NCBI GenBank assembly: GCA_028281385.1
Contig: JANQJY010000098.1
Span: 11,180-75,179 of the forward strand
Source of the DNA: Rickettsiales bacterium
Lineage (GTDB): Bacteria; Pseudomonadota; Alphaproteobacteria; Rickettsiales; UBA3002
Length of the DNA stretch: 64,000 nucleotides
Direction: 5' to 3'
Of the stretch, positions 1 through 64,000 are shown piece by piece. The notes below the pieces were generated by a model. It had not been told where the DNA came from, ran no database searches, and worked only from the letters and a program-made list of their open reading frames with translations. Numbering within the stretch: the stretch's first letter is position 1; each line of letters opens with the position of its first letter. The position numbers and the translations under genes were made by a program.

Positions 1-40
1 TATTTCACGCGTCAAAGGACTAGATCGCATCAGCGAAATC

Positions 41-1078
41 ATGTCTGACCCGGTAGGTATTTATTTTGCTCTAAGAGAAGCAAAACATAAAGAATATGAA
101 TTGCAAGCTAATGACAAACACGCAGCTGTAAACCCAGATTTCCACCTTGTAGAAGTCAACCTTGATCAACGTGAAAAAATACCCCAGCTCGGCCGCAAAC
201 ATATCGACCCAGAAGAGCGTTTATGGTCCGGAGGAAAACAACCCGCAGGCTCCAGACGCCCCGCACGACTTGCAGCAGTTGACTTCAATCCACTCCACCC
301 GCAACATCCGGAATCAGCGAGAAATATTAGATTTGAACGTCCCGATTTATGTTATACCTCTGAGCATACTCTTGATGATGAAGAAAGAGCGATCATCCAA
401 GATGGAGAGGTTGAAGAAACTGAGAGCCGGGCCATGCGTCACGCAATGCATAAAGCGCTCGCAGACAGGTTTGGAAAAATTGACGATAAAGAATTACCAA
501 AACAGCGGCGCAATATTATTATCCGTCACAATTTTGGTGATGAAATATCAGGTTTTGAGATTTACACACTCCCGCGTGAGCCAAAACAACATATGTTAAA
601 CTATAATAAAGCACCAGAAATATATCGCAATAAGAGCATGTCCCGCATTTATATTGATTTCGATCAGGATCACCCGGATGGAGGTCATATTCGCGGTTAT
701 TATTATCTCGTCGAATCAGGACAGTCAGAAGAACATAATAGAAAAACCTATCCAAAATATGATGTTATTCCCGATCATGTGATGTGTGATATAAATCATA
801 AAAAATATATGGGCGCTAATCTCCGACAAATCGGCGAATCGCTTATTAAAGAGCATATTCCTGAAACGGTACGCGCCTGGAATAAAGGACGTAAAAAAGG
901 CATGCTTAAATCACCCTATGATAAGAAAACACAACAGCAGGAAACTCTCCCTGGTGATGCCCTTGGTGAAACAGGCGCCGCCGGCAGAAGGCGCCGGAAA
1001 CCTATAGATCGGTGGACTGAACATGTACTCGACAACCCACGAACAGGCCAATCTCCCACGCCTGGTAAAAACTCCTAA
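41..1078 (+). CDS. hypothetical protein (345 aa)
   Basis: Longest ORF in the region with no competing ORF; no domain recognised. Confidence 0.45.
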   Translation: MSDPVGIYFALREAKHKEYELQANDKHAAVNPDFHLVEVNLDQREKIPQLGRKHIDPEERLWSGGKQPAGSRRPARLAAVDFNPLHPQHPESARNIRFERPDLCYTSEHTLDDEERAIIQDGEVEETESRAMRHAMHKALADRFGKIDDKELPKQRRNIIIRHNFGDEISGFEIYTLPREPKQHMLNYNKAPEIYRNKSMSRIYIDFDQDHPDGGHIRGYYYLVESGQSEEHNRKTYPKYDVIPDHVMCDINHKKYMGANLRQIGESLIKEHIPETVRAWNKGRKKGMLKSPYDKKTQQQETLPGDALGETGAAGRRRRKPIDRWTEHVLDNPRTGQSPTPGKNS

Positions 1079-1147
1079 AGCACCCCATTGCACTTCCCGT
1101 TAAAATCCGTAGAATGAACACAAGCAGTAACGGAGCGTATACAAGCG

Positions 1148-1837
1148 ATGCCAACCTTGAAAGACATCAAAGAGCAGATCAAAAACCTGCCGCACAAATA
1201 TATTTTCTATACCAAGCGCGAAATCAATTATCTGCCCAAGATTCTGGCCGAGGATGAAAAAATTCTCGCCCTCACTTCCGGCTATCATGGCAATACCACC
1301 ATGCTGCTGGTCTGCACCAACCGCCGGCTGCTGTTTGTCGATAAAGGCATGTTTTTCGGCCTGAAAGTCAAGCAACTCAATCTGGACCGGATTCAGTCGA
1401 TTGACTCTTCCTACATCATCGTCTTCGGCAATATCAAAATCTGGGATGCCGCCGCCGCCTATGATATTTCACTGGTGCTGAAAGATTCGATTGAACCCTT
1501 TGTTAAAACCGTTCGTCAGGCCATCGATGACTATAAGAAACTTGTCTTTAACGAGATTACCGGACAGCGCGTGGCACAACCGCAGCATACCCAGGCTATT
1601 GCGGAAGCGTATCCTCAATCCCAGCAATATCCATCACCGCAACCACAGCATATGGCGCCACCACTGCCTCCACCACAGGCACAGACCTACTCTACGGCTC
1701 CGTCATCAGCACCGGCTGCACCAACGAAAGAAGATATGGTCAGCAAGCTGGAACGTCTGGCGAAATTGCGCGAACAAGGCCATCTGACGGAAGAAGAATT
1801 TCAACATCAAAAAGCGAAGTTATTATCGTCGATTTAA
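1148..1837 (+). CDS. bacterial PH-domain (YokE-like) protein with Pro/Gln-rich linker and C-terminal SHOCT motif
   Basis: N-terminal pattern ..LLVCTNRRLLFVDKG..LNLDRIQSID.. is typical of bPH domains; the C-terminus KLERLAKLREQGHLTEEEFQHQKAKLL is SHOCT-like. Confidence 0.7.
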   Translation: MPTLKDIKEQIKNLPHKYIFYTKREINYLPKILAEDEKILALTSGYHGNTTMLLVCTNRRLLFVDKGMFFGLKVKQLNLDRIQSIDSSYIIVFGNIKIWDAAAAYDISLVLKDSIEPFVKTVRQAIDDYKKLVFNEITGQRVAQPQHTQAIAEAYPQSQQYPSPQPQHMAPPLPPPQAQTYSTAPSSAPAAPTKEDMVSKLERLAKLREQGHLTEEEFQHQKAKLLSSI

Positions 1838-1872
1838 ATGGCAGTAAAGATTCTGTGACATGACAGAACAAA

Positions 1873-1896
1873 CCTAATGCCTAACGCCTAATGTCT
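1873..1896. repeat. heptad stop-codon repeat (CCTAAnG x3) between convergent genes
   Basis: cctaatg cctaacg cctaatg; CTA and TAA every 7 nt; supplies the stop of 1874..2320. Confidence 0.65.
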
Positions 1897-2320
1897 CATC
1901 TTCTACCCGCCCATCACCTTGGACTGCTTGCGTCATGACGGCAGGCATACCATGTGCAGACACATGCCCTTCAATGTGATCCTGCACCGCCTTTTCAATG
2001 GTGTTAAGCGTGTCATAACGTTTATAGATTTTCTGATCGCGGCTGAAGCCAAAATACGCAAAGGCACCACCAATCGCTGCCCAGATCGGGATTTCATATT
2101 TAAGCTTCTGCATAAGTGATACATGCGCGTTAAACCCAAGCCCATGCAATGCCGCATTAAGTGCACCACCCACTATAGCGCTTTGGCCGGCAATCCTGCC
2201 GATATATCCCCATTTCTCTCCGGCAGATGGATTTGCTTTCCGATGCAGTTCATCCATCAACTGATGGCGCATGACTAGCAGCCCCTGCACTCCGGCATTG
2301 TTTAACGTCTTATCATCCAT
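1874..2320 (-). CDS. hypothetical protein, probable membrane protein (148 aa)
   Basis: ORF with hydrophobic Gly/Ala-rich segments; direct-repeat box promoter lies immediately upstream; stop codon lies in a heptad repeat. Confidence 0.5.
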   Translation of the reverse strand: MDDKTLNNAGVQGLLVMRHQLMDELHRKANPSAGEKWGYIGRIAGQSAIVGGALNAALHGLGFNAHVSLMQKLKYEIPIWAAIGGAFAYFGFSRDQKIYKRYDTLNTIEKAVQDHIEGHVSAHGMPAVMTQAVQGDGRVEDETLGVRH

Positions 2321-2326
2321 TCTGCT

Positions 2327-2370
2327 AAAATAGCATGACGGAAGAGCCGGAAAGATGACAGTTTGGTGAA
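2327..2370 (-). promoter_or_regulatory. box promoter a (ttcaccaaactgtcatct, 20-nt spacer, tatttt)
   Basis: Box at 2353..2370, -10 at 2327..2332, 6 nt to ATG 2320 (leaderless geometry). Confidence 0.6.
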
Positions 2371-2382
2371 ATTTAGCAGTTA

Positions 2383-2799
2383 TTAATTATTGAGTTTTCC
2401 AGCAATCTGGTCACGCAATTCATGCGGCAATGCCTGCATGCGGTTAGGGAACATGTTGGTCATTTTGGTAATGAAACGCTCAAAGGTAATTTCACCGTCC
2501 TGATACAGGCGTTTGGTAAACAGTGCATGCTGCATGCGTATATTCGACAATGACGGCAAACCGATCACAATGGCTGTCGTGATGCTGGAGACGAGTTGCA
2601 TGTCTTCCTTGCCAGCCATTGTAGAGAGATTTTCAATCGCAGCATCGTAGGTTTTCAGGGATTCCTCGATCAGCGTTTCCATTTCTTCTGGACTCACCGA
2701 TACACACTGCATCCCCTGATCTTCCAGATACAGATCTCCATTGGCGTAATAGGTACTACGCTTCAGCTTATCCATTGCCTTTGGCAACTGCAGGAACAT
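2383..2799 (-). CDS. hypothetical protein (138 aa)
   Basis: ORF only; a TTAA-N7-TTAA box lies about 50 nt upstream. Confidence 0.4.
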   Translation of the reverse strand: MFLQLPKAMDKLKRSTYYANGDLYLEDQGMQCVSVSPEEMETLIEESLKTYDAAIENLSTMAGKEDMQLVSSITTAIVIGLPSLSNIRMQHALFTKRLYQDGEITFERFITKMTNMFPNRMQALPHELRDQIAGKLNN

Positions 2800-2847
2800 C
2801 GTCGTCTCTATCTATTTTTCAGCTTGCTCTATTATAAGTAGAGCGAG

Positions 2848-2862
2848 TTAACATTTTATTAA
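2848..2862. promoter_or_regulatory. TTAA-N7-TTAA (CtrA-type box candidate)
   Basis: ttaacattttattaa; between the g15 stop and the start of 2383..2799. Confidence 0.3.
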
Positions 2863-2946
2863 TTTCAACCGTTAATTCTTTATACCTGCAGGGTTATATT
2901 TGTATAAAAGTTTAGGAAAATTAATAAGATAAAGGGGAATAATATT

Positions 2947-5900
2947 TTAAACGGTTGCGCTGGTGCCATATCCTCGCCCAACCCTGCCAGATAGCTGATA
3001 TACAGTGATATTTATACTCGATTGCGCTGCACCAAAATCATTCACCTGGTCCGCCGCACTATAGGTGGCACCAGAATTATTGGCTGCAATCGTGCGCATC
3101 ACATCACTGCCATCCAGGATATCGATTTCATACGCTTCCGACTCTTCCGAAAGCGGCACATCGGTCAAATCCCGCCACTGGCCACCGATCCGTGTCCGCC
3201 GTACCCATGAGATGCTCAGATTGTCCGATCCGTCGCGTTCACCCGTCACATGCACAGGGCTGTAAGGTTTGAGCGCTCTGGCCTGATAGGTAAAAGACTG
3301 TGCACTGACCGAGCCGAGTGTCTTGCCGACGCTGACACCTTTGTAAAGGCGTGACAGGCCGATTAGTCCGTCCGCCATCGCCTCTTTCTGCAGATGGTTG
3401 TCAAGCAGGGTAAAAGCTTCACCGGCGCTATGTCCGCCCGTGGCCCATTCGGTGCCCTGCCGCCCGCGCAACAAACCAGACAGGCGATATTTATTGGGAT
3501 TGAGTTCAACGGCGCTTTTAAACTGAATAACTTCATCGCCAACAAGTGCTGCATTCGCACCGTTCAGTACCGCCAGTTCGGTAGCGCTGGCAAGCGTGCC
3601 TTCGCCCATCAATACCACATCCAGCGTATTTTGATCATCAAACACGCTGGTCGGACCGTCCGCCAGCGCGGTGGTCACCGTACCGAGCGTCGCGGGCTGG
3701 ACAAAAGAGGCAAGCGACTCATAACTGCCACCCTCATCATCGGACCGGTAAATTACCGCTCCTTTCCAGCCATCCGTGGTCTCGCCGATCGCTGCCATGC
3801 GCAGCAGCGCTTCATCGGCACTGTCCGTGCTGAGTGCCGGCATATCGAGCAGGCGATACAGCGTGCTCGGCACCGGCGCTTTGGGCGTTCTTACCACCGT
3901 CGATTCGCCAGGCGGCGCATAAAAATCATAGGTACTGACATCTTCGGCCACCGCCTGTATGCGCAGCATTCCCGGTCGTCCAAACTGCACATGCGTAACG
4001 CGCATGACATGCGACGCATTATTGGCACTGACCGTGATCACATCTGCCGGTTCCAGACCGGCATACTGTGTCGGTATATGAAACTGATAGCGAAGGCGGG
4101 ACATCCAACTGTTATACAGCGCGACATCGGCAATAATTTTGGCCTTCTGATCGCTCATCACAATCGGCAGACTCAGACTCTGCACATCGACTGCACTGGC
4201 GGTCAGACGCTGTGCATGCTGCGTGCCGGTTTGATAATTTTTGAGGCGGTTGATATACAGAATCTCCACCCGCTGCGGCAATTCCAGCTCCTGCGTACGG
4301 GTGATCTCAATCGCTTCGCCTGTCTGTGCACTCGTCAGCGGAATCAGTTGATCCTCAGCAATATTGAGCACACTCGCATTGCCACGCGGAATGAATTTCA
4401 GCAATCCATCCGACTCGGCGGCATCGAAGAAATAGGCCGCCATCAACTGTTCAATCAATCGGCGTGCACTATTTTGGCTACTGACGACAAAGCCCTCAAC
4501 CTGATCGTCCAAGCGCGTCACATCGATAAAGGATTGCGGCAGTCCGGCACGTTCGCTGAGGTCCGCGACAATCGCCGCCAGCGATGACAGGCCGAATTTC
4601 CCCTGCACCCAATGGCCGGTTTTCCACACGCCGCCATCGGCCCAGACCGAGAGCATATCCGGCCAGTAGGGATAGGGTCGTGCATCCCAGGTCCACAGGA
4701 ACAAATGCTCGATCATATCCGAGCCATCCCACTCGGACAATGTCGCGGCAATGCCGGCACGTTGCGCGCGAAAATCGATTCTGCCTTTTGAATGATAGGG
4801 AAAGAAACTCTCTGACGAGGTCGGATCATAAAATACATTCGGCTGATTCGTCGCACCATCGACACTGGGAAAACCGAATTCGGTAAACCAGATTTTCTTG
4901 GATTGCGGTGTCCATGCCGTGCTGTTGGTATCGGGATTGACATGGCTGTTTTTCCAGAACCAGTCGAGATTTTTCCAGGCGTATTTCGCTTCGAGATTCA
5001 CCTTGGTGGTGCGCTCTGGATCGCTGTAATACCAGTCATAGCCCTCGCCGGAGGTCCAACCCTGTTTGATCGTCGGAATGTCATAGCCGAGTTCGTTCTG
5101 CGGCACATCGGTCAGTGGAAAATAGGCATCGATTCCGATAAAGTCGATATTGGAGGAAGCCCAAAGCGGATCGAGATTATACCACCCCTCATCGGTATGA
5201 TGATATTCCGACCAGTCCGCCGCATAGGTCACTTTCACGCCGGAGCCCATCGTCGTTTTCACCGTCGTCGCCAGAGACACCAGCGCATCCACCGCCGGAA
5301 AGTTCCGGTTGGTACTGGCACCGTCATTCACCTTGGTCAGCCCGATCAGTTCCGAGCCGATGGCAAAGGCGTCAACCTTGTCTTTGACCAGACTGGCATA
5401 ATGATTGATGAAGGCGTTATAGCCGTCGGTTTTGGTGAAGAAGTTTGCAACGTCGGTGGTCGATCCGGTGACCCGTCCACGCCAGGGCTTATCCGTGACA
5501 TCCATCAGAAACATCGGATAGAAAAAGATATTATAGCCGCGTGCCTTCAGCTCATCCAGATAACGCAGCAGCGACTGATCATCCGGCGTGCCGCCATAGC
5601 GCGGTAAACCACTGTCATAGGTAATCTGCCATGCCGTTGAACGGTCAAAACTGCCGACACTCCATACCTCCGGGCTGGTGGTGGCCTGGCTTGCGGTAAA
5701 TTCGACACCCGGTTTGATGGTGCACAATCCCGCATCCATATTATCGCCGAACCAGTTGACGACCACCCCGATCCATTCGACATTCGGACAGCTATCCTCC
5801 AGCTGATCGAGCGCGACCAGTGCATTGGCTGTCTCTTCCGGCGTATGGCGATTGATGATGCTTTTGTCGCCCGACTGTACGAAATTGCCGCCGACATCCT

Positions 5901-6630
5901 CACCTTCGATTTTCTCCTGAATCGTGGTGTCATAGACAAATTCGCCGGAGCCGGGAATCATGATCATATCCTTGACCATATTTTCTACCGACTGACCATC
6001 AACATCCGGCCACAGAATCTTACGCTTGACCTCGGCGGTGAAATTGGGAATGCGATTGCCATACGCGCCAAGCGGGAAATCTTCCACCACAATATAGGCC
6101 ATGCCGCGATAGGCCGGCGTACTCCCTACCCCTTCATAGGATTCGATCAGCGGATCGGGCAATTGATCTTCGCCGCCTTTATAAATACGGTAGGTGCCTT
6201 CGCTCAGATCGAGCAGGTCGGCATCGGCCCAGATGCGCAGCACTTCGTCAATCTCGCCTTCACAAACGGCAATCGCCAGGCTGATAAAATAGCTGAATTC
6301 CGTGCTCGAACTGCTCGGCCCGCCACCACCCTTTCCGCCTTGCGTGCTGGTAGTGGTCGTGGCGATCTCCTTGATCGGGCGCGACCAGATGATATTTCCC
6401 GCCAGCCGTGCCGACCCATAGACAATCGGAATCATTTCCCCATAGGTCGAGGTTTGTACCGCCAGATCCTTCAGGCGCGCACCTTCGCGATGCGTATCTT
6501 TGGGTCCACCGAAAATCGCATTATCAACGGCATTGCCAAGCGTGCTCGCCGCCAGTTGCAACCCGATGGCAGCCAATGGATTTGCCGCCGCTACCGATGA
6601 TGCCGCTGTGCTTAATAACATAGAAGCCAT
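2947..6630 (-). CDS. RcGTA g15-like baseplate/host-specificity multidomain protein (TIM-barrel-like glycoside-hydrolase region plus phage-tail region)
   Basis: 1227-aa ORF; Gly/Ala-rich N-terminus, ..IWSRPIKE.., ..NRIPNFTAEV.., and overall layout typical of GTA g15 homologues; last gene in the g12-g13-g14-g15 order. Confidence 0.88.
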   Translation of the reverse strand: MASMLLSTAASSVAAANPLAAIGLQLAASTLGNAVDNAIFGGPKDTHREGARLKDLAVQTSTYGEMIPIVYGSARLAGNIIWSRPIKEIATTTTSTQGGKGGGGPSSSSTEFSYFISLAIAVCEGEIDEVLRIWADADLLDLSEGTYRIYKGGEDQLPDPLIESYEGVGSTPAYRGMAYIVVEDFPLGAYGNRIPNFTAEVKRKILWPDVDGQSVENMVKDMIMIPGSGEFVYDTTIQEKIEGEDVGGNFVQSGDKSIINRHTPEETANALVALDQLEDSCPNVEWIGVVVNWFGDNMDAGLCTIKPGVEFTASQATTSPEVWSVGSFDRSTAWQITYDSGLPRYGGTPDDQSLLRYLDELKARGYNIFFYPMFLMDVTDKPWRGRVTGSTTDVANFFTKTDGYNAFINHYASLVKDKVDAFAIGSELIGLTKVNDGASTNRNFPAVDALVSLATTVKTTMGSGVKVTYAADWSEYHHTDEGWYNLDPLWASSNIDFIGIDAYFPLTDVPQNELGYDIPTIKQGWTSGEGYDWYYSDPERTTKVNLEAKYAWKNLDWFWKNSHVNPDTNSTAWTPQSKKIWFTEFGFPSVDGATNQPNVFYDPTSSESFFPYHSKGRIDFRAQRAGIAATLSEWDGSDMIEHLFLWTWDARPYPYWPDMLSVWADGGVWKTGHWVQGKFGLSSLAAIVADLSERAGLPQSFIDVTRLDDQVEGFVVSSQNSARRLIEQLMAAYFFDAAESDGLLKFIPRGNASVLNIAEDQLIPLTSAQTGEAIEITRTQELELPQRVEILYINRLKNYQTGTQHAQRLTASAVDVQSLSLPIVMSDQKAKIIADVALYNSWMSRLRYQFHIPTQYAGLEPADVITVSANNASHVMRVTHVQFGRPGMLRIQAVAEDVSTYDFYAPPGESTVVRTPKAPVPSTLYRLLDMPALSTDSADEALLRMAAIGETTDGWKGAVIYRSDDEGGSYESLASFVQPATLGTVTTALADGPTSVFDDQNTLDVVLMGEGTLASATELAVLNGANAALVGDEVIQFKSAVELNPNKYRLSGLLRGRQGTEWATGGHSAGEAFTLLDNHLQKEAMADGLIGLSRLYKGVSVGKTLGSVSAQSFTYQARALKPYSPVHVTGERDGSDNLSISWVRRTRIGGQWRDLTDVPLSEESEAYEIDILDGSDVMRTIAANNSGATYSAADQVNDFGAAQSSINITVYQLSGRVGRGYGTSATV

Positions 6631-6715
6631 AAAGAAATCCTTTTTTATTTGATCGGAGGAAGAGGTTGTGTGTATTTGTCGTCAGGATGAAACCCCATTA
6701 TCAAAGGAGCATACA

Positions 6716-7081
6716 ATGCTGGTCATACGCTTACTCTCTTTCTGCCTACTGATAGTGACTGCCGCCTGTGCAACACCATCAACGCAGTTCATGCCTTCCA
6801 GTGCAGCGTTGGCTCATTATGCCCCGACAGACCCGCAGCAGATTGACATCCTGCACAGTAATCCCAAGAAGCCGTTTATTGAGCTGGGAGGTATCCGCGC
6901 CGATGCCTATCTGGTCAATCCCGATGCGCAAATGCTGTATTACATGAAACGCGAAGCCGCCCGGCACGGAGCACATGCCATCATTCTGTATAAGAATGTG
7001 GAACAACATGATTTTGTTGAGTCCGCCATCAACATGACCCCACCCAAATATGCCTCAGCTATTGCGATACGGTATGAATAA
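6716..7081 (+). CDS. small lipoprotein
   Basis: AAGGAG RBS before ATG 6716; lipobox LIVTAAC; C-terminal half resembles the product of 7156..7524. Confidence 0.6.
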   Translation: MLVIRLLSFCLLIVTAACATPSTQFMPSSAALAHYAPTDPQQIDILHSNPKKPFIELGGIRADAYLVNPDAQMLYYMKREAARHGAHAIILYKNVEQHDFVESAINMTPPKYASAIAIRYE

Positions 7082-7155
7082 CGTCTAAAAATGCATTGAA
7101 TCATTGAGAAAAATCGTTAATAACATCTGTAATTAATCTGAACAGAGGACTGAGA

Positions 7156-7524
7156 ATGAAAACCTTTATTGCAACGCTTGCCGCTACGGCACTGCTTTCA
7201 ACCGCTACCATCGCCGCCGATGCGGAGTTCCATCCATCCACCTATACCACCTATAAGAAGCACGGTCCTTACAGCGGGTCTGTCAAAATTCTCGAGAAAC
7301 TGCCAGCTCCCGGCCAATACACCGAAATCGGCATTGTACGCGTGCCAACCAGCAAAGTTGCCAGCAGTTCGCAGGCTATTCGTCTACTGAAAGCAAAAGC
7401 TGCACAACATGGCGGCAATGCACTGAAGCTGGAAGATGATGCGGTGATCTTTGCCAATGGCGGCACGACGGATCGCGGCACCCGCCCGCAACATGCCACC
7501 GCCATTGCAGTGATTTCGAACTAA
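7156..7524 (+). CDS. small secreted protein, paralogue-like to 6716..7081
   Basis: Signal peptide MKTFIATLAATALLSTATIAADA; shared ..A..HG.NA..L.. C-terminal pattern. Confidence 0.6.
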   Translation: MKTFIATLAATALLSTATIAADAEFHPSTYTTYKKHGPYSGSVKILEKLPAPGQYTEIGIVRVPTSKVASSSQAIRLLKAKAAQHGGNALKLEDDAVIFANGGTTDRGTRPQHATAIAVISN

Positions 7525-7534
7525 ACAACGTGTC

Positions 7535-7557
7535 ATTACCCGCTTTATGCGGGTAAT
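7535..7557 (+). terminator. stem-loop after 7156..7524
   Basis: attacccgc-tttat-gcgggtaat perfect 9-bp stem; weak T tract. Confidence 0.4.
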
Positions 7558-7643
7558 TCCTTGAGTATTACAAATCTGCAGACTACCCGAACCATTCGGG
7601 CAGGAGGGTGTTTCTGCATTTTTTTCGCCGAATCACAATAACC

Positions 7644-7658
7644 TTAATATTTCGTTAA
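7644..7658. promoter_or_regulatory. TTAA-N7-TTAA (CtrA-type box candidate)
   Basis: ttaatatttcgttaa; about 95 nt upstream of 7753. Confidence 0.3.
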
Positions 7659-7752
7659 CTTTTCTATGTTATTCTATGAATAATAACACAATCCGATGTG
7701 ACGGATGCCATTATGTAACCCGCTATGAAACAGGAACAAAGGGTGTGGACTT

Positions 7753-8070
7753 ATGAGCAAGCAACCACTAACCATCATACTATCATTTCTCTGCCTTATG
7801 GCAGTCACCGCCTGTGGCAATAAGCAGCTACAGGTCGTTCCTCACACAGATCGTTTGGAACAGGACGGTGAACGTATTTACGGAACAATTGCATTGACCA
7901 ATGCTCAGACTGGCGAAACGGCAAACAAACTACATGTAAAAAAAATCGATAAAGGCTACGGGCTTCAAGGGCGCATGCACGAAAAAGATAATATAAAGGT
8001 TGATTTTGTCGCAGCCAAACACAAAGAATTCAAATATTTCTCCGGCCTGAAATTCAGCTGGTCGTTCTAG
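7753..8070 (+). CDS. small lipoprotein
   Basis: Lipobox LMAVTAC at the N-terminus; 105-aa ORF. Confidence 0.55.
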   Translation: MSKQPLTIILSFLCLMAVTACGNKQLQVVPHTDRLEQDGERIYGTIALTNAQTGETANKLHVKKIDKGYGLQGRMHEKDNIKVDFVAAKHKEFKYFSGLKFSWSF

Positions 8071-8075
8071 CTATT

Positions 8076-8531
8076 CTAAAAGCGGAATCCTGTAACAATC
8101 CGCCTTTGCCACATGTCATCCAACCGATGTTCTACCACTTTGCGTGCCGGCGCATAGGCATGGATCAGAGAAAGCGATGTAGGTTCGCCACCCGTAACAG
8201 GTAACGCGTAACTACTGACAATTCCTACATGCCTGGCATTGCCATCAATCCTCATCAGCGCGACATCACCTGGTTGCAATACATCCTTATCAATAAGGTG
8301 AAGTACCCGGCACAAGCCATTCCATAAACGTGCTTCGTCCGGAATATGACCATAATCGGTTTCATCGAAATCTGCCAATCGTTGCCCGGCTTTCTCAAGT
8401 TTTAACTCGCCGGCCACGCAGGCCAACAGACCCAGACAATCCACCCCATGCCGGCTGCGCCCCTGATGTCTGAACGGCACGCCGAGCCATCCGCGTGCAC
8501 AGGCAACAATCTGCTGGCAGCGCTCAGACAT
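8076..8531 (-). CDS. RcGTA g14-like NlpC/P60 cell-wall peptidase
   Basis: CARGWLGVPFRHQGRSRHGVDCLGL (catalytic Cys context), ..HVGIV.. and ..IHAY.. motifs; size and position as in GTA clusters. Confidence 0.85.
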   Translation of the reverse strand: MSERCQQIVACARGWLGVPFRHQGRSRHGVDCLGLLACVAGELKLEKAGQRLADFDETDYGHIPDEARLWNGLCRVLHLIDKDVLQPGDVALMRIDGNARHVGIVSSYALPVTGGEPTSLSLIHAYAPARKVVEHRLDDMWQRRIVTGFRF

Positions 8532-8586
8532 AAAAACACTCCGTCACTCATAGGATCAATGTGAAATACAGTGAAGGCTAAGAAAC

Positions 8587-9051
8587 CTATGCCTGTTTTT
8601 TTTCTTTCTCAGGGCGATAAGACGCACGTAGCGACGGGCGTGCAAACAACGGGCGTTGGCCCAGGCTTTTCGCATACCACCATACCAGGGCGGACATAGT
8701 GACAATCGCCATACCGAAGACCCAGATAAAGGCGCCGATCGCCGCATCGCCATACAGCCCGATAATGGTAGCAGATGCAAAAATGGCAATGGCAATAATA
8801 AAGCCGAGAATCTGTCCCAGGATCGTACTGAACAAATGTACTTTCAATGACCGATTTTCCCACTGATGGCGTTGCTGTTGCTCTTTGGCAAACATATCCA
8901 GAATCTGCTGAGCGGACCCTTCAACGACATAATCATAGGCCTCCAGCATTTCCGGATCCGGCAATATTTCAATATTTTTACGCGGCGCATTGGGCTTGCG
9001 TTTATTATTTTGCTTGCGCGGAGAATGAGACGATTTGGGCGGCTGATTCAT
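8587..9051 (-). CDS. DUF2335-like membrane protein
   Basis: LPDPEMLEAYD..GSAQQILDMFAKEQQQRHQWE followed by two TM helices matches the DUF2335 pattern. Confidence 0.5.
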   Translation of the reverse strand: MNQPPKSSHSPRKQNNKRKPNAPRKNIEILPDPEMLEAYDYVVEGSAQQILDMFAKEQQQRHQWENRSLKVHLFSTILGQILGFIIAIAIFASATIIGLYGDAAIGAFIWVFGMAIVTMSALVWWYAKSLGQRPLFARPSLRASYRPEKEKKQA

Positions 9052-9295
9052 GGACCTAGTGTGTAACCGGATTCACGCTGAGATGCAACCGGTAACTGGT
9101 CACTCTTTTTCCATCACTTCATGCACATCCTTGCCCAGACGTAGCATATCACCGCGTAACCCTTCGGCGCTATTGCGATAAGGATAGCGGTAAAGCGGCG
9201 GTGTTGTCACCGACAGAACCGATGCCAACGAACCAAAAAATGCACGAATCAGTATCATGGCGACAATAGTAATATAACCTTTGCCACTGTCAAAT

Positions 9296-9408
9296 CCTTC
9301 CTATCTCTTGCGAAAATACGTGGTCGTGAGAACCGGCGCGCAGTGTATGTAGTAATACATGAGCACCGGAAGCGGAGCGAACACGTCTTTGCAACAGGGA
9401 TAGGAAGG
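9296..9408 (+). repeat. family-A-related element flanked by 10-bp inverted repeats
   Basis: ccttcctatc ... gataggaagg termini; the interior ..ggtcgtgag..gcggagcgaac.. resembles family-A ends. Confidence 0.5.
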
Positions 9409-9409
9409 A

Positions 9410-10258
9410 TTAACTGCTTCTGGTTGTTGAAGTTTCAAAGATCTTATCGGTTCCTGGCACATGTGGTTCGCCGCGAAAATTCACGGCATTGTTAAAGCGC
9501 GATATGCAGGTTTCGAATGTCTTGTCACACCCGGCTTCGGCACTATACCCATCCCCCACATTGACATCATACGGCATCGGCAAGACAGTGATAAACTGCC
9601 CGTTTGCGAATTCCTTGATTTCCATCGACAGTCCGGCATTGGCACCGCTGGTAAAGGTCATCAGACCAAAAGCGAAATAGCCATCCTCTTCCGTGCGTGT
9701 GCTATCGGTAAAGATGTTGCGATCGCTCACAGACGTCAATGTACCGATATGGGTAAATCCGGTCATATTCATCTTGCATCGGCTGCCGCCCAACCTGGCT
9801 CTGCAGCCCGGTGCGTACAGTTCCCCGATCGTCTGACTGAGCTGCTGCGTCAATCCGCGCACTTCGGCAACAAACTGCCCGTCCTTGACGGTCACTTCTC
9901 CCAGCCAACCCGTGCGCAGCATCATCCGTCCCTGCGTCAGATCAGCATAATTGACCATAAACACTTCGATTTCAGCAAAATCATATAGTCCGGCGAGCAG
10001 GTCTTCTTCCGTAATGGCTGCGGCATCGAGTAATCCTTCGATATCGAGATTATCGACATTCAATGCTGCCGAACCGACGATAGAGGTCGGCGTAAAACCG
10101 GTGGCAGCCTGATAGGTGACGCTATCAAACAGGATGTCACGGTCATGATCGGTGAATCCGAGTACGGTATTATCGCGCCGCGTCACTTTCCAGCAGGTTG
10201 CAAGCGTCGTTACTTCTTCTGCCAGATGGGCTTTCAATTCACTAGAAATGGATTTCAT
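9410..10258 (-). CDS. RcGTA g13-like hub protein (DUF2163 / BR0599 family)
   Basis: ..TTLATCWKVTRRDNTVLGFTDHDRDILFD..TYQAATGFT..VDNLDIEG..ITEEDLLAGLYD.AEIEVFMVNY is the characteristic N-terminal pattern. Confidence 0.9.
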   Translation of the reverse strand: MKSISSELKAHLAEEVTTLATCWKVTRRDNTVLGFTDHDRDILFDSVTYQAATGFTPTSIVGSAALNVDNLDIEGLLDAAAITEEDLLAGLYDFAEIEVFMVNYADLTQGRMMLRTGWLGEVTVKDGQFVAEVRGLTQQLSQTIGELYAPGCRARLGGSRCKMNMTGFTHIGTLTSVSDRNIFTDSTRTEEDGYFAFGLMTFTSGANAGLSMEIKEFANGQFITVLPMPYDVNVGDGYSAEAGCDKTFETCISRFNNAVNFRGEPHVPGTDKIFETSTTRSS

Positions 10259-10282
10259 AGATATTTTCCTTCGTCATGGAAT

Positions 10283-10888
10283 CTAAATTCTAATCTCTAT
10301 AATCGGGATATCACTCCAGCTTCTAACACCATAATTCTCCAACGTTGCCGAAAGTTGGTCGGTATCGAACCGCACCGGCACATCAAATTTAAAATCAGCG
10401 GTAATCACCGCACTATTCGCCGGCGGTGTAGTGAAACTCACCGCACCGGTAGTGGTATCTATTGTCACGCCGCTGGTTTGTTCAATATCATCAACATAGA
10501 TAGTGACACTTCCACTGACCGGTTTGGTAATGGTTCGCGATTCATTGCCGCTACCGCTGCTGTAATTTTTCACCAGTTGAAAATCGGTGGTGCTGCCATC
10601 GCCCGTGCCGATCGTTTCTCCGGCAGTTTCGAAATCCGTCCAGTCTTTGAAACGAAACCCGTGCGCCCGTCCTTTGCGTGCACGGAAAAACGCAATCAAT
10701 AGATCGAGCTGTGCTTGCATTTTGACTCCATGCGCAACATTATAACGCGCACGTGCCTGCATCCAGTTACTGTTACGTTGTTCATGCCCGCCCTGGGTAA
10801 CAACAATATCGGTCGAATAACCGGGTCCACCAGATGAGCCATAGCTGATATCCGTTGGGAACTGCACCTCGTGAAAGGCCATAATCAA
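10283..10888 (-). CDS. RcGTA g12-like distal tail protein (DUF2460 / TIGR02217 type)
   Basis: MAFHEVQFPTDISYGSSGGPGYSTDIVVTQGGHEQRNSNW..RARYNVAHG..LIAFFRARKGRAHGFRFKDWTDF is the signature of the family; start is 10888 or 10882. Confidence 0.9.
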   Translation of the reverse strand: MIMAFHEVQFPTDISYGSSGGPGYSTDIVVTQGGHEQRNSNWMQARARYNVAHGVKMQAQLDLLIAFFRARKGRAHGFRFKDWTDFETAGETIGTGDGSTTDFQLVKNYSSGSGNESRTITKPVSGSVTIYVDDIEQTSGVTIDTTTGAVSFTTPPANSAVITADFKFDVPVRFDTDQLSATLENYGVRSWSDIPIIEIRI

Positions 10889-10918
10889 TCTCCGTAAATA
10901 ATGGTTAGTGAGTAGCGT

Positions 10919-12250
10919 TTAAGACGTTTTTTGCGCCGCTTGTCTGGCGGCCAGTTCCTGCTGTGCCTTGACCATCTCGACAAAGCTGTCACCCTTGCGC
11001 ATGTTGGCACCACGTTGCACGGCTTCTGTCCATTTACCGACAGGTTTTCGCTCCTGCGCATGAGCGGTCGGCTGCCTGTCCACCGTAACCTTGGCGGAGG
11101 CGGAAGGCCGGAGCGAATGCGAATGACCTTCATCCTCTTCCAGATACCGGTCCACCCGCTCTACTGCATCTGCAATAAAAGACCGTCCTTCGTGATCCTG
11201 TACGCGATTCGCCGTTGTAATCGGTGCCTGCATTGCATGATCCGTCGGGCCAAGCCTGTCGATCAACCGGCCGATCATCAAACGCCCGGCATCCACACCT
11301 TGATTCGCGGCAAACGCATCTTCCGCACAGAGCCGCGTCAACGCGTCATATTTGCGCATCAGCATCAACTGCCCGCGTTCGCTCAGTGCATGAAACGGTT
11401 CGCCATATTGATTTTTAATCGCTTCATACAGATAGGGGTTTTGCGCTATGCGTACTTTGAAAATATCCAGCGCAGTAACCTTTTCACCTTCCATTTGTTT
11501 GGCAATCACATTATCGATATGCATCGCCGGGTTTTGCTGGTCATCGACATCCATAACATTTTTACCGATATAAGTACCAAGTGGATAACCGATACTGAAG
11601 CCAATAAAGCTACCAACCAGTCCACCTATTACCGCTAACGGCCCGAGAGCCGTAATCGCAACCCCAACAGAACCAAGCACAAACGCGCCTATGCCAGCTC
11701 CCACAAGCCCAGCCATATTCAGCCATGGATGTTTCTCTTTGTCTTCTTCCAATGCGTCAAGGGTACGATGCAGACTCTTATTGGTACGTGCCGCATATTC
11801 CATGGCATTTTCATCCACACGATTTGAGTCGATATCCAACTGCTCGGCAATTTCTTCGCGGTATTCATCCAGCACCATCTGGCGCTGTTTGTTATATTTA
11901 TACTGCGCATTAATAAACCCAAACGGTGCGCCGATAACCGCACCTGCAGGCCCAATCGGTAATCCGGTTTCCGCTATTTCCAGCAGGTAATCCGTGGTCA
12001 GGGTATCGCCGATTTTCTGCGGCACTCCTTTCATCTGACCGCCAACGATGGGAATCTCCATATTCCTTACCATCTGCGGCACCGGCACATGATCGCCCCA
12101 AGTATGGACCAAAGATTTCTTTTCCATTTCCCCCTTCGGATCGATTGAAACTCCTGCCGGATGACTTGCCGTCACCTGCGCACGCCTTGCCTGGCCATAA
12201 TCATACTGGAACGGATTAGGCTCAACCATTGGCACTCTCCTCTCCGGCAA
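10919..12250 (-). CDS. hypothetical protein with Gly-zipper TM hairpin (443 aa), in the position where a tape measure gene would be
   Basis: ORF ends 30 nt before g12 and overlaps the upstream ORF by 29 nt; segment GLVGAGIGAFVLGSVGVAITALGPLAVIGGLVGSFIGFSIGYPLG. Confidence 0.6.
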   Translation of the reverse strand: MPERRVPMVEPNPFQYDYGQARRAQVTASHPAGVSIDPKGEMEKKSLVHTWGDHVPVPQMVRNMEIPIVGGQMKGVPQKIGDTLTTDYLLEIAETGLPIGPAGAVIGAPFGFINAQYKYNKQRQMVLDEYREEIAEQLDIDSNRVDENAMEYAARTNKSLHRTLDALEEDKEKHPWLNMAGLVGAGIGAFVLGSVGVAITALGPLAVIGGLVGSFIGFSIGYPLGTYIGKNVMDVDDQQNPAMHIDNVIAKQMEGEKVTALDIFKVRIAQNPYLYEAIKNQYGEPFHALSERGQLMLMRKYDALTRLCAEDAFAANQGVDAGRLMIGRLIDRLGPTDHAMQAPITTANRVQDHEGRSFIADAVERVDRYLEEDEGHSHSLRPSASAKVTVDRQPTAHAQERKPVGKWTEAVQRGANMRKGDSFVEMVKAQQELAARQAAQKTS

Positions 12251-14072
12251 TGCTCATTTGCGGCGCTACGGCCACGGCCCCTTCATGCACAGCTGAATCG
12301 GTCATCAGGGTAGTCGGTGGAATATTCAGTTTCGCCGCACGTTCACGCAGGCTCTGGCGTCTTTCTTCCGCTTTGACCGGCGCCTCTTTTCGTTCTTTCA
12401 CCTTCTGTTCCAGCTCCTTGGCTTTGTCTTCCCTGAAGGCTTTGGCATTGGCTTCCGCCTGTTCTTTCTGTTTCATACCAAGCTCTTCGGCGATACGCTC
12501 TGTCCGCTCATTAAACTTCTCTTCACCGTCAATCTCAGCCAGCAATTCGGCAACGGGTATCTGTTCTTCCGCATATTCCTTTGCCAGCTGTTGCAAAAGC
12601 GGGTTCTCGATTCCACCAGTCGCTCCTGCTGCTTTGGGAGATGCCGCCATGATGATTTGTGCATAATAGTCCAGCGGCACGAAGGTTCCGTCTTTTTGCG
12701 CATCCTTAACCTGCACATAGCTGTTGAGGAAATTACCTTCACTTCCCAGCTTACTGCTTTCCCAATGTGCCATTTGCATCATGATGGCACCGCCCATCAA
12801 CAGCGGATTATGATGGCGCATGGTAAATAAAATATTCAGTGCCGAGTTACCTGCCGCTCCTATGGCTTCCGGTCCCAGATTCGCCCACATATTGCTGCGT
12901 GCCTGTTCGACCATTTTCGGCAGTTTGCCAAACAGGATCGTATAGGTAGACGCGTCTTTGCCGGTCAAGTCCTTATGCAATTCTTTCAGATAGGAAATCG
13001 ATTCAGTGAACCGCAGCGTCGTACGTCCGGTCTGATACGCAGCACCTGCTAACATACCACCTTTAAACCCGGCGTCAAAGACAGTCGTATTGGCTGCTGC
13101 TGATTTCAGCGCACTCATCATCGTACGTCTTCCGGCAGCCGCGTCCATACGCCCGGCGAGACCATGCGTACCTTCTTCGACATGCCGGAAATGCTCCGCC
13201 AACTTCGCCGCATGTGATGTTACCTCGGCACCCTTAGGCAGAACCTTAAGCGCCGCCTGTGCATCTGCCAAATGTGCTTTTGCTGTGGTCATGTCTGCAA
13301 CACCGTGCGTACTACCCAACGCCGCTCTAAATTTCCCGAGATGTCCTTCAATCTCGTGCATATACGCTGGCGTCTTAACAACCTCTGTACCAGCCTTTCC
13401 GAACAATCTTCCCGCGCGTCGTGTAATCTTGTTTAGGAAACCATTATGTGGGTCCTTCACATTCTGCATCAATGTATCCACATCGCTCAGTAGATTTTTG
13501 TGATGTTTTGCTAATCCCGATCTCTGCCATCTTTGCCACAGGGGGGAGGCTTCTCCAGTATGCAGCGTTTTCTCCGCAACGGCCTTTTCCACCGGACGTA
13601 TGTTGTCAGCAACATTATACAACGAACTGGATCCCAGATGCTTCGTATTCACATCCGCTACCGCACCGACCAGATTCGCCGGCAATGCACCTACCTGCCC
13701 AAGTTTTGTCGCCTTCATGGCTTCCGTCGGTGCACGCAGCAGGCTATCGGTTCCAACCCGGAAATATTTCCCGACCCATGGCAATTTACCAACCGTTGCC
13801 CCTAACAATCCGGCCAGCAATGGTCCGAAGAACTCAAGATTGAAGAACCCCCACCCGATGCTATCCCCTTCATTCAATACTTGGAATTCGACATCATCAT
13901 AAAGATGATGGCGTTCTTTGAGAGGCGGTACATTATTCTGTAGTTCATTCGGCAGATGTGCCGCTGTTTTTCCGGTAGAATGTGTGGTGGTGCGCGCAAC
14001 ATTCCCTACCCCGGCCAACTGGCTGGTGACGTTGCTGGCGGCTTGCGCTGTCTGAACGGGGGTACTCACCAC
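12222..14072 (-). CDS. hypothetical large helical protein (616 aa)
   Basis: GTG start with AGGAAAAG RBS; box promoter at 14110..14153; Lys/Glu-rich coiled C-terminus. Confidence 0.6.
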   Translation of the reverse strand: MVSTPVQTAQAASNVTSQLAGVGNVARTTTHSTGKTAAHLPNELQNNVPPLKERHHLYDDVEFQVLNEGDSIGWGFFNLEFFGPLLAGLLGATVGKLPWVGKYFRVGTDSLLRAPTEAMKATKLGQVGALPANLVGAVADVNTKHLGSSSLYNVADNIRPVEKAVAEKTLHTGEASPLWQRWQRSGLAKHHKNLLSDVDTLMQNVKDPHNGFLNKITRRAGRLFGKAGTEVVKTPAYMHEIEGHLGKFRAALGSTHGVADMTTAKAHLADAQAALKVLPKGAEVTSHAAKLAEHFRHVEEGTHGLAGRMDAAAGRRTMMSALKSAAANTTVFDAGFKGGMLAGAAYQTGRTTLRFTESISYLKELHKDLTGKDASTYTILFGKLPKMVEQARSNMWANLGPEAIGAAGNSALNILFTMRHHNPLLMGGAIMMQMAHWESSKLGSEGNFLNSYVQVKDAQKDGTFVPLDYYAQIIMAASPKAAGATGGIENPLLQQLAKEYAEEQIPVAELLAEIDGEEKFNERTERIAEELGMKQKEQAEANAKAFREDKAKELEQKVKERKEAPVKAEERRQSLRERAAKLNIPPTTLMTDSAVHEGAVAVAPQMSIAGEESANG

Positions 14073-14109
14073 ACACTTTTCCTATCTAAAAACTTTTCCA
14101 CTATTTCTC

Positions 14110-14153
14110 AGTATAATGGTAAATGGCGTGTGATTTTATGAAGCTTTTGTGAA
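14110..14153 (-). promoter_or_regulatory. box promoter b (ttcacaaaagcttcataa, 20-nt spacer, tatact)
   Basis: Box at 14136..14153, -10 at 14110..14115; upstream of 12222..14072, 10919..12250, g12 and g13. Confidence 0.55.
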
Positions 14154-14160
14154 GACTGGA

Positions 14161-14224
14161 GGGATTGGGCATTAGGGATTAGAAAATCTAATGCTCAATG
14201 CCTACTCCCTAATGCCTAGCTCTA
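14161..14224. repeat. heptad-type palindromic element (ggcattaggga / tccctaatgcc)
   Basis: 11-bp perfect inverted repeat at 14168..14178 and 14206..14216; supplies the stop of 14202..16466. Confidence 0.65.
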
Positions 14225-16466
14225 AAATATCCGAAACTGTACCATAATGCAACACATGATCCACGGTGGCATTGGTTATCTGGCGTTCAATGCCTTCCGG
14301 CTGCGTTGGTTTGCTTTTCATTTCTTTCACTCCGTCTATGCCTTGTTCTTTGATTTTCTGAGCGGCGTCTGACAATTTTTCTATTTCCGCTTTCGTCATG
14401 CCCATCTGCTTCAGTCGGTCGTCACCAAGACTGACAAGCCCCATGATAGCATCCAGTAAATACTGTTCATATTGCGCTTTGGTTTTCTCGCGAATCGCCG
14501 TAATTTCCTTTTTCTTCAGACCTGCCGATTCCAGAATACTGTTCGGAAAAAATGATGCGTATACCGCTTTTTCCTCTCCTTCCATTGCATTCAGAGCATC
14601 ACGCAACTGATCCTTGCTGAAGGCGGCATCACCGAAATAACGCGACTCATCGACATGTATCTTTTCTTTTACTTTTTCTGCCAGACGTGCAAGCTGACGT
14701 CTAACCACTTCCTCGCTGGCAATCGATTTTCCATCCATCCTGATGATATGACGGGTCCCTACCAAATGAATCAGTTGCAATGTACCTATCTCCCCATCGC
14801 GTAGTGCTTTGGCAATCAACTCAGACACTTTATAAAGTTTTTCATGCAACCGTTTGCCGATCTTATTATTGGGGTTGCAGTCTTGTTCATGCTGCTGGAA
14901 TATCTGTGCAATATAGGTTTCAAGTGTCACTTCATTTTTATTGTCTTTGCGGTCGACATTCATCTGTGGCGGTAGTTTGTAGCGTTCCAGTGATGGATCA
15001 TCTTCTATTTGTCCTTTCAGATACAAAATCATATCCAGCGCAGTGACGGGCTGTGTCACTTTTGTGCGGTTACTATTGAACTGATTGGCAAACATACTCA
15101 CGACAAAAGACGCAGCTGGTACAGCAAAATTCATCTTATTTTCCGATGGCAGATACTCCGGCACATCGGATGTTTGCTTCCCGACTTCTTCTGCCAGTCC
15201 GGTGAGTTCTTTTTGCGCCTGCTCGTAGGATTTTTCTCTGCTTAAGAAGCCTTCCGCCTTGCTGTGCAATTCTTTTGCCCGCGCGAGGATTTTCTCCTGC
15301 TGCATTTTAATCGCATCCATGCTGTTGCCTGTTTTGGCCGTAATCTCTTCGAGTTTTTCACGCTGGAATGCATCAGCGCCAAGCGCGCCTGCGCGATGGT
15401 TCATTCTAAGTGCGTTATAGACAAATATCGGCAGTCTCTGGAATAGATTGATGAAATTATGACCACGTTGCGTGTTCAGATCATAATGGATTTTGCGCCG
15501 CGCATTATAAATCACTTCATTATCATCTTTGCGTACACGCATCAGCGACAGATAGCCATGCTGTTTTTCGCCTTTAATATCATCGAGAATCGGCGAAACA
15601 TTCTTTGCCAGCCTTTGCATATTCTGCTGATATCTTTTTTCTGTTTGCCACATCGCATTGATATCGACCCAGTTGGTCACTCCGAACAAGGCCGTATACG
15701 CCGTTGCCAGTGCGGTTATGTGACGGTGGGTGGCGTGCATACCGGTGGTTTTGAGCACCTCCTCAGTCATACCATAGGTTTTCTTGCCTATCCAGTTACC
15801 GACGCCCAGCGCTGCCAGGCTATACATCATCGACAGGCCCGCCGCATATTCACGCTTTATACCGACCAATCCGAAAAGCGAGACTTCCTTGCTTTCTTCA
15901 TCGACGACCATGCCCGGCAGTTCTTTGAGTTTATCATCGGTCATATGTTCGCCGAAACTCTGTGCCTGACTGCCAAACTGCTGGAACAGATTTTTCATCG
16001 TATCGTTTACCGGAAGCGTGTCCGCCGCACTGCCCGCCAACTTCGCCATGGCCGCACCGGCGGCATTCATATCGCCGCCCTGGAAAGCACCCTGTAGTTG
16101 CTGCGCCTGCGCCATGGCCTGCTGTCCTTGTGCCATCATATTCGCGGCATCGCCCATACCGTTCGCTTTCATCTGTGCCTGGGTAAATGCCGCCATCTGC
16201 TCCGGCGAGGCATTATGCATGCTGTTCATCATCGCGTTGATCTTCTCAGGCGATTGCGCAAGCGTATCCGCCACCGTACCGACACTTTCGGCATTCACCA
16301 CGCTTGACACAGTATCTTTCGTATCCCTGGCGGCGGCTTCCAGTGACTCACTCATTTCCTTCACGGCTTCATCATCTGTTTCTTTTTTTGCCATAGTCTC
16401 TTTCTTTTTCGCCTTCACTTTGCTCCTGTGCCTGAGCGGTCGCGTTTGCGACATGACATCCGACAA
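14202..16466 (-). CDS. hypothetical large protein (754 aa; alternative start at 16394)
   Basis: Long ORF; the first 24 codons are encoded by a family-A repeat, so ATG 16394 (MAKKETDD..) may be the real start; box promoter at 16519..16562. Confidence 0.6.
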   Translation of the reverse strand: MSDVMSQTRPLRHRSKVKAKKKETMAKKETDDEAVKEMSESLEAAARDTKDTVSSVVNAESVGTVADTLAQSPEKINAMMNSMHNASPEQMAAFTQAQMKANGMGDAANMMAQGQQAMAQAQQLQGAFQGGDMNAAGAAMAKLAGSAADTLPVNDTMKNLFQQFGSQAQSFGEHMTDDKLKELPGMVVDEESKEVSLFGLVGIKREYAAGLSMMYSLAALGVGNWIGKKTYGMTEEVLKTTGMHATHRHITALATAYTALFGVTNWVDINAMWQTEKRYQQNMQRLAKNVSPILDDIKGEKQHGYLSLMRVRKDDNEVIYNARRKIHYDLNTQRGHNFINLFQRLPIFVYNALRMNHRAGALGADAFQREKLEEITAKTGNSMDAIKMQQEKILARAKELHSKAEGFLSREKSYEQAQKELTGLAEEVGKQTSDVPEYLPSENKMNFAVPAASFVVSMFANQFNSNRTKVTQPVTALDMILYLKGQIEDDPSLERYKLPPQMNVDRKDNKNEVTLETYIAQIFQQHEQDCNPNNKIGKRLHEKLYKVSELIAKALRDGEIGTLQLIHLVGTRHIIRMDGKSIASEEVVRRQLARLAEKVKEKIHVDESRYFGDAAFSKDQLRDALNAMEGEEKAVYASFFPNSILESAGLKKKEITAIREKTKAQYEQYLLDAIMGLVSLGDDRLKQMGMTKAEIEKLSDAAQKIKEQGIDGVKEMKSKPTQPEGIERQITNATVDHVLHYGTVSDILELGIRE

Positions 16467-16497
16467 TGGATCAAGTGGCAGAGCGAAAAGCGATAAA
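16434..16497 (+). repeat. family-A element (long-loop variant)
   Basis: gagcggtcgcgtttgcg..atccgacaatggat..aagtggcagagcgaaaagcg. Confidence 0.75.
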
Positions 16498-16518
16498 TAT
16501 TACTCCAGTTCACCTTAT

Positions 16519-16562
16519 ACTATAGCAATCAAACGATTAGACGCGTGTGACAATTGTGTGAA
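16519..16562 (-). promoter_or_regulatory. box promoter n (ttcacacaattgtcacac, 20-nt spacer, tatagt)
   Basis: Box at 16545..16562, -10 at 16519..16524; drives 14202..16466 through a family-A element. Confidence 0.6.
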
Positions 16563-16610
16563 ATGCTGCAGGGGTGAAATGGTGATGCCGTCACAACCAT
16601 TGCATGACTT

Positions 16611-16654
16611 TTCATGAAACTGTCACACTGTAGATCACCTCACAGCGGTATACT
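16611..16654 (+). promoter_or_regulatory. box promoter c (ttcatgaaactgtcacac, 20-nt spacer, tatact)
   Basis: Box at 16611..16628, -10 at 16649..16654; upstream of 16708..17373. Confidence 0.65.
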
Positions 16655-16707
16655 TAACATTGGCAAACTTTGTGTGAGGATAAGCGAAAAACGAATAACC
16701 GTATATT

Positions 16708-17373
16708 GTGGAAGATCAGAATACAGCAAGCCATGCAGACCGTGTAACGCATAATCTGCATCGTTCCCGGGCACGTGAATATCTCACATCGCAAATCGCA
16801 GCAGCAGCTGTGGCGATGGGTGCCGTGTGGCTTGGCCGTAACATAGCGCCCAAGGCCATGCAAAAAGCCGATAAAGCTATTGCCGACTATCTGGCACCTC
16901 ACATGCACGGAGAATCTGCTGCCTACATACAGAATTATGCGCGCCGCACTTTGAATTACACGACCATGCTAACCGGCGGTCTTATGACTACTGTTACCGG
17001 ACAAACGATTCAGGCCCGTCGTCGGCGTAGCGGCAAGGAACATGCCGATGACATCACCATATCACGCGATATTACACGCGTATTAACCGGTTGGAGCATC
17101 GGTGCATTTGGCGCCGTCGCGGCGCTGAATATTGCCGAACGTTATGGCCGCAAAGGCAGTGCCAAGGCCGTTACCGACATCCTTGACCGTGCGGAAAAAA
17201 TGCTCGATACACATCTCCTGCATGGTGCGGAATATGTGAAAGGCAATAAAATCTCCGAAGGGCTGGTTGCCAATGCCGTGATGGTTGCCGGCGCTACACC
17301 TGTCAGCATCGCAGCACAACAATTATATGATTCGCTCCGCTCCCATCCGGCCTATGAAAAGATTGAGCGGTAA
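16708..17373 (+). CDS. hypothetical membrane protein (221 aa)
   Basis: GTG-start ORF with several hydrophobic segments; box promoter at 16611..16654. Confidence 0.5.
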   Translation: MEDQNTASHADRVTHNLHRSRAREYLTSQIAAAAVAMGAVWLGRNIAPKAMQKADKAIADYLAPHMHGESAAYIQNYARRTLNYTTMLTGGLMTTVTGQTIQARRRRSGKEHADDITISRDITRVLTGWSIGAFGAVAALNIAERYGRKGSAKAVTDILDRAEKMLDTHLLHGAEYVKGNKISEGLVANAVMVAGATPVSIAAQQLYDSLRSHPAYEKIER

Positions 17374-17386
17374 TGTTTTTGTGTTT

Positions 17387-17446
17387 GAGCGGTCGCGTTT
17401 GCGGAATGCCGACTAGGCGTTACGCAAGTGGCGGAGCGAAAACGAA
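17387..17446 (+). repeat. family-A element (long-loop variant)
   Basis: gagcggtcgcgtttgcgg aatgccgactaggcgtt acgcaagtggcggagcgaaaacg. Confidence 0.8.
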
Positions 17447-17456
17447 TCATATGTTT

Positions 17457-17517
17457 GAGCGGTCGCATTTGTGAAATAACGACCAGCTATTGAGCAAGTG
17501 GCGGAGTGAAAACGAAT
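17457..17517 (+). repeat. family-A element (long-loop variant)
   Basis: gagcggtcgcatttgtga aataacgaccagctatt gagcaagtggcggagtgaaaacg. Confidence 0.8.
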
Positions 17518-17533
17518 GAATTGTAACAAAACC

Positions 17534-17578
17534 TTCACACAACTGGCAGCCATAAATAGCTAAAATGCTAGGTATATA
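17534..17578 (+). promoter_or_regulatory. box promoter d (ttcacacaactggcagcc, 21-nt spacer, tatata)
   Basis: Box at 17534..17551; upstream of 17688..18857, with a family-A element in the leader. Confidence 0.5.
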
Positions 17579-17609
17579 AATAAAAGTAGAAATAGTTAAA
17601 ACCGCGCTG

Positions 17610-17673
17610 GAGCGGTCGCGTTTACAAAACATCGACCAGATGTCGAGCAAATGGCGGAGCAACAGCGAAAAAA
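17610..17673 (+). repeat. family-A element (long-loop variant) in a 5' leader
   Basis: gagcggtcgcgtttacaaa acatcgaccagatgt cgagcaaatggcggagcaacagcg. Confidence 0.8.
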
Positions 17674-17687
17674 GTGAGTGGTGTGTT

Positions 17688-18857
17688 ATGGCCATACTTG
17701 ACAGAGCGCAAGAACAAATTGGTGCGGTAGCAAAAAAGGCAGAGAATGCTATCTATGATGGTTTATTCGGAGGCATTTTTAACAAACTGGGTATCGACCT
17801 GGATGCTGAATCTAAAAAATGGACCCAGATTTTCGATATTTTTGGCAAGCGGATAAGCGGTGATACCTCCAAAAGTACAGGCTGGACATGGATGGACAAA
17901 ATCACTGACTTTTTCAAAGGGATCAGCGACTGGATCGGTAAACAGATTTACAACCTCATCGGCAACGAACAGTTCGAAGAGGCCAATCAACTAGGATTTT
18001 CCAGAGTGGATGATCTGCTGAAAAAACCAGCAGCACAGCAGGAAATTGTTAAGGTAACCGGACAAAATAAAGAATTACACTCTGCCGTTACAGAGGCGAC
18101 GCACAAAGCCATCGCTCAAAGCCGAAAAGATCTCACCCATACCATGAGATCACTGGAGAATGTCGGGGCACATGTCAAAGATACAAGCTTTGCCAAAGTA
18201 AAAGAAGCGGTAATGAAACATTATTATAAGGAAGCCACCGGAGGGGAATACCGAGGCGATAATATAGAGGAACATATGCCGCCGGAAATTAAAACTCTGG
18301 CACACAATATTGCGACCTACACCTCTGAAGCCGTAGGTGATGCGTTTCTTACCGCACGCAAAAAAGAAAACCCCGTTAAGCTCGCCGTCATGGATGATCC
18401 AAACCTCACTGCCATGTTTCAAACGGCTAATGCATCGCTTACAAAGCTGCAAGGTACTTTACAGAAATATAACGTTGCCCAGGCTACCATAGATCAGTTT
18501 GGAGCATTAACAGATGAAACACAAGGCTTCACCAAAGCGCAGATGGAAAAGATGCGGAAAATGATCATCGAGGGCAACGTAACACAAGAGGCTATTCTTT
18601 TTCTTAGATCATCGAAAGGGCGAGACAAGCTGATTTCGGAATTTAAAGGCCCAAAAGAAACGGCGTTTGATGCAAAGTTTGAACAGGCAACAAGCATACG
18701 CACTGCCACAATAGGAGGCAACACAACAATGCTGGTGTTATCCGACGGAGACAAAGTGATTGATACCAGCATCAGCATACTAGGAGAGCTGACTGCTACA
18801 GCTGCACTACCGACCGACACAACACATGACGAAACAGCCCACAGAACACCATCATAA
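17688..18857 (+). CDS. hypothetical protein (about 390 aa)
   Basis: ATG 17688 (MAILDRAQEQ..) chosen because upstream codons are repeat-derived; box promoter at 17534..17578. Confidence 0.55.
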   Translation: MAILDRAQEQIGAVAKKAENAIYDGLFGGIFNKLGIDLDAESKKWTQIFDIFGKRISGDTSKSTGWTWMDKITDFFKGISDWIGKQIYNLIGNEQFEEANQLGFSRVDDLLKKPAAQQEIVKVTGQNKELHSAVTEATHKAIAQSRKDLTHTMRSLENVGAHVKDTSFAKVKEAVMKHYYKEATGGEYRGDNIEEHMPPEIKTLAHNIATYTSEAVGDAFLTARKKENPVKLAVMDDPNLTAMFQTANASLTKLQGTLQKYNVAQATIDQFGALTDETQGFTKAQMEKMRKMIIEGNVTQEAILFLRSSKGRDKLISEFKGPKETAFDAKFEQATSIRTATIGGNTTMLVLSDGDKVIDTSISILGELTATAALPTDTTHDETAHRTPS

Positions 18858-18889
18858 CAACCAGACACGGAGGTATCGCATAGCACCCC

Positions 18890-20533
18890 ATGGCCGATGA
18901 TGAAAACAAGATCAAACTTCCACCGAAAGAGGTACAGGCACTGCTACGTCCTATCATGCTTGAGCCGGCAAGTACGGTTGGACAGGGCATCATAGACGCT
19001 ATCAAGCACCGGCAGGCGGTTAGGACACTTGAATCCGAAAAAGACCGCATCGCTCCTGAAAAACGTGATGAATATATGGCAGGATTTCGCCGTCGCGAAA
19101 AAGAAGCCGTCACTGCCCTTGCCGAAGCGATTCTGCTCAATGATAAAAATATACAGCAACAATTAAGCGATGCAGGCATTACTCCGACGGATATTTATCA
19201 TTACCCAAAACTCGAACAAGACTCAGCGAGATATCAGGAAATTCTGGATGATGTCTGGGAAAAAGCGGAAAGAATATACGAGCTTACCGGACGGGGTGAC
19301 AATGTCGAACAGATTTATACCAGCATCAAAGCTGCAATTGATACCGCACAACCAAACACAACATTTGATGGTCTGAGTCCTCTTGATGAATGGGATGAAG
19401 AATTCAAAAAACAGGAAGACAAGCGTGCCGAATTTTTACGGCATATGATCTGGCAGAATCGGGCGCTGTATACCATCGGCCAGACACTGGAAATGCTCGC
19501 TCCACAATCAGAGCCGGAACCGATCGACAAATCTTCCGATCAGATCATCAGTGAAATTACCGGCATCCCGCTTGATGAAGCCGGTAAATTACTGGCTGAA
19601 CCGACGAAGGAAAATATCGAGAAATACGCCAAAGACGGTTCGGCCTATCAATTTTTAGACACGCAGGAGAAAGCAGGAAACATCTCTTTCCCGAGCGAAG
19701 AAGCAAAGCTGGCCTATGCTTCTGCCCTTGGCCGTATCGTCGAGGTTAAAGTCCGTGAAGTTGCAGGTGGCCGGTCGATTCGCGGTGCTGCCGGCTATCT
19801 CTTGATGGGAGGCGGACAGGCCTTCGGTCATCTCAAAGGGCTGTTGGGTGATGCCATCACCGGCGAGGAAAATGCCCTCACACTGGATCAACGCACTAAA
19901 CAGGGCATGGACACATTGACCAGGCAAGTCATGATCAATGTCGAAAAAGAGGTGTGGTGGTCCTTTACTTATGGTCCGAACGACCCAAGCCTGCCGGATG
20001 ATTTGCGGCAGGATTTACGCGCCATCAGCAAAATCTATGGCAGAGGTGTACGTGAAGAATTCCAGAGCCTGGCCTCTGCCTATACCGGCGTGCGAACCGG
20101 GCATATCAAAATGAACGACATGGTCGCTCCGGATAGACAAACCCATGAGGCAGGCATTACACTGCACGCCACATGGGGTGGCCGCATCCACAAGGATGTA
20201 GACTGGATCGCCGATAAAACAGGAGAATTACCACCTGCTGGTGAAAAATGGTGGCAAACTGCCAGCCGCAAATCCGCCATTCGAAAAGCGTCATTGCCGG
20301 GTGGCGTGGATACGTCTATGCGTTTTCGCAATGGTCATAATGCAGCGACTGCTGCAAAACTCCGTCAAGAAAGATATGATGACGTATTCGCACGCTCACT
20401 TGCCCAGCAACATATCGGGAAAGGCCATTATTACTCTGAAGATCCAGATTTTACAGGCACGGTCGACGACATTACCGCACAATTACAAAACGGAGTGTCC
20501 AAACCGGAACTGATTGCTCGTTACATAGGCTAA
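18890..20533 (+). CDS. hypothetical protein (547 aa)
   Basis: Long ORF 32 nt after the previous gene, probably in the same operon. Confidence 0.6.
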   Translation: MADDENKIKLPPKEVQALLRPIMLEPASTVGQGIIDAIKHRQAVRTLESEKDRIAPEKRDEYMAGFRRREKEAVTALAEAILLNDKNIQQQLSDAGITPTDIYHYPKLEQDSARYQEILDDVWEKAERIYELTGRGDNVEQIYTSIKAAIDTAQPNTTFDGLSPLDEWDEEFKKQEDKRAEFLRHMIWQNRALYTIGQTLEMLAPQSEPEPIDKSSDQIISEITGIPLDEAGKLLAEPTKENIEKYAKDGSAYQFLDTQEKAGNISFPSEEAKLAYASALGRIVEVKVREVAGGRSIRGAAGYLLMGGGQAFGHLKGLLGDAITGEENALTLDQRTKQGMDTLTRQVMINVEKEVWWSFTYGPNDPSLPDDLRQDLRAISKIYGRGVREEFQSLASAYTGVRTGHIKMNDMVAPDRQTHEAGITLHATWGGRIHKDVDWIADKTGELPPAGEKWWQTASRKSAIRKASLPGGVDTSMRFRNGHNAATAAKLRQERYDDVFARSLAQQHIGKGHYYSEDPDFTGTVDDITAQLQNGVSKPELIARYIG

Positions 20534-20693
20534 TTCCACCACAATTTCCGCTCCTTTTCTGAAAAAATCGGTAATCTCCCCCACAGATGGTGCAATTTTC
20601 TTTGCAGATGGGGTGTCCTGTCGCCTATAGTAATGGGTGTAAACTATCCTATATTATACGTATATACATAATGTGTGGGGAGTCCGAATCACC

Positions 20694-21146
20694 ATGGGTG
20701 GCAAGATAAAATTTCATCTGATTGCAATTTCCAGTATCGTGCTGGTGATCATGGGAGTGTATTTCCTACAGCAATCGATGAATGCGCCGGAAGAAGTACC
20801 CGATGGCACGCCTGCTGAGGAGCGGCTTATTATCATTGCCCATGCGAACTGGGGGCTTAACTGCAACCGCTATATCGAATATCGCAACAAGCAGAATGCC
20901 CGGAAAGAGGAATTTAAACCCCGTGCACTGATCCAGGAAAACAACATGCTCTCGAAGGTTGCTCAATTCTGCAATGGTAAGAAGGTCTGTGAATTCGTTG
21001 CCGATGACAAAACCTTTGGGACAGAGCGTGTGCAATCCTGTGCCAAGCGGTTTCAGGTGGTGTATCGCTGTTTCGAATATGACCGTCCGTGGGAGATAAA
21101 TGCCAACCCGCGCGAAAAAATTACCATCAACTGTAAAGACAAATAA
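20694..21146 (+). CDS. membrane-anchored protein with SUEL/rhamnose-binding-lectin-like Cys pattern
   Basis: N-terminal TM; ..IIAHANWG..CNGKKVCEFVADDKTFGTERVQSCAKRFQVVYRC resembles the Gal_Lectin consensus (A.YG .. CnGk..C..FG.DPC...K.L.V.Y.C). Confidence 0.45.
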   Translation: MGGKIKFHLIAISSIVLVIMGVYFLQQSMNAPEEVPDGTPAEERLIIIAHANWGLNCNRYIEYRNKQNARKEEFKPRALIQENNMLSKVAQFCNGKKVCEFVADDKTFGTERVQSCAKRFQVVYRCFEYDRPWEINANPREKITINCKDK

Positions 21147-21151
21147 ATGAC

Positions 21152-21964
21152 ATGGAATTTATCGCGCCGTTCCCCTCGCTTTATCTTGCTAAATGGGGGT
21201 TTCTGGCACTGCTATTTGTCGGGATGCTGGTCTATGGCTGGTGGTATAAGCGCTGGCTGCATCGTATTGCGCTAACACACTCCTATGTCGAGCAGAGCCG
21301 ACTGCTGCATCAACAGCTACGCATCCGCCATATGCAATGGGTTGGCACATTGTTTCTAGCATTATCGCTTACCATCTGGGTGGATTATCACCACATGTCG
21401 CTGCCGGAAAGCAAAGAGCGTCATCCTGAGTCCACCGCTGCAACTATAGCAGAAACGGCTGTCAAAGAACCTGTTACCACTGATAGGAATGATGTAACCA
21501 CTTCGGCTTCTCAGAATGGCACTATCCCAAACGTTGAGCTCCAAACACCGGACTCCGAACTCACACCTCCCAGGCTGGACGATCTCAGCGATGATGACAT
21601 CCTCAGCCTGTTTCAACCAACATCCTTGTCGCTGGAAGCATCCGATGGGCTCGACCAGTTAAAAAGCGATGTCGAACAGCTGCTGGTCGCCACCTATATC
21701 TTACGCCATTGCCACATGATCAGCGTCGGCGAGGACACAACGATACATCAGCGGCTATATGCCTATCTCACGTCGCAAAAGCAGGCGATTGAGGCTTTTG
21801 GCACGAATGTGGACGTGTTGGCCGATAATATTGCCGTCGCGGCGCTGGGTACATTTCAGCTGCGTTACCAGGGCCGCCCGTGTGATACACAGCAATTGCC
21901 CTCTCTGACGAGGCAGATGGAAAACTGGCTGAAAAAAACGGAAATTATCGTAAAAAATCCCTGA
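21152..21964 (+). CDS. hypothetical membrane-anchored protein (270 aa)
   Basis: Two N-terminal hydrophobic helices; starts 5 nt after the previous stop. Confidence 0.5.
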   Translation: MEFIAPFPSLYLAKWGFLALLFVGMLVYGWWYKRWLHRIALTHSYVEQSRLLHQQLRIRHMQWVGTLFLALSLTIWVDYHHMSLPESKERHPESTAATIAETAVKEPVTTDRNDVTTSASQNGTIPNVELQTPDSELTPPRLDDLSDDDILSLFQPTSLSLEASDGLDQLKSDVEQLLVATYILRHCHMISVGEDTTIHQRLYAYLTSQKQAIEAFGTNVDVLADNIAVAALGTFQLRYQGRPCDTQQLPSLTRQMENWLKKTEIIVKNP

Positions 21965-22006
21965 ACCGGCGATTTTACACATTTTTTCGTCAAATTCTTC
22001 CGAAAA

Positions 22007-22021
22007 TTAACTGCTTTTTAA
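22007..22021. promoter_or_regulatory. TTAA-N7-TTAA (CtrA-type box candidate)
   Basis: ttaactgctttttaa; about 100 nt upstream of 22122. Confidence 0.3.
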
Positions 22022-22121
22022 GCCGATCTTTGCAATTTGTTAACCTTTTTACGCTATGCTTAAAAATAGAGCACGGATTAACTGTGCCGGTTGAATTATT
22101 AGTAAAAGGCAGGCAAGACAC

Positions 22122-22616
22122 ATGCGCACATTGATGCCCTCATTGCTGTTCGGTTCGCTGACGTTTATGGCCATTATCTGGATAAACGCGAATCACCCCG
22201 AGATGATCGACGGTGTCATGTCATCTCTGCGCAATGAGGCTATTTCCTCACAGTTGCCATCCAACAAGGAAGAGCGGGCCCGCATGGATCGTATCAATGG
22301 TCTGCTGATTTCCGAACGTAACAAAGAAGACTTACGTAACGGCCGTCCATTCTGGGATGCTGCGCCACATATGGTGGAACTGGCGTTCGGCGTCTATGCT
22401 GACGATTCGGTTGTTCGGGTAAAAAACAACACATCATATGAGTTCCAGACCTATAGTTTCGGTGCCGGGGCAGATCCGATAGTAGCGGAATTTCAGAACA
22501 GCAAGCTCGCCTGCATGCATTATCCCAACCAGCAGCAGTCCTTATGCAATGATTCACGTGTCAGCTACTACAAATCGATTCGCGATTTGAGAAAAGGTTA
22601 TCCGTTTAATTTGTAA
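22122..22616 (+). CDS. hypothetical exported protein (164 aa)
   Basis: N-terminal hydrophobic signal or anchor; TTAA-N7-TTAA box about 100 nt upstream. Confidence 0.5.
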   Translation: MRTLMPSLLFGSLTFMAIIWINANHPEMIDGVMSSLRNEAISSQLPSNKEERARMDRINGLLISERNKEDLRNGRPFWDAAPHMVELAFGVYADDSVVRVKNNTSYEFQTYSFGAGADPIVAEFQNSKLACMHYPNQQQSLCNDSRVSYYKSIRDLRKGYPFNL

Positions 22617-22622
22617 GCGTGC

Positions 22623-22643
22623 GAGCGGTCGTGTTTACAGCGG
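22623..22643 (+). repeat. family-A 5' fragment
   Basis: gagcggtcgtgtttacagcgg in the 40-nt gap before the g8 stop. Confidence 0.45.
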
Positions 22644-22656
22644 ATTATAATAGGTT

Positions 22657-23058
22657 TCAGTCATGTGCGAGCATGATCAGCGTAAGCGTTCCATGATAGG
22701 TCCGCCCGTCGCGCAGCAATTCAATGTCACTGCCGAGCGCATTCATCACAATGAGCGACTGACCCGCCAGACTCAATGATCCATCATCGAGCACGTCATA
22801 GATACGTTCCATGATATCGAGCGTTTCCTTACGTCCGCCAGTCCGGCTGTAGACATGGACTATGCCGGTGATTTCCGCCCCGTTCGTCGTGGCGGTCGAC
22901 CAGTCACGCTGTGTTGCATCGCCAATGACGACATAGGGATAGGCGGTGTTATCCGCCACGCGGTCATAAACACCGCTGATCATTCCCATCAACGCCGCAT
23001 CTGCTATCAGCGCATCATACATACCCTGTTGAATGTGGTTCAAACTGAATCCGCTCAT
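22657..23058 (-). CDS. RcGTA g8-like DUF3168 tail-completion protein
   Basis: ..MYDALIADAALMGMISGVYDRV..AYPYVVIGD..VHVYSR.GGRKE..IMERIYDVLDD pattern; 4-nt overlap with g7. Confidence 0.8.
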   Translation of the reverse strand: MSGFSLNHIQQGMYDALIADAALMGMISGVYDRVADNTAYPYVVIGDATQRDWSTATTNGAEITGIVHVYSRTGGRKETLDIMERIYDVLDDGSLSLAGQSLIVMNALGSDIELLRDGRTYHGTLTLIMLAHD

Positions 23059-23423
23059 GTGGCTACTCCTTCTTCGGCGAGAATTTCGAGAATAATACCC
23101 TGTTCTTCAACATTGCGTACGGCGCGGATATTGAATACCCGACCGGCATAGCTGATACGGTGTTTTGCTGTCACATCATTGCGATAACGCATGACAATAC
23201 GATGGGTAATGCGTTCGCTCAGCTGGAACTCATTCAGCCGTTCCACAGCCCCCGTGCGCAGCGGTAATAGTTCCGCCCATACCGTCGCAACATTGACCCA
23301 GCTTACCGTACTGCCGCCCATACCGTCCGCTGCTTCGCTTTCGGCCTGAATGGTAATACGCTGGCGCAAGCGTGACGCCAGCTCACGCGCATCACCCCAG
23401 CTTAATTTGCGGCGGAGACTCAT
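23055..23423 (-). CDS. RcGTA g7-like head-tail joining (head closure) protein
   Basis: LRQRITIQ..GG..W..VWAE..P..G.E..H.I.MRYR..VT..HRI.Y.GR.FNI..V.N pattern of the SPP1 gp16 / HK97 gp7-like family. Confidence 0.85.
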   Translation of the reverse strand: MSLRRKLSWGDARELASRLRQRITIQAESEAADGMGGSTVSWVNVATVWAELLPLRTGAVERLNEFQLSERITHRIVMRYRNDVTAKHRISYAGRVFNIRAVRNVEEQGIILEILAEEGVAT

Positions 23424-23956
23424 AACCGCACCTCTTTGCCAAAGTCATAGGCCGTATCGACAAATTCCGGTGGCAAGCTGGTCATGCGGTGTTCATACAG
23501 ATGGGCAATATGACGCAGGATACCCTGGCGAATGCCGGCAGGCACATCGCTCGCATTATTGCCATAGCCGGTGACATAGACAATCTCCACCTGATGTCCG
23601 ATCGACACTTCGTCAAATACCAGCGTGTCTTTCGCCGCATTCAGACCATATAAACTCGTATCAATGATGGTTTCGCTGTCGTCTTCTGCGATCAACTTCA
23701 CACTGGTAACCGACTGCACCGGTCCCATCGGCAATCGCGTACAGGCAGGTGCCGTCTCATCAAATGCCAGTTTCCAGCTCTGGGTGATCAGTGATTTCGC
23801 CAGATACTCCTCGGCGAATTCACGTGCTGCCACGATCATATCGGTGATCAGACTGTCATCGTCACTGCCGTCCACGCGCAGATAGTCTTTTGCCTCTGTC
23901 AGGCTGACCGATTCTGTCACCGGATCGGCGGTGCGTTCCAATAAATAATGGGTCAT
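23420..23956 (-). CDS. RcGTA g6-like head-tail connector (gp6-like adaptor)
   Basis: SLTEAKDYLRVDGSDDDSLITDMIVAAREFAEEYL; AAGGAG RBS before ATG 23956; the longer ORF to 23998 runs into a hairpin repeat. Confidence 0.85.
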   Translation of the reverse strand: MTHYLLERTADPVTESVSLTEAKDYLRVDGSDDDSLITDMIVAAREFAEEYLAKSLITQSWKLAFDETAPACTRLPMGPVQSVTSVKLIAEDDSETIIDTSLYGLNAAKDTLVFDEVSIGHQVEIVYVTGYGNNASDVPAGIRQGILRHIAHLYEHRMTSLPPEFVDTAYDFGKEVRL

Positions 23957-23993
23957 GGGGGTCTCCTTTTTGTTTTTCGGTGTTTTTTTATTC

Positions 23994-24016
23994 GTCATCC
24001 CGGCGAAAGCCGGGAT
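23994..24016 (+). repeat. GTCATCCCG-type REP-like hairpin
   Basis: gtcatcccggc-gaaa-gccgggat. Confidence 0.55.
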
Positions 24017-24044
24017 CTCGTCCCGCTTGCCGTATACCCAAACA

Positions 24045-24140
24045 ACACAGGGGTTAGCTTTTTACGTTAACCCTCCCGCTCCGGCCTCCTGGCCTCCGCG
24101 ATGCTTGAAGCACGAAAAATTGATGCATTGACCATCAATT
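24045..24140 (-). repeat. family-B element
   Basis: Reverse complement contains gccaggaggccggagcgggagggttaac (24066..24093). Confidence 0.6.
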
Positions 24141-24143
24141 TTT

Positions 24144-24344
24144 CTAGTTCAAGGGCTCAGGGCTGAGCCGGACATTCTGTCCTCCCATGCCCTCACCGAA
24201 TCCCGAACTTTTCTTTGCCGCTCCCTGGCGAAGAAAATACCGCGCCAACTCGTCACGCAGGTCATAACTCAGGCCTTTTTCAAACTGACGAATGGTATGA
24301 CCGTCCGGCGTTCCCCGGCGGGTTTCGAACATGGTGATACGCAT
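24144..24344 (-). CDS. small hypothetical protein (66 aa)
   Basis: ORF only; its C-terminal third is encoded by repeat DNA. Confidence 0.3.
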   Translation of the reverse strand: MRITMFETRRGTPDGHTIRQFEKGLSYDLRDELARYFLRQGAAKKSSGFGEGMGGQNVRLSPEPLN

Positions 24345-24455
24345 GGTGAAGTGGTAAGATGGTAGAGTAGTGAAACAGTGAAATGGTTATTCGTTATCCT
24401 GCGGAATGATGTTATCACCACATCACCAAGCGAAGCGATTCACCGTTTTACTATA

Positions 24456-25127
24456 CTACCGCCTCGCGAAGTGATAGAGCACGCCAATCGATGCCGCCGC
24501 ACCGGCCAGATTCGGTACCTGCCAGTTCACCGCATAGGATGCCCAGCGTTCCGCACTTTGTTCATCCATTCCGGCATTCTGCAAGACATTCTGCAACCCG
24601 CTCTGCCAAGCTATAGCCTGTTTTGGAATCACGCGGTTCAGCGCGATGATCCCGCCGAACTGGACACCGCGATCCGCTGCCACCGATACTGCCAGTTCCT
24701 TACCGGTAATATTGGGTACCTTGAACAGACGGTTGAATGCATATTGCCCGGCGAATTGTCCGGCAATGCTCATGGAGATATTCAACCCGAACAGATCGAC
24801 CAGCTTGTTTGCAATATCGACGGCCTGTTCTTCCTCTGTCTGCTTATGACGCTCCTCCTTCTCCTGAGGAGGATCAATACTCGGGAGATAGCCCAGTATT
24901 TTTTCGTAATGATCCAGATGCGGTTGAATATAACGTTTGGCGAAACCGCGTTTAAAACTCTTATATTCCTTGTCGAACAATACGTCGGCGATGAGCATGC
25001 TGCCAAGACCGGTCGCGGCAATACTGGCAAATTCGGCACCGCCACGCGCAATGGAAATCCGCGTGGGAACCGACGGTTTACGTAACCTTTCTATCAGACT
25101 TGTCTCGCTACTCATCTCATCATCCAA
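24456..25127 (-). CDS. hypothetical membrane protein (223 aa)
   Basis: ORF with hydrophobic segments; architecture loosely similar to 16708..17373. Confidence 0.5.
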   Translation of the reverse strand: MDDEMSSETSLIERLRKPSVPTRISIARGGAEFASIAATGLGSMLIADVLFDKEYKSFKRGFAKRYIQPHLDHYEKILGYLPSIDPPQEKEERHKQTEEEQAVDIANKLVDLFGLNISMSIAGQFAGQYAFNRLFKVPNITGKELAVSVAADRGVQFGGIIALNRVIPKQAIAWQSGLQNVLQNAGMDEQSAERWASYAVNWQVPNLAGAAASIGVLYHFARR

Positions 25128-25149
25128 TCATCTCGCACAAGCGAATGGG

Positions 25150-25228
25150 ACGCCAGCAGGCCGCCCCTTTAGTGCCCGAAGGGCTTAGGCTCATTGCGGA
25201 GGCCAGCAGACCGGAGCAGGAGCTTAAC
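25150..25228 (+). repeat. family-B element
   Basis: gccagcaggccg..ctttagtgcccgaagggcttaggctcattgc..gccagcagaccggagcaggagcttaac. Confidence 0.65.
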
Positions 25229-25485
25229 ACCATAATACAGACACACTTTTACACCTTACTTTCAGTGTACTATGAGTTGTGCACCTCTAGTATGAAGATT
25301 AAATGACGATTGAGCTTGACTAACTGATTGAACGATCAAAACCTTTCACGCAGCATATTTGTAAAAAATCGGATTAGAACGCTAGCGAAAATGTAAAGTA
25401 TTAAGTTGAGCAACGCAGTGTAGAAAACCTACATAAGTAGCGCAAACGCAAATACTTTACATTTGCAGCAAGTTATAAACCGATT

Positions 25486-25836
25486 TTATTGGTTGTCTGG
25501 ATGTTTGGGGTCGTTCTTAGCCAGATCCGTCGTCAGTTTTTCAGCGCTTTCCGTATCGGGGATATCGACCATCAACTCATGATTAAAGCCGTAATCCTTT
25601 TCCATACGCTCTTTCACATCTTCCGGCGGCTCTCCTTCGCCAGATTCGACAATCACGCCATAATCTTCCGGATAAAACATGCCAGATTTCTGGGCTTCCA
25701 TAAACTCTTCCAGCTTATCGGCGCGTACCGCCACATAAGCATAAATCGGATTGCCGTCAGGATTTTCACCGCGCACCAGTAAAATACAGACCGTTTTTTC
25801 GGCGATAATCTTTTCAGATCGACTTAAATCAGCCAC
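25486..25836 (-). CDS. small conserved hypothetical protein, paralogue of 45844..46116
   Basis: ..YAYVAVRADKLEEFMEAQKSG.F.PEDYGVIVESGEGEPPEDVKERMEKDYGF aligns with ..WAYYFVLVEPPKEQSFLKAIQGEGMIDLEDYGKVIASCYGEEPSQDIKDMMKERYGF. Confidence 0.55.
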   Translation of the reverse strand: MADLSRSEKIIAEKTVCILLVRGENPDGNPIYAYVAVRADKLEEFMEAQKSGMFYPEDYGVIVESGEGEPPEDVKERMEKDYGFNHELMVDIPDTESAEKLTTDLAKNDPKHPDNQ

Positions 25837-26024
25837 AGCGTAGACCTTTTTCTAGTTACACACGCCCTAAGCTTAACGAATTTCTGACATTTTAGCAAGT
25901 GACGGGCTTTTAGCCTGCCAATTTATTAAGCAATCCGGTAGTTTATTCACTAATTGCGGCAGATGTGCCACAGGCCCCTGTTCAGGTGTTAGTTAAAGTC
26001 TTTCCTGACAACCAAACCCGTATC

Positions 26025-26069
26025 TTCATAAAACTGTCACATATTTCTGTATGCATTTTAAGGTAAACT
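26025..26069 (+). promoter_or_regulatory. box promoter e (ttcataaaactgtcacat, 21-nt spacer, taaact)
   Basis: Box at 26025..26042; upstream of 26105..26278. Confidence 0.5.
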
Positions 26070-26104
26070 GGAATAAACAAGTAAAAAGACTCGGAGAAAG
26101 CACC

Positions 26105-26278
26105 ATGTCGGACGATATTATTTTACTCCCCGATGAATCGCATCAGGCAATGTTACGGGATGCGTTTGATTTCGAACGTGAAACAAAGAAAACATCCGGC
26201 CATATCAAAAAAGAAGACAAAAACACTCTTTCGGCCACCTTTGAAGCCGACGGCAGGAAATATTATACGGCCGGGTAA
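26105..26278 (+). CDS. small hypothetical protein (57 aa)
   Basis: GGAGAA RBS before ATG 26105; box promoter at 26025..26069. Confidence 0.35.
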   Translation: MSDDIILLPDESHQAMLRDAFDFERETKKTSGHIKKEDKNTLSATFEADGRKYYTAG

Positions 26279-26596
26279 TTACGCTGCTTGCGATAAACGG
26301 GCTTTTTTAACGCGTTTAAATACACGAACAGATTTTACTTCATTCTTAATTTGTTTGTGCTTGGTAGCGATATTGTAATTCCTTTGTAAGTTAAGCCAGA
26401 ATTCCGGAGTGGTATCAAATGCTTTCGCCAGTTTATGTGCCATCATCATAGATACTCCGGAACGACCGCTGGTAATATTACTTATAGTAGCAGGCGACAC
26501 ACCTAGCCTGTGCGCCAATTCCGCTGACGTGATCTCAAGGGGTTTCAAATAAAGGTTATTAAGAATTGTCCCCGGATGCTTTGGCTTTTTCATCAT
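26279..26596 (-). CDS. higA: HigA-type antitoxin (XRE HTH)
   Basis: HPGTILNNLYLKPLEITSAELAHRLGVSPATISNITSGRSGVS..MAHKLAKAF.TTPEFWLNLQRNY is the HigA/VapI pattern. Confidence 0.85.
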   Translation of the reverse strand: MMKKPKHPGTILNNLYLKPLEITSAELAHRLGVSPATISNITSGRSGVSMMMAHKLAKAFDTTPEFWLNLQRNYNIATKHKQIKNEVKSVRVFKRVKKARLSQAA

Positions 26597-26662
26597 GGCT
26601 ACATTTTTTTCAGCAATATTTCATATAATTCATTATAGAGAAAAAATCATCTCCTATAAAGT

Positions 26663-26941
26663 TTAATGGTAATCTTCATAGTTTAAATCTGTTGCTTCGC
26701 CATCAACAAATATAAATGTCACCCTCCAATTTGCCCTTACAGTGATAGCCCACTCTCCTTCACGATTTCCTTTCAACGGATGCAGATCGAACCCAGGAGC
26801 TGCGCAATCTTTAATTTTTGTCGCCGCATCCAAGACCGTCAAAATCTCTTGCAACTTATATGCATGCTTAGGATTAACACCTTTACTACTGTTGCTGGTA
26901 TAAAGGGCCTTTAAACCTTTATGTTTAATTTTACCTATCAC
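26663..26941 (-). CDS. higB: HigB-type toxin (RelE/ParE superfamily, killer protein)
   Basis: From GTG 26941: VIGKIKHKGLKALY..GVNPKHAYKLQEILTVLDAA..LHPLKGNREGEWAITVRANWRVTF.F.DGEATDLNYEDYH; toxin-first order. Confidence 0.8.
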   Translation of the reverse strand: MIGKIKHKGLKALYTSNSSKGVNPKHAYKLQEILTVLDAATKIKDCAAPGFDLHPLKGNREGEWAITVRANWRVTFIFVDGEATDLNYEDYH

Positions 26942-27030
26942 ATGCCTGTCATGACAAGCATATATGAAAAGAGCAACAAAAAACCAGGGACGCATTGCGT
27001 GATGCAACACGCCCCTGTAGGCAATGGAAG

Positions 27031-27178
27031 GGAGAGAGTTATATGTGAGAAGAGAGAAGAGGCTAGAAAATAGAGGCTAGGGATTTTACGCGCTAAAGGC
27101 GCGCAGGATATTTCGTTTGCAAAACAAACACATTCTTCATTCCCTAGCCTTTAACCTTTTATCTCTATTCTCTAACCT
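27031..27178. repeat. about 150-bp heptad-type palindromic element
   Basis: Arms gagaaga gagaaga ggctaga aaataga ggctagg and the reverse complement of ggttaga gaataga gataaaa ggttaaa ggctagg; two inner hairpins; abuts the capsid stop. Confidence 0.65.
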
Positions 27179-28376
27179 AAGCTGCTAGTTTCAGCAGTTT
27201 GATCGCTTCAGAGTTGACGACTTCACCGCCGACGCGTTTAACCGTATAGAATTTCACATACGGCTTATCGGTAAACGGATCGCGCAACACCTGAATGCCA
27301 ACACGGTCAACGATCAGATAGGCACGTTTGAAATCACCGATGGCGACCGATAGGCTATCCGCCGCTGCCACCGGCATATCCGCTGCGGCCTTGACCGGAA
27401 CACCCAGCAGCGTATCCGGCGTACCGGCAGCGAGGCCGGGTTGCCACAGATACTGATCGGTGGTGGATTCCTTCAACAACCGCACCACCTGAATGCTTGC
27501 ACGATTCATCAGGAAGGTCGCGTTTTTGGCATATTCATCCTTCAGACCGTAATAGAGATTAATCAGGCCATCGGCGGTGATGACCGCTGACGTACCGGAA
27601 TTAATCTGCTCGATCTGGCCAAAGCTCGTACCGGCGGTATAACTCAGGATGCCGGTCGGTTTGCCTGATCCGTCACCGGCGATGAAAGCGGTGGCTTCGA
27701 GCGTTGCGAATTTCTCGGCCACTTTTTCGGCCAGCCACGCTTCGACATCGATGCTAGCATCATCGATCAGCTTTTGCGTTGCTTTCGGAATCGCATACAT
27801 TTCATGCGTCGGAATGGTGTTTTTACCGATCTGATGCGTGGTCGTATCAGTCCGCGCCGCGGTTTCCGCCACCCAGTCCGCACCGGGCTGTTCGGTGTCT
27901 TCGATCACATCGAGGGAGTCGGTGGAGATGGTCTGTACCGATGCCAGCTCGCGCATGGGAGAGCTTTCATTGACGAGGCGCACAATGGTTTCCGACATTT
28001 CCGGCGTGACCAGATAACCGCCATCAGCCGGTGTACCGACGCTCAGCGCCTTGGTGTGTACTTGCTCGAGTCCGGCATCCATGCCTTTGCGCAGATAATT
28101 CCGGAAAGCCGCTTTATATTCATCGGCAATCTCACCGTTGACCGGCGTACCGGCCAGTTCGGTACCAGGGCGCGCATTGGCGGTTTCCATCTTATCCAGA
28201 CGCGATTTCTGATTATCAATCGCCTCATTGATCTTGGCCAGATGCTCCAAATAGAGCGGGTCGGCCGAACCCTTTTTCTCAAGCTCGGCAAGCCGGGCAT
28301 CATTGACCTGCTTCATGGTTTCCCATGCATTGCCGATCTGGTTCACCTTGTCAGTGATATCGCGTAACGAAGTCAT
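27177..28376 (-). CDS. HK97-family major capsid protein (RcGTA g5-like)
   Basis: N-terminal coiled delta-domain-like region, then ..GGYLVP.E.S..I..L..SPMR.LA.V..I.. and a C-terminus typical of TIGR01554-type capsids; start at ATG 28376. Confidence 0.92.
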   Translation of the reverse strand: MTSLRDITDKVNQIGNAWETMKQVNDARLAELEKKGSADPLYLEHLAKINEAIDNQKSRLDKMETANARPGTELAGTPVNGEIADEYKAAFRNYLRKGMDAGLEQVHTKALSVGTPADGGYLVTPEMSETIVRLVNESSPMRELASVQTISTDSLDVIEDTEQPGADWVAETAARTDTTTHQIGKNTIPTHEMYAIPKATQKLIDDASIDVEAWLAEKVAEKFATLEATAFIAGDGSGKPTGILSYTAGTSFGQIEQINSGTSAVITADGLINLYYGLKDEYAKNATFLMNRASIQVVRLLKESTTDQYLWQPGLAAGTPDTLLGVPVKAAADMPVAAADSLSVAIGDFKRAYLIVDRVGIQVLRDPFTDKPYVKFYTVKRVGGEVVNSEAIKLLKLAA

Positions 28377-28508
28377 AAAAAGTTCCTTCTTTTGGTTGGT
28401 TAATAGAGAAAATAAATTCGTGGGTTTCGATGCGCATGACAATCCTGTGACATTTCATACCCACCCTTAGCCTTACGGTTGCATTTTGCAGCGCAGCATG
28501 TTAAAAGA

Positions 28509-28534
28509 TTAACTAAATTTTAACTCTTTTTTAA
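28509..28534. promoter_or_regulatory. three phased TTAA half-sites (TTAA-N7-TTAA-N7-TTAA)
   Basis: ttaactaaattttaactcttttttaa in the divergent region between the capsid gene and the RTX gene. Confidence 0.4.
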
Positions 28535-28573
28535 CCTTTTGCCCAATGGGATTCAGATAATGCAGGCAGTATC

Positions 28574-29938
28574 ATGACTAATATTATCCATGACTCTCTA
28601 CGCTTTGATTATGGCCTGTCGCGCAATGCGCCGGAGGAGGTGATACGTTATTCGCTGAACACCGGGCTGTTCGAAGACGCATTTAACTTTGTTGACGGCA
28701 CGGATGACAATGATCAACTCACCATTGAAACCGTAGATGAATGGATGTTCGGCTTTGACGGTGATGATACGCTTCACGGTACCAGCAGTTCCGGCGACTA
28801 CATTGTATCACCACGCATGGTCGGGGGTGAAGGCCGCGATACATTTGTTATCTATGACCGTCCAAATGCTCACTATCGATACACCGACGCAGATATCGCC
28901 GATTTTCAGGTCGGGCTGGACAAGATCAATCTGGCGAATTTCTCAACACTTGCCTCCATGCACCAGCTCAGTATCAACACATATACCCAGCGTGCGTTGT
29001 ACGATACAGATCTGGTTACCTTCCGCATTACCGAAATGTTCAGTATCAATAGCGGACTAACATTGCGCGTTATCAATCTGGCCAGCGAGCGTGCACTGAA
29101 TGACAGTGATTTTATCTTCGCCTGGCAGAATGCGAATGTACCTCCTCTGCCAGTCATCGAAACGCCGGAACCTCTTCCCGAACCGGCTCCTGAACCAGAG
29201 CCGGGACCAACCTTAGAACCGGCACCTCAACCCTCTGCTCCTGATGTGATAAATTTCGTCCCTGATGAAACCATATATGGCTCCGAGGGTGCCGATGTCA
29301 TTCGTGGCAACAATCACCGCGATCTGATTTACGGTGGTCGCTCGCAATCCGATCCGGACGATGTGGGAGACACGATCATCGGCGGTACGGATGATGATTT
29401 GATCTATGCCAATGGCGGTGATGACCTTGTCTATGGTGGTGTGAATGCATCCAATACTGCTTCCGATGGAAATGACATTGCCTATGGCGGACTTGGCAAT
29501 GATACTCTTTACGGTGGTGGTCAGAATGACACTCTTTACGGTGGCGGAAACCGCTATGCACCGGATGATCAGGACGATAAAATATATGGTGGTAATGATA
29601 ATGATGAACTTTATGGCAATGGCGGCAATGACACGCTCTACGCCGGCTTAGGCAATGACTGGCTGCATGGCGGCTATGGAGATGACACCTATTATTTCAA
29701 TGCCACCGACAACAGCAATGTGATTGCTCATTTCGAAGGCGCAGGTGAATTCGGCGGTGATGTAATCGCGTTTAACATTAGCAATATCGCCTATGACAAC
29801 ATTATCAGCGTCATGACACAGCAAGGGGGAGATACCGTCATCACCCTTTCAAACCTCAGCAGTAGTTTCAATACAGCGGTTCGCATTGAAGATGTCACGC
29901 CGACACAATTCACTGCCGATGATATTTTGATCGTATAA
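28574..29938 (+). CDS. RTX (hemolysin-type Ca-binding repeat) protein
   Basis: Runs of GGxGxD nonamers (GGTDDDLIYANGGDDLVYGG..GGLGNDTLYGGGQNDTLYGG..); PEP-rich linker; C-terminus ..DDILIV. Confidence 0.85.
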   Translation: MTNIIHDSLRFDYGLSRNAPEEVIRYSLNTGLFEDAFNFVDGTDDNDQLTIETVDEWMFGFDGDDTLHGTSSSGDYIVSPRMVGGEGRDTFVIYDRPNAHYRYTDADIADFQVGLDKINLANFSTLASMHQLSINTYTQRALYDTDLVTFRITEMFSINSGLTLRVINLASERALNDSDFIFAWQNANVPPLPVIETPEPLPEPAPEPEPGPTLEPAPQPSAPDVINFVPDETIYGSEGADVIRGNNHRDLIYGGRSQSDPDDVGDTIIGGTDDDLIYANGGDDLVYGGVNASNTASDGNDIAYGGLGNDTLYGGGQNDTLYGGGNRYAPDDQDDKIYGGNDNDELYGNGGNDTLYAGLGNDWLHGGYGDDTYYFNATDNSNVIAHFEGAGEFGGDVIAFNISNIAYDNIISVMTQQGGDTVITLSNLSSSFNTAVRIEDVTPTQFTADDILIV

Positions 29939-29941
29939 CCA

Positions 29942-30565
29942 CTATAAACCAATCACCAACTGCTCCAGTCGCTCCAGCGCATGACATAGTGCAGCTATTT
30001 CCCGCGCATCCATCATGTCATCCTGAACTCGTTTCAGGACCTTTTCATTCTCTCCCTTCACCACCGTCACCTGCGCAGCATGATTCGCCGGAAAGGTCAC
30101 CAGGCTTACTTCGACCAGCTCCAGTTTTGACAGTTTGCGCACGCCCGAATCCGGATCCATATGATACCGCGTCGGCGAGTAGCCGATGCTGAGTCCCTGC
30201 ACGACGCCCTTTTTAAGCAGCGCGTAGGCTTCCCGCGCACGGGCCACTTCAAGCATGAGTTTACCTTCGACATACAACCCGTTTTCATCTTCGAACATCA
30301 CGGTGAAATAGCCAATCGGCTGGGTCATGTCATGCTGCCACAGCAGCTTGATCTGATCGACCCGCCGGCGGATCGATTCACGGAATGCGCCACGCAGCAC
30401 GATATCACGTTGGTTATCGACGACGTCAAACACGCTCGCATAACCGGCAAAATAACCGTCCTCATCGAGCGATTTAACCTCGAAATCAGCCGATAGCTGT
30501 TTTTGCGGCAGCATGCTTGGCGTCACCTTTTTTTCATAGATAGGTTGAATCATTTTATCCCTCAA
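29942..30565 (-). CDS. HK97-family prohead protease (RcGTA g4-like)
   Basis: GYFAGYASVFDVVDNQRDIVLRGAF..LWQHD..PIG..EDENGLYVEGKL..GLSIGY pattern of the S78/U35 peptidases. Confidence 0.9.
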   Translation of the reverse strand: MRDKMIQPIYEKKVTPSMLPQKQLSADFEVKSLDEDGYFAGYASVFDVVDNQRDIVLRGAFRESIRRRVDQIKLLWQHDMTQPIGYFTVMFEDENGLYVEGKLMLEVARAREAYALLKKGVVQGLSIGYSPTRYHMDPDSGVRKLSKLELVEVSLVTFPANHAAQVTVVKGENEKVLKRVQDDMMDAREIAALCHALERLEQLVIGL

Positions 30566-30590
30566 AATAAAATAGTGTGATACATATCGG

Positions 30591-30710
30591 CGCCAGGAGG
30601 CGCCGCTCTTTAGTGTGCGAAGCGCTCAGGCCCATTGCACGCGCTCGAGTTGCTGGCTGAGGCTACAACGAGAGCGGATAACAGCCAGCAGGCCGTAGCA
30701 GGGGCTTAAC
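30591..30710 (+). repeat. family-B element with a nested family-A hairpin fragment
   Basis: gccaggaggcgccg..ctttagtgtgcgaagcgctcaggcccattgc..[gttgctggctgaggctacaacgagagcggataac]..gccagcaggccgtagcaggggcttaac. Confidence 0.65.
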
Positions 30711-30723
30711 GCATACACAAACT

Positions 30724-30766
30724 GTCATCCAACTGTCATCAAGCTGACATCTTTATAGATTAAAAT
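30724..30766 (+). promoter_or_regulatory. box promoter f (gtcatccaactgtcatca, 19-nt spacer, taaaat)
   Basis: -10 at 30761..30766, 6 nt to ATG 30773 (leaderless geometry); extra TGTCA/TGACA copies nearby. Confidence 0.6.
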
Positions 30767-30772
30767 GACATC

Positions 30773-33052
30773 ATGAGTAATTCTGACGATACGATTGTTC
30801 TTCTTGGTGCACCCGTTAACTACCTCAGGACATTCTATGGTCTTTCAGAAGAACTGAGAGAAAACATCCTCGTACGAAACGCCTGCAGAGAAGCGTATGA
30901 CGGCAAGCTGAAAACCATTAAAGAAATTGAGAACTACCGGGAACACCCTACTGATCAACGCTCCAGGCTCCATACCCTGGTAAAGGAATTTGGCGAACTG
31001 GATAGTGATAATCCGCCAAAACTCGATTTCATCGGTATTCCTTTCTTTGCAGGTGGAGTGCTGGAATCCGTAAAACTCAAAGCCAATTTTACCGGAGGGA
31101 TGATCAGTAGCTCTCATCAATGGAACAATGTTACCGCCAGTGAATCCACCTTTGTGTACACGGGAATACACCCTTCTAAGATTTTCGGCGGTACCTTTGC
31201 CGGTGCCGATATGAGAGGTAGCAAGTGGATAAATAATGAGATTACAGGCACCGATTTTACCAACGCCAAGCTTGATGGTGCGGAGTTCAATGGTGTCAAA
31301 TTTGAAGGTAAAAAAGACGGTACGTTCGTATCATTCAGGAATGTTAATTTAGCCAACACAAAATTTACAGGCAAGTGCTCATTCAAGAATGTCGATTTTA
31401 TCGGTGCCACGTTTGGGGAAGAAACCTTTTCCTCCGCAAATATCGAGGTTGATAATTCATGTATATTTGGTGAGACTCCCGAAGCGGACCGTGCCGTGCG
31501 TGAAAGGCTTGGTTTCCCTAAATCTTCCGAAACAAAAGCCGCAAACACGGAAACAAAAACAGCAACAACGGTAGCGGTCCCGACTCCACCTGAACAGCCG
31601 CAAGGAAAGATAGTGACATTTCCCAACAACGGCGCCGAAGGAAACGGTACCAAATTTCCAAAACAGAATGAACCAGCTCGGGGCAGCGTTAGCATGCTCC
31701 CTATTCCCGGGAACGTGCTTGCGAACACACTTGATCTGCCCCAAGGCGTTATGGAGGATGAGTTTGTCAGGGAAGCGGCAGCAGAGCTACTTGAGCGGCA
31801 TCGGGATGGTACACCAAAACTGCTCAGCATTCCTGGTGTCAGCCATATCGTAAAGAACAAAGAACCTACCGCTGATGATATTGTAGCAGATTCCATCCAT
31901 CACCGAACGCCTCAGGCGTTGTACGATATATTAACGAGTGATGACTATACCCGCCCGGCAAAGGATGTGGAAGATGAATCCCCGGCAGAGGAAACGCCTC
32001 TCAAGCTTGACCTTATCAACCTTCATTTTAAGGGCAAAAACCCCATGCTGAATCAGGAGGATGAGGCAAATCGCAATAATATCCGGAACCGTCACATTCG
32101 CATCAATGCGACCAAATCTGTTTTTGACAACAAAGAGTTCGACCACTGTGAGTTCGACGGATCCACTCTTGTTGCCGCTACCATAAACAAGGGCTGCATA
32201 CGGGATAGTCGTCTTACCTCCATCGATGCCCGCGCTGCACAGTTTAACGATGTCATGCTCGCGCGTAATCTGTTCTCGCAATCGTTACTGGATGGCAGCA
32301 CATTCAAAGACTGTGAATTGTATAATACCCATTTCCAAAAAGGTACATCACTGAGCAAGAGTAAATTTACCGAAGATACCAAACTGATCCAATGCCAGTT
32401 TGATCAAACCCCGCTGACCAATGCCTGGTTTCATGGCACGCTCATTAATCGCTGTTCTTTCACTGATATCCATCCCAACTATAACAAAGACTGGGGAATG
32501 AAGAGCGCCACATTTACACGTGCTATCATTCAGGACAGCACATTCAAAAAATGCTACATGACGGATAATCGATTCAACTCCTCCACACTGGAGAATGTCG
32601 TTTTTGAAGACTGTCCGATGGGAGGTACCGAATTCATCAACACCACATTCAAAAATGTCGATTTCCGCGGTGCGACAGGTTTGGCTGCGGAGAGTTTTAG
32701 CTGCTATTGTACCCTTAACGAAGACTGCCAGTTTCCGCCGGAGCTGGAAGAAGCGCTGATCAAGACGGGCAAGCTAAAACGGCCAGAGCAGCAGCAGGAA
32801 GATCAGGCGAAACCGGAAGATCCACCGTCTGCTGAACCCTCCGGACCCAGACCGAAGGCAAAACGTTACGGTCACATGCAGAACGAGGACAAGAAAATAC
32901 CTCTCATTGGCCCTGACTGCGAAAAAACTCTGCGTAAGATACAGGATGACAAGGGCTCTCCTCAGTCAGAAGTGTCTGACGTCGAAGAGGGTGACAAGGT
33001 AGTCAAACTGCATTCTAACAAAGACAAGGGTGAGCCGCCAACACACAAATAA
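30773..33052 (+). CDS. pentapeptide-repeat protein (759 aa, two repeat blocks)
   Basis: A(D/N)LxG-type pentads, e.g. FAGADMRGSKWINNEITGTDFTNAKLDGAEFNGVKFEG and a second block around aa 450-650; the promoter implies a leaderless mRNA. Confidence 0.8.
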   Translation: MSNSDDTIVLLGAPVNYLRTFYGLSEELRENILVRNACREAYDGKLKTIKEIENYREHPTDQRSRLHTLVKEFGELDSDNPPKLDFIGIPFFAGGVLESVKLKANFTGGMISSSHQWNNVTASESTFVYTGIHPSKIFGGTFAGADMRGSKWINNEITGTDFTNAKLDGAEFNGVKFEGKKDGTFVSFRNVNLANTKFTGKCSFKNVDFIGATFGEETFSSANIEVDNSCIFGETPEADRAVRERLGFPKSSETKAANTETKTATTVAVPTPPEQPQGKIVTFPNNGAEGNGTKFPKQNEPARGSVSMLPIPGNVLANTLDLPQGVMEDEFVREAAAELLERHRDGTPKLLSIPGVSHIVKNKEPTADDIVADSIHHRTPQALYDILTSDDYTRPAKDVEDESPAEETPLKLDLINLHFKGKNPMLNQEDEANRNNIRNRHIRINATKSVFDNKEFDHCEFDGSTLVAATINKGCIRDSRLTSIDARAAQFNDVMLARNLFSQSLLDGSTFKDCELYNTHFQKGTSLSKSKFTEDTKLIQCQFDQTPLTNAWFHGTLINRCSFTDIHPNYNKDWGMKSATFTRAIIQDSTFKKCYMTDNRFNSSTLENVVFEDCPMGGTEFINTTFKNVDFRGATGLAAESFSCYCTLNEDCQFPPELEEALIKTGKLKRPEQQQEDQAKPEDPPSAEPSGPRPKAKRYGHMQNEDKKIPLIGPDCEKTLRKIQDDKGSPQSEVSDVEEGDKVVKLHSNKDKGEPPTHK

Positions 33053-33142
33053 TATGATGACAGGACAACCGGGACACGCAGCCTGAGGCTCTTGATTAGC
33101 GTTCCGATCCCCCCTGATTTCGGCGAAGGTACGATGGCCGAT

Positions 33143-33571
33143 TTAAATCGACGGGCCACCTTTCTTTTCTGCTGATTTTTTGCAGACCTCGTTTGCTTTA
33201 TGGGCCATTTCACTTCCTACACTAAATACAGTAACTTCCTTTTCATCCTTCTTACGAACCTTCGAGCTTTTTCCTTTGACACTATCACCACTGACACATA
33301 TGCCTTCAGCCCTACCTATTGTAATGTTAAATTCATCATACTCAGAGTTATTTATTACAGCCCTCAGAGAGGAAATATTGGGAAACGGATCATTCCACTC
33401 TTGTGTACTTTTCTGACAAGCTTCATTTACTTTATTGAGAAATTCAGATATTCCTTCAGTTCCCTTAGGCAGATTAAATTTAGGGGTTACACCTCCATTC
33501 GTACAGATGCTTTGCCCCATCTTTAAATCATCTTTACCTTGTTCGTATATATGAATTTTCGCATCTGTCAT
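33143..33571 (-). CDS. hypothetical protein (142 aa), A+T-rich
   Basis: ORF with GGGAGA RBS; box promoter at 33618..33660 overlaps the portal stop. Confidence 0.45.
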   Translation of the reverse strand: MTDAKIHIYEQGKDDLKMGQSICTNGGVTPKFNLPKGTEGISEFLNKVNEACQKSTQEWNDPFPNISSLRAVINNSEYDEFNITIGRAEGICVSGDSVKGKSSKVRKKDEKEVTVFSVGSEMAHKANEVCKKSAEKKGGPSI

Positions 33572-33617
33572 GATGTTATCTCCCTTGTTTGTTTATATAT
33601 TATCTATTATTAGCAGG

Positions 33618-33660
33618 ACAATATGACCGTTTGATGACCATTGTATGACAGCTTTATGAA
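33618..33660 (-). promoter_or_regulatory. box promoter g (ttcataaagctgtcatac, 19-nt spacer, tattgt)
   Basis: Box at 33643..33660 overlaps the portal stop codon region; upstream of 33143..33571. Confidence 0.5.
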
Positions 33661-34955
33661 TCATGCACTTCCCGTTTCATCCCGACCATGGCGCGTTTTT
33701 CGTCATCGCTCAGGAAATCGGCGTCTTTGGCACGTTCCCACAGATGATCGCGACGCAGGCTCAGTGCCGGTATGTTATCCAGATCGGCCGTCAGCCGAAG
33801 TTCATTACCGAACATCGGCGCCAGCCAGCCATTGAGCGCATCGGTCACCTGGCCGAGCAGCGGAATCACCGTCTGCTCCCACAGCGCCAGCCGTGCTTCG
33901 GCGAGGTTTGCATAGGTATTATCGCCCGGAATACCGAGCAATTGCGGCGGCACGCCGAAGGCCAGCGCAATATCTCTGGCGCTCGAATGTTTAGCGTCAA
34001 TAAAATCCATATCCTTAGGGCTCAGGCTCATTTCCTTCCAGTCGAGTCCACCTTCGAGCAATAACGGCCGTCCGGCATTTTCCGGACCGGAAAACTGCGC
34101 ATCAACCTGGTCTTTCACGCGCGCATATTGTTCTTCACTCAGACGTCCGCCCTGCTCTTTCATATTCACCACCAGCGCACCGGACGGCCGCGCTCCGTTT
34201 TGCAGCAATGCCTGATTCCAGGCGCCTGCCTGATTATGCTGATCGATCGAATAGGCCGCCGCTTCTACGGCGGATAATCCATACCAGTCATCCAGCGGGT
34301 GGAACTGTTTCAGATGCAGAATGCGTGACTGGCCTGTCAAGCGATCGACCGGGAAATCGGTGACCTGATCACCTACCGCGTAACGATAGCCTTTGGGCAT
34401 GCCCGCCTTGCCGGCGATCACCTGCACGCGGTCCGGGCGTAGCGCATACAGCTCCAGCGGCGCATCGCCTTTCGGTCCGACGGCCTGAATAAAGGCATTG
34501 CCGGAGATCAGTTGATAGGCATACAGCGCGTTGAAAAACTCTGCGCGTCCCTGCAGCGGATTCGGCCTGCGGATCAACCGCATCAACGGGTGAGGCGCTT
34601 CTGCAGTATTAAGTTTGAACGACACACTGGCCGCTGCGGTGGCAATCATATCAATCGCACGATGGGCCACCACATTTTTGCGGTAGGCTTCATCGGCGAA
34701 TTTCACGTAATCACGCCGCATCCATACCGGTTTGCCCGGCTGTTGCAGCATGCTTTGCGCGCCCAGCAGAAAGGAGGGGAAAATGGAGGATTTCGTGCTC
34801 GAGCGGTCGGCTGAGGCCGGAGCGAGAGCGGAAGATCCCGTGCTCGAGCGGTCGGCGGAGGGCGAAGCGACGGCGGAAGATGATTTTTCGCTTGTCAATC
34901 CCTCTTGATTATTCGCGCCGAACAAACGCGCCAACATGCCATGTCTGCGTACCAT
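33654..34955 (-). CDS. HK97-family phage portal protein (RcGTA g3-like) carrying an in-frame repeat insertion near the N-terminus
   Basis: ..YRKNVVAHRAIDMIA..GNAF...V....G.P.ELY.LRPDRV.V...G....Y.Y.. and the C-terminal ..PGDNTYANLAEARLALWEQT.. portal pattern; aa about 25-55 are encoded by two family-A units. Confidence 0.9.
   Translation of the reverse strand: MVRRHGMLARLFGANNQEGLTSEKSSSAVASPSADRSSTGSSALAPASADRSSTKSSIFPSFLLGAQSMLQQPGKPVWMRRDYVKFADEAYRKNVVAHRAIDMIATAAASVSFKLNTAEAPHPLMRLIRRPNPLQGRAEFFNALYAYQLISGNAFIQAVGPKGDAPLELYALRPDRVQVIAGKAGMPKGYRYAVGDQVTDFPVDRLTGQSRILHLKQFHPLDDWYGLSAVEAAAYSIDQHNQAGAWNQALLQNGARPSGALVVNMKEQGGRLSEEQYARVKDQVDAQFSGPENAGRPLLLEGGLDWKEMSLSPKDMDFIDAKHSSARDIALAFGVPPQLLGIPGDNTYANLAEARLALWEQTVIPLLGQVTDALNGWLAPMFGNELRLTADLDNIPALSLRRDHLWERAKDADFLSDDEKRAMVGMKREVHDS
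34796..34880 (+). repeat. two short family-A units inside the portal CDS
   Basis: gtgctcgagcggtcggctgaggccggagcgagagcggaag.. occurs twice; read antisense as ..SADRSST.. Confidence 0.85.
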
Positions 34956-35004
34956 AGAAATACCTCATTGATTAGTGAGTGTTAGTGGGTGGGTGTTAAT
35001 GGTT

Positions 35005-35046
35005 GTCATCCCGTGGAGCCGGTGAGTAAACCGGTGAGCACGGGAT
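35005..35046 (+). repeat. GTCATCCCG-type REP-like hairpin (nested)
   Basis: gtcatcccgtg gagccggtgagtaaaccggtgag cacgggat. Confidence 0.55.
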
Positions 35047-35108
35047 CCATCTATCCACGGGAGCATATGTTTCTGAGGCGATTCAGGAGAATCGCCGGAT
35101 GGTGCCTA

Positions 35109-35256
35109 TGCTCGAGCGGTCGGCTGAGGCCGGAGCGAGAGCGGAAGGTCCTGTGCTCGAGCGCTCGGCTGTGCATGAGTCGTTGGCTGAGGCCACGACG
35201 AATGCGGATGACTTGTCCGGCGCGAGAGCGAAAGAAGCGATCAGAGCGACGGTGAA
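35109..35256 (+). repeat. intergenic array of family-A units (short plus hairpin variants)
   Basis: ctcgagcggtcggctgaggccggagcgagagcgg.. then ..gagtcgttggctgaggccacgacgaatgcggat.. Confidence 0.85.
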
Positions 35257-35457
35257 ATCTCACCCAATTTCTTGACCCTACATTTATGTTTATACGCCCC
35301 TGTTCCACCCTCCGGAAGTCATAAAATGTAAAAAAATGACACACGGATGCAGAAAAATATTGAACTTCTTGTTTTTTAATAATAAATTGTATAAACGTAA
35401 TGGGCTACTTCGTCGCGGGATGACAGCTTCACATTTTCTTAAGAAAAATGCGCTATC

Positions 35458-35475
35458 GTCATAAAACCGTCACAT
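35458..35475 (+). promoter_or_regulatory. box h (gtcataaaaccgtcacat), no convincing -10
   Basis: Box only; upstream of the weak ORF 35553..35867. Confidence 0.3.
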
Positions 35476-35552
35476 TTTTTTAGTAAGATGAGGATGGGAG
35501 AAATATAAATGCGGACCATCCGCACATAACAAGAAATTAGGGAAGTAAATTA

Positions 35553-35867
35553 GTGTCAACGAGAAGCAGTATAAATTTAGTGCTTGAGGCTGCAAAAGGC
35601 AAAAGTGTGTCTCTAGGCTTACCGGATGATGCCAATGTCTTGGATGCTGCCAGCCGGTTAGGGGAACAGCTCGCAAGAATTAACCCACGCCATCCATCGC
35701 ATCGTGCTGGCGACCCTAATATTAGACCGGGAAAACTTTCTAAAGAGGCTTATACCGAAGCCAGAGAGATTGGTGGTCAAATAGCACGTGCTAATGAACA
35801 GATAACTGAAACACAAGCCGGTGAAAATATGCCTGCCAACAAAGGCGGAGAGCGTACTATTAGCTGA
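35553..35867 (+). CDS. hypothetical protein (104 aa)
   Basis: GTG-start ORF only. Confidence 0.3.
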   Translation: MSTRSSINLVLEAAKGKSVSLGLPDDANVLDAASRLGEQLARINPRHPSHRAGDPNIRPGKLSKEAYTEAREIGGQIARANEQITETQAGENMPANKGGERTIS

Positions 35868-35894
35868 TTCCTGTCCTCTTATAACCCTACACTT

Positions 35895-35936
35895 CTAACA
35901 ACTATCAACTAAAGACTAAAAACTAACCACTAAACT
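35895..35936. repeat. six tandem heptads CTAAnnA between convergent genes
   Basis: ctaacaa ctatcaa ctaaaga ctaaaaa ctaacca ctaaact; supplies the stop of 35923..36519. Confidence 0.7.
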
Positions 35937-36519
35937 CCGGACTTCGGGTTTCAGACGCCAGCTCTTGCATGTCCGCCTCTTTCACATCCACCTGCGCCGT
36001 GGGCTTCTCAGCCATGCGCCCGGGCGAAACGTTACCCAGTTCCCACTCTTCGTCATAATGGTCCAGCACGCCTTGGCCACGTAGCTGGCGTTTAAGTTCA
36101 TCCTTCAATTCCTGATTTTTCTCCTGTAAATCCGTCACTTCCTGTTGAAGCCGCTTGACCTGCCGTTTGCCGTCTTTGACTTCCTGCGTCACGCGGCGTG
36201 CAGCCATGAAAAAGGCAGCCACTGCAGCCATGGCACCCAACACTTTGCCTTTCATACCGGTATGGCGCTGATGTTCCGCATGATACTTCTCCTTGCGGAA
36301 ATCGCCCAATTCACCGATCAAATGGCCGATATAATAAGCGGGGACGCCAAACAGCAACCCGCGTGCCAGCGCGCTCAGCGACTCCGACGACCCGCGATAA
36401 GGCTCTTTCGCCAGCAGGGTGGCATCTTTTCCCTTATCATGCAGAATGGCGTTCAGTTCATCCTGACGCGCCTGATCGCCGGCTGAAATAGGCTCATACT
36501 GTGTTTTCCGTGTTGCCAC
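35923..36519 (-). CDS. hypothetical TM/coiled-coil protein (198 aa)
   Basis: ORF with two hydrophobic stretches and a heptad-like Lys/Glu/Gln region; its stop lies in a heptad repeat. Confidence 0.5.
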   Translation of the reverse strand: MATRKTQYEPISAGDQARQDELNAILHDKGKDATLLAKEPYRGSSESLSALARGLLFGVPAYYIGHLIGELGDFRKEKYHAEHQRHTGMKGKVLGAMAAVAAFFMAARRVTQEVKDGKRQVKRLQQEVTDLQEKNQELKDELKRQLRGQGVLDHYDEEWELGNVSPGRMAEKPTAQVDVKEADMQELASETRSPEFSG

Positions 36520-36692
36520 ACCTGCACTCCGGTTACATTTTTACTCATTATCAGTGTAACAGGATTAGAATCATTTTAAGTGAAGATTTGATGACGACTT
36601 TCGCGCCGGTTTTCGACTGCTGACAATTGGTGACTAACCTGCTAAACTCACCTGCAATATAATAAAAAATTCTAAAGGGAGTAGCGGTCACC

Positions 36693-39686
36693 GTGCCGAG
36701 TATCGTAATAAACCAGATGGTCGAGGAGGAAGTGCCTCAGGGCGGCACTATCTGTTTTGCCTATCCAAAGGATATGAATTACGGGCATTTCTGGGGATCC
36801 AGCCGCCATATTATTTCATTCGGAGCAATTGTCTGCCGTTCTCCGCGCGACTTCATGGTGTTGTTCCACCCCAATCAGATTGAAGTTCACTGGCATAAGC
36901 AAGAGCCAATTCCGGAAAACACCCTGCTCAATATCCAGCTGGAGGAAGTCGGCGGCAATATCCATGTCAATCCCGAACTTGGGTATCCCATTCACAATGT
37001 ATTGCGTTCCGAGATGTATCTGGTCGATCTGGGCAGCCCCAAGGCTGCCAGTCCGGTCTTTTATATCGAGCCACGCATTATTGGTGGGCCGGAAAAGCTG
37101 ATACCGCTACATTCGGGCGACGCCACATCTCGCAATGTCACGGTTTTGTGTGAAGGTGATGCCAGCAAATGTGAGTTCCGTATTTACGGAAAAGGCCCTT
37201 ACGACCGCCCGATGATGGAATATATCCCGGGCGTCCAATATGGGATGGCCGAAGGCCAAAAAGCCTTCAACTCAGTAGAAGCGATCATCACCACCGCGGC
37301 CTGCGGCGGCAGGATCAGCATTGGGACCGGCAATCGTCTGGGCTTTCCGGTCTTCATTCCCGGCAGCGGGTTTATTTTCCGTTACATGGTCGATGGCAAA
37401 GGTGTCATCGGAGCCGAACTGGTACCGGGATATATGAATAAACCTAATCCCTATTGCGGTGATCTGCGCGGGACGTTCAAACCACCGGAAGATATCGAAC
37501 TGAACGGCAAACGCAATTTGCAGGTGCTGGTGTCGCTGTTCAATATTGATCATATCGGCCATCAGGATGTGTATCAGGATCCGGAAGAAGCCTTTACAGA
37601 GTTGGCCGGCTCACTCGAGCAGGAACTAGAGCCGCCGGACTATGTCCGCATTCCGGATGAAGCAGATACGGTAGCCGGCGCTGCGCCTGCAATGCCTGCT
37701 GATGCGGTGCCTCCCACGGCACCCGTGCCACCCCCGCCGGTATCGCAAGAACACGCTGTATCACCAGAATCGCCAGCAATGCCGGATACTCCTGCACCGG
37801 CTCCGGTGCCGCCAGTACCGGCAGCGCCACCCGCCGAAACAGCGCCTCCTCTCCCTCTGATGGAGACACCGATGGCAAGCGATATCGACACGGCCAACTC
37901 CCCATCACCTCACACACAGAGTGCAATGAATTCTGCGCGCGATAACCTTGATGCGCTAAGCGGCAAAGCCAAAGAAAATCTGGATGCCATCGGTGACAAA
38001 GCAAAAGAAAAAATGAAGGGACTATTCTCCAAAATAGGCAAAGGGAAAAAGTCGGAAGATGATCTGCCACCGCCACCACCTGCGATGGCGGATCATGCCT
38101 TCTCTCCCTTTTCCATTCCGGAAAATCAGCCTCAGCCGGCTCCACCGGTGGCGGAACCGCCTGTACCACCAGCACCGCCACCACAAGAACAACCTGCGCC
38201 ACCACCTCTATCACCACCGAAAGACACATTGCAGACACAGATAGACCCGCATGCCCCCATTCCGCCATCGGCCATTCCGCCCGATTATGCGCCGGAAGCA
38301 ACGTCTCCACCGCCTCCGCCATCCTTTCCACCATCTGAGCCGGAACGTCCTGAACCACAGCCAACCTATTTCGTGCCGGAGCGGTCGGCTGAGGCCGGAG
38401 CGACGGCGGATAACCCCGTACCGGAGCGGTCGGATGTGCAGGAGTCGTTGGCTGAGGCCTCGATGGATGCGGATAACCAGGCCGGAGCTACTAACTCCGT
38501 GCCGGAGGCACAAACACCAGAGACACCGCCTGCGTCTGCTGAACCACCACCTGCCGAGCCGCCAGCCGCACCACCGTCGGTGCCGGAAACAGTGCCGCCG
38601 GAACCGATACAAGAAACGGTGCCGCTACCTCCTGTGTACGAGCAATCAAACGCGCAAGAGTCGTTGGCTAAGGCCACGACGGATGCCAATAATCCAGCAC
38701 CGGAGGAACCTGCTCCTCCAGCAACGGAACCTGTTTCACCACCGACGGAGCTGGCCCCACCTCCTGCCGCCCTTCCCGCGCCACCGGAACCGACGCCTGA
38801 ATTCAATCCGGAACCGCAGCCGGAAGAAATGGAGAATGAAGAAGAGGATGAAGAAGACACCGTTTTTGCCGAATCGCATGATGACAACGTATGGAATCAG
38901 CCGCCAGAGGCGCCCGTAACGGGCACGAATGCCCCGAAAGAACAGCTCAAAACACCTGCACCACCTTCCCCGCCAGTACCACCACCAGCAGTCGACAAGA
39001 TGGGTAATCTACCTATCACCGAATCGCATGATGATGATGTATGGAACCAGCCTGTGCCGGAGCGGTCGGCTGAGGCCGGAGCGACGGCGGATAGTTCTGT
39101 ACCGGAGCGGTCGGCTGAGGCCGGAGCAACGGCGAAAAATTCTGTGCCGGAGCGGTCGGCCGTGCAGGAGTCGTTGGCCGGGGCCACGACGAATGCGGAT
39201 CACCAGGCCGGAGCGACGGCGGATACTCAACCACCGACACCACCGGCACCGGCAGAGCAACCATCGCCGGTACCGCAGCCAGTAGAGCAGACACCACCTC
39301 CACCACCCGCGCCGGAGCCCGTGCCTGAACCGTCTTTTCCACCTCCGCCTCAGCCACCAGCACCGCAATCGGCCGCACCGCCTCCTACACAGGAGGCCGC
39401 ACCAATACCTGCACCACCTGTTGAACCACCACCAGCACCACAGCCCGTACAGGAAGCACCACCACCTCCTCCACCCGCGCCGGAGTCACAGACGAGTGAA
39501 CTACCGCCATCGACCCTGCCGCAAGGTATTATGGATACGGAAGACCAGCCGAATTATTTTGAATATATTGATGAACGCGCTGGGCAGGAGGCAGGAAATG
39601 CGGAGGAAACCAAACCAAAAGGGTTTAGCGCCGCGCCGCCCAACCGTCCGGCCTTCGGCTCCATCCCGCCTAAAGACGAGGAGTAA
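36693..39686 (+). CDS. 997-aa protein: about 300-aa globular N-domain plus about 700-aa proline-rich low-complexity tail containing several in-frame repeat elements
   Basis: GTG start with GGGAG RBS; long uninterrupted frame; PPPP/APxP runs; duplicated ESHDD(N/D)VWNQP motif. Confidence 0.7.
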   Translation: MPSIVINQMVEEEVPQGGTICFAYPKDMNYGHFWGSSRHIISFGAIVCRSPRDFMVLFHPNQIEVHWHKQEPIPENTLLNIQLEEVGGNIHVNPELGYPIHNVLRSEMYLVDLGSPKAASPVFYIEPRIIGGPEKLIPLHSGDATSRNVTVLCEGDASKCEFRIYGKGPYDRPMMEYIPGVQYGMAEGQKAFNSVEAIITTAACGGRISIGTGNRLGFPVFIPGSGFIFRYMVDGKGVIGAELVPGYMNKPNPYCGDLRGTFKPPEDIELNGKRNLQVLVSLFNIDHIGHQDVYQDPEEAFTELAGSLEQELEPPDYVRIPDEADTVAGAAPAMPADAVPPTAPVPPPPVSQEHAVSPESPAMPDTPAPAPVPPVPAAPPAETAPPLPLMETPMASDIDTANSPSPHTQSAMNSARDNLDALSGKAKENLDAIGDKAKEKMKGLFSKIGKGKKSEDDLPPPPPAMADHAFSPFSIPENQPQPAPPVAEPPVPPAPPPQEQPAPPPLSPPKDTLQTQIDPHAPIPPSAIPPDYAPEATSPPPPPSFPPSEPERPEPQPTYFVPERSAEAGATADNPVPERSDVQESLAEASMDADNQAGATNSVPEAQTPETPPASAEPPPAEPPAAPPSVPETVPPEPIQETVPLPPVYEQSNAQESLAKATTDANNPAPEEPAPPATEPVSPPTELAPPPAALPAPPEPTPEFNPEPQPEEMENEEEDEEDTVFAESHDDNVWNQPPEAPVTGTNAPKEQLKTPAPPSPPVPPPAVDKMGNLPITESHDDDVWNQPVPERSAEAGATADSSVPERSAEAGATAKNSVPERSAVQESLAGATTNADHQAGATADTQPPTPPAPAEQPSPVPQPVEQTPPPPPAPEPVPEPSFPPPPQPPAPQSAAPPPTQEAAPIPAPPVEPPPAPQPVQEAPPPPPPAPESQTSELPPSTLPQGIMDTEDQPNYFEYIDERAGQEAGNAEETKPKGFSAAPPNRPAFGSIPPKDEE
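38372..38492 (+). repeat. family-A units (short plus hairpin variant) in frame in 36693..39686
   Basis: Translated VPERSAEAGATADNPVPERSDVQESLAEASMDADNQAGA. Confidence 0.85.
38639..38705 (+). repeat. degenerate family-A hairpin-variant unit in frame
   Basis: ..caagagtcgttggctaaggccacgacggatgccaat.. translated QESLAKATTDANN. Confidence 0.6.
39053..39232 (+). repeat. three family-A units in frame in 36693..39686
   Basis: Translated VPERSAEAGATADSSVPERSAEAGATAKNSVPERSAVQESLAGATTNADHQAGATA. Confidence 0.85.
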
Positions 39687-39689
39687 TGG

Positions 39690-40958
39690 TTACCTGTTAA
39701 AAAAAGAGCCTTGATTTCTCATGATTTGTTCAATGCCTTGTATTCTGCTGCGATATGCCTCCATACAGTCATTGGCCACACGATCTGCGGCACCCATATC
39801 GCCATGCTTATGCAATTCGTTCAGATCCAACGTCAGATTCACATTAATTTCAGAGAGATGTAACATGCCCTGCTTGTCCTGCAACCAGTCTACACCGGCA
39901 ATTCCAACCCCTGTAAGATCGTAAAAATGTTTCGCCATACGCTCCACACGCGCTTTATTTTCCGGCGTTAAATCGTTATCGAGATCGACAGGCGCGATAC
40001 TGCCGCCCTGCGCATAATTCGCCAGCCATGATCCCTCTTTTGGATAACGCAAATAGGCCCCAACGCATTTTCCATGCGAGATCACAACACGCATGTCACC
40101 CTTGTTCGGTTCCAGCCATTTCATGGCCAGCATCGACCGGTCAGGAAAAGAAAAGTCATCAAACGGTTCAATCTTTGACGACTGCTCATGCGAAGATTTC
40201 TCATCATATTCAATAAGAAACGCTCCGTTTTCCTTTTCTTTGAAGATGCGGTAAACCGCCTTGCCGGCAATACTTCTTGGATCCTTAAGCACGACTTGGT
40301 CGAATCCGTGCTGCTGCATAAACTGTTTCACGTCCTCGACAGATTCTACCCTGGCACTCGTTGTACACAATCTTTCTCCACCAGAACGTTGTGCCATTTT
40401 TTTGTCAATCTCAGGAAGGTTGGCTTTGTTTTTGGCACGCAAAGCTCTGGAAGGCGGGCTGACAAAATAAAGTTCCGGATGTCTTCTTGCGATATACCGG
40501 TCAATCATTGACAGATTAGTACCTGAAACGCACATATCCACCTGATCGGTAGATAATGTCTCTGGCGGACACGATTTCATGTGCTCTTTAAGCTTTACTC
40601 CAAGTGCTTCACCATCACGTGACGGGCCATGCTCTCTTTTCAGCATATCTGTCAGATCATACGCATCGAATAAAAAAGAAACGCCTTGTACATTATACCC
40701 ATACCCATGATTCCGGGCAGCATCATAGTCTTTCTCATCCTCTAGCAACATTTCATAATTCTTTGATGCCGATTCAGGTTGAAAAGAAGCAAAATACAAA
40801 CGCTCACAATCCGGATGATTGGCCAGGGCTTCCAACAACAGCGGTTCATGGACCCGGTCCATGCACCCTGTCACCATAATCGTGGCTTTCTTCGGTGCCT
40901 CTTCAGGCGTCTGCCGTACCCGTGCCTGCCACGAGGTATCTCCTGGTTCATTCAGCAT
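39690..40958 (-). CDS. ATP-grasp-fold enzyme (RimK / glutathione-synthetase-like C-terminal half)
   Basis: ..VVLKDPRSIAGKAVYRI.. / ..MRVVISHGKCVGAYLRYPKEGSWLANYAQGGSI.. / ..GIAGVDWL.D..G.LHLSEINV.. match the ATP-grasp core pattern. Confidence 0.6.
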   Translation of the reverse strand: MLNEPGDTSWQARVRQTPEEAPKKATIMVTGCMDRVHEPLLLEALANHPDCERLYFASFQPESASKNYEMLLEDEKDYDAARNHGYGYNVQGVSFLFDAYDLTDMLKREHGPSRDGEALGVKLKEHMKSCPPETLSTDQVDMCVSGTNLSMIDRYIARRHPELYFVSPPSRALRAKNKANLPEIDKKMAQRSGGERLCTTSARVESVEDVKQFMQQHGFDQVVLKDPRSIAGKAVYRIFKEKENGAFLIEYDEKSSHEQSSKIEPFDDFSFPDRSMLAMKWLEPNKGDMRVVISHGKCVGAYLRYPKEGSWLANYAQGGSIAPVDLDNDLTPENKARVERMAKHFYDLTGVGIAGVDWLQDKQGMLHLSEINVNLTLDLNELHKHGDMGAADRVANDCMEAYRSRIQGIEQIMRNQGSFFNR

Positions 40959-40968
40959 AATACTGTCT

Positions 40969-41011
40969 ATTATAATCCCATAAAAACAATGAGATATGAC
41001 AGTTTCATGAA
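40969..41011 (-). promoter_or_regulatory. box promoter i (ttcatgaaactgtcatat, 19-nt spacer, tataat)
   Basis: -10 at 40969..40974, 10 nt to ATG 40958 of the ATP-grasp gene. Confidence 0.65.
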
Positions 41012-41023
41012 GTTATGTCGCTG

Positions 41024-41569
41024 CTACAGCCGCCGTATTTGAAGCCCGTCATACTCGCGTTCGCGCGCCCAGTTCAGATATTGTGACAATGCATCGACCT
41101 GATCGTCATGCGCACCGTTTGGAAAAGCGAGGATTTCCTGTTCAAATTCTGCCAACCAGCCGGCAAATGTCGGCAGTGCCACCTGTCCGGCTTCGATCAT
41201 CGGGGTCACAGCGGCAAAACGGGTCACCTTATCGCCACGCGGCATCACCGGAATAATCGGCAATGTCGTCTCACGTCTTACATCCTGAATGAGCGACTGA
41301 CCCGATGCCTTATCTTCGATCAGAATGCCTTCCGGGCGAAATTGTTCGGCCAGTGCAATCACCTGGCGTTTTAATTCCGGATATTCCACCCGCCCGCGCC
41401 AGACGTGAATGATCTGATGCACCCTCCCCCGGCGCTGTGAGTTTTTCCCCTCCTCAGAGAGAAGAGAAGAGAGAGAGGCTGAATTCCGGATTCTAACCAC
41501 CACACACGCACTGTAATCCCGTCCCGCGCCAGCCTTAATTGCAGTATCCCAGCTTTGAATGATGGTCAT
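41024..41569 (-). CDS. large terminase, C-terminal nuclease half (split RcGTA g2-like gene)
   Basis: IIQSWDTAIKAGAGRDYSACVV..IEDKASGQSLIQD..DK..R...V.P.IEAGQV.LP..A.WL..FE.E...FPNGAHDDQVDALSQYLNW. Confidence 0.85.
   Translation of the reverse strand: MTIIQSWDTAIKAGAGRDYSACVVVRIRNSASLSSLLSEEGKNSQRRGRVHQIIHVWRGRVEYPELKRQVIALAEQFRPEGILIEDKASGQSLIQDVRRETTLPIIPVMPRGDKVTRFAAVTPMIEAGQVALPTFAGWLAEFEQEILAFPNGAHDDQVDALSQYLNWAREREYDGLQIRRL
41441..41497. repeat. purine-rich heptad-element arm inside the terminase C-half, in frame
   Basis: ..gagagaagagaagagagagaggctgaa.. resembles 27045..27066 (gtgagaagagagaagaggctag); read as ..NSASLSSLLSEEGKNS.. Confidence 0.45.
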
Positions 41570-41654
41570 AAAACGTTAACCTTTTATTAGAGTTTATATG
41601 TCATGGTGACAAAGGAGAAATAGGTAAAATTGTACCTGATGTTCGGAGGATAAG

Positions 41655-42374
41655 GTGGCTGACGAAATCCCTGTGCCAAGACGCAGACCTCAAAAAGATA
41701 GAGACGGACTGAACGAGCTCTTTAAAAATCTGCCTACACCAGAAGAGCTTGCAACACTAAGAAAAATAGGAGAATGGCAAGGCATTATGCGGGAAGCCGG
41801 GCAATCAGGCTGGGAAAGTGTCATGCCTATCTACAAGGACAATTTAAAAGCATTTCGCAAGATGGTGAATGATCCGGAAACATTAAGAAATAACGCATTA
41901 ATCGACCGCTTTGGGACAGATGAGAAAGCCAAAGAAGTGTTGGGCAACACGCTGAAAAAATTTGAAAGTGCAATGGCACTTGGCGAAGCGTTTTCAAAAG
42001 CCAAAAAAGAAGCACTCAACGCCAACGATATTAAATCATTCAAAGGGGCCTTTAATCAGATGTATTCGACCAGGGACGCATTTACAGAAGCAATCGGAGA
42101 AGTGAATAGCGACCTGGACACTCTCCCTAGCTCGCTACATAAACTTTTACCTCATTCTCCCGGCGATATTAATGATAGAGGTATAACACGAGATTATGGA
42201 CACCAAAAGACTATCGAAAAAGAACTGAAAACGCTATTGGACAAGGAAATAATTGAAGAACACATACGTACCGCACCTGCACAAAAAGCGGATATTGGAG
42301 AACCGGATCACGGCCTGCCGGACTCTGCGCGAAATGTCGCGGACAAGGGAAAAGGCAGCCCTCAGATAGGCTAA
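41655..42374 (+). CDS. hypothetical protein (239 aa) lying between the two terminase halves
   Basis: GTG start preceded by GGAGGA; opposite strand to the terminase. Confidence 0.5.
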   Translation: MADEIPVPRRRPQKDRDGLNELFKNLPTPEELATLRKIGEWQGIMREAGQSGWESVMPIYKDNLKAFRKMVNDPETLRNNALIDRFGTDEKAKEVLGNTLKKFESAMALGEAFSKAKKEALNANDIKSFKGAFNQMYSTRDAFTEAIGEVNSDLDTLPSSLHKLLPHSPGDINDRGITRDYGHQKTIEKELKTLLDKEIIEEHIRTAPAQKADIGEPDHGLPDSARNVADKGKGSPQIG

Positions 42375-42408
42375 TACTTCAACGCGCCACTGGTAACGCG
42401 TAACACAC

Positions 42409-43302
42409 TCAAAACCGCCCAAACCATTCCAACTTGATCATCCCGCCTTCCTGCGGCAGGGGCTGCTGCTGGTATTGCGCGGCGAAGGCGGCGCTGCCAA
42501 GATCGCATTTGGCGCGTTCGATCAATGCCGCGTCTTCGCGCGCGGGATGCAGCAACTCTCCGGCGTGGCGCCGATACGTGCCCCACGCTTCCTCTTCGCT
42601 CGCAATCGCCGGAAGTTTGAGCCATTCCCATCCGCCTTTTTTGAGCAGATGGCCGGCGACATCCTCCTCATGCAACCGCTGCATCACCACCACCATCACC
42701 CCGCGTTTTTTGTCATCCAGCCGTGTTGAGAAAGTATGGTCGAACCAGTCATTAACAAACCGGCGCGTGATCACGCTGGAGGCATGGAGCGGGTTCATCA
42801 CGTCATCGGCAATCAGCACATTGCCGCCCTCGCCCGTCGCCGTGCCGAAGATGGATGTCGCCATGCGCATGCCGCGCGTCGTGGTCACGAATTTATGTTT
42901 TTCATTCTGATCACGGCTCAGCTGCGTGTCGGGGAACAGCGTGCGATACCAGTGTGACTGCATGACCAGCCGGCAATCCATCGAATGTTTATTGGCCAGT
43001 GACTGTGCATAGCTTGCCGCCATGATCCGTTGCCCCGGGTCCTGGCCCAACAGCCAGGCCGGCCATGCGACGGACACAATAAGCGACTTCAGCGAGCGCG
43101 GTGGCAGATTGATCACCAGCCGTGTCATTTCTCCCCGCTCGCATGCTGAGAGATATTCTGCAATCAGTTCAATATGCCAGTTCGGCAGGTAGGTCTGTCC
43201 CGGGCAGGCGGTCGCAAAGACCTTCTCGATAAATGCTTTGAAATCGATACGCAGGTAGGCTTCATGAATAGGAGGCATAATAATATTCCAAACATTGAGC
43301 AA
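42409..43302 (-). CDS. large terminase, N-terminal ATPase half (split RcGTA g2-like gene)
   Basis: ..LVINLPPRSLKSLIVSVAWPAWLLGQDP..RIM.ASY...LA.KHS...R.. (PPRxxKS Walker-A-like) ..IADDVMNP..AAQYQQQPLPQEGGMIKLEWF then stop. Confidence 0.85.
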   Translation of the reverse strand: MLNVWNIIMPPIHEAYLRIDFKAFIEKVFATACPGQTYLPNWHIELIAEYLSACERGEMTRLVINLPPRSLKSLIVSVAWPAWLLGQDPGQRIMAASYAQSLANKHSMDCRLVMQSHWYRTLFPDTQLSRDQNEKHKFVTTTRGMRMATSIFGTATGEGGNVLIADDVMNPLHASSVITRRFVNDWFDHTFSTRLDDKKRGVMVVVMQRLHEEDVAGHLLKKGGWEWLKLPAIASEEEAWGTYRRHAGELLHPAREDAALIERAKCDLGSAAFAAQYQQQPLPQEGGMIKLEWFGRF

Positions 43303-43332
43303 ATGGCAGAGTGAAATGCGAAAAAACTAATC

Positions 43333-43376
43333 TTCACAGAACTGTCACACTATGTTTATGACGATTGTGTTACAGT
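43333..43376 (+). promoter_or_regulatory. box promoter j (ttcacagaactgtcacac, 20-nt spacer, tacagt)
   Basis: Upstream of 43451..44344. Confidence 0.6.
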
Positions 43377-43450
43377 AAAAAAATCAATAAGAGAGTCATT
43401 CGCGATCAGGGGCCTTTAAACGAATAAAAGCATACAACCCGCGGCATGGC

Positions 43451-44344
43451 ATGACTCAGAAGAAATCGTTACTACCCCATATCAACATTCACATCCATAT
43501 CGGTGACGGAAAGTCTTCATCTGCTCCGTCCACGGCGGTTCATGTCAACGAGCTAGTGCATAACGGCCATCCCTTACCGCATGTTGAGCTGAAAGAACCC
43601 GATGACGGCAAGCCGGTTGAGTCATTCGCTTCCGATGTTGCGATGATTACGGTGAAGTTACCCAAAGTCCGCGCACCCGATCTGTTGCATGCTTTCAAAA
43701 CCAATCACCTGTTTGAAACGCCGGATGAGCAGATGCAGGCCGCTTATATGCGTCATACCTTGCATCAGACCATGGATGACATGCTTAATCAGACCTTTGG
43801 AAGAGCGTTCGCACCGGATTATCCTGTGCCAGAGCGGTCGGCCGGGGCCGGAGCGATGGCGAAAAATTCCGTGCCGGAGCGGTCGCGTTTGCGAAATGCT
43901 GACCAGGCATTGAGCAAGTGGCGGAGCGACGGCGAAAAAAATGATTCCCATCATAACGACACCCTGCACGCCATTTACAAAACCGTGCATCAGGCGATGG
44001 TCGAGATTCTGCGCGGTATCTCCTTATTGCGCATTCCGCCGGATGACCTGTTTCATCTGCAGGATGCGCTACGTGATCATGCGGTGATGGCATCGGGCCA
44101 TACCGACGCCAGCGGCAAACTCTGTACCAATACGCTGAAGCGCCATATTCTGAAAGACCCGCGCGTGCAGAAATTCCGCGAGAAGCATGACCCGCGTCAT
44201 GCCCATTCATCCAACATGGACTATCATCCCGACACCGGCATGCCGTCACGCACCGTGCTCGCCGCCACTTGCCACAGCCACGGCCGTTCGCATGCGCATG
44301 GTACTTTCCTGGGCTTTGATCTGCCGTCTATTCACTGGCATTGA
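43451..44344 (+). CDS. hypothetical protein (297 aa), His-rich C-terminus, with in-frame repeat insertion
   Basis: ORF; box promoter at 43333..43376; aa about 125-165 are encoded by family-A units. Confidence 0.5.
   Translation: MTQKKSLLPHINIHIHIGDGKSSSAPSTAVHVNELVHNGHPLPHVELKEPDDGKPVESFASDVAMITVKLPKVRAPDLLHAFKTNHLFETPDEQMQAAYMRHTLHQTMDDMLNQTFGRAFAPDYPVPERSAGAGAMAKNSVPERSRLRNADQALSKWRSDGEKNDSHHNDTLHAIYKTVHQAMVEILRGISLLRIPPDDLFHLQDALRDHAVMASGHTDASGKLCTNTLKRHILKDPRVQKFREKHDPRHAHSSNMDYHPDTGMPSRTVLAATCHSHGRSHAHGTFLGFDLPSIHWH
43822..43941 (+). repeat. family-A short unit plus long-loop unit in frame in 43451..44344
   Basis: Translated PVPERSAGAGAMAKNSVPERSRLRNADQALSKWRSDGEK. Confidence 0.85.
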
Positions 44345-44360
44345 GGGGAAAAGCGAGCAT

Positions 44361-45653
44361 CTAATGTTTGGTCATTCCTTCTTCCTGTGACGGAAGTGAT
44401 TGAAGCGTAAACTTGATCAACCCGTGCACACGCTGTTTAAAACTTAACCGTTCATCTTTTTCCATATCCTGAGTAGCATCTTCTATTTTTTCATGTAACA
44501 GCTCTTTATATACGGCTATAACTTCTTGATTTAAACCAGCCCAATGCGTATTCTCCTGAGAGATGGAAGCAGTGTCGCCTGATCCGGATAAATGAGCCAC
44601 CCTTTGTATTTCTGAAACGATATCGACCACAGCATTAATAGAAGGCCCCAATAAATCTCTGTTATTCTCTTTCACATGATTAACAAATGTTTCTATTGCC
44701 TTGCCCAATTCGTTATATTGCTCAAGGATAACTTTTGTAACCCCGTATTCCCTTACTTTATCCGGACGGTCTGTAATCGCATTGATGCGTCTGGCAAAGG
44801 CAACTGCTTTTTCATGACTCTCCGCCTCCAGCTTCGCCAGCTCCCGGTCAAAAGCCTCGTCAAACAAAGTTTCGATTATTTCATACGGCCTATGCAATGC
44901 TTCTTCTAAAGTACAGCCTTCCGATCTGTGCCCTTCCAGAATATGCCAGGCCATGGATGGTATACATACTTCAACCTCATCTATGTATTTTTCGGCAGCC
45001 GCTTTATCGCCCTCTTTTGCTGCCCTGACTACCTTGCCAATAGCTGCGGCAACAACATCAGAAAGGCGCTGGATATGCTCACGATGTTCTGCAATTCTTA
45101 ACCTCGTATGCTTTATGACAATACCGGCAGCATCGTCTCCAATCTCTTCACCTGCTAAAAACGTAGAAATTCTACGTCCCAAAACCTGTTCTCGTTCATC
45201 CGGTGTCGGCACGGAAATCTCTGGCTTCTCCGGCATCTCAATCACATCTTTTGCCTGTACTACGTCTTCATCTGCTTTTTCTACAGATTGACGCAGCAAC
45301 TCAATAGCCTTGCTTTTTGCTTCTCCCTGTCTGCGAAGAAAGTCTATTCTATCTGCCTTGTTTAGCGAGCTGCCATCCATTGTTTGCGCTCTTATAGCGC
45401 TTGCAGCAGCCTCTGCATCGGTCCGTAATGCGCGCTCATCTATCCCTCCCTGACTCTTAGCTATAACTTTTTTCACATGACTTGTATGCACGCCAAGCGC
45501 TAATCCGAGTTCTGTCTTCGGAATATCTTCTTCCGTGATCCCTTTCTCCCTTTTAAAACGGGAAATCTCATCTGCCGTGGGAAGAAATACACCTCCCTTG
45601 CTGCGTTTAAATTGCGGCGTTCCATCTTTGCCTTCTTTATCTTCCTCGTCCAT
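44361..45653 (-). CDS. hypothetical protein (430 aa), helical, A+T-rich
   Basis: Long ORF; no domain recognised. Confidence 0.55.
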   Translation of the reverse strand: MDEEDKEGKDGTPQFKRSKGGVFLPTADEISRFKREKGITEEDIPKTELGLALGVHTSHVKKVIAKSQGGIDERALRTDAEAAASAIRAQTMDGSSLNKADRIDFLRRQGEAKSKAIELLRQSVEKADEDVVQAKDVIEMPEKPEISVPTPDEREQVLGRRISTFLAGEEIGDDAAGIVIKHTRLRIAEHREHIQRLSDVVAAAIGKVVRAAKEGDKAAAEKYIDEVEVCIPSMAWHILEGHRSEGCTLEEALHRPYEIIETLFDEAFDRELAKLEAESHEKAVAFARRINAITDRPDKVREYGVTKVILEQYNELGKAIETFVNHVKENNRDLLGPSINAVVDIVSEIQRVAHLSGSGDTASISQENTHWAGLNQEVIAVYKELLHEKIEDATQDMEKDERLSFKQRVHGLIKFTLQSLPSQEEGMTKH

Positions 45654-45843
45654 AAGACACCTCGTCTTTCATTATTTGTAACCAGTTCTAACATTATCAT
45701 TATAAGAAACTTCTACGTGCCGTGTGTTAAATCTTTATGAAAATATGCTAACGGCTAATGGTTAACGACCAACAAACCAAGATATTTGCCTTTCCTCGTA
45801 AAAATCGTTATCTTATGAATAATAAACAAGCGGATAACGGGGT

Positions 45844-46116
45844 ATGGTGGAACAGAAACGCTCATTTGCCGATCAGGTAATTGCCAAAAAAGGTCATTTG
45901 ATTCATAAGCTTAAGGCCAAGGACTCAACCGGCCGCTGGGCCTATTATTTCGTGCTGGTCGAGCCACCGAAGGAGCAGTCGTTCCTCAAGGCCATTCAGG
46001 GGGAAGGGATGATCGATCTGGAAGATTACGGCAAAGTCATCGCCTCATGCTATGGTGAGGAACCCTCGCAAGACATCAAGGACATGATGAAAGAGCGCTA
46101 CGGCTTTGATGTGTAG
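45844..46116 (+). CDS. small conserved hypothetical protein, paralogue of 25486..25836
   Basis: See alignment under 25486..25836. Confidence 0.55.
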   Translation: MVEQKRSFADQVIAKKGHLIHKLKAKDSTGRWAYYFVLVEPPKEQSFLKAIQGEGMIDLEDYGKVIASCYGEEPSQDIKDMMKERYGFDV

Positions 46117-46126
46117 TTATCCGTCG

Positions 46127-46642
46127 TTATATGCCTGGGCGTCCGACAGTTCCCGCCACCGGCGGCGATAAGGGAGAAAGGGCTGGGGAAAGCTGTCCAA
46201 GCCGTGTTGTCCCCTTTCCGATTGAGGAAATATTCACTGGACAGTTTTTATCATCTCCAATAAACATTGTTTTGTCACCTTGCTTACTAAAAAAGAACCC
46301 TCTGCGCATGATTTGCGGAACGATGCGGGTCTGCCCCGTGGCTGGGTTAAAAATCTGCAAATCTACAAAAGAACCACCCGGCCCACGAATGTGCTTAGCG
46401 GCTTCCGTAACGGATCCAAGCTCTGTGAAATCCGATTGCTTCTTTGGATCATATTCGCGAACGCCTAATATCACTTCACCCTTTTTGGCAAGGCCCCATA
46501 GATGGGAATCTGTTGATATGTCGTCAACACTCGCTTTACCCACATATCGAGCGGTATGACCCTCGGGATCGGAAAAATCGATATGAAGAGAAGGGGAGAG
46601 AACGACCCCAATACCACACCATCTTTCCTGTTCATCTGCCAT
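46127..46642 (-). CDS. hypothetical protein (171 aa)
   Basis: ORF; box promoter at 46736..46778. Confidence 0.45.
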   Translation of the reverse strand: MADEQERWCGIGVVLSPSLHIDFSDPEGHTARYVGKASVDDISTDSHLWGLAKKGEVILGVREYDPKKQSDFTELGSVTEAAKHIRGPGGSFVDLQIFNPATGQTRIVPQIMRRGFFFSKQGDKTMFIGDDKNCPVNISSIGKGTTRLGQLSPALSPLSPPVAGTVGRPGI

Positions 46643-46735
46643 ATTTTCTGGTCTCTTCCTCTCTATGGTCCAACGGTAACCTGATCGGCCATTAATCTAT
46701 TTCTCATTTTATTGCCTTTGTAACAGGATAACCAC

Positions 46736-46778
46736 ATCATATAAGTTTATGATGACATCTGGATGACAATTTCATGAC
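46736..46778 (-). promoter_or_regulatory. box promoter k (gtcatgaaattgtcatcc, 19-nt spacer, tatgat)
   Basis: Upstream of 46127..46642; additional ATGACA copies at about 11-nt phasing. Confidence 0.45.
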
Positions 46779-46900
46779 AAACGGGAATGAAGATTATGAA
46801 TAAGATATCATTCTTTTTCTTCACGCAAATGTCACACGCAGCCTCTTTTGATAGCTTATAATAAGACTCAATAGTGATCTAATATAACGGGAGGAAAGCT

Positions 46901-47662
46901 ATGACAAAAGATACAAAAGAACCTATTGATATCACAACATTTGAGGGTGTTGCCACACCAAAAGCCGGAGACGTACAATGGCTCAAATGGTCTGATTCTG
47001 AAGAACCACAGAAAGTAGACATACGAGCCTGGGTAAGTGATCTGGTGTCTAAAACGCGAACGACAACTCAAAGAGGGGGAAACGTAACCATCGGTGCCGC
47101 TGCTGTATGTGACAATGATGAAGTAGTGTACAAAGAGTTTGGGCTGCCAATACCAGGTTCTCATAGTCCTGAATTGAGAGCTCTTGTACAAAAGCTAATG
47201 ACTGGTCGCGCATTAGAAACAGTGATTGAACCAGTCATGAAAGCAGCATGTAATGTATCAGCTTCTCCGGAAGAACTTAAGAGCGGGAGCCGGTATGCAC
47301 ACCGCGTCAATAGTGCGCTTATAACAGAGACACCTCCCCCACAAAAAAACGAATCTGGTACAGGATCCAAAGAAGACACCCGATTTGGAACAAACAATCT
47401 TATTATTTGTGATAAGCAACGTATATATCCGCTATCTATGGAAGTGCCTCTCGATAATGCAACACTGGACGGAATGAAAAAAGCCACAAGAGAGGGAGAC
47501 AGTTCAAAATCATTCCCACAGTTAAAATTGGAATATCTGGCAAAAACGATTGCAGATGTTGGTGAGCACGTATGTAAAGATAAGGGTGCCTCAGCAGTAA
47601 CCTTTACCTCTGTTCCAAATGGGGAAAGCTCGGCATTGGAAAAATCGGGTCCAACTCGTTAA
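46901..47662 (+). CDS. hypothetical protein (253 aa)
   Basis: ORF with GGGAGGAAAG RBS. Confidence 0.5.
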   Translation: MTKDTKEPIDITTFEGVATPKAGDVQWLKWSDSEEPQKVDIRAWVSDLVSKTRTTTQRGGNVTIGAAAVCDNDEVVYKEFGLPIPGSHSPELRALVQKLMTGRALETVIEPVMKAACNVSASPEELKSGSRYAHRVNSALITETPPPQKNESGTGSKEDTRFGTNNLIICDKQRIYPLSMEVPLDNATLDGMKKATREGDSSKSFPQLKLEYLAKTIADVGEHVCKDKGASAVTFTSVPNGESSALEKSGPTR

Positions 47663-47722
47663 TAGCTCCCATCATACCACGGCTTGATCACAGCATTCAG
47701 CAATGATCGCCGCACGGCCCTA

Positions 47723-47752
47723 GACCCCGTAAGTCACGCCACGGGGTGATGA
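47723..47752 (-). repeat. TCATCACCCCG-type hairpin
   Basis: Reverse complement is tcatcaccccgtggcgtgacttacggggtc. Confidence 0.4.
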
Positions 47753-47770
47753 TATGAATGTCATCAAACC

Positions 47771-47814
47771 TTCATTAAGCTGTCATCATAAAGCTTAAAG
47801 TAATAGGTTAGACT
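47771..47814 (+). promoter_or_regulatory. box promoter l (ttcattaagctgtcatca, 20-nt spacer, tagact)
   Basis: Upstream of 47850..48455. Confidence 0.55.
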
Positions 47815-47849
47815 AAAAGCCGAATCAATACGAACAAGAGAAGAACGCT

Positions 47850-48455
47850 ATGACCGACTACCCACCACCATCTCCACCACCGGCAATTATTGCGCCTGCT
47901 CCTTTAGAATACCGCCACTCGAATTTGTCTGCAAATGCTTCTAATCCAACAGACTTGGCAAATCGCATCGCAAGAGCAGAACGATCGCTGTATAATGAAA
48001 TGTCTGATACATTCAGAGGTACAGCTCTTGAGGGGCAGTTTCCGGCTTCTCCCTACGGTCTCATCACCATGGCAAACGACGGTCCAGAAAATAGGAAGAT
48101 ATTCGTAAAAATACTTGAGATTTGGTATGGTTCGAAAGGCTCTGCATTCCCATTCCCCTCCCGTTTAATCGGCGCAAATCCAGATGGCACTTCCGTGTTA
48201 ACAAAGGATTTATTAGTACCCTATGTCAAAATGCTTGAGCAAGCGGCACAAGACAACGCACTGGGTAAGCTTGTAGAAGCCAAAGCCATGGAGGAATATG
48301 GTGATCTATCTACAGCCAATGTCAGTGATGAAAACCCCAAAACACAAAGAATGCTTAATGCTGCACTCGAAGAACTTTATGCTAATCTTCTCACTAAATT
48401 AAGAAAACAATCAGAAGCACAGGACCATGATGCTGGTGGTCAGCGTCAACTCTAA
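47850..48455 (+). CDS. hypothetical protein (201 aa)
   Basis: ORF; box promoter at 47771..47814. Confidence 0.5.
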   Translation: MTDYPPPSPPPAIIAPAPLEYRHSNLSANASNPTDLANRIARAERSLYNEMSDTFRGTALEGQFPASPYGLITMANDGPENRKIFVKILEIWYGSKGSAFPFPSRLIGANPDGTSVLTKDLLVPYVKMLEQAAQDNALGKLVEAKAMEEYGDLSTANVSDENPKTQRMLNAALEELYANLLTKLRKQSEAQDHDAGGQRQL

Positions 48456-49651
48456 ACAAACATTCCGTCCAGATGCAGTTCTATCGCCGCGAGTGTATCG
48501 CCGTCGCGCGCATCGACGGTAAAGCGCCAGTGGCTGACGGCAAAATCATACAAATAAAATTCACCCATCAACACCTCGCCCTGCGTGACTTTTACCGCGG
48601 TGGTCATGATCGAACTGCTGATGCTGGTCGCGCCGATTTGTGCGGGGTTGACCTGGCGCACATCGACGAACATCTCACCCAGATACTGATCATTAAACTG
48701 GATCAGAATCTCATCGCCGGCGCTATAGCCTTTGATCGCCGCGCGGTCTACACCGCCGGTCGAGCGTGCATTCGCCACATCGAAGATAAACTGATCGCTC
48801 TCGCTGCCATGGCCGGTATCTTCGATAATCACGTCAAATCCGGCGCCGATGATATAGCTGTCGCTGCCCACACCACCCTGCATCGTATCATCGCCATGGC
48901 CGCCGAACAGTGTGTCATCACCTACGGTACCCGTCAGCAGATTATCGCCCGAATCGCCGACAATTTGGTCCTGCACGACACTACCGGTCAGGTAATATTC
49001 CGCCATATCCTCGCCCAGCGTCATCAACCCTTCGGTGCTGAAATGCAGCGCATCCTGTTGCGGCAGGCCGGTAGTATCGACCAGATAGACATCCGTCTGC
49101 TGATCGCTCACATTCGATTGCGCCACGCGTACCTGTTGCCCGGCTTCACCGAGCATTTCAATCGGTGCCGTTTGCGCAACATAGACCGGCAGCGCCCCCA
49201 TCTCAGCGCGCACCGCCTCGATAAACCCGCTTAAGTTCGCCTGATATTTTGCTGCGGCAGCGGTATTGAATCCGTCGCTTTCGCCCTGAATCCAGAACAG
49301 TCCCTTCACATCCACTGTGATGCCCTGCGCCGCATAGTCTGTGACTAGTGCCGCATAATCCGCTATCATTTTATCGAATAATTCGCCTTGTGATTCAGGC
49401 GCCCAGTCCAGCCCGTCATTCGCTTCCAGTGCCGTATTGCTCCACGCGCTTTTCAGAATGACAAACGGACCATTGCTCTCAGCGGATAAGACCTCCGCAA
49501 ATCCATATTCCGGGCCGATGGTATCCAACCCGTTGGTATTGCTTTTAACAAGCCGCACCTGTTCCGGCAATGGCGCTACATGACCTGTCGGCGTCAACCC
49601 TACCGCATTGGACTGACCGGCAAATATATAGAGCGGTATCGTCTCTACCAT
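48452..49651 (-). CDS. SGNH/sialate-O-acetylesterase-like (GQSN motif) domain fused to RTX repeats
   Basis: N-terminus IPLYIFAGQSNAVGL.. (SASA/CE6-type motif); C-terminal half GDSGDNLLTGTVGDDTLFGGHGDDTMQGGVGSDSYI. Confidence 0.7.
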   Translation of the reverse strand: MVETIPLYIFAGQSNAVGLTPTGHVAPLPEQVRLVKSNTNGLDTIGPEYGFAEVLSAESNGPFVILKSAWSNTALEANDGLDWAPESQGELFDKMIADYAALVTDYAAQGITVDVKGLFWIQGESDGFNTAAAAKYQANLSGFIEAVRAEMGALPVYVAQTAPIEMLGEAGQQVRVAQSNVSDQQTDVYLVDTTGLPQQDALHFSTEGLMTLGEDMAEYYLTGSVVQDQIVGDSGDNLLTGTVGDDTLFGGHGDDTMQGGVGSDSYIIGAGFDVIIEDTGHGSESDQFIFDVANARSTGGVDRAAIKGYSAGDEILIQFNDQYLGEMFVDVRQVNPAQIGATSISSSIMTTAVKVTQGEVLMGEFYLYDFAVSHWRFTVDARDGDTLAAIELHLDGMFV

Positions 49652-49872
49652 CAGTATATCTTCTGTGCGTTATGTGTTATCCAAAGCATCTTTATGCCTC
49701 ATCCGCTTATCACAGAGAAAGATGAAAGAAGGGTTAATGCCAAAAACAGACGTTTTTTCCGTTATACTGTGGCAGTATATAATTACCCCGGTTGAGAAAA
49801 CGGCTCTTTCACAACCGCTTTATGTCATAAATAGTTCATCTAACTATTTGGGTATTCTGTTAAAATAGTATA

Positions 49873-50520
49873 ATGTCAAAACTACGTGACAGATACATAC
49901 CCTCTTCTGAATGGACCGACCTGCCGGATAGTTTCGGCGAGCTTCTCAAGCAGTTTCGCAAAGCTATACCTGCAGAAGATAATCCGAAATACTCCATACA
50001 GAAGCATTACTTTTTTGATGCGCTGGAGTTGCCGGTGTCGCGCTCATCGTCATCAAACACATCCAAAGAGAAGATAAGAAGTCATAAAGCTAACTATATT
50101 AACTGTCTTGAAGGTCGTCCCCCTTCACATGCCGTTTCCGTCAAGAACATATTTGACTTTGCTCGTTATTTTAAACAACAAGAGTTGTTTGACGTACCGA
50201 TAAAAACGCAAGACAAGCTCAATGTGCCCCAGCATTATTTCAGACTGGCCCTTAAACAACTGGCGTCTCAACGGTTACACCAAGTGCTTCCTGCTGATTA
50301 TGTAACCAGAGAACAGATCCTTTACCGTGCATTGAAGGAAAGATTTATTTCTGCTTCCGAACGTGACAAATTGAGTGAGCTATGCACCGAAGAAGCAGCT
50401 CAAAATGAGCATGATAAGACGCTTTCAAAATACCCTACCCCAGAAATCAAACAGGGGACCACCGATTTACTTGGTACGGCAACATCAGAGCCAACAGTGC
50501 ATAGGAACGCAGCGGAGTAA
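49873..50520 (+). CDS. hypothetical protein (215 aa)
   Basis: ORF only. Confidence 0.45.
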   Translation: MSKLRDRYIPSSEWTDLPDSFGELLKQFRKAIPAEDNPKYSIQKHYFFDALELPVSRSSSSNTSKEKIRSHKANYINCLEGRPPSHAVSVKNIFDFARYFKQQELFDVPIKTQDKLNVPQHYFRLALKQLASQRLHQVLPADYVTREQILYRALKERFISASERDKLSELCTEEAAQNEHDKTLSKYPTPEIKQGTTDLLGTATSEPTVHRNAAE

Positions 50521-50647
50521 CGGCTTATATCAATCGGATATCTATTTATCCCGAGAAAAATACTTTGCAGCGCAGTATATTAACGGAATTTTTACCTTTT
50601 ATCGCTATACTGAGGAATACAGCCAAAAATAAGAGAAAGACCTGCTC

Positions 50648-51418
50648 ATGCAACGCGACACTCAGGATTTTATTGATATTCTTCAGGGGTTTTTTGATCA
50701 ATATATGGGTTCGGGCGTTCTGTTTCCGGAATTTCAGGAAACCGTGACCGATGCCGCGCTTCAGGTGTTGGGCCATCCGGATGTCGAGCATGTACCCGGC
50801 TATAAGATCACTTCGCTGATGGCCGATATGGTCAATATCGCGGCGAGTATTTCCTCCGATGGCTGGCTGACGAATGACGAAGCACTGGCGCGGCTGGAGT
50901 CGCATCTCGACCTGAGCGGCCCGCTGATTCAGTATTTTCTTGCCGATGCCCGTATCGAGCGCGCACGCTATGAACCGGTCATGTTGACCGAGGACCATAC
51001 AAGCCCGGCCACAGAACGCAATGCGATTCTGAATGAGCGCTTTCACCGGATGATTGACGCACGTCAAACCTACAGTCCGCTGCCACATTCCTTTGTCGAT
51101 GAAATTGCCGAAGCCGCCGAGTTGGCGATCCAGGCAGATGAATTCCGCTATTATCGCTCAGGCCCGATGCTGCAGTTTTTTGCCGATATGATTCAGCAAG
51201 CCGATATGATCGCGGAAGATACCTTCGATGAGGACGAAGGAATACAGCGCCTGCGCCGGATACTCAGTGATAATGGCCGGCTGTGGAAGATTTACCGCGC
51301 CAAATCCGCACGTTTTTCCGCACCGGACGGTGACCCGCTTTATGAAGAGGAATTTGCCAGCAAGGCCAATATGCTCTTCATTCCCGATGCGGACCCCATG
51401 CATCCGACCTTTCATTGA
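50648..51418 (+). CDS. hypothetical protein (256 aa)
   Basis: ORF only. Confidence 0.5.
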   Translation: MQRDTQDFIDILQGFFDQYMGSGVLFPEFQETVTDAALQVLGHPDVEHVPGYKITSLMADMVNIAASISSDGWLTNDEALARLESHLDLSGPLIQYFLADARIERARYEPVMLTEDHTSPATERNAILNERFHRMIDARQTYSPLPHSFVDEIAEAAELAIQADEFRYYRSGPMLQFFADMIQQADMIAEDTFDEDEGIQRLRRILSDNGRLWKIYRAKSARFSAPDGDPLYEEEFASKANMLFIPDADPMHPTFH

Positions 51419-51514
51419 TGAGCCGCTAGTCTTTCGTAGAATCAGGAATCTGGAAAGTCAGGGTCTGGAAGTTCGCACTCTGCACTTACATAACCATTTC
51501 TGAATTTCAATTTT

Positions 51515-51859
51515 CTAGATTCCAGTTTCCCTACTCTTCCACCGCTTGACTGCCCGTTCCATGCGCCGCCAGTCTTCATCCGTCATCTCCGGCACGGTGC
51601 GTTCCGCCGTTGCCTCGACTATTCTGCGCTCTTTTTCCTCCAGCTCCAGCAGCGTTTTCTGCATGGACACCAGTTTGCCCAACACGCTTATCGCACTGTC
51701 CTTACCGAAATAGCGTCTATAGGCTTCCGGCAACTCTTGCGCGTCTGGCTGCGTCATGAACTCTCTTAATGCCTTAATACAGCAAGGAAGCATTCCTCTC
51801 ATACTGTCCACTGTGACACGCATATCATCCGGTGGATGTTTCTGGTCATTTTTGGGCAT
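51515..51859 (-). CDS. hypothetical protein (114 aa)
   Basis: ORF 21 nt downstream of 51881..53299 on the same strand. Confidence 0.4.
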   Translation of the reverse strand: MPKNDQKHPPDDMRVTVDSMRGMLPCCIKALREFMTQPDAQELPEAYRRYFGKDSAISVLGKLVSMQKTLLELEEKERRIVEATAERTVPEMTDEDWRRMERAVKRWKSRETGI

Positions 51860-51880
51860 CTTACTTTACCTTTCATTAGA

Positions 51881-53299
51881 CTAACGTTTCACTCCACCCG
51901 CCCATCGCAGCGGATCCACATATTTCAGCCACCGGGTCAGCAGCCCGTGCTCATCCATCCAGGCGGCATAGTCGCGATACTCCTCATAGCGCATCAAATG
52001 CCGTTCCTCGGTTTTGGCACGCGCATAATAAACCGCATTCACGCACAACAATCCGCCGGCATTCAACAGCATGTTTTCCGGACTGTCATGCATGATAAAC
52101 GGGAAGAACGCCCCCCACCAGAACAGATTCTTGGTCAGATAACCCGGATGTTTTGTTACCCGGAACACGCCACCTGTAATCAATCCACGATAGGTCAGGT
52201 TCGACCAGCGCAGTCCGAATGCCACCGAGGATGAGGCGTGTGCCAGCATCAGCAGCACCAGTGTACTGCCCCATACATAATAGGGCGTACTGCCGGCATC
52301 GATCCAGTGATACCAGGGATGGTTCGTTGCATAATAAATCAGATGACCGAACACCAGCACGTCCCAGAAAGGGGTATAGCACATCACGCACGACACCCAC
52401 CCGCCCCATGTATTATCTGTGGAACGGACATGCGTATCCAACAGCCGGAGGTTAAACAGATAGCCAACGACCACCGGCGTCAGATCGATCAGGAACATCA
52501 GGCTGATCAGATGCAGATACACCGTCAGGAACCGCGCCTCTTCATGCCAGTTATAATCGGCGAGATCGCCCATCATCTGCGCAATGTTAATCAGCATGAT
52601 CGGCAGGAAATAGCCCTTGATGATCCAGGTCCGCGCGTGATGTGCCAACATCGGCCAGTTCATCCTGTGCCGGAGCGGTCGGCTGGGGCCGGAGCGACGG
52701 CGGAAAATATCACGCCGGAGCGGTCGGTCGTGCAGGAGTCGTTGGCTGAGGCTACGACGAATGCGGATAATCAGACCGGAGCGACGGCAGAAAATTCCGT
52801 GCCTAAGCAATAACGCTGTTTCGCGGTAGGCATCCTCCGGCTCACGCATGTTCCCGTCAAGCCAAGCGATATAAAGCAGCGAGACCGGTATCAGATACAG
52901 CGCTCCCGCATATAGCGTCTGGAATGCAAAATCGTAGCGCCAATGGCCATAGAAGGGGATCAGATAATAACAGAATGCCAGTGCCGACAGCGTTGCCAGA
53001 AATCCGATCCATTTCAGGCCGATCCGTCGCCAGTGCCACGGTAGTTTACGCGTGAAGTCCAGCCCTGTTTCTTCGCGTCGGTATACTTTGACCACAGCCA
53101 GATCATATGCGGCCAGCAGTAGGAAATAGATGGCAGGGAACAGCATCCAATAATCCATCGCCACATGTTGATGATAGCGGCAGGTCCAGCCGAACAGCGC
53201 CAGCATTACCACCAGCGTCAGATGGTTCATCCAGATATTCGTGCAGCTTTTCGGGCAATGTTCGGGGGGTGTCATGGTGATGGTTATAACAGCTTGCAT
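51881..53299 (-). CDS. polytopic membrane protein with C-terminal ICMT/PEMT-like methyltransferase motif; in-frame repeat insertion in a loop
   Basis: Many TM helices; ..GGVFRVTKHPGYLTKNLFWWGAFFPF.. resembles the RHPxY-type motif of isoprenylcysteine carboxyl/phospholipid methyltransferases; aa about 165-212 come from family-A units. Confidence 0.6.
   Translation of the reverse strand: MQAVITITMTPPEHCPKSCTNIWMNHLTLVVMLALFGWTCRYHQHVAMDYWMLFPAIYFLLLAAYDLAVVKVYRREETGLDFTRKLPWHWRRIGLKWIGFLATLSALAFCYYLIPFYGHWRYDFAFQTLYAGALYLIPVSLLYIAWLDGNMREPEDAYRETALLLRHGIFCRRSGLIIRIRRSLSQRLLHDRPLRRDIFRRRSGPSRPLRHRMNWPMLAHHARTWIIKGYFLPIMLINIAQMMGDLADYNWHEEARFLTVYLHLISLMFLIDLTPVVVGYLFNLRLLDTHVRSTDNTWGGWVSCVMCYTPFWDVLVFGHLIYYATNHPWYHWIDAGSTPYYVWGSTLVLLMLAHASSSVAFGLRWSNLTYRGLITGGVFRVTKHPGYLTKNLFWWGAFFPFIMHDSPENMLLNAGGLLCVNAVYYARAKTEERHLMRYEEYRDYAAWMDEHGLLTRWLKYVDPLRWAGGVKR
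52664..52805 (+). repeat. family-A short unit plus hairpin unit, read antisense in frame in 51881..53299
   Basis: Translated on the minus strand as ..RRSGLIIRIRRSLSQRLLHDRPLRRDIFRRRSGPSRPLRHR.. Confidence 0.85.
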
Positions 53300-53738
53300 A
53301 GGAAATGCGAACGACTAGCTGAATCTGGAATCTAGAACTCACATCTGTTACCCGTAACTGGTAACTGGCAACTCGTAACTACCATAAATCTGTGGATAAC
53401 TTTCAGGAGCAGGTGGAAGGAATGTCGGTTAGATAATTCATTGAAAACCAGATATATCCAACACCTGCAACGATTCAGGCAAGCTACCATTAGCACTTTA
53501 ACAGATATGATGATATCTCCGGAAGTCCAAAAATAAACTTGAAAAAAACGCTTCCACTCTTGGGGTAAATCTGCATTTAATCAACCTATGGTTTTAGATT
53601 TATCTCAAAAACTACTAAAAATGGAACCGCACTGCTGTTATCCCTTTATAATAATATGGGATATATCTACCAACCGCCACACCATCCTATCTCTTTCCCA
53701 TTTCTGTTCGTTCAACCCTCACCATAGGAGTCTTTGTC

Positions 53739-54344
53739 ATGACGGCACGTAGCACCTCTCACATCACGCCTCGCACTACCTCCCCCCAAACCCAGGACGC
53801 CAACCCTCGTAAGCGCACCAAAGGCTCTTACTATGAACAGGGCGATGATTGGGAAAATGATGAAGATGCCGCCACACTTCATTGCCCAGAGCAAGCGTTA
53901 TGGCGCGCCGTCATCACCCAAGCGTTGATGGATGCCTCCAGCCAGTGCAAAAAATCATCAAGCCAGCGTGCTAGAGAAGAAGCCATTATCTGGCTGCAAG
54001 GTAACACGGCGGATTTCAGAGAGGTCTGTGAAAATGCGGGATTTGAGCCGGATTATATCCGGAAACAGGCCGCCGAAGCATTAAAACGCGGCTGTGTCTG
54101 GCGTAAAGATAGCAAAGAATCATATTCCGATCCTAAAAAAGCCAGGAAAATAACAAAAAACCAAAAAAACCTGCAGAAAAAAGAGCAGAATCCAGCCCCT
54201 ACCCCTCTCCAACAGGATCGTTTCCATCGATCGCGCTATAGTTTTATTCCTCAAAATCCTATACAATCGTCAAAAAAGGCAATAATGTCAACTAGCCTTC
54301 TCCCTACAGAGTTGAAATTTGACCGTTATATCCACCATCGCTAA
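53739..54344 (+). CDS. hypothetical protein (201 aa), prophage-like context
   Basis: ORF directly upstream of and overlapping the DUF1376 gene. Confidence 0.4.
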   Translation: MTARSTSHITPRTTSPQTQDANPRKRTKGSYYEQGDDWENDEDAATLHCPEQALWRAVITQALMDASSQCKKSSSQRAREEAIIWLQGNTADFREVCENAGFEPDYIRKQAAEALKRGCVWRKDSKESYSDPKKARKITKNQKNLQKKEQNPAPTPLQQDRFHRSRYSFIPQNPIQSSKKAIMSTSLLPTELKFDRYIHHR

Positions 54345-54366
54345 TGGATGTATCTTACAGTTTCTT

Positions 54367-55305
54367 ATGAGCCAGGCCCCGATCATGCCTTTTTACACCG
54401 ATGCCTATCTTGCCGACACGCAGCATCTGACGACCGAAGAGCACGGCGCCTACCTGCTGTTGCTGCTGTATAGTTGGCGTAATAACGGCGCGCTACCGCC
54501 CGATGATGACCGTAGATTATCGCGGATTACCCGTCTTAGTCTGAGACGCTGGAAACAGGTCGTCCGCCCGAATCTCGAGATGTTTTTTACTATTTCCGAG
54601 GAGGGGTGGCATCAGAAAAGGTTGCAAAAAACCTGGGCGGACACGCAAGCGAAAATTACCATCAGAAGTACCCGTTATATGCGCGAAAAATCACGCAACT
54701 CACGGAAAAATAATACATCGCCCTCTCCTATCCATAAACCAGACCCATTATCCGATGATGTTTTCCTTCATCATTCTCGAGTGGGCGTTAGTTCGTCTCG
54801 GGAATCTTGTAACCAAATAGCACATGAAATAAGACCTCCGCAAGCGGTTGATGCCACCGCGAGGGTGACAAATACTTCCTCTGCTACCCCCGCGCTTGAT
54901 GCACTCAAACCCGTCCTGTCCGATATCCGTTATTTCACTCCGCGCGGTCGGAAGATTTCGCCCGAGTTGGCACCACAGTTGTGTCAGGCACAAAAGGAGA
55001 TCACCGCCTTGCTAACGCCGATTTCACCCGAAGATAATGACGCACTGGTTGCCAAATTGATGCGCGTCTTTCCGATCTATGGCGCGCCGCAGGAAAAAAT
55101 CGCCCGCGTGCAGGATTACATCGACGCCTTTGCCCTTTACCCGGCCGATCTGCTGCAGCATGCCATGGACGACACCATCGCCACTCATGCATTCAACACA
55201 TTGCCGCGCATTGCCGACATTATTCAGAAAATCACCCCGGCGCTGGAACAACGCCGAAAACAGAAAGACAAAATTGAACGGTTGTTAAAGCAGGTCGATT
55301 CATGA
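54367..55305 (+). CDS. DUF1376 (YdaU-like) domain protein
   Basis: MPFYTDAYLADTQHLTTEEHGAYLLLLLYSWRNNGALPPDD.RL.RI is the DUF1376 N-terminal signature. Confidence 0.7.
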   Translation: MSQAPIMPFYTDAYLADTQHLTTEEHGAYLLLLLYSWRNNGALPPDDDRRLSRITRLSLRRWKQVVRPNLEMFFTISEEGWHQKRLQKTWADTQAKITIRSTRYMREKSRNSRKNNTSPSPIHKPDPLSDDVFLHHSRVGVSSSRESCNQIAHEIRPPQAVDATARVTNTSSATPALDALKPVLSDIRYFTPRGRKISPELAPQLCQAQKEITALLTPISPEDNDALVAKLMRVFPIYGAPQEKIARVQDYIDAFALYPADLLQHAMDDTIATHAFNTLPRIADIIQKITPALEQRRKQKDKIERLLKQVDS

Positions 55306-55423
55306 AAAGGAGCTACTGGGACGATGCGCACCACATCGCCTTTTTTCCATGCTCCTTACTCTTCGTTCTTCCGCATCGCAAAAACACAACCGATCGTAGT
55401 AACGTCATTCAACCAAAGAAGGA

Positions 55424-55972
55424 GTGTTTTACATGCGCAGTTTCCCCACCCGCCGCGGCCGTCCCAAACAAGCAACGTCATCCACCGATCCCGGCACGCC
55501 CGAACTGATCATGAAACGCGCGCATGGTGTTACTGCCGAGCCGATCGATTTGTGTCTGGAGCGTAATATCATTACCGAAGAGCAGCATTGGTGCGGGCTG
55601 CATTTACGCTGGCTATACACTATCCGCTATGGCACACCTAACATATCGGCGCTTAATCTCATGCGCGGTGCGGGCGAGGATATTGCCGAAGACGATCCGG
55701 ACTGGCGCGCCGCTCGCGAAGAAGAGTTGCAGGACGCAGTCGATCTGCTCGCCAGCAAACGTCGCTATGAACCGGTGGCCGGCCTGTGTATCTACAACGA
55801 GCCTGCGCGTTTTCTAAACCGTGAACTGCTGTGCCGTGCCTATAACAGTCAGAGCATCGCTCATACCATCGAGCGTGAAATCGATATTCTCCGCGACGGG
55901 CTCGACCTGCTGGTACATCATTGGGGACGCCTGTGCTCAAGCGATCGGCCAAGGCCGGAGCGAGAGCGATAA
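55424..55972 (+). CDS. hypothetical protein (182 aa); C-terminus and stop supplied by repeat DNA
   Basis: ORF; the last 13 codons lie in a family-A unit. Confidence 0.4.
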   Translation: MFYMRSFPTRRGRPKQATSSTDPGTPELIMKRAHGVTAEPIDLCLERNIITEEQHWCGLHLRWLYTIRYGTPNISALNLMRGAGEDIAEDDPDWRAAREEELQDAVDLLASKRRYEPVAGLCIYNEPARFLNRELLCRAYNSQSIAHTIEREIDILRDGLDLLVHHWGRLCSSDRPRPERER

Positions 55973-56152
55973 AACTAATCGGTAGCGGTTGGGGTGCGCC
56001 TGTGCTTGAGCGGTCGTGTTAGCGCGGAGCAAAAGCAAAAAAATATATCAGAGCGACGGCGAATAAAGTCTGTTCGAGCGGTCGGTTCTGTGCTCAAGTT
56101 ATTGGCTGAGGCCACAACGAGAGCGAATAAAGGTCGAAGCAAGGGCGATAAA
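55930..56152 (+). repeat. array of 3-4 diverged family-A units
   Basis: cctgtgctcaagcgatcggccaaggccggagcgagagcg.. / ..cttgagcggtcgtgttagcgcggagc.. / ..gttcgagcggtcgg..attggctgaggccacaacgagagcg.. Confidence 0.75.
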
Positions 56153-56203
56153 AAGCCGGTAAAAAAAACAATGAATCGGCATATCATCCCCCATCACACA
56201 TCA

Positions 56204-57037
56204 TTATCCCCGTTCATTTTGTCTGTCAGCCCCTGCCGCCTGTGCTTCCTGATGCTTCGTGGCAGCAATTTGGGTATCTCTTGCCAGTTCGGCACCTTGA
56301 CTTGTATTCGGCTGTTCTGCCGTGCTTTCTGCTCTATTATCTCTCATCGCCCTGCCTGCTTCCCGCACAGCAGCCAAAGCATCCGGAGACAATTCATTTC
56401 GCCCTGCCTGTGTTGTGGTTACCGCTTCCATGTTTCTGCCCGCCGTAGCAATCGCTTCTACTGCAGACTGTTCCTCATTCGACTTTGCAACCAGATTTTC
56501 AGGCAAAGCAGCGCCTTTCTCATCCCCGCCAAGCGGCTTGAATTCCACCCCTCGTTCCTGCAGCCGGCGAATGGAGTGCTCAAGCGGGTTAATCGCATCC
56601 CCATAGGGGCTGCGATATCCCTCCACCGCCGTTCTGACTTCATAACTCATCGTTTCATAACTCCACTTCCTACCGTGACGTAGTCCTCTCCCCTCAAATA
56701 TGGAATATTCATTGCCTTGTAGCTGTTCACCTTTCTTTAGTTTCCGTGAGACTTTGGGATTATACAATGTCTCCATTATCTCATTTGTTTGCGTAGCGGT
56801 AAGCCAGGCCTGTTCACCTGCTGGATTATCCATATAGGAAGTCAGAACGCCTCCTGTCACTTCCCCTCTGTTGCCACCTCTTACAATCTCAAGCATATTA
56901 TTTTTGCCTTTACCGGGGCTGTCCGCATAAGGGATGTCTTCAACAAATGTAATGTGCCTGGAATCAGACGGCATCAATGCTATCCGAGATCCGGTATAAT
57001 CCTCTATTTCTTTGGCTGTTGGTGGATTGGCTACCAT
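56204..57037 (-). CDS. hypothetical protein (277 aa)
   Basis: ORF only. Confidence 0.45.
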   Translation of the reverse strand: MVANPPTAKEIEDYTGSRIALMPSDSRHITFVEDIPYADSPGKGKNNMLEIVRGGNRGEVTGGVLTSYMDNPAGEQAWLTATQTNEIMETLYNPKVSRKLKKGEQLQGNEYSIFEGRGLRHGRKWSYETMSYEVRTAVEGYRSPYGDAINPLEHSIRRLQERGVEFKPLGGDEKGAALPENLVAKSNEEQSAVEAIATAGRNMEAVTTTQAGRNELSPDALAAVREAGRAMRDNRAESTAEQPNTSQGAELARDTQIAATKHQEAQAAGADRQNERG

Positions 57038-57116
57038 AGCTTCCTCGAACTGTTATTATGATAAACGCCGGGAGCGAACAGACTCCTCCCTATATTATAT
57101 CTTAATCTGATGCTGG

Positions 57117-57131
57117 TTAAATTTTTATTAA
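57117..57131. promoter_or_regulatory. TTAA-N7-TTAA (CtrA-type box candidate)
   Basis: ttaaatttttattaa; between 56204..57037 and flp. Confidence 0.3.
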
Positions 57132-57376
57132 AATTCCTAAAAAATCCCTGCATAAAGTTACATGTTTATTAACAAACTTATCCTGTTTCTTTTGCCCTCA
57201 AATTATGCTATTTTAAAAATAGCTGGGAATTTCCAGCGTGGGAGGAACCGAGAGGCTCTGCACGCCATATGAGCTATAAACAGCAGTGCCCAGCAAGTAA
57301 TCGGTTCCATATTTTCAAAGGAAAATACCTGCCGATAGCGGCGGGCATTTTCGCATTTTTATGAGGAGATTCTCTC

Positions 57377-57553
57377 ATGAAGACGTTCAAACATTTCTTA
57401 ATGGATGAATCAGGCGCGACCGCGATCGAATACGGTCTGATTGCCGCGATCATTTCAGTCGCGGCGATCGTTCTGATGTCATCTCTGGGTGACGAGTTGC
57501 AGTCTACCTTCTCTAACGTGGCCAGTGGTCTGTCGGAGGGGAATGCACGTTAG
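57377..57553 (+). CDS. flp: Flp/Fap family type IVb pilin
   Basis: MKTFKHFLMDESGATAIEYGLIAAIISVAAIV.. is the Flp motif (G/ATAIEYGLI); GAGGAG RBS; strong terminator follows. Confidence 0.88.
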   Translation: MKTFKHFLMDESGATAIEYGLIAAIISVAAIVLMSSLGDELQSTFSNVASGLSEGNAR

Positions 57554-57577
57554 TCATTCGCTTGACATAATTCCATG

Positions 57578-57612
57578 AAAAACCCGTCAGCCATCCACTG
57601 ACGGGTTTTTTG
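57578..57612 (+). terminator. rho-independent terminator of flp
   Basis: aaaaacccgtcag-ccatcca-ctgacgggttttttg: GC-rich stem plus T tract. Confidence 0.75.
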
Positions 57613-57741
57613 TATCTGCTCAGCTTCTGACTATACATGGAAAATGGGCCGATGAACCTTATAAGGGACGAGAGTCGAGAGACAAACCGTTTTATACTCG
57701 TCTCTTGCCCCGCGTCCCTCGTCTTGTTCCCATCTCTCCCG

Positions 57742-58287
57742 CTACCATGGCAGCATGCGGCGTAAGATCATGTCTTTATCAATGAAATGGTGCTTCAACG
57801 CAGCACCGGCATGCACGGTAATCAATGCAATCAAGCCGTAAGCCAGCCATTCATGCACTTCTTTCATCACCTCAGCCATCTCCTTATCTGCTGCAACCAG
57901 ATCGGGCATGGTGAACAGGCCGAAGACACTAACCGGAAAGCCGGCATAGGATGACATCAGCCAGCCGGTCATCGGCATCGCCAGCATCAGTGTATAAAGC
58001 AAAAAATGCGAGGCATGCGCTGCCCATCGTTCCCATGCTGGTATCGCATCCGGCAGTGACGGAATCACATTCACAAGACGCCATAGCACGCGCAATATAA
58101 AAGCACTCAGCAAGGTGATCCCTATGGCCTTATGCAGACCATACAGCTTCAGCTTGTCGGGGCTGAGCTCCAGCCCGGTCATATACAGCCCAACCGCCAG
58201 CATACCGATGATCGCCAGCCCCATCAGCCAGTGCAGCAGGGTAGCGACAAGACCATAACGTTCGGAGGTGTTTTTGAGTGGAGGCAT
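57742..58287 (-). CDS. cytochrome b561 family protein
   Basis: ..YGLVATLLHWLMGLAIIGMLAVGLYM..HKAIG.. and four TM helices with conserved His residues; paired with yceI as usual. Confidence 0.85.
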   Translation of the reverse strand: MPPLKNTSERYGLVATLLHWLMGLAIIGMLAVGLYMTGLELSPDKLKLYGLHKAIGITLLSAFILRVLWRLVNVIPSLPDAIPAWERWAAHASHFLLYTLMLAMPMTGWLMSSYAGFPVSVFGLFTMPDLVAADKEMAEVMKEVHEWLAYGLIALITVHAGAALKHHFIDKDMILRRMLPW

Positions 58288-58316
58288 TGTTCACCTTTTC
58301 CTCGTCATCCTCGGAC

Positions 58317-58449
58317 AAAACGCAAGGAGGCGTTTTGACGGGGGAACCCATGACTTGCGAGTCAGAAGACTCGCAATGTCAAAAATGCCTACTGGCATTT
58401 TTAACCTGGATTCCACTACGATTTTGTCTACTGACAAAATCCGTGGAAT
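58317..58449. repeat. four consecutive stem-loops between yceI and the cytochrome b561 gene
   Basis: aaaacgc/gcgtttt; ttgcgagtc-agaa-gactcgcaa; aaaaatgcc-tact-ggcattttt; attccac..gattttgtc-tact-gacaaaatc..gtggaat. Confidence 0.6.
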
Positions 58450-58460
58450 GACAAAAAACA

Positions 58461-59135
58461 TTAAAGTTCACCATAATAATTTTTGGCGTCACCCGCTTCA
58501 TCGAGCTGGAACTCAACAGCAATGATCAGATTCACCTCATTGCCGATATTGGGCAGATAGACATTCATCCCCCAATCGGATCGTTTGATGGTGCCGGTCG
58601 CGTGAAAGCCGAGCGTATATCGCTGACTGAACGGGTTTTTACCGCCGCCTTGCCACTCGACATCGAGCGTAACCGGCTTTTTAACACCGAGAAAATCCAG
58701 TTCACCAGTGATTTTCCCCGTGGTATCTCCTGTTTTTTTCACTTCGGTACTGTAAAAGACAATCTTCGGAAATGCCTCGCTGTTGAACCAGTCCTCACCC
58801 TGCATTTTCTTCTCCAGCTTGTCGCTGTTGGTGTTCACACTGGCGGGGTCAATCACAATTTTCACTTCCGATTGTTCAACATTCCTGGTGTCAAACACCA
58901 TCCATCCCTCGAAATCGTCAAACCGGCCGTAATAATCGGCAAAACCGAGATGCGAGGCGGAAAAAATCAGCGATGCATGGGTTTTATCCATAACATAGCG
59001 TCCTTCCGGCACCTGACTGACATCGGTGCTCTGCGTCGGCTCCGGATGCGTTGCTGCGGATTTTTCCTCAGCCATGACGGGTATGGCAAACAATACTAAC
59101 GCGGCAAAAGGAGTGAAAAGACGGTGATAGAACAT
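58461..59135 (-). CDS. YceI-family periplasmic polyisoprenoid-binding protein
   Basis: Signal peptide; ..Y.MDKTHASLIFSASHLGF..YYGRFDDFEG...FD..VKIVIDPASVNTN..LEKKMQGEDWFN...FP.I.F.S..V.. Confidence 0.85.
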   Translation of the reverse strand: MFYHRLFTPFAALVLFAIPVMAEEKSAATHPEPTQSTDVSQVPEGRYVMDKTHASLIFSASHLGFADYYGRFDDFEGWMVFDTRNVEQSEVKIVIDPASVNTNSDKLEKKMQGEDWFNSEAFPKIVFYSTEVKKTGDTTGKITGELDFLGVKKPVTLDVEWQGGGKNPFSQRYTLGFHATGTIKRSDWGMNVYLPNIGNEVNLIIAVEFQLDEAGDAKNYYGEL

Positions 59136-59279
59136 GGGACCTCCAACATAATTAGATGCAGAATAGATAGGGCAGACAGGCAGGAATTACAAGGGAGATC
59201 GGTTGCCGGTATCAGAGTTTCGGGATTCAGTAATCATATATCCTGAGCACCGAACTCTGACATCCCATCCATCCTGTAA

Positions 59280-60656
59280 TTAATACGTAATGCGCAGACG
59301 GTTGAAGGAATCGGTAATGGTCTGATAGGCGAGGATCAATGACTGCTCATCCTTGGCGTCAAAGAAGAACTGTTCGTTGCTGGCGCAGTCTCTGAAGATA
59401 GTCTTAATCTCTTCGCCGCCGGGATGGGTCTCATCGACATCGAACAGGACCGTATAAATCGTAATGCCAGCTTCTTTCATGCGATCGCATATTCCCGGAT
59501 TGGCGGCCAGACCATAATAGCCCGCATATTTTCTTGCGCGCTCCGCCGCCTGCTCCTCGCCGGACAGATGGCCGTTATCGATATCGTAAAGATATAAATA
59601 CTGGTTGTCGTAATTGCCTTCCGGATAGGCGGCAAAGCAGCAGCCAACATTAGAACCGTCAGTCATCAACACCACGACTTTATCGACGGCCATCGGGTCA
59701 AATGCCGCAGCCTGCTTCCCTCCAAAATATTCGTGCTGGGTCGGATCCAGCATCAATGCCGAAGCCAGCGCCGCCAGGTTGGAACGGTTCCATCCTCCGC
59801 CTTCCGGAATCTGGCGCATTTCCATCACCGTCTCAAGCAGCATCTGGCGATCCGCTTCGGTTTCAATCGGCGTCAGCGGTATGAGCGGATAAAGCGGCTC
59901 CGCATCCAGAACATTCGCAAAATATTCCGCATCACCCAGCTCATGCGTATCCTCCACGGCAGTTAAAGCTGGCGGTACGTTGTTTCCGTCCGGGAATTTG
60001 ATCTTGTGGTTATAGGGAATAATGCCGATGTTAAAGACCGGACCGTCCACCCCCTGGATCGGTTCAAACGCATTGCTGATCACATATTCCATCGCCGTTT
60101 TCATCGCATTGAACTTCTTGCATTCATGATCGGGCTCATGGCGCAGCAGGAAGCTGCCATCCGCCTGCGGCATATCGAGTGTCGTCGTACACATGCTGCC
60201 GGAAGTATTCAATGTGAACACCGCATCCACTCGTTTGGACACATCCCATGTCACTGTCACATCATGGTTAACCGCAAGCCCGTCAAGTCCGACAATACTG
60301 CCAAAGGCGGTCGGCATCTCGGCATTTGCCTCAGCAGTCCACGAGAAATTGACCGGATCGACACGCACGCTGATATCCGTGGAAAGATTCACTCCCATGT
60401 AATTTTCCGGGAAGTTGGCATAGAAAAACTCGATCACCGTTTCCTCGATATCCGCCGCAGAATCCTGGCTGGACACTCCGGCAAGCAACGCCGTATCCAA
60501 CGCTTTTTGAAACTGGCTTTTAATAATGAGGTAACGCGATGTATCAATGGCAAGCCCGGTGCTGATGGTCACCAGGAAAATCCCGGCAGCCGCAATCGCC
60601 AGCACACTACCCTTCTCGCTGCCAAACAATGATCTAAGATAGTTCATCATAATCAT
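59280..60656 (-). CDS. TadG-like pilus-associated protein with vWA domain
   Basis: N-terminal TadE/G-like anchor (GSVLAIAAAGIFLVTISTGLAIDTSRY); MIDAS-like ..VFTLNTSGSM.. Confidence 0.7.
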   Translation of the reverse strand: MIMMNYLRSLFGSEKGSVLAIAAAGIFLVTISTGLAIDTSRYLIIKSQFQKALDTALLAGVSSQDSAADIEETVIEFFYANFPENYMGVNLSTDISVRVDPVNFSWTAEANAEMPTAFGSIVGLDGLAVNHDVTVTWDVSKRVDAVFTLNTSGSMCTTTLDMPQADGSFLLRHEPDHECKKFNAMKTAMEYVISNAFEPIQGVDGPVFNIGIIPYNHKIKFPDGNNVPPALTAVEDTHELGDAEYFANVLDAEPLYPLIPLTPIETEADRQMLLETVMEMRQIPEGGGWNRSNLAALASALMLDPTQHEYFGGKQAAAFDPMAVDKVVVLMTDGSNVGCCFAAYPEGNYDNQYLYLYDIDNGHLSGEEQAAERARKYAGYYGLAANPGICDRMKEAGITIYTVLFDVDETHPGGEEIKTIFRDCASNEQFFFDAKDEQSLILAYQTITDSFNRLRITY

Positions 60657-60672
60657 TACCTCTCATTGACTC

Positions 60673-61914
60673 CTAATACTGTATTTCCACACGATCAAAG
60701 CCCTTCATGATATAGCCGTTAGCGATAAACTCATTCCGCCCCTTCGTCCTGAGATTATGCGCCGATTTACCCCCACGAATCACTTTCTTCTCAATGCTTT
60801 CTACCGTCACATGATTGCCCTGCCAATCAACCAACACATCACCGACTTCCAGCTTGCCCGCTATCTCGACATCGCTTCTGGTTACGGTCGCTGACGGGTC
60901 AACGGCCTTCCACCCCTCCGTCGTCATAATCGGATGCTCGCTGGTAAAGAAGGCACCATCACCGTTGATCGCATACATGACATCCGTCTCCTGTGCGGAG
61001 GCATTGCGCGCTGTTACTGTCGATGCGCCGTAAGGTGTCATCACACTGTCACCCGGTGCCACCTGCTCAATCGGTTTTTGCGTACCGTCTGCCATGGCAA
61101 CCGGTGTGCCTTCCAATACACAGCCAGTGGCATCATGCCCTTTATTTGCAGCTTCTCTTTCCTTTGCTTTTTCTTCTTCACATTCCTGCTGTAGTTTTTC
61201 CAGTTCTTTGATGATGTCATCTTGCGTGCGTTTCTTGCCTTTTTCCTTAGGATCCTGCTTTAACCTTCTCTCGATTTCTTCTTTTTTCTGTTTTTCCGTA
61301 CCGCCACCCGCATTAACATCCGCTTCGCACGGAGTGAGACAAACAATACGCCCCACCGCTGTTACCTTGCTCCGGCATTCGATAATCCCATCGATACTCG
61401 TATCGCTACATATCTTCTCTATCTCAGGGTTCTGCATCAATTCTTCATTCTTCAAATCCAGATATCCTTTTATTTTTTCGCCTCTATCCAGATAATCGTT
61501 CACTGCGGAACCATACAAATCCTCCTTGAAGATTTCCAGATAGGTAATGACTTGAATTTCCTCCTCCGGACATACTTGCTCACAGCAGCGCTCAATCATC
61601 CAAGCGGGCATTCTCTGATTCTCCAGATTATTATATTCCTCCGGTGTTTGCGGGCAGTAACTCTTGGGCGGGCAATAGCAGGATTTCTGATCGCTCTCAT
61701 TCTCCCACGGTTCCGCACGCGACGGCAGGCAGGCCAACGGCAGATGTCCCCAATCCGGTGTAATGACTTCTGCATGCGCGTCCTTCACAGGGTGACATGA
61801 CGCAATCGCCAACATCATAAAAAGTGCTACAAATGTAAAAGACCTCATGACACCTAATCTCCCTAACATTGCGCCACATGCATAACGCCGAATAGATTGA
61901 GTTAATATCATCAT
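60673..61914 (-). CDS. secreted Cys-rich / Lys-Glu-rich protein ending in a Hint (bacterial intein-like) domain
   Basis: Signal peptide; C-terminal about 150 aa: GCVLEGTPVAMADGTQKPIEQVAPGDSV..FFTSEHPIMT.EGW..LEVGDVLVD..AHNL..GRNEFIANGYIMKG match the Hint/BIL block pattern. Confidence 0.6.
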   Translation of the reverse strand: MMILTQSIRRYACGAMLGRLGVMRSFTFVALFMMLAIASCHPVKDAHAEVITPDWGHLPLACLPSRAEPWENESDQKSCYCPPKSYCPQTPEEYNNLENQRMPAWMIERCCEQVCPEEEIQVITYLEIFKEDLYGSAVNDYLDRGEKIKGYLDLKNEELMQNPEIEKICSDTSIDGIIECRSKVTAVGRIVCLTPCEADVNAGGGTEKQKKEEIERRLKQDPKEKGKKRTQDDIIKELEKLQQECEEEKAKEREAANKGHDATGCVLEGTPVAMADGTQKPIEQVAPGDSVMTPYGASTVTARNASAQETDVMYAINGDGAFFTSEHPIMTTEGWKAVDPSATVTRSDVEIAGKLEVGDVLVDWQGNHVTVESIEKKVIRGGKSAHNLRTKGRNEFIANGYIMKGFDRVEIQY

Positions 61915-61925
61915 CTCACAAAATG

Positions 61926-61940
61926 GTTAATTATTTGTTA
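61926..61940. promoter_or_regulatory. TTAA-N7-TTAA (CtrA-type box candidate)
   Basis: ttaattatttgttaa; divergent region between the Hint-protein and metalloprotease genes. Confidence 0.3.
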
Positions 61941-62011
61941 ATTTTTCTCAAAGAAATGATTAATTTTAGTTAAATACCTTAATGATGCTCCCCCCGGATG
62001 AATGATAAAAC

Positions 62012-62055
62012 TTCATCGAACTGTCACACTGATTAACACAGCACTTTGCTATACT
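62012..62055 (+). promoter_or_regulatory. box promoter m (ttcatcgaactgtcacac, 20-nt spacer, tatact)
   Basis: Upstream of the metalloprotease gene 62126..63892. Confidence 0.65.
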
Positions 62056-62125
62056 GAACATAGATAAAATTTTAGCGGCTATCCCCTACCGAATGGGGCA
62101 ACAAAAACAGAGGAGTGAAGCAATC

Positions 62126-63892
62126 ATGTGTCAGTTATGCGCGATCAATCAGGCGGCTGGTGAGGTCAATCAGCAGGGCCATGCGCACAACCCGCTCAGC
62201 CAGGCATTGACCCAGGCGAAATTCAGCAATCTGGGGCTGGAGCATCTGAACAAGCTGGCAGCGATACCAAGCCCCAACAGCGATGTCGTCGGCCTGACCG
62301 GCGATGCGCGCAAGGATGTGTTGATTCAGGGTGCCAAATGGCAGGATACCAACCTCACCTATTCGCTGTGGGACAATATCTTCGATCTGTATGGCGGGGA
62401 TATCGCACCGCTGGGTGAATTTCTGGTCAATAAATGGACCGACGTGACGGCCAATATCATTCATCAGGCGCTCGACACCTATGAGACTTTCACCAATCTG
62501 ACCTTCACCTATGAAGATACCGGCGGCGCGATCAGTAAAACCTCGGATCTGGAATTCATGTCGACTGGCAGCATTCAGAGCTGGACGATCGGCTCAGTCG
62601 GGCTGGGCGTATTCCCAAGCGCTGAGTTTGGCGATTTATGGTTGCAGCTTCTGGGGCTCGACCGCAACAGCTTCCCCAATGTCGAAGGCTCGATTTATCT
62701 TGATGACTGGCACGAAGCCTTCACCTACAGCGATCCGGGCGAGCGTGGCTACTGGGTGATTCTGCATGAGATCGGCCATGCGCTGGGCCTGAAGCATTCG
62801 CATGACGATGGCGGCAATGGGCGCCCGACCTTCGAAGCGGTGGGCTTAAGCGATTATGATAACAACCTTTACAGCATCATGAGTTATCACAACACCCCAA
62901 CCGGCACCAATGACTTCAACGCCGCTGCTACGCCGATGCTCTATGATGTCCTTGCGCTGCAGGAACTCTATGGCGAAAACTGGGGCTACAATAGCGGTGA
63001 TACCACCTATAGCTTAAGCAATAACGGCGTGGTCAAAACCTATTGGGACGGCGGCGGCACTGACACCTTCGATGCCTCTGCTAGCAACAAGGCGGTCGAG
63101 CTTAATCTCGGTGAAGGCCAGATCAGTACCATTGGCGACACTTATGCCGCGATTGCCTATAAAGTGACGATTGAAAATGCCAAAGGTTCCCGTTTTGCCG
63201 ACACTATCAATGGTGACAGCGCCAACAATGTGCTGTACGGGATGGACGGTGCCGATACCATCAAAGGCGGCGATGGCATGGATATTATCTTCGGCGGGGT
63301 TGCCAAGGCTGATCCGCTCGATGAGGCCGATCTGATTTATGGCGGGCTTGACAGCGATAAGATCTTCGGTAATTCCGGCGACGATATTCTGTTCGGTGAC
63401 CGCAGTACCGAAGATGCCAGCGGCGGCAACGATACCATCTATGCCGGCTATGGCGGCGACCAACTCTATGGCGCCGGTGGTGATGATGAACTCTATGGCG
63501 GTGGCAATCGCTATGCCCCGAATGACCTCGGCGATGTCATCTCCGGCGGCAGCGGTAATGACGATCTGTACGGCAATGGCGGCAATGACACCCTTGCCGG
63601 AAATGAAGGTAATGACTCGATGCATGGCGGGATTGATGATGACGATTACTTCATCTTCTCCGACGGCGGCAATGATTATATCTGGCATTTTGAAGGCACC
63701 GGTCGTACCGGCGGCGACCGTCTGGTGATCGAGACCGATATCAACGGCACCGGTATTCAGACCGCAAACGACGTGCTCAGCCGCATGACGTCGGAAGGCT
63801 CCGGCATACGCATCGATCTCGGCGGCGGCAACGATGTCTTCATCGACTTCGTCGACACCCTCACTGTCGAAGATATCTTTGTGACGGTGTAG
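62126..63892 (+). CDS. serralysin-like (M10B) zinc metalloprotease with RTX repeats
   Basis: HEIGHALGLKHSHDD zinc motif, SIMSY Met-turn, then GGxGxD nonamers; GAGGAG RBS before ATG 62126. Confidence 0.87.
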   Translation: MCQLCAINQAAGEVNQQGHAHNPLSQALTQAKFSNLGLEHLNKLAAIPSPNSDVVGLTGDARKDVLIQGAKWQDTNLTYSLWDNIFDLYGGDIAPLGEFLVNKWTDVTANIIHQALDTYETFTNLTFTYEDTGGAISKTSDLEFMSTGSIQSWTIGSVGLGVFPSAEFGDLWLQLLGLDRNSFPNVEGSIYLDDWHEAFTYSDPGERGYWVILHEIGHALGLKHSHDDGGNGRPTFEAVGLSDYDNNLYSIMSYHNTPTGTNDFNAAATPMLYDVLALQELYGENWGYNSGDTTYSLSNNGVVKTYWDGGGTDTFDASASNKAVELNLGEGQISTIGDTYAAIAYKVTIENAKGSRFADTINGDSANNVLYGMDGADTIKGGDGMDIIFGGVAKADPLDEADLIYGGLDSDKIFGNSGDDILFGDRSTEDASGGNDTIYAGYGGDQLYGAGGDDELYGGGNRYAPNDLGDVISGGSGNDDLYGNGGNDTLAGNEGNDSMHGGIDDDDYFIFSDGGNDYIWHFEGTGRTGGDRLVIETDINGTGIQTANDVLSRMTSEGSGIRIDLGGGNDVFIDFVDTLTVEDIFVTV

Positions 63893-64000
63893 GTCAGAGT
63901 TCGGTATTCAATAGCGCTCTTCTCTGCTCAACCCTGAGAGTTACGTACGACCAGCACCCCGACCATAGCCTCTGTCGGCAGCGCGGATAATCGCTTCAGC

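Follow-up and report, generated by a model that had tools for sequence, protein, structure and literature searches.

The window, as we call the whole 64,000-nt stretch of DNA from an uncultured alphaproteobacterium of the Rickettsiales analysed here, carries an RcGTA-like head-tail cluster (2947..41569, minus strand) that is expanded by inserted ORFans which set the GTA modules apart from one another, and this cluster hosts most copies of a short tandem box (Table 1). Within the window, 18 promoters have a box, and two more lie just beyond it, in its flanks (L011 2250 and L015 11817). The fourteen 18-mers of the original prediction all lie where they had been placed and all face the downstream gene; absent from that list were the window sites at 46820-46837 (plus strand) and at 25290-25307, 36578-36595 and 45724-45741 (minus strand). 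The predicted targets had been described as mostly accessory ORFans; ORFans and other insertions are indeed among them, but so are conserved GTA operons, namely the 223-aa gene with g6-g8 and the 754-aa and 616-aa families with g11-g13. A faint F-box-like match (E = 0.0017) is the only hint of effector status, and there is no other evidence here of effectors or of a secretion system.

Table 1. Head-tail genes and box sites of the window.
Feature	Position	Strand	-10 (position)	Downstream gene; remarks
g15	2947-6630	-
g14	8076-8531	-
g13	9410-10258	-
g12	10283-10888	-
g6-g8	22657-23998	-
Capsid	27177-28442	-
Protease	29942-30565	-
Portal	33654-34955	-
terminase_6C ORF	41024-41569	-
Box TTCACCAAACTGTCATCT	2353..2370	-	TATTTT (2327-2332)	ORFan 1874-2320; ATG 6 nt after -10 (near-leaderless)
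Box TTCACAAAAGCTTCATAA	14136..14153	-	TATACT (14110-14115)	616-aa gene 12222-14072, then g11-like, g12, g13
Box TTCACACAATTGTCACAC	16545..16562	-	TATAGT (16519-16524)	754-aa (738-aa) gene 14202-16466
Box TTCATGAAACTGTCACAC	16611..16628	+	TATACT (16649-16654)	Divergent unit starting at 16708-17373
Three-unit array GTAAC..TTCAC..TGGCAG	17523..17551	+	TATATA (17573-17578)	17640-18857, 18890-20533; flanked by hairpin repeats
Box GTCATTTAATCTTCATAC	25290..25307	-	TACACT (25264-25269)	Conserved 223-aa gene 24456-25127, then g6-g8
Box TTCATAAAACTGTCACAT	26025..26042	+	TAAACT (26064-26069)	Small ORF 26133-26378
Three-unit array GTCAT..TGTCAT..TGACAT	30724..30752	+	TAAAAT (30761-30766)	Pentapeptide-repeat gene 30773-33052, ATG 6 nt after -10; last unit 10 nt from -10
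Four-unit array TTCAT..TGTCAT..GGTCAT..GGTCAT	33621..33660	-		ORFan 33143-33571, inserted between portal and protease
Box GTCATAAAACCGTCACAT	35458..35475	+	TAAGAT (35484-35489)	35553-35867; -10 is 10 nt from GTCAC
Weaker box GTCATCAAATCTTCACTT	36578..36595	-	TACACT (36553-36558)	35923-36519; 11.7 bits
Box TTCATGAAACTGTCATAT	40994..41011	-	TATAAT (40969-40974)	ATP-grasp gene 39690-40958
Box TTCACAGAACTGTCACAC	43333..43350	+	TACAGT (43371-43376)	ORFan 43451-44344
Weak box TTCATAAAGATTTAACAC	45724..45741	-	TATAAT (45699-45704)	44361-45653; 12.3 bits
Three-unit array GTCAT..TGTCAT..TGTCAT	46750..46778	-	TATGAT (46736-46741)	46127-46642; last unit 10 nt from -10
Box TTCACGCAAATGTCACAC	46820..46837	+	TATAAT (46857-46862)	46901-47662
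Three-unit array GTCAT..TTCAT..TGTCAT	47760..47788	+	TAGACT (47809-47814)	47850-48455
Intragenic match GTCATCACACTGTCACCC	61037..61054	+		Inside 60673-61914 (-), without -10; 18.8 bits
Box TTCATCGAACTGTCACAC	62012..62029	+	TATACT (62050-62055)	M10/RTX metalloprotease gene (real start 62126)

Independently of how the original sites were chosen, the pattern [GT]TCA[CT]-N6-[GT]TCA[CT] (KTCAY-N6-KTCAY) is matched 25 times in the window, and 20 of these matches are intergenic (binomial p = 4e-15), intergenic DNA making up 11.4% of the window; a gene start on the same strand follows 34-121 nt downstream in 19 of the 20. With other spacers between the half-sites (2-5 or 7-12 nt) there are 1-11 matches, 0-3 of them intergenic. 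The degenerate pattern first proposed, allowing at most two mismatches, is found 25 times against 5.4 expected (shuffle maximum 13), and a position matrix finds 26 matches of at least 12 bits against 2.7 in shuffled sequence, so both the intergenic preference and the excess over shuffled controls bear out the original prediction, and more strongly than it was stated. The match inside a gene at 61037..61054 is probably inert or a chance occurrence. All boxes have a single orientation, toward the downstream gene, and the TCAY half-sites, described beforehand as direct repeats 11 bp apart, are head-to-tail units with an 11-bp period in arrays of 2-4, extra units being present at 17523, 30735, 33621/33632, 46750 and 47760.

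The phase between box and sigma-70-type -10 is regular as well. A TAnnnT hexamer begins 19-21 nt after the 18-mer in 16 of the 18 curated sites (background 0.064; p = 1e-17), and in 14 of the 18 the box lies at about -52 to -35. This phase had been anticipated correctly, but the count that accompanied it, 13 of 14, becomes 12 of 14 under the strict TAnnnT rule, the exceptions being site 17534, with TATATA, and site 35458, whose -10 follows at 8 nt. The canonical Pho-box register, in which a unit stands precisely 10 nt from the -10, is seen at site 35458 and in the arrays at 30724, 33621 and 46750. The reported lack of a TTGACA-like -35 also stands: with a spacer of 16-18 nt, the best match to TTGACA at any site is 3 of 6. 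Because the -35 is absent, these promoters would need an activator.

Box and spacing are conserved across lineages: in L022, L023, L026 and L027 they precede homologous genes (27-38% protein identity), while the spacer and flanks have diverged. Site 16545, preceding the 754-aa gene, is kept at homologues in L022 and L023, and site 25290, preceding the 223-aa gene, in L026 and L027; L022 also retains a divergent box pair like that at 16545/16611 and the atypical GCTTCAT half-site of the box at 14136. In L002, the homologue of the 754-aa gene has a box upstream but no clear -10 at the 20-nt spacing. Boxes occur outside GTA clusters too, upstream of RNase R (L015) and, in L002, upstream of a 178-aa gene adjoining housekeeping genes, which fits a global regulator. 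No match of at least 13 bits was found in L003 and L004, which do have GTA clusters, L006 has only weak matches of 13-16 bits and no recognised box promoter, and 356 kb of unrelated viral contigs contain no match of at least 16 bits.

The box is equivalent to real Pho boxes. Applied to E. coli, the matrix built from the window scores the Pho boxes of pstS at 25.0 and 16.6 bits, that of phoB at 21.7 and that of phoA at 12.9, and across 28 kb of E. coli DNA just one further match reaches 14 bits, inside the phoB gene; predicted pstS promoters of the alphaproteobacteria Skermanella and Azospirillum carry GTCAT-N6-TGTCAT-type boxes. The OmpR/PhoB-type architecture initially proposed is supported, with the correction that most sites lie ~11 bp further upstream than a canonical Pho box: at E. 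coli pstS, phoA and phoB only 8 nt separate the 18-mer from the -10, and strict spacing is said to be required for PhoB activation (PMC10294691).

At roughly even odds, we favor the reading that the boxes are binding sites of a phosphorylated response regulator of the OmpR/PhoB family, most likely the PhoB orthologue of the host. One could envision the regulator binding head-to-tail as a dimer on 11-bp units that read C-T(G/T)TCAY-nnAA, with 3-4 protomers occupying the longer arrays. Such units, lying on the non-template strand and pointing toward the gene, would set the ever-present promoter-proximal TGTCAY at about -40 to -35, directly upstream of the seat of sigma-70 region 4, and the bound regulator would there replace the missing -35 and bring in the sigma-70 holoenzyme at a good -10 (TATAnT). 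Members of the regulon would then be conserved RcGTA-like operons, lineage-specific inserted genes and, among core genes, at least RNase R. A single signal probably turns on the phage-derived GTA cluster along with the unknown genes lodged in it; were the regulator PhoB, phosphate limitation would induce GTA operons, insertions and RNase R together. The available 77 kb contains no regulator gene of the OmpR/PhoB family and no pst or pho gene that could serve as a positive control.

Alternatively, and quite possibly if with less weight, the boxes may serve a different regulator of the family, acting by the same mechanism on a signal other than phosphate: a lineage-specific PhoB paralogue, a ChvI/BvrR-like or CenR-like protein, or one dedicated to the GTA cluster and its cargo. 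Consistent with this are the shift of one 11-bp unit from the canonical Pho-box register in 14 of 18 sites, the targets, which are GTA modules and ORFans with no recognisable phosphate-acquisition gene among them, and the box-GTA link, which is lineage-specific given the results for L003, L004 and L006. Sites of CenR and ChvI/BvrR are likewise OmpR-family direct repeats; BvrR, the ChvI orthologue, was footprinted on TGTCA-N4-TGTCA, its box 2 containing two TGTCA repeats (PMC10538546), so TGTCA half-sites are not exclusive to PhoB, and CenR sites, just upstream of the -35, share the 11-bp period (TGA-N8-TGA; PMC9275681). However, box 2 of BvrR has a 9-bp period, ChvI of Caulobacter recognises TTGC-N3-GCAA (PMC9731502), and the CenR motif is low in information, its TGA reading in the direction of transcription and thus with the opposite polarity. 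Moreover, the motif cannot be told from genuine Pho boxes even in its A-rich 4-nt linker, a second protein with PhoB specificity would cross-talk with PhoB, and no such regulator gene lies in the cluster of any lineage examined.

It is improbable that the box is general promoter architecture, as the original prediction had allowed, with RNA polymerase itself or the housekeeping sigma factor reading it as an upstream element or a -35 substitute. About half of the window's transcription units do have a box and no -35, but other promoters there carry canonical CtrA boxes (TTAA-N7-TTAA; seven sites, all intergenic), from which the TCAY box is distinct, or neither motif; a 10-kb housekeeping flank contains a single box among its eight or so transcription units, and 0-2 boxes occur in related loci with many housekeeping genes. 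Arrays of variable unit number, in two registers, are moreover what a response regulator typically shows and a sigma factor does not. Slimmer still is the chance that the boxes are repressor operators, or inert remnants that travelled with a mobile promoter cassette. Members of this response-regulator family can act as repressors, and the genes look horizontally acquired. But the sites are placed upstream of the -35 position and do not overlap the core promoter, promoters without a -35 call for an activator, the box promoters share nothing beyond box and -10, the box flanks are dissimilar and no box belongs to a longer repeat. The proteins encoded downstream are unrelated, with no paralogy among them, and box and spacing persist where all else has diverged.

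With a PhoB-like activator as the preferred reading, the boxes resemble Pho boxes in the unit CTGTCAY with its A/T-rich 4-nt linker and 11-bp period, in polarity toward the gene, in arrays of 2-4 units, in apparently standing in for the -35 of a sigma-70 promoter and, at four sites, in the 10-nt distance to the -10 that is canonical in E. coli. Unlike Pho boxes, most are shifted upstream by one unit (about 11-12 bp), to about -52 to -35, whereas PhoB at E. coli pstS occupies -41 to -25 (PMC10570014). The targets also differ from those of the Pho regulon, being GTA structural operons, ORFans, RTX, pentapeptide, ATP-grasp and RNase R genes rather than phosphate-scavenging ones, and the density of sites is extreme, with PhoB as a candidate binder only; to our knowledge, about 20 PhoB promoters in 77 kb would exceed by far the density of every Pho regulon described. 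The PmrA regulons of Legionella and Coxiella, which hold Dot/Icm effectors, use an OmpR-family tandem site with a TTAA-type motif in a gammaproteobacterial host; the likeness lies in the fixed spacing between a tandem site and the -10, and in the placement of such sites before a large number of lineage-specific genes that are unrelated to one another and have no known function, although the motif here is TGTCAY and the host is not a gammaproteobacterium. As in GTAs run by CtrA, GafA or GafYZ, an RcGTA-type cluster is under putative response-regulator control, with canonical CtrA boxes in the window too. However, the head-tail cluster of RcGTA and CcGTA is described as one long operon with one promoter, dependent on GafA or GafYZ (PMC9638019, PMC11150451), whereas here it is broken up into many units interleaved with cargo genes, and several of these units have a TCAY box to themselves.

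All 14 of the originally predicted 18-mers are present, each on the strand facing the next gene, and the sequence that they share is enriched: with at most two mismatches allowed, the degenerate pattern matches 25 times in the window against 5.4 expected (largest shuffle, 13), and with a matrix derived from the 14 sites 26 matches reach at least 12 bits versus 2.7 in shuffles. To avoid the circularity of sites chosen by a reader, we also counted the bare pattern [GT]TCA[CT]-N6-[GT]TCA[CT]. It has 25 matches, 20 of them intergenic in a window that is 11.4% intergenic (binomial p = 4e-15), and for 19 of these 20 a same-strand gene start follows 34-121 nt downstream; other spacers (2-5 and 7-12 nt) give 1-11 matches each, nearly all within genes. 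Four promoters are added to the original prediction (46820 (+), 25290 (-), 36578 (-) and 45724 (-)), and extra units turn five sites into arrays of three to four units (17523, 30724-30752, 33621-33660, 46750-78 and 47760-88); when aligned, the units read T(G/T)TCAY-nnAAC. Three Logan contigs of the same organism (16-19 kb, run SRR20820735) extend the window by 2.9 kb to the left, where a box lies upstream of a 542-aa gene whose tail is window 41-1078, and by 9.9 kb to the right, where a three-unit site lies upstream of the RNase R gene. One 18.8-bit match, at 61037-61054 (+), lies inside the Hint-domain gene, antisense to it and lacking a -10, and recalls the transcriptionally inert intragenic PhoB sites of E. 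coli (PMC10294691).

At 16 of the 18 curated sites a TAnnnT hexamer begins 19-21 nt past the end of the 18-mer, against an intergenic background of 0.064 (p = 1e-17), gene starts and -10 assignments here being predictions; under the same strict rule the 13 of 14 sites originally credited with such a hexamer become 12. The stated lack of a -35 held, since at every site no more than three of the six TTGACA positions are matched when the spacer is 16-18 nt. At the box promoters at 2320, 30773 and 40958 the start codon lies 6, 6 and 10 nt past the -10 hexamer, which implies leaderless or nearly leaderless mRNAs. Rfam and tRNA scans for non-coding RNAs were empty.

The strongest evidence that the boxes would be functional is their conservation. 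Homologues of the 754-aa protein in the related loci L022 and L023/L024 (27-35% identity) are preceded by a box, 20 nt of unrelated sequence and a -10 (TATAGT, TACATT), while the homologue in L002 has a 26-bit box upstream and no clear -10 at the 20-nt spacing; in the four-way promoter alignment the invariant columns are concentrated in the box and the -10. The 616-aa family repeats this pattern, and its unusual second half-site, GCTTCAT, is kept in L022. Across the three promoter alignments (A1-A3) the invariant columns fall in the box and the -10, the homologous proteins being merely 27-38% identical. The 223-aa gene ahead of g6-g8 has a box in the window and in L026 and L027, two loci with capsids 76-77% identical to that of the window. 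Two long ORFs overlap here on opposite strands, and the minus-strand one is kept in L026 and L027 (36-38% identity) at the same position before g6; this conservation, together with the box, shows which of the two is genuine, namely the minus-strand ORF. For the divergent boxes at 16545/16611 L022 likewise has a matching pair. There were no matches of at least 16 bits in 356 kb of other viral contigs (capsids 39-58% identical) and none of at least 13 bits in the gene transfer agent (GTA) loci L003 and L004, and L006 has weak matches only. The boxes would thus drive conserved GTA operons plus recent insertions, although the association of box with GTA is partly a sampling effect, the related loci having all been found through GTA proteins. 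One box, GTCATAAAAGCGTCATGT, precedes the sole distant homologue (30% identity) of the ATP-grasp gene, at L012 9963-9980 (ENA scaffold ZHEN20-1..._1), in an unrelated housekeeping context; it stands in canonical register, 10 nt from TAAATA with an ATG 6 nt later, and membership of the ATP-grasp gene in the box regulon may be old.

As to the regulator, the sites are direct repeats of two to four units with an 11-bp period and one polarity, in fixed phase to a -10 that has no -35, and the box is kept at homologous promoters while the surroundings diverge. Such head-to-tail repeats are the signature of OmpR/PhoB-family winged-helix proteins, and we would put the probability that an activator of this family acts at the boxes at roughly 0.85. 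Whether that activator is PhoB itself is close to an even call. In favor of PhoB, the motif is equivalent to real Pho boxes: it comprises at least two head-to-tail 11-bp units, in each of which CTGTCAY (seven conserved bases) is joined to an A/T-rich linker of 4 nt, and it replaces the sigma-70 -35 with the same polarity as transcription. E. coli Pho boxes are recognized by the window's matrix (pstS 25.0 and 16.6, phoB 21.7 and phoA 12.9 bits), with only one other match of at least 14 bits, inside phoB, in 28 kb of E. coli DNA, and in Skermanella and Azospirillum the predicted pstS promoters have the same GTCAT-N6-TGTCAT arrangement. Any organism with PhoB would bind such sites, and boxes are found away from GTA clusters as well.

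Against PhoB stand the extraordinary density of sites, the lack of phosphate genes among the box targets and a shift in register; no pst or phoU homologue, which could serve as a positive control, was found in the window or the related loci compared. In a Pho box, spanning about -41 to -25, the promoter-proximal unit ends some 10 nt upstream of the -10, and PhoB occupies -41 to -25 at E. coli pstS (PMC10570014); for pstS, phoA and phoB of E. coli the distance to the -10 is 8 nt from the end of the 18-mer and 10 nt from TGTCAY. In the window, 14 of 18 sites have 21-23 nt between TGTCAY and the -10 (19-21 nt from the 18-mer), placing the box at about -52 to -35; a gap of 10 nt is confined to site 35458 and to the final units of three arrays, those at 30724, 33621 and 46750. 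Because PhoB activation is reported to require strict spacing (PMC10294691), this shift counts against a plain PhoB reading. If the 11-bp slots are numbered r1 to r4, with r4 adjoining the -10, simple E. coli boxes use r3-r4, as does site 35458; most window sites use r2-r3, the arrays at 30724 and 46750 use r2-r4, and that at 33621 uses r1-r4. Slot r3, adjoining the sigma-4 position, is filled in every case, and the r3 protomer would make the polymerase contact, its partner being free, perhaps, to sit on either side.

The alternative, that another member of the OmpR/PhoB family reads the boxes, is a serious candidate and a less probable one than PhoB. No Trans_reg_C or receiver plus winged-helix protein was found among almost all window ORFs (Pfam, NCBIfam and PHROGs). 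Several named regulators were rejected. The alphaproteobacterial SOS box (GTTC-N7-GTTC) does not fit the bases, GafA has no defined motif, and CtrA does not fit the sequence. CenR sites resemble the boxes in lying upstream of the -35; they read TGA-N8-TGA along transcription, just upstream of the -35 (PMC9275681), and the coding strand here reads TCA-N8-TCA, the opposite polarity. ChvI and BvrR differ from the box in sequence and period, the Caulobacter ChvI motif being TTGC-N3-GCAA (PMC9731502) and BvrR box 2 being TGTCA-N4-TGTCA, two repeats with a 9-bp period (PMC10538546).

The original prediction also allowed that the box might be the general promoter architecture of the lineage, and this reading does not survive. 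Seven exact TTAA-N7-TTAA sites occur in the window against about 0.9 expected (14 strand-counts against 1.7), including a tandem pair in the divergent capsid/RTX promoter and one upstream of the Hint-domain gene, and L022 has one just upstream of g15. By their sequence these are canonical alphaproteobacterial CtrA boxes, marking a putative second response-regulator regulon in the island besides that of the box. The TCAY boxes do not match TTAA-N7-TTAA(C), the CtrA-type sites sit at other promoters, and other upstream regions in the window carry neither element. In the 10-kb housekeeping flank (folC, rnr, hybrid kinase and znuBC-like genes) rnr alone is preceded by a box, and related loci have 0-2. 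With CtrA-box and box-less promoters coexisting and the flank so sparse, the box belongs to one regulon among at least two activator classes, and the general-promoter reading is effectively excluded. So is an origin of the boxes by chance or as a repeat or mobile element, since we found no longer repeat containing the box and the flanks are unalike; beyond box and -10 the promoters do not resemble one another, and no paralogy was found among the proteins downstream. A dispersed GC-rich repeat family does occur in the window; its units measure about 45-76 nt, have the core GAGCGGTCGGCTGAGGCCGGAGCGA and frequently follow one another in tandem, spaced at 45 nt. Most copies sit at the ends of genes or within doubtful N-terminal extensions of ORFs. 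The repeats explain the odd "paralogy" of ORFs 35051-35344 and 51881-53299, and three copies lie on the flanks of the 17534 box. Long hairpins are formed by the plus-strand copies (z about -3), giving the family a REP/MITE-type look.

The boxes lie in and around an RcGTA-like head-tail cluster on the minus strand, the modules of which are parted by inserted genes, among them HigBA, genes for RTX proteins, a pentapeptide-repeat protein and an ATP-grasp enzyme, and numerous ORFans without a match in Pfam, NCBIfam or PHROGs. L022 (JACCDH010042481.1, 1-20191) is syntenic with window 2947-41569 and more compact; its portal and protease genes adjoin, whereas two putatively box-driven genes lie between them in the window, and between protease and capsid L022 carries a colicin-D-like gene where the window has one for an RTX protein. 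As the inserts between modules differ, the inter-module gaps behave as variable cargo slots. The nearest relatives of g15 are in metagenome-assembled Alphaproteobacteria labelled Rickettsiales or Hyphomicrobiales and are 38-66% identical, with none closer in genome, metagenome and viral scans; a megablast of 20 kb of the window against phage and plasmid collections was empty. Among 5.8 billion proteins the nearest relative of the organism's RNase R, encoded in the right flank, shares only 34% identity with it, which indicates a deep, poorly sampled lineage; several RNase R relatives carry Rickettsiales MAG labels.

Some of the genes deserve separate mention. The terminase ORF (181 aa) consists of the RNaseH-like nuclease domain (Terminase_6C) alone, with no terminase ATPase domain found nearby, and a 58%-identical stand-alone copy adjoins the capsid gene in L027. 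Instead of a recent pseudogene, the ORF may be a free-standing domain that has been retained. A toxin (HigB-like) and antitoxin (HTH_3) pair is inserted between the capsid gene and the gene for a 116-aa protein. The family of the latter adjoins the capsid gene, is 62-78% identical across the compared loci, similar to the capsid, and has no Pfam match; a single-sequence AlphaFold model (pLDDT 70) has an alpha/beta fold. The idea that it is a hidden DNA-binding protein gained no support: a PDB profile search was empty and Foldseek gave no match with E < 0.28. The 221-aa protein at 16708 has no PDB relative. Residues 61-158 of the conserved 754-aa protein faintly resemble XopI, a type III effector of the F-box kind (E = 0.0017, well short of the family cut-off), a hint, and no more, of a eukaryote-like domain.

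Coordinates of the cluster genes, associated ORFs, CtrA-type sites and repeats (window positions unless a locus is named)
Feature	Position	Strand	Basis or remark
Terminase_6C ORF	41024-41569	-	Pfam
Portal	33654-34955	-	Pfam
Prohead protease	29942-30565	-	Pfam
HK97 capsid	27177-28442	-	Pfam
g6-g8	22657-23998	-	Pfam
g12	10283-10888	-	Pfam
g13	9410-10258	-	Pfam
g14	8076-8531	-	Pfam
g15	2947-6630	-	Pfam
HigB-like/HTH_3 pair	26279-27010	-	
754-aa gene	14202-16466	-	
116-aa gene	25486-25836	-	
116-aa paralogue	45844-46116	+	
116-aa family, other loci	L022 3884-4228; L026 2039-2389; L027 4276-4626		
Terminase_6C copy	L027 3569-4048		
Overlapping ORF	24378-25085	+	
Overlapping ORF (223-aa gene)	24456-25127	-	
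RNase R	L015 9252-11735		right flank
TTAA-N7-TTAA, exact	2848, 7644, 22007, 28509, 28520, 57117, 61927		all intergenic
GC-rich repeats	16428-16486, 17379-17524, 17602-17677, 30637-30676, 34751-34877, 35104-35232, 38369-38497, 39050-39223, 43782-43944, 52663-52808, 55929-56125		

One could envision, as a speculative reading that we consider unlikely in its entirety, that an RcGTA-type cluster has been rewired from single-operon control by GafA/GafYZ and CtrA to a multi-promoter regulon driven directly by PhoB. The inter-module gaps would then be landing pads in which acquired cargo (RTX, pentapeptide, lectin-/esterase-like proteins and ORFans) gains a box, phosphate starvation would co-induce particles and private secreted or accessory proteins, and PhoB would meet RNA polymerase one helical turn upstream of the textbook geometry. 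If so, the boxes would constitute a concrete, testable cis-regulatory code for a GTA cluster in an uncultured lineage, tying the expression of GTA genes, directly at their promoters, to a two-component system that senses nutrients, and would reveal a route by which genes inserted into a domesticated phage cluster come under shared control. About 20 natural promoters with a PhoB-type dimer one turn above the textbook position would also offer a probe of how strict activator-sigma-4 geometry is, and the matrix could be used to predict which ORFans of related metagenome-assembled genomes are co-regulated. The release of RcGTA is affected by phosphate level; we know of no direct link between PhoB and RcGTA, and our literature search found no paper linking PhoB directly to a GTA. 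The kind of element is known, and what appears to be new is its use: in a GTA cluster that is split up and laden with cargo, one promoter after another is wired to a PhoB-type box whose register is shifted, alongside CtrA boxes.

Follow-up and report, generated by a model that had tools for sequence, protein, structure and literature searches.

Across 40.4 kb (2947-43302) of the 64,000-nucleotide stretch of DNA analysed here, hereafter the window, the head-tail genes of an RcGTA-type gene transfer agent (GTA, a domesticated phage-particle gene set) lie on the minus strand throughout and in canonical order, and these structural genes are intact and conserved. With a probability of roughly 0.7, the locus is a vertically inherited RcGTA-type GTA (viriform) head-tail set, a former single operon which is being dissolved by moron-like genes. 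Phage morons are independent genes inserted between the conserved virion genes of prophages, and RcGTA-type clusters have been treated as compact operons of five alphaproteobacterial orders only. In the window, moron-like genes would have built up at a small number of permissive junctions; the majority lie on the opposite strand, and their composition is that of the host background. Some of the inserts are old and shared by the clade, the HigBA pair, an ATP-grasp enzyme, a proline-rich giant and small lipoproteins are specific to this genome, and the tightly coupled blocks g6-g7-g8 and g12-g13 remain closed.

The GTA genes had been named in an initial annotation of the window, and the assignments, the gene order and strand and the dispersal over 40 kb were all confirmed by profile searches and by the RcGTA structures. 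Matches to RcGTA families were obtained for g2 (in two parts), g3-g8 and g12-g15 with Pfam, NCBIfam, PHROGs and the solved RcGTA structure, and among solved structures RcGTA chains match best (g15 2e-164, portal 1e-101, capsid 2.7e-79, g12 5e-52, g13 4e-51). The genes of the set are the following.

42409..43302, minus strand: N-terminal half (ATPase) of TerL, a stand-alone ORF (terN); PHROG 38 TerL 1.8e-62
41024..41569, minus strand: C-terminal half (RNaseH-like nuclease) of TerL, a stand-alone ORF (terC); Terminase_6C 2e-17, TIGR01630
33654..34955, minus strand: portal (g3); Phage_portal 1.3e-82, TIGR01537, RcGTA portal 1e-101
29942..30565, minus strand: prohead protease (g4); Peptidase_S78 4e-34, TIGR01543
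27177..28376, minus strand: major capsid protein (g5); TIGR01554 5e-117, RcGTA capsid 2.7e-79
22657..23998, minus strand: g6-g7-g8 (head-tail adaptor, head closure, tail completion), overlapping ORFs; TIGR02215, TIGR01563/Phage_HCP, Tail_completion_gp17
9410..10888, minus strand: g12 (distal tail) and g13 (baseplate hub), adjacent; TIGR02217 4e-72, TIGR02218 5e-77
8076..8531, minus strand: g14 (NlpC/P60 cell-wall peptidase); NLPC_P60 4e-6, TIGR02219 1.7e-14
2947..6630, minus strand: g15 (megatron baseplate protein), full length; NF048004 GTA_megatron 1199.6 bits (cut-off 800)

None of the 12 ORFs is truncated, not even g15 with its 1227 aa, and they carry their catalytic motifs; the two blocks described earlier as contiguous are indeed closed, g6-g7-g8 overlapping and g12-g13 adjacent. 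The g15 product also matches GTA_TIM, Phage-tail_3, Rcc01698_C and its RcGTA chain (2e-164). The TIGR02219 score of g14 (54 bits) is under the 82-bit cut-off of that family, and its identity to g14 of two relatives (L009 and L010) is 42-51%; the capsid is 64-80% identical to those of the relatives.

The window is matched at 100% identity by three Logan contigs of independent assembly, over 10.7, 11.8 and 5.6 kb, which span the portal-pentapeptide-protease-RTX-capsid-HigBA-c116-c223 junctions and the g15-to-g12 junctions; the 40-kb layout is therefore not an assembly artefact. Mis-joining of metagenomic contigs or a binning chimera as the source of the 40-kb spacing is thus highly improbable, despite the metagenome-type assembly and a dispersed repeat that could mislead assemblers, and relatives from other samples have the same interleaved framework. 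Two copies of the dispersed repeat lie in the N-terminal extension of the portal (34751-34877). No within-species SNPs were found, Logan contig L001 being 100% identical to the window.

Judged only by how closely its GTA proteins resemble those of named MAGs, the host is probably an uncultured alphaproteobacterium whose nearest GTA relatives are early-branching, apparently free-living Rickettsiales MAGs (Mitibacteraceae/UBA3002). The relatives include the early-branching Rickettsiales UBA6178, which belongs to the Mitibacteraceae, and UBA3002, an 'ancient stage' Rickettsiales family. They share a collinear framework, and the size of the cluster ranges from ~17 kb in the compact L010 to 40 kb in the window. 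The same junctions open repeatedly, with gaps that vary 10- to 100-fold and contents that differ among the relatives: 10-1888 bp between terN and terC, 474-6071 bp between terC and portal, -73 to 3491 bp between portal and protease, 34-5530 bp between protease and capsid, 2560-11771 bp between g8 and g12 and 28-1448 bp between g14 and g15. The g7/g8 junction is never opened, g12/g13 stays closed and g6/g7 is opened only in L006 and L009.

Between the GTA genes of the window lie about 25-28 other ORFs, mostly on the opposite strand and with opposite-strand ORFs at no fewer than eight junctions. About 30 unrelated genes had originally been proposed; ~10 of the intervening genes are syntenic in the relatives (c116, c223, c198, the u754/u616/u443 block, an opposite-strand lectin trio and the pentapeptide gene) and, because the same positions are occupied in related genomes, are to be regarded as old residents.

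35923..36519, minus strand: c198, conserved, between TerL and portal, without known family; positional homologues in L003, L004, L012 and L018
30773..33052, plus strand: pentapeptide-repeat protein at the portal/protease junction; Pentapeptide_4 2.7e-27
25486..25836, minus strand: c116, an orphan always just after the capsid gene; same-position homologues with 57-78% identity in at least 10 relatives
24456..25127, minus strand: c223, conserved, before g6; family F10 homologues at the same position in L003, L004, L005, L007, L011, L012 and L018
20673..22616, plus strand: conserved trio of c164, c270 (2 TM helices) and a SUEL-lectin-like membrane protein; SUEL_Lectin 4.5e-6
10919..16466, minus strand: u754, u616 and u443, helical, with glycine-rich hydrophobic segments, in the place expected for g9-g11; positional homologues in L003, L004, L006, L008, L010, L011 and L022
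45844..46116, plus strand: paralogue of c116 upstream of TerL, 26% identical to the c116 family

Pentapeptide genes occur at or beside the portal/protease junction in L003, L005, L007 and L012 also, and the trio follows g8/g9 in most relatives (L003-L006, L008, L010-L012, L022); its SUEL_Lectin match is under the Pfam cut-off in the window, and the homologue in L021/L022 is listed without a weak mark. The c116 protein is conserved as strongly as the capsid and has 661 homologues but no Pfam family, and an AlphaFold2 model of it (pLDDT 74) gave nothing below E=0.05 in Foldseek searches of PDB and BFVD. The arrangement of the c116 paralogue recurs in L006, L010 and L018.

Other inserts appear to be specific to the window genome or vary among its relatives. 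Those named in the initial annotation (RTX, pentapeptide and ATP-grasp proteins, HigB with an HTH antitoxin, the 997-aa proline-rich protein and small secreted proteins or lipoproteins) were all recovered.

41655..42374, plus strand: 239-aa orphan ORF in the 840-bp gap between the TerL halves; GC 0.449
39690..40958, minus strand: lineage-specific ATP-grasp enzyme, absent from the relatives; GSH-S_ATP, RimK and YheCD ATP-grasp matches
36693..39686, plus strand: 997-aa proline-rich protein (20.8% proline), no family match
28574..29938, plus strand: RTX calcium-binding repeat protein at the protease/capsid junction; HemolysinCabind 4e-28
26279..27010, minus strand: HigB toxin (26663-27010; HigB-like_toxin 4e-15) and HTH antitoxin (26279-26596; HTH_3 4e-11)
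16708..20533, plus strand: three lineage-specific orphan genes (221, 405 and 547 aa), no family match
8587..9051, minus strand: DUF2335 membrane protein between g13 and g14; DUF2335 4e-12
6668..8070, plus strand: three small secreted/lipoprotein genes between g14 and g15, signal peptides in 3/3, no family match

The 239-aa ORF has neither a Pfam or PHROG family nor a homologue in the relatives. Copies of the dispersed repeat, which is 45 nt long, lie inside the proline-rich gene (38369-38497 and 39050-39223). At the protease/capsid junction an RTX homologue is present in L005 and a different conserved opposite-strand gene (F5) in nine relatives. The HigB/HTH pair, with a GC content of 0.40-0.41 and absent from the relatives, is probably a recent AT-rich insert. 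The three orphans at 16708..20533 have no detectable homologue in the relatives, three of which (L004, L012, L022) hold unrelated large opposite-strand genes there. The gap that holds the DUF2335 gene measures 881 bp in the window; the corresponding gaps of L010 and L009 are -5 to 194 bp. A lipobox is present in the product of 7753-8070, one of the three g14/g15 inserts, and the same junction in L009 holds a different opposite-strand gene.

The inserts resemble phage morons: one gene or a few are placed precisely between two neighbours of the relatives' gene order, frequently on the opposite strand, their composition differs from that of the structural genes, and the same junctions are used repeatedly. 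They differ from morons in that the element is a domesticated, non-mobile GTA, in that many inserts have long been kept and in that the scans gave no support for flanking promoters or terminators. The view of the locus as an insertion platform for effectors stands as far as the reuse of junctions with widely varying gaps is concerned, but an enrichment of effector genes at the junctions could not be shown because secreted RTX-type genes are equally common in the flanks. The same observation weighs against a repurposed particle, in which head and baseplate would deliver or display the interleaved secreted, lectin-like, RTX and pentapeptide proteins and the interleaving would reflect functional coupling. 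A role in host interaction has been proposed for Rickettsiales by George et al., and the pentapeptide gene, the lectin-like trio and F5 hold their positions beside GTA genes across the clade. Junction contents nevertheless differ among relatives and the opposite-strand placement speaks against co-transcription, which leaves repurposing improbable.

The GC content is 0.536 in the GTA genes (GC3 0.586), 0.476-0.503 in the inserts and 0.492 in the flanks, the GTA genes being higher than the inserts (MWU p=0.001) and the flanks (p=0.005). The inserts had been taken to be A+T-richer, which is correct relative to the GTA genes, but they do not differ from the flanks (p=0.69); the inserts match the local background and the GTA genes are the outliers. 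Promoters of their own, also attributed to the inserts, received no support from a sigma-70 consensus scan. Counts of sigma-70 promoter-like and intrinsic-terminator-like sites showed no excess over shuffles in 23.6-43.6 kb, and terminator-like sites showed a modest excess in 3.6-23.6 kb. No GTA-specific shared promoter was found. The motif TGACAGTTYYRTGAA was rejected as a GTA-specific operator, since it is likewise found ahead of unrelated genes and, in the relatives, ahead of opposite-strand inserts. Co-transcription of the whole set is impossible because opposite-strand genes occur at almost every junction, and expression would now require some nine or ten transcription units acting as a regulon in place of the one operon.

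The split of TerL, which the initial annotation treated as the exception to an otherwise intact set, is not a defect. No match to terN was found in Pfam; it aligns to residues 34-319, and terC to residues 330-479, of the fused 490-aa TerL of L006. The cut falls at the linker between ATPase and nuclease, at the same break residue in the window and L004, and all motifs are kept (INxPPRxLKS, GEGGxxLIxDD and VMQRLH in terN; QSWDTAIK, LIEDKASGQS and HDDQVDA in terC). Stand-alone nuclease halves of 161-191 aa are found in 108 of the best 120 clusters of terC homologues, on contigs of up to 2.35 Mb. Since the motifs are kept, the cut lies in the linker and stand-alone halves are the rule, the two-gene TerL is the conserved normal state of the clade and not damage. 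If functional, the enzyme would act as two polypeptides, ATPase and nuclease. An Rfam search of the window gave no element, nor was an intron or RNA element found in the TerL gap.

The collinear ORFs that are present are intact, as had been stated, but the set as a whole is not. Searches of Pfam, PHROGs, NCBIfam and PDB with the window extended by 8 kb in all (72 kb) did not find g9, g10, g10.1 or g11, a clade-specific g9 HMM built from the relatives had no match in the same 72 kb, and g1 and g3.5 were likewise not detected. The g9 gene directly follows g8 in L003, L004, L005, L007, L009, L011 and L021/L022 (weakly in L010); the window, L012, L006 and L008 lack it. The window genome and L012 no longer have the tail-tube gene beside g8. 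The tube may either be encoded elsewhere, or the lineage may be nearing the derived-Rickettsiales pattern of head and baseplate without tube. The 72 kb are part of a larger genome, in which a second, compact cluster may also lie. The u754/u616/u443 proteins were considered as tape-measure or tube substitutes and set aside, with no match in Pfam, PHROGs, NCBIfam or PDB; a tape-measure-like role would be putative at most. A phmmer search of PDB with 12 concatenated unknown proteins also gave nothing.

Lacking g9, g10/g10.1 and g11 over the 72 kb searched, the set falls short of published completeness for functional RcGTA-type elements, defined by Kogay et al. (2024) as all 14 of g2-g15, leaving out g1, g3.5 and g7; nor does it have the compact form, one locus of about 14-17 kb that is presumed to be co-transcribed. 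These losses bear on a decaying remnant, an unused GTA or ancient prophage slowly dismantled, with ORFs intact only because decay is slow. The missing tube, chaperone and tape-measure genes, the TerL in two pieces with an unrelated ORF between, the destroyed operon structure, the sub-threshold g14 and the relaxed selection on tail genes and gene loss reported in Rickettsiales by George et al. would all fit such decay. It is nonetheless judged unlikely. The 12 full-length ORFs keep their catalytic motifs, the TerL split is common to more than 100 sequence clusters with both halves conserved, and the raised GC of the GTA genes has been maintained. Identity of these genes is still 50-80% within the clade, where synonymous sites are saturated, and NG86 dN/dS is 0.08-0.4 for all GTA genes, although, with dS saturated (>1.4; NG86 range 0.9-3.7 or undefined), recent relaxation in the window lineage alone may have escaped this measure. 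Root-to-tip distances of 1.18-1.19 in the window against 1.08-1.38 in the relatives show no rate acceleration in its GTA proteins. Probable long-term purifying selection together with this lack of acceleration argues against neutral decay.

A cryptic HK97-like prophage is not supported. No integrase or repressor was matched among ~60 ORFs scanned, a tRNA search of the window found none, and neither att repeats, a tRNA target nor lysis and replication genes were found beside the virion module. The one additional phage-associated gene encodes a DUF1376 protein and lies 11 kb upstream.

Families and order match RcGTA of Rhodobacter capsulatus (g1-g15; PDB 6TBA and related) from TerL through megatron. 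As in RcGTA, the GTA genes are GC-enriched against the host background, a trend described previously (PMC7360931), and a DUF2793 gene lies downstream of g15. Unlike RcGTA, the set extends over 40 kb instead of ~15 kb, with about 25-28 foreign or accessory ORFs between its genes; g1, g3.5, g9, g10, g10.1 and g11 are undetected, TerL is two genes, and the clade-specific c116, c223, c198 and u754/u616/u443 are additional. That such clusters are without exception compact no longer holds in Rickettsiales, for which multi-locus sets interspersed with host genes have been published (PMC9254644, PMC10732058). Only small scattered clusters had been reported from this order (PMC5721377), and the sets of Rickettsia, Wolbachia, Orientia and Sneabacter are fragmented (PMC9254644, PMC10732058, PMC5721377). 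The same subset is found there as in the window (capsid/portal complex, distal tail, hub, megatron), the tube and others not being identified, with host genes between the GTA genes and purifying selection reported in the derived Rickettsiales. Their genes, however, lie at several distant loci with 5-6 or fewer per cluster, whereas the window has 12 in one collinear stretch, retains g6-g8 and g14 and belongs to a lineage related to free-living early-branching Rickettsiales. The window thus shows the reduced pattern of George et al. (2022), with head and baseplate kept and the tube missing, but with all detected genes in one 40-kb stretch and not at several distant loci. A two-gene TerL is not described in the literature consulted.

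The system is ordinary in kind, GTA genes among host genes having already been described in derived Rickettsiales. With its relatives, the window forms a graded series from ~17 kb compact to 40 kb interleaved in lineages near the base of Rickettsiales, which supplies a concrete path by which an operon can become a scattered regulon and suggests that the GTA element is older than thought. With its genes in order but spread over 40 kb by others, the window would represent an intermediate step toward the scattered GTA remnants of Rickettsia-like symbionts. It is possible, but rather doubtful, that the GTA of these free-living early-branching Rickettsiales still works, as a regulon with a two-polypeptide terminase and with the tube supplied in trans or dispensed with. 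In that case, a near-complete RcGTA-type element would be older than the divergence between Rickettsiales and the 'Clade 1' orders, and the window would show the route that actually led to the scattered GTA remnants of endosymbionts. The clade-wide two-gene terminase amounts to a natural test of whether a packaging motor needs its ATPase and nuclease domains to be covalently linked.

An IMG/VR scan with g12 gave only more distant tail modules without head genes and no gain in synteny, a species-specific 25-mer used to seek same-genome contigs in JGI metagenomes gave one unrelated contig (64% GC), and exact-protein look-ups of the window-edge proteins (62093-63892, 60673-61914) and P0001 gave no record. 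The DUF2793 gene downstream of g15 is of the rcc00171 type and lies just outside the window, and the housekeeping genes FolC and RNase R are located just past the window edge.

Family profiles and RcGTA chains in the PDB supported all the genes of the type found in the gene transfer agent (GTA) of Rhodobacter capsulatus that the initial annotation had placed on the minus strand of the window. The top PDB matches were RcGTA chains (phmmer; g15 2e-164, portal 1e-101, capsid 3e-79, g12 5e-52 and g13 4e-51). The assignments, with the g-numbers of RcGTA, are as follows.

RcGTA-type genes of the window
42409-43302, minus strand: terN, ATPase half of the large terminase subunit TerL (PHROG 38 terminase large subunit, 1.8e-62; no Pfam match)
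41024-41569, minus strand: terC, nuclease half of TerL (Terminase_6C, 2e-17, and TIGR01630)
33654-34955, minus strand: portal (Phage_portal, 1.3e-82; TIGR01537)
29942-30565, minus strand: protease (Peptidase_S78; TIGR01543)
27177-28376, minus strand: capsid (TIGR01554, 5e-117)
22657-23998, minus strand: g6, g7 and g8 (TIGR02215, TIGR01563 and Tail_completion_gp17)
9410-10888, minus strand: g12 and g13 (TIGR02217 and TIGR02218)
8076-8531, minus strand: g14 (NlpC/P60; TIGR02219 at 54 bits, under its cut-off)
2947-6630, minus strand: g15 (NF048004 GTA_megatron, 1199.6 bits; cut-off 800)

Twelve GTA genes are thus retained in canonical order in a single stretch, spanning 40.4 kb from terN to g15 and enclosing about 25-28 non-GTA ORFs. 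The inserts named earlier are real, and include the RTX, pentapeptide and ATP-grasp proteins, HigB with an HTH antitoxin, a 997-aa protein with 20.8% proline and small secreted proteins or lipoproteins. The window is matched at 100% identity over 10.7, 11.8 and 5.6 kb by three Logan contigs that were assembled independently and cross many of the junctions; the layout is therefore not an assembly artefact. The structural gene set is RcGTA-type, collinear, intact and conserved, and host-like genes are interspersed in it at recurrent junctions; judging from their sequences the head, connector and baseplate genes appear functional.

To identify relatives, GTDB species representatives were searched with the capsid, which yielded 11 loci (L002-L012) at 64-80% capsid identity and two distant loci; a further relative, on a 50-kb Logan contig, came from look-ups of exact proteins. 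In neighbour-joining trees of the capsid and of capsid, protease and g6 combined, the window groups with L002, L003, L004, L005 and L012. L004 is UBA6178, a freshwater member of Candidatus Mitibacteraceae, which is reported to branch deepest among the families of Rickettsiales and to be apparently free-living, and L005 is UBA3002, namesake of an "ancient stage" free-living family. These sequence groupings suggest that the GTA of the window is affiliated to early-branching Rickettsiales families; GTAs are unmentioned in the published descriptions of UBA6178/Mitibacteraceae and UBA3002.

The relatives share the framework [c116 paralogue] - terN - terC - c198 - portal - protease - capsid - c116 - c223, followed by g6 - g7 - g8 - (g9) - [opposite-strand lectin trio] - u754/u616/u443 - g12 - g13 - g14 - g15, in which c and u denote proteins without a known family, numbered by length in amino acids. 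The g7|g8 and g12|g13 junctions are closed in all the relatives and g6|g7 is seldom opened, with the other gaps varying as listed.

Gap lengths at junctions of the framework
terN|terC: 10 to 1888 bp
terC|portal: 474 to 6071 bp
portal|protease: -73 to 3491 bp
protease|capsid: 34 to 5530 bp
capsid|c116: 134 to 2052 bp
g8|g12: 2560 to 11771 bp
g14|g15: 28 to 1448 bp

The window is the most expanded locus overall, L005 being more expanded around the capsid, and L010 is compact, with about 17 kb from TerL to g15. The recurrent junctions take different genes in each lineage, chiefly on the opposite strand (11 of the 16 lineage-specific inserts in the window), and in this respect the inserts of the window and its relatives behave like phage morons, which are likewise independent genes at permissive junctions. 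At the g14|g15 junction of L009, a basal compact relative, there is a 450-aa opposite-strand gene.

The intervening genes had been taken for unrelated insertions, a description that does not hold for many of them, which are conserved residents. The 116-aa c116 (25486-25836) always lies directly after the capsid and, at 57-78% identity across the relatives, is as conserved as the capsid itself; its family comprises 661 homologues, all of them "hypothetical" and none annotated, and no structural neighbour was found for its AlphaFold2 model (pLDDT 74). The window, L006, L010 and L018 also have a diverged paralogue (45844-46116 in the window), which precedes TerL on the opposite strand. Other residents are c223, which precedes g6, c198 between TerL and portal, the opposite-strand trio of c164, c270 and a SUEL-lectin-like membrane protein after g8/g9, and the opposite-strand pentapeptide genes of the portal|protease junction. 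The protease|capsid junction carries an opposite-strand gene of one family (F5) in most relatives and the RTX gene instead in the window.

Many of the inserts had also been described as more A+T-rich than the GTA genes. The mean GC of the inserts is indeed lower (0.476-0.503, against 0.536 for the GTA genes, with GC3 of 0.586), but it matches that of the flanks (0.492; p=0.69), whereas the GTA genes stand apart from inserts and flanks alike (p=0.001 and 0.005), and hence it is the GTA genes that are GC-enriched, a described trait of GTAs (PMC7360931). By GC, only HigBA (0.40-0.41) and a 142-aa ORF after portal (0.38) look recently imported.

The split terminase, earlier set apart as the exception among intact genes, proved to be a clade-wide arrangement in which both halves keep their motifs. 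On the fused 490-aa TerL of L006, terN of the window aligns to residues 34-319 and terC to residues 330-479, so that the cut falls in the ATPase/nuclease linker and no sequence is lost. The C-terminus of terN (...GGM[IV]KLxWFxR[FY]*) is at an identical position in the window and L004, and terC starts at most 6 residues from QSWDTAIK in the window, L004, L005, L010, L011 and L018. The two genes overlap in L010 and are spaced by 349 bp in L004, 619 bp in L011, 842 bp in the window and 1888 bp in L018; in L005, the UBA3002 MAG, terC (MAHGITHSWDTA...) is at 12519-13016, between capsid and c116 and more than 12 kb away from its place in other genomes. INxPPRxLKS, GEGGxxLIxDD, VMQRLH, QSWDTAIK, LIEDKASGQS and HDDQVDA are kept in all the TerL halves. 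Among the best 120 clusters of terC homologues in a collection of 5.8 billion proteins, 108 are of 161-191 aa with Terminase_6C as the sole domain, on contigs as long as 2.35 Mb, and no cluster is as long as 400 aa. Since stand-alone halves dominate and the motifs are kept, the two-gene TerL is a conserved state of the clade rather than a lesion. The window locus thus brings to light a clade-wide two-gene terminase, of which no description was found in the literature searched.

The canonical order noted earlier stands for the genes then named, but the absence of g9-g11 (tail tube, chaperones and tape measure), which were not found at the window locus, had been overlooked. In L003, L004, L005, L007, L009, L011 and L021/L022, g8 is immediately followed by a Phage_tail_2 gene of about 138 aa, with a weak match in L010, and an HMM for g9 built from the relatives' sequences had no match in the window or in 8 kb of extensions. 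In the window 40 bp separate the stop of g8 from that of a convergent gene, and L012, whose 80% capsid identity to the window is unsurpassed among the relatives, is arranged alike; the short L002 contig ends before g8. The g9-g11 space is filled on the same strand by u754, u616 and u443, which are helical, carry glycine-rich hydrophobic segments, have positional homologues in relatives and match no known family. A tape-measure-like role may be proposed for them; the tube and tape measure are either encoded at another locus, replaced or lost. The place that u754/u616/u443 take in other genomes is occupied in L009, after g9, by a 204-aa M23 peptidase (5738-6352).

A dN/dS near 1 had been proposed as the mark of neutral evolution; the values between the window and its relatives are 0.08-0.4 for all GTA genes and conserved accessory genes (NG86), and with dS saturated they inform on long-term constraint only. 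Root-to-tip distances of the window (1.18-1.19) are no longer than those of compact-cluster relatives (1.08-1.38), giving no sign of lineage-specific relaxed constraint.

Scans of the window for consensus sigma-70 promoters and terminators were uninformative. A 15-nt motif, TGACAGTTYYRTGAA, is present in 13 copies where 0.69 would be expected (2356, 16548, 16611, 17534, 26025, 33646, 35458, 40997, 43333, 46764, 46820, 47771 and 62012), nearly always in intergenic DNA and 30-190 nt ahead of a gene start. Copies stand ahead of terN, c116 and u754 and in the upstream region of portal, and the protease is preceded by two partial ones. The motif is enriched in the relatives (1.4-2.3 per 10 kb), where it precedes opposite-strand inserts, and is part of duplicated divergent-promoter regions of the window (16611-16671 and 62012-62072; 28485-28527 and 50564-50606). 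As it also precedes unrelated non-GTA genes, a GTA-specific signal is ruled out; it is probably a clade-wide promoter-proximal element, either promoter or operator, and is compatible with each GTA fragment having its own promoter.

The five loci of RcGTA are co-regulated in trans. The once-single operon of the window would now form some nine or ten transcription units, which would likewise need co-regulation in trans. Inserts may have built up on an element no longer packaged or constrained in size, with breaks between independently translated genes being tolerated. The initial observation is confirmed and its interpretation partly supported. This kind of system is already known, and so is its interspersion in derived Rickettsiales: George et al. 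and the paper on the Orientia mobilome describe GTA sets that are divided among several loci, have host genes between their members and are under purifying selection (PMC9254644, PMC10732058). The window fits that picture but differs in that 12 ordered genes remain together in a single stretch and that its lineage is close to the base of the order; with its relatives it also forms a graded series from compact to dispersed. Unlike bona fide RcGTA-type GTAs, it is not a "complete, compact cluster". The layout probably represents an intermediate stage of operon dissolution in a domesticated virus-like element.

No housekeeping genes were found at 43451-64000 or 1-2900 of the window, and FolC and RNase R lie about 3-5 kb past its right edge. 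The flanks are rich in orphan and secreted-type proteins, with YceI, DUF1376 and the following.

Flanking genes of the window
48452-49651: SASA esterase-RTX protein
59280-60656: Tad/VWA-like protein
60673-61914: Hint-domain protein
62093-63892: M10 serralysin-like RTX protease

Contig L016, at about 0.7-1.35 kb outside the left edge of the window, encodes a 224-aa protein with DUF2793 and Phage_phiTE_241_C (1527-2201, minus strand), followed by a Laminin_G_3-like protein. The gene of the 224-aa protein has the orientation of g15 and lies downstream of it, with four genes in between. It is likely an rcc00171-type tail-fibre gene, which comes after g15 in some large clusters (Shakya et al.).

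The window also carries a dispersed repeat family with units of about 45 nt and the core GAGCGGTCGGCTGAGGCCGGAGCGA, absent from all the relatives. The long core has 8 copies against 0 expected and the short core 21 against 2.2 expected.

Sites of the 45-nt repeat, all on the plus strand
11062; 16428-16486; 17381-17662; 22623; 30637-30676; 34751-34877; 35104-35256
38369-38497; 38630-38686; 39050-39223; 43782-43944; 52663-52808; 55929-56125

Copies occupy intergenic junctions of the GTA locus as well as coding regions, namely the N-terminal extension of portal (minus strand) and the proline-rich ORF (plus strand). Being read in both orientations, the repeat looks like a DNA-level element, comparable to REP and RPE elements, and not like a protein domain. 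One copy of an exact 25-mer of it stands in an unrelated metagenome contig of 3.7 kb and 64% GC (JACLAD010013915.1, 948-972), where it codes for ...PERSAEAGAKG at the end of an ORF.

Follow-up and report, generated by a model that had tools for sequence, protein, structure and literature searches.

The slot for the tail chaperones and tape measure in the RcGTA-like cluster on the minus strand of the window (the whole 64-kb stretch of DNA analysed here) is filled by a module of three distinct protein families, A, B and C, and loss of the tube gene g9 is secondary and patchy. We favour, tentatively, the reading that these lineage-specific proteins are membrane-active, belong to the inner tail or are ejected, and are produced along with the baseplate. 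The cluster was recognised by Pfam matches (g3-g8 and g12-g15), and g8 is the final recognisable head-proximal GTA gene ahead of a nine-gene block. The exact ORF count agrees with the earlier note, which listed three minus-strand genes (754, 616 and 443 aa) and six plus-strand genes between g8 and g12. Related loci compared with the window are numbered L002 to L034. The features are as follows.

2947-6630, minus strand: g15 (Pfam)
8076-8531, minus strand: g14 (Pfam)
8587-9051, minus strand: DUF2335 membrane protein between g13 and g14 (Pfam DUF2335, E=4.4e-12)
9410-10258, minus strand: g13, baseplate hub (Pfam Phage_phiJL001_Gp84_N, E=2.6e-62, and Phage_BR0599)
10283-10888, minus strand: g12, distal tail protein (Pfam DUF2460, E=1.7e-78)
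10919-22616, three genes minus and six plus: the block between g8 and g12 (long ORFs)
10919-12250, minus strand: A, 443 aa as the longest ORF, probably 436 aa (homologues directly downstream of B)
11052-11128: repeat copy of about 45-nt period, dispersed families D4/D11, within the A coding sequence (repeat analysis)
12222-14072, minus strand: B, 616 aa, all-helical with long helices, defining family B (profile search, AF2)
14109-14153, minus strand: box b, a degenerate copy (4 mismatches) of a promoter-like element (read from sequence)
14202-16466, minus strand: C, 754 aa, a soluble all-helical protein defining family C (syntenic homologues, AF2)
16520-16660: divergent control region with two copies of the repeated promoter-like element (read from sequence)
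16563-16520, minus strand: promoter-like copy facing C, ending TATAGT (sequence pattern)
16610-16660, plus strand: promoter-like copy facing p221 (sequence pattern)
16708-17373, plus strand: p221, without detectable relatives
17640-18857, plus strand: p405, without detectable relatives
18890-20533, plus strand: p547, without detectable relatives
20673-21146, plus strand: p157, anchored or secreted, with a SUEL-type lectin-like domain (Pfam SUEL_Lectin, E=4.5e-6, below the gathering score)
21152-21964, plus strand: p270, membrane-anchored (hydrophobic residues 8-30; homologues in relatives)
22122-22616, plus strand: p164, small, with a hydrophobic signal or anchor at the N-terminus (residues 3-23; homologues in relatives)
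22657-23058, minus strand: g8, tail terminator/completion protein (Pfam Tail_completion_gp17, E=8.6e-25)
23055-23423, minus strand: g7 (Pfam)
23420-23998, minus strand: g6 (Pfam)
27177-28442, minus strand: g5 (Pfam)
29942-30565, minus strand: g4 (Pfam)
33654-34955, minus strand: g3 (Pfam)

At least 11 related loci, among them those of a Ca. Mitibacteraceae MAG and of further Rickettsiales MAGs, preserve the order C-B-A-g12, and the host lineage of the module is basal Rickettsiales-type bacteria, relatives of Ca. Mitibacteraceae. Syntenic C homologues occur in L002, L003, L004, L022, L023, L025, L027, L028, L029 and L030, and A homologues immediately follow B in L002, L003, L004, L022, L023, L027, L029 and L030, as well as in L034 (BLASTP E=9e-10). 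At E<=1e-3, a two-sequence B profile matched 145 of 1.84 billion representative proteins, 96 of them at E<=1e-10, each match standing for one 50%-identity cluster. GTA clusters make up 11 of the 12 distinct contexts seen for the three families; a single B-like protein (L031) has no GTA context. C-B-A-g12-g13 remain together in L002 though no head gene was detected within 10 kb upstream, and the arrangement in L033 interleaves the families with g12 and g13. L027 has C in the opposite orientation to B-A, and L029 has an opposite-strand gene between A and g12. The A, B and C ORFs are intact in all loci at only 23-39% identity, compared with 59-69% for g12 and g13 over the same comparisons; the three families are fast-evolving yet selectively maintained, and lineage-specific. 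The term ORFans, which the earlier note had applied to the whole block, is apt for p221, p405 and p547 but not for A, B, C, p157, p270 and p164, which have homologues in relatives; the conserved module, shared by a whole clade of GTA clusters, takes in six of the nine block genes. Conserved linkage to g12 also disfavours, for A, B and C, the option of unrelated insertions. The papers searched contained no description of these families.

On the opposite strand, p164, p270 and p157 form a conserved trio. Homologues of p164 occupy the equivalent position in L004 (38% identity, E=3e-35), L025 (51%) and L027, and both p270 and p157 have homologues in L003, L004, L022, L025, L027 and L028. The match of p157 to SUEL_Lectin is the best family match among the nine block proteins, none of which scored above a curated cut-off in Pfam or NCBIfam or gave a significant PHROGs match; the p157 counterpart in L030 has a precomputed PF02140 match. 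The remaining genes, p221, p405 and p547, are hypervariable. They had no family matches (Pfam, NCBIfam, PHROGs), and relatives carry unrelated large genes at their position in the same orientation; comparison with these equivalents in L004, L022, L025, L027 and L028 gave nothing significant by phmmer or profile. Promoter-like boxes lie upstream of the p221/p405/p547 genes at 16610 and 17530.

The absence of a recognisable tube or chaperone homologue from the window held up in g9 and g10 HMM scans and Pfam-domain scans. Against the six-frame translation of the window, the best E-value was 1 for a g9 HMM built from six relatives and 0.18 for a g10 profile; no Phage_tail_2, Phage_TAC_11 or TMP domain was found in the scanned non-overlapping window ORFs of at least 60 aa, and no g11 (tape-measure) homologue anywhere in the 64 kb. 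The convergent stops of g8 and p164 are only 40 nt apart, leaving no room for g9 and therefore no g9 remnant. The earlier description of the tube, chaperone and tape-measure slot as replaced fits the window itself, but is misleading as regards the tube. Five relatives with the C-B-A module (L004, L022, L025, L027 and L034) retain g9 immediately after g8, which indicates that the module replaces g10-g11 and that g9 loss is separate and lineage-variable. One relative retains g10, and g9 is absent at the syntenic site in five loci, the window counted. In the window genome, g9 would have been deleted from its ancestral position beside g8.

The arrangement of the C-B-A-g12 string points to joint expression. 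The 29-nt overlap reported earlier between B and A is that of the longest A ORF; the likely start is ATG 12229, preceded by GGAGAGGAGAG, which reduces the overlap to the 8-nt ATGGTTGA and gives a 436-aa product matching the public gene call. With the ATGGTTGA overlap and a strong Shine-Dalgarno sequence at this junction, A is probably translationally coupled to B, and in 7 of 10 loci the start of A overlaps or adjoins the stop of B. Similarly, the 30-nt gap between A and g12 becomes 36 nt from the probable g12 start, ATG 10882. There is no terminator-like site in this 30-36-nt gap and no promoter-like box upstream of g12, and the B-A-g12 adjacency is conserved, all of which indirectly supports the proposal that A and B are co-expressed with g12-g13. 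Box b, however, is not the only promoter candidate, as C too is preceded by a copy of the same architecture (a 17-nt box CTTCAYNRAACTGTCACA, 21 nt, then TATACT or TATAGT). Box b sits in the 129-nt C-B spacer and has the layout of the copies at 16611 and 62012 (17-nt box, 21 nt, TATACT); an 18-nt promoter-like pattern has 11 matches in the window against 0.46 expected by chance. C, B and A may be transcribed from the element upstream of C, possibly from box b too, and would share one message with the baseplate genes.

The Gly-zipper segment noted earlier in the 443-aa protein is genuine and hydrophobic (residues 175-225), and the hairpin is conserved in the A family, as are a GLPxxGP motif and a short helix at the C-terminus; the C-terminal domain of A is helical. 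B carries a hydrophobic helix at its N-terminus and ends in a charged tail; its AF2 model, made with 106 sequences, reached pLDDT 76.5 and pTM 0.56, and that of C a mean pLDDT of 60 for the whole protein, rising to 80-90 in its confidently folded helical C-terminal domain (residues ~470-740). A and B are Ala/Gly-rich (Ala 13-15%, Gly ~10%), similar to related TMPs, and no N-terminal signal peptide was found in A, B or C. A, C and the portal gene carry inserted repeat elements, and the copy at 11052-11128 coincides with a window-specific in-frame insertion in the A-family alignment. The similarity of A and B to tape-measure or ejection proteins that had been suggested was not borne out by any profile or fold method. 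Pfam, PHROGs, NCBIfam and PDB sequence profiles gave no homology of A, B or C to TMP, TAC, needle or internal virion families, and hhalign against lambda-type TMPs and GTA g11-position proteins gave probabilities of 0.1-0.9%, all insignificant. None of 86 scanned B-family members contained a meaningful Pfam domain. Foldseek returned no match with E<0.07 for B (PDB and BFVD) and none with E<1 for C (PDB); the best match to an 'internal virion protein' had E=0.39 and TM ~0.1. No resemblance of A, B or C to pore-forming toxins was detected in sequence, profile or fold, and an aromatic-periodicity test was uninformative, as bona fide TMP controls gave no signal either.

In the reading we favour, A, B and C would belong to the tail interior of the particle or be ejected from it. 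The Gly-zipper protein A, inserting into membranes, would be a functional stand-in for a tape-measure or needle protein, and B and C would be co-ejected helical partners that may help bridge or perforate the recipient envelope. This reading draws on the location of the module between g8/g9 and g12, the site of TAC/TMP genes in RcGTA and siphophages; on the baseplate linkage in L002 and L033 and the predominance of GTA contexts; on ORFs kept intact despite divergence, in a family with that many cluster representatives; on the B-A coupling signals and the A-g12 gap; and on the all-helical B and C, the A hairpin, the B hydrophobic helix and the composition of A and B. Furthermore, since five module-bearing relatives keep g9, a tube is presumably built and an interior or ruler protein needed, and no other tape-measure candidate was found in the 10-kb flanks of tube-retaining relatives. 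Phage-like relatives (L005-L012) have an ~840-aa lambda-type TMP (TMP_2 / Tape_meas_lam_C) directly upstream of g12, and L013 has a 261-aa protein there. Recruitment of unrelated proteins for missing tail functions of Rickettsiales GTAs has been raised as a possibility (PMC9254644). Against this reading stand the lack of homology to TMP, TAC, needle or internal virion families, the rearrangements in L027 and L029, the B-like protein of L031, and the absence of g9 from five loci and of a TAC from the window. Moreover, RcGTA has one protein of about 216 aa and a tail of five tube rings (PMC7296036), and three to five proteins totalling at least 1800 aa cannot all fit the lumen of such a tail.

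Less likely, though still to be weighed seriously, is that C, B and A are accessory non-particle genes, moron-like riders in the GTA operon, whose products are producer-cell envelope or membrane proteins (for release, immunity or regulation) or secreted effectors, the true tape measure being lost or elsewhere. Such riders would fit the lack of similarity to virion proteins, the combined size relative to a short GTA tail lumen, the invertible C and the solitary L031 gene, as well as the many non-GTA genes inserted in the cluster (RTX, 28574-29938; pentapeptide repeats, 30773-33052; HigB-like toxin, 26663-27010; DUF2335; and Colicin_D in the L022 cluster). These other insertions vary by locus, however, whereas C-B-A order beside g12 is kept with g12 identity down to 62%, and the module remains with g12-g15 in L002 and is interleaved with g12 and g13 in L033. 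The missing signal peptides and the want of another tape-measure candidate in the 10-kb flanks of tube-retaining relatives also speak against riders. The DUF2335 gene is itself a conserved clade marker, present at the equivalent place in L002, L003, L004, L013, L022, L029, L033 and L034.

With g9 absent and the terminase gene g2 interrupted by ~840 bp with an opposite-strand ORF, the window cluster may be defective; the particle would be tube-less, completed by genes elsewhere in the genome, or non-functional. That the cluster is a decaying relic, the block having no current function in the source organism, we nevertheless consider improbable. The repeat elements in A, C and the portal gene agree with decay, and Rickettsiales GTAs have been reported to lack tail genes and to show relaxed selection on genes of the tail (PMC9254644), but every other GTA gene and each of the nine block genes is a long, intact ORF, the repeat insertion in A preserves the reading frame, both g2 halves are intact, the C-terminal one opening with its own ATG, and A, B and C are maintained throughout the clade. 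Least probable is that B and A, with or without C, are an extremely diverged TMP split into ORFs and homologous to the ~840-aa lambda-type TMPs: B and A together (~900-1050 aa) approach those in size, appear translationally coupled and have TMP-like composition, the sole, insignificant hhalign match pairs the A Gly-zipper with a Gly-rich C-terminal TMP segment, and the A-family C-terminal [GD]SF...Q helix resembles the TMP 'DSFRASQ' C-terminus by eye, but every profile comparison was insignificant and we know of no split TMP.

Like RcGTA of Rhodobacter capsulatus (g1-g15), the window has homologous g3-g8 and g12-g15 in the same order, and the module sits at the TAC/TMP position (slot g9-g10-g10.1-g11), directly upstream of g12 and in its orientation. 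It differs in lacking g9, g10 and g11, in having, where RcGTA has one TMP of ~216 aa, three unrelated helical proteins of 436-754 aa and a divergent six-gene operon, and in adding DUF2335 between g13 and g14 and many foreign genes between GTA genes. Podoviruses encode, next to their tail genes, helix-rich and partly membrane-active ejection or internal virion proteins a few hundred residues long (P22 gp7/gp20/gp16, T7 gp14/gp15/gp16); the module, likewise three consecutive genes for helix-rich proteins close to tail genes, may be analogous, but shows no homology to them, and the window particle derives from a siphovirus-type tail. Siphophage TMPs (lambda gpH type) share with the module their place just ahead of the distal tail protein gene, a helical, Ala/Gly-rich character with hydrophobic Gly-rich segments, and faster evolution than neighbouring tail genes; the module differs in having several genes rather than one, no detectable sequence or profile similarity and no frameshifted TAC gene upstream. 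The reduced GTA clusters of Rickettsiales/Holosporaceae symbionts (George et al. 2022, PMC9254644; Orientia, PMC10732058) resemble the window in keeping head, portal and baseplate genes, with tube and tape measure undetected and non-GTA genes between GTA genes. In the clade of the window, in contrast, a conserved three-family module fills the gap, alongside g9 in half of the relatives.

The minus strand of the window carries an RcGTA-like structural cluster, as judged by Pfam. Homologues of g3 to g8 (portal, protease, capsid, adaptor, stopper and terminator) are collinear on this strand, with E values from 1e-10 to 1e-83, and a gap holding C, B, A and six plus-strand genes (p221, p405, p547, p157, p270 and p164, named by length in amino acids) separates them from the distal tail gene g12.

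Genes of the GTA cluster and non-GTA inserts in the window
Minus strand: g3 portal, g4 protease, g5 capsid, g6, g7 and g8, followed by the gap before g12
22657-23058, minus strand: g8
14202-16466, minus strand: C, 754 aa
12222-14072, minus strand: B, 616 aa
10919-12250, minus strand: A, 443 aa
10283-10888, minus strand: g12, distal tail (DUF2460)
Minus strand: g13, hub (Pfam Gp84_N and BR0599)
8587-9051, minus strand: DUF2335 two-helix membrane protein, between g13 and g14
Minus strand: g14, peptidase (NlpC/P60)
Minus strand: g15, megatron (Pfam GTA_TIM, Phage-tail_3 and Rcc01698_C)
26663-27010, minus strand: HigB-like toxin, non-GTA insert
28574-29938, plus strand: RTX repeat protein, non-GTA insert
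30773-33052, plus strand: pentapeptide-repeat protein, non-GTA insert
36693-39686, plus strand: 997-aa proline-rich repeat protein, non-GTA insert

The large terminase gene g2 is found in two minus-strand ORFs, one N-terminal (42409-43302) and one carrying Terminase_6C (41024-41569), which lie about 840 bp apart with an opposite-strand 239-aa ORF (41655-42374, plus) in the interval; in the related locus L028 they lie side by side. The divided g2 of the window may be either a pseudogene or a split gene that still works. Non-GTA genes, many of them on the plus strand, interrupt nearly every GTA gene pair in the window, and the inserts differ among relatives at similar sites (for example, Colicin_D after g4 in L022). 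A Hint-domain protein (60673-61914, minus), an RTX metalloprotease (62093-63892, plus) and an RTX/SASA esterase (48452-49651, minus) are located nearby, and the window has almost no housekeeping genes. The DUF2335 gene occupies the g13-g14 site throughout the clade and also in the more distant L013, which has g9 and a short protein at the g11 position, and its product is a further candidate for a component of the particle or of its release that is specific to this clade.

A dispersed repeat family with a period of about 45 nt (approximately TGCCGGAGCGGTCGGCTGAGGCCGGAGCGACGGCGGA), whose behaviour is like that of Rickettsia palindromic elements, occurs in at least 14 places in the window. Several copies fall within coding sequence, at the N-terminus of the portal, in the 997-aa ORF, toward the C-terminus of A and at the 5' end of C, and the copy in A coincides with an in-frame, window-specific insertion.

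Copies of the dispersed repeat
30637; 34751-34877; 35104-35232; 38369-38497; 39050-39228; 43782-43944
52663-52808; 55929-56125; 11052-11128; 16424-16498; 17377-17677

Between g8 and g12 there are exactly nine long ORFs, three minus and six plus, as an earlier note had counted. No Pfam, PHROGs or NCBIfam family matched any of the nine above threshold, the sole notable match being that of p157 to the SUEL lectin domain, which was below the cut-off. The same note's statement that a tube, chaperone and tape-measure set is not recognisable was confirmed for the 64 kb by profile and domain scans. Against the six-frame translation of the window, an HMM built from the g9 (tube) proteins of six relatives gave a best E value of 1, and g10 (chaperone) queries gave nothing significant (best E = 0.18); no Phage_tail_2, Phage_TAC_11 or tape-measure protein (TMP) domain was present in the scanned non-overlapping ORFs of at least 60 aa. 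The genes g8 and p164 are convergent, and there is no g9 remnant at g8 because only 40 nt separate their stop codons.

Related loci were retrieved via g12 from 185,579 species genomes. In three of them, L002, L003 and L004, A, B and C precede g12, and both their order and their orientation match the window, with identities to the window proteins of 25-39% in L002 and L004 and of 23-25% or below in L003. UBA6178, the source of L002, has been placed in Candidatus Mitibacteraceae, a family at the base of the Rickettsiales (bioRxiv 10.1101/2021.08.31.458344).

Loci related to the GTA cluster of the window
L002: MAG UBA6178
L003: Rickettsiales MAG
L004: MAG labelled Azospirillaceae
L022: further member, NCBI assembly
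L023, L029, L030, L033 and L034: further members, Logan and ENA assemblies
L025: further member, JGI metagenome
L027 and L028: further members, two IMG/VR contigs

The genes of the block had been described as ORFans, a term that applies to p221, p405 and p547, which alone are without detectable relatives, but not to p157, p270 and p164, nor to A, B and C, which have homologues upstream of g12 in related loci. A word-indexed search of 5.8 billion proteins with the 443-aa A returned only the self match, and the conclusion that A is a true ORFan was overturned by tblastn on the syntenic loci; Gly/Ala low-complexity words probably saturate the candidate list in such single-sequence searches. A two-sequence B profile (HMMER, 1.84 billion cluster representatives) detected 145 proteins at E<=1e-3, 96 of them at E<=1e-10. 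None of the 86 B-family members scanned had a meaningful Pfam domain, and the few that are named are annotated 'hypothetical protein [Rickettsiales bacterium]'. Searching with profiles of A3 or of concatenated B+A added just one to three proteins. Between loci, A, B and C are 23-39% identical, compared with 59-69% for g12 and g13, and all of the ORFs are intact. Fast evolution together with maintenance is typical of tape-measure and host-contact proteins.

The layout of the clade, read in GTA orientation, is g6, g7, g8, g9 where present, the opposite-strand genes p164, p270 and p157, variable large genes, C, (an extra protein), B, A, g12, g13, the DUF2335 gene, g14 and, further on, g15. The opposite-strand trio (20673-22616, plus, in the window) is conserved beside g8/g9; it was seen in L003, L004, L022, L025, L027, L028 and L030, and its direction of transcription is toward g8/g9 wherever a relative spans the region. 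Each of its products, the SUEL-lectin-like p157 included, has an N-terminal hydrophobic anchor, and lysis, immunity and surface binding are possible roles. Other large, unrelated genes occupy the position of p221, p405 and p547 in the relatives, and p405 and p547 themselves went undetected by profiles built from the genes that take their positions there.

In L004, L022, L025, L027 and L034, g9 (Phage_tail_2) directly follows g8, whereas it is absent from the syntenic site in the window, L003, L028, L030 and L033; L003 has a g10-type chaperone at the g9 site (Phage_TAC_11, E=4e-8). Because five module-bearing relatives keep g9 and others lack it, the conserved module fills the g10-g11 slot, and the tube gene has been lost separately, in some lineages and not in others. 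The proposal that the entire tube, chaperone and tape-measure slot had been replaced thus holds for g10-g11 but not for g9. Loci L005-L012, more distantly related by g12, resemble phages in having a Phage_tube_2 tube and a lambda-type TMP of about 840 aa directly upstream of g12, and in L013 a 261-aa protein follows g9.

The order g8-(g9)-...-C-B-A-g12, shared by the window and the related loci that cover the stretch, puts the module at the position of the tape-measure gene. In L002 the module adjoins g12-g15, and no head gene was detected there within 10 kb upstream; L033 is rearranged, so that members of the families alternate with g12 and g13. The L033 order at 4493-15466 is a 311-aa ORF (possibly A-like), g12, a 667-aa ORF (possibly C-like), a 351-aa ORF, B, a 1158-aa ORF and g13. 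In 7 of 10 loci the start of A overlaps the stop of B or directly adjoins it. The likely start of A in the window is the ATG at 12229, with the ATGGTTGA overlap with B and GGAGAGGAGAG before it, which agrees with the 436-aa public gene call. The distance from the end of A to g12 is 30-36 nt, and this gap contains no terminator-like site.

A promoter-like element, consisting of the 17-nt box CTTCAYNRAACTGTCACA, 21 nt and then TATACT or TATAGT, has 11 matches in the window compared with 0.46 expected.

Copies of the promoter-like element
16546-16563 (minus), 16610-16627 (plus), 26024, 35457, 40995 (minus), 43332
46819, 47770, 62011, 33644 (minus), 2354 (minus)

One copy faces C (16563-16520) and another faces p221; none precedes g12 or g13. 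Most of the copies precede inserted non-GTA genes, by about 80-100 nt. Box b, the candidate at 14110..14153 in the C-B spacer that had been taken as the only recognisable promoter of this string, is a degenerate copy of the element with the same spacing and may serve B, but it is not the sole one, given the copy facing C. The shared adjacency, the B/A overlap, the terminator-free gap and the promoter-like boxes make co-transcription of C-B-A-g12-g13 plausible, and from this arrangement we infer the same, at that strength, for the linkage of A and B with g12-g13 that the earlier note had called probable. Counter-examples do exist: C is inverted in L027, an opposite-strand gene lies between A and g12 in L029, and L031 contains a weak B relative outside a GTA context.

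A, B and C fall into three separate families that show no significant similarity to one another; compared by hhalign, they gave probabilities below 1% except for A with B (14.7%), a match that was not accepted. A combines a conserved GLPxxGP motif with a stretch of helix, a hydrophobic hairpin of the Gly-zipper type that in the window is expanded to about 50 residues, a C-terminal domain made of helices, and a short C-terminal helix that is also conserved. Such hairpins had been ascribed to both A and B. B carries one hydrophobic helix, at its N-terminus, and its tail is charged; no segment of C is strongly hydrophobic. For C, AF2 gave an all-helical model from a 3-sequence alignment, with a mean pLDDT of 60 and a confident C-terminal domain; the model of B (106 sequences) is likewise all-helical, with a pLDDT of 76.5 and a pTM of 0.56. 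Both models contain the long helices expected of TMPs, up to 65 residues. An 11-residue aromatic periodicity gave no signal in A, B or C, nor in bona fide TMP controls. The last ~25 residues of the A family (window 10919-11000) share a [GD]SF-x(5-7)-Q helix that by eye resembles the 'DSFRASQ.QI' C-terminus of the L005-L012 TMPs; by hhalign the likeness was not significant (3 aligned columns).

The suggestion that these proteins resemble tape-measure or ejection proteins gained no support from profile comparisons of A, B and C or from structure searches with B and C. No Pfam, PHROGs or NCBIfam match indicated TMP similarity (TMP_2, Tape_meas_lam_C, PhageMin_Tail, GTA g11 position), hhalign against 10 related lambda-type TMPs and the g11-position proteins of L013 and L017 gave probabilities below 1%, and PDB sequence profiles yielded nothing significant. 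PHROGs likewise gave no match to ejection or internal virion proteins of the T7 gp14-16 and P22 gp7/16/20 types. With Foldseek, the best match of C to PDB, or of B to PDB and BFVD, had E=0.078 and a TM of about 0.1; the best BFVD 'internal virion protein' match of B had E=0.39 (TM ~0.1). The names 'tail tape measure', 'minor tail' and 'internal virion' were enriched among weak BFVD matches, which we regard as a generic long-helix effect and not as evidence. Fold similarity to ClyA-type pore-forming toxins (helical bundles like those of ClyA, YaxA, XaxA or Hbl) was not seen: YaxA, XaxA and PaxB matched C only at E=5-8 (TM 0.06-0.16), and these three were absent from the top 50 matches of B. No isolated phage genome encodes B or C, as judged by tblastn against 50,697 phage genomes.

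The reading that we favour, though tentatively, makes C, B and A membrane-active proteins specific to this lineage, which would belong to the inner tail or be ejected and would be produced along with the baseplate; A would then take the place of the tape-measure or needle protein in both position and function. The corresponding RcGTA component is one protein of about 216 aa, which forms a trimer inside five tube rings and the distal tail ring (PMC7296036). C, B and A, 1800 aa in total, cannot all fit inside the lumen of such a tail, which leaves room for an accessory role outside the virion and for more radical rebuilding. That the three are non-virion accessory proteins draws on this excess of protein over lumen, and we consider it less likely than the inner-tail reading. 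A split but truly homologous TMP, distributed over B and A with or without C, is improbable, since every TMP profile comparison was insignificant. The most doubtful scenario is a GTA-derived particle in which the short ruler has been replaced by large, membrane-inserting helical proteins (A, B, C and in some cases more) delivered to a target envelope, the g9-less version, which in the window also lacks an intact terminase, being a tube-less protein-delivery or pore device and not one for DNA transfer; if true, a siphovirus tail would here have given rise to a counterpart of podovirus ejection systems or of extracellular contractile injection systems. Because g9 is absent and g2 is split, the GTA system of the window itself may be defective.

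Retention of head and baseplate genes with tail components undetected is already known for the GTAs of Rickettsiales and Holosporaceae (PMC9254644; Orientia, PMC10732058), and recruitment of unrelated proteins has been offered as one possible explanation (PMC9254644). A standing question is whether the GTAs of Rickettsiales and related symbionts are decaying, too diverged to be recognised, or rebuilt with recruited proteins (PMC9254644). Of the C-B-A module and its three unnamed families we found no description in the literature searched. The locus and its relatives supply concrete candidates for the missing tail-interior functions: three unnamed families, one with 145 cluster representatives, whose order is conserved along with their coupling to the genes for the distal tail and the hub, and whose ORFs stay intact despite rapid divergence. 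The patchy distribution of g9 also allows those of these GTAs that have a tube to be compared, as they occur in nature, with ones that may be tube-less.
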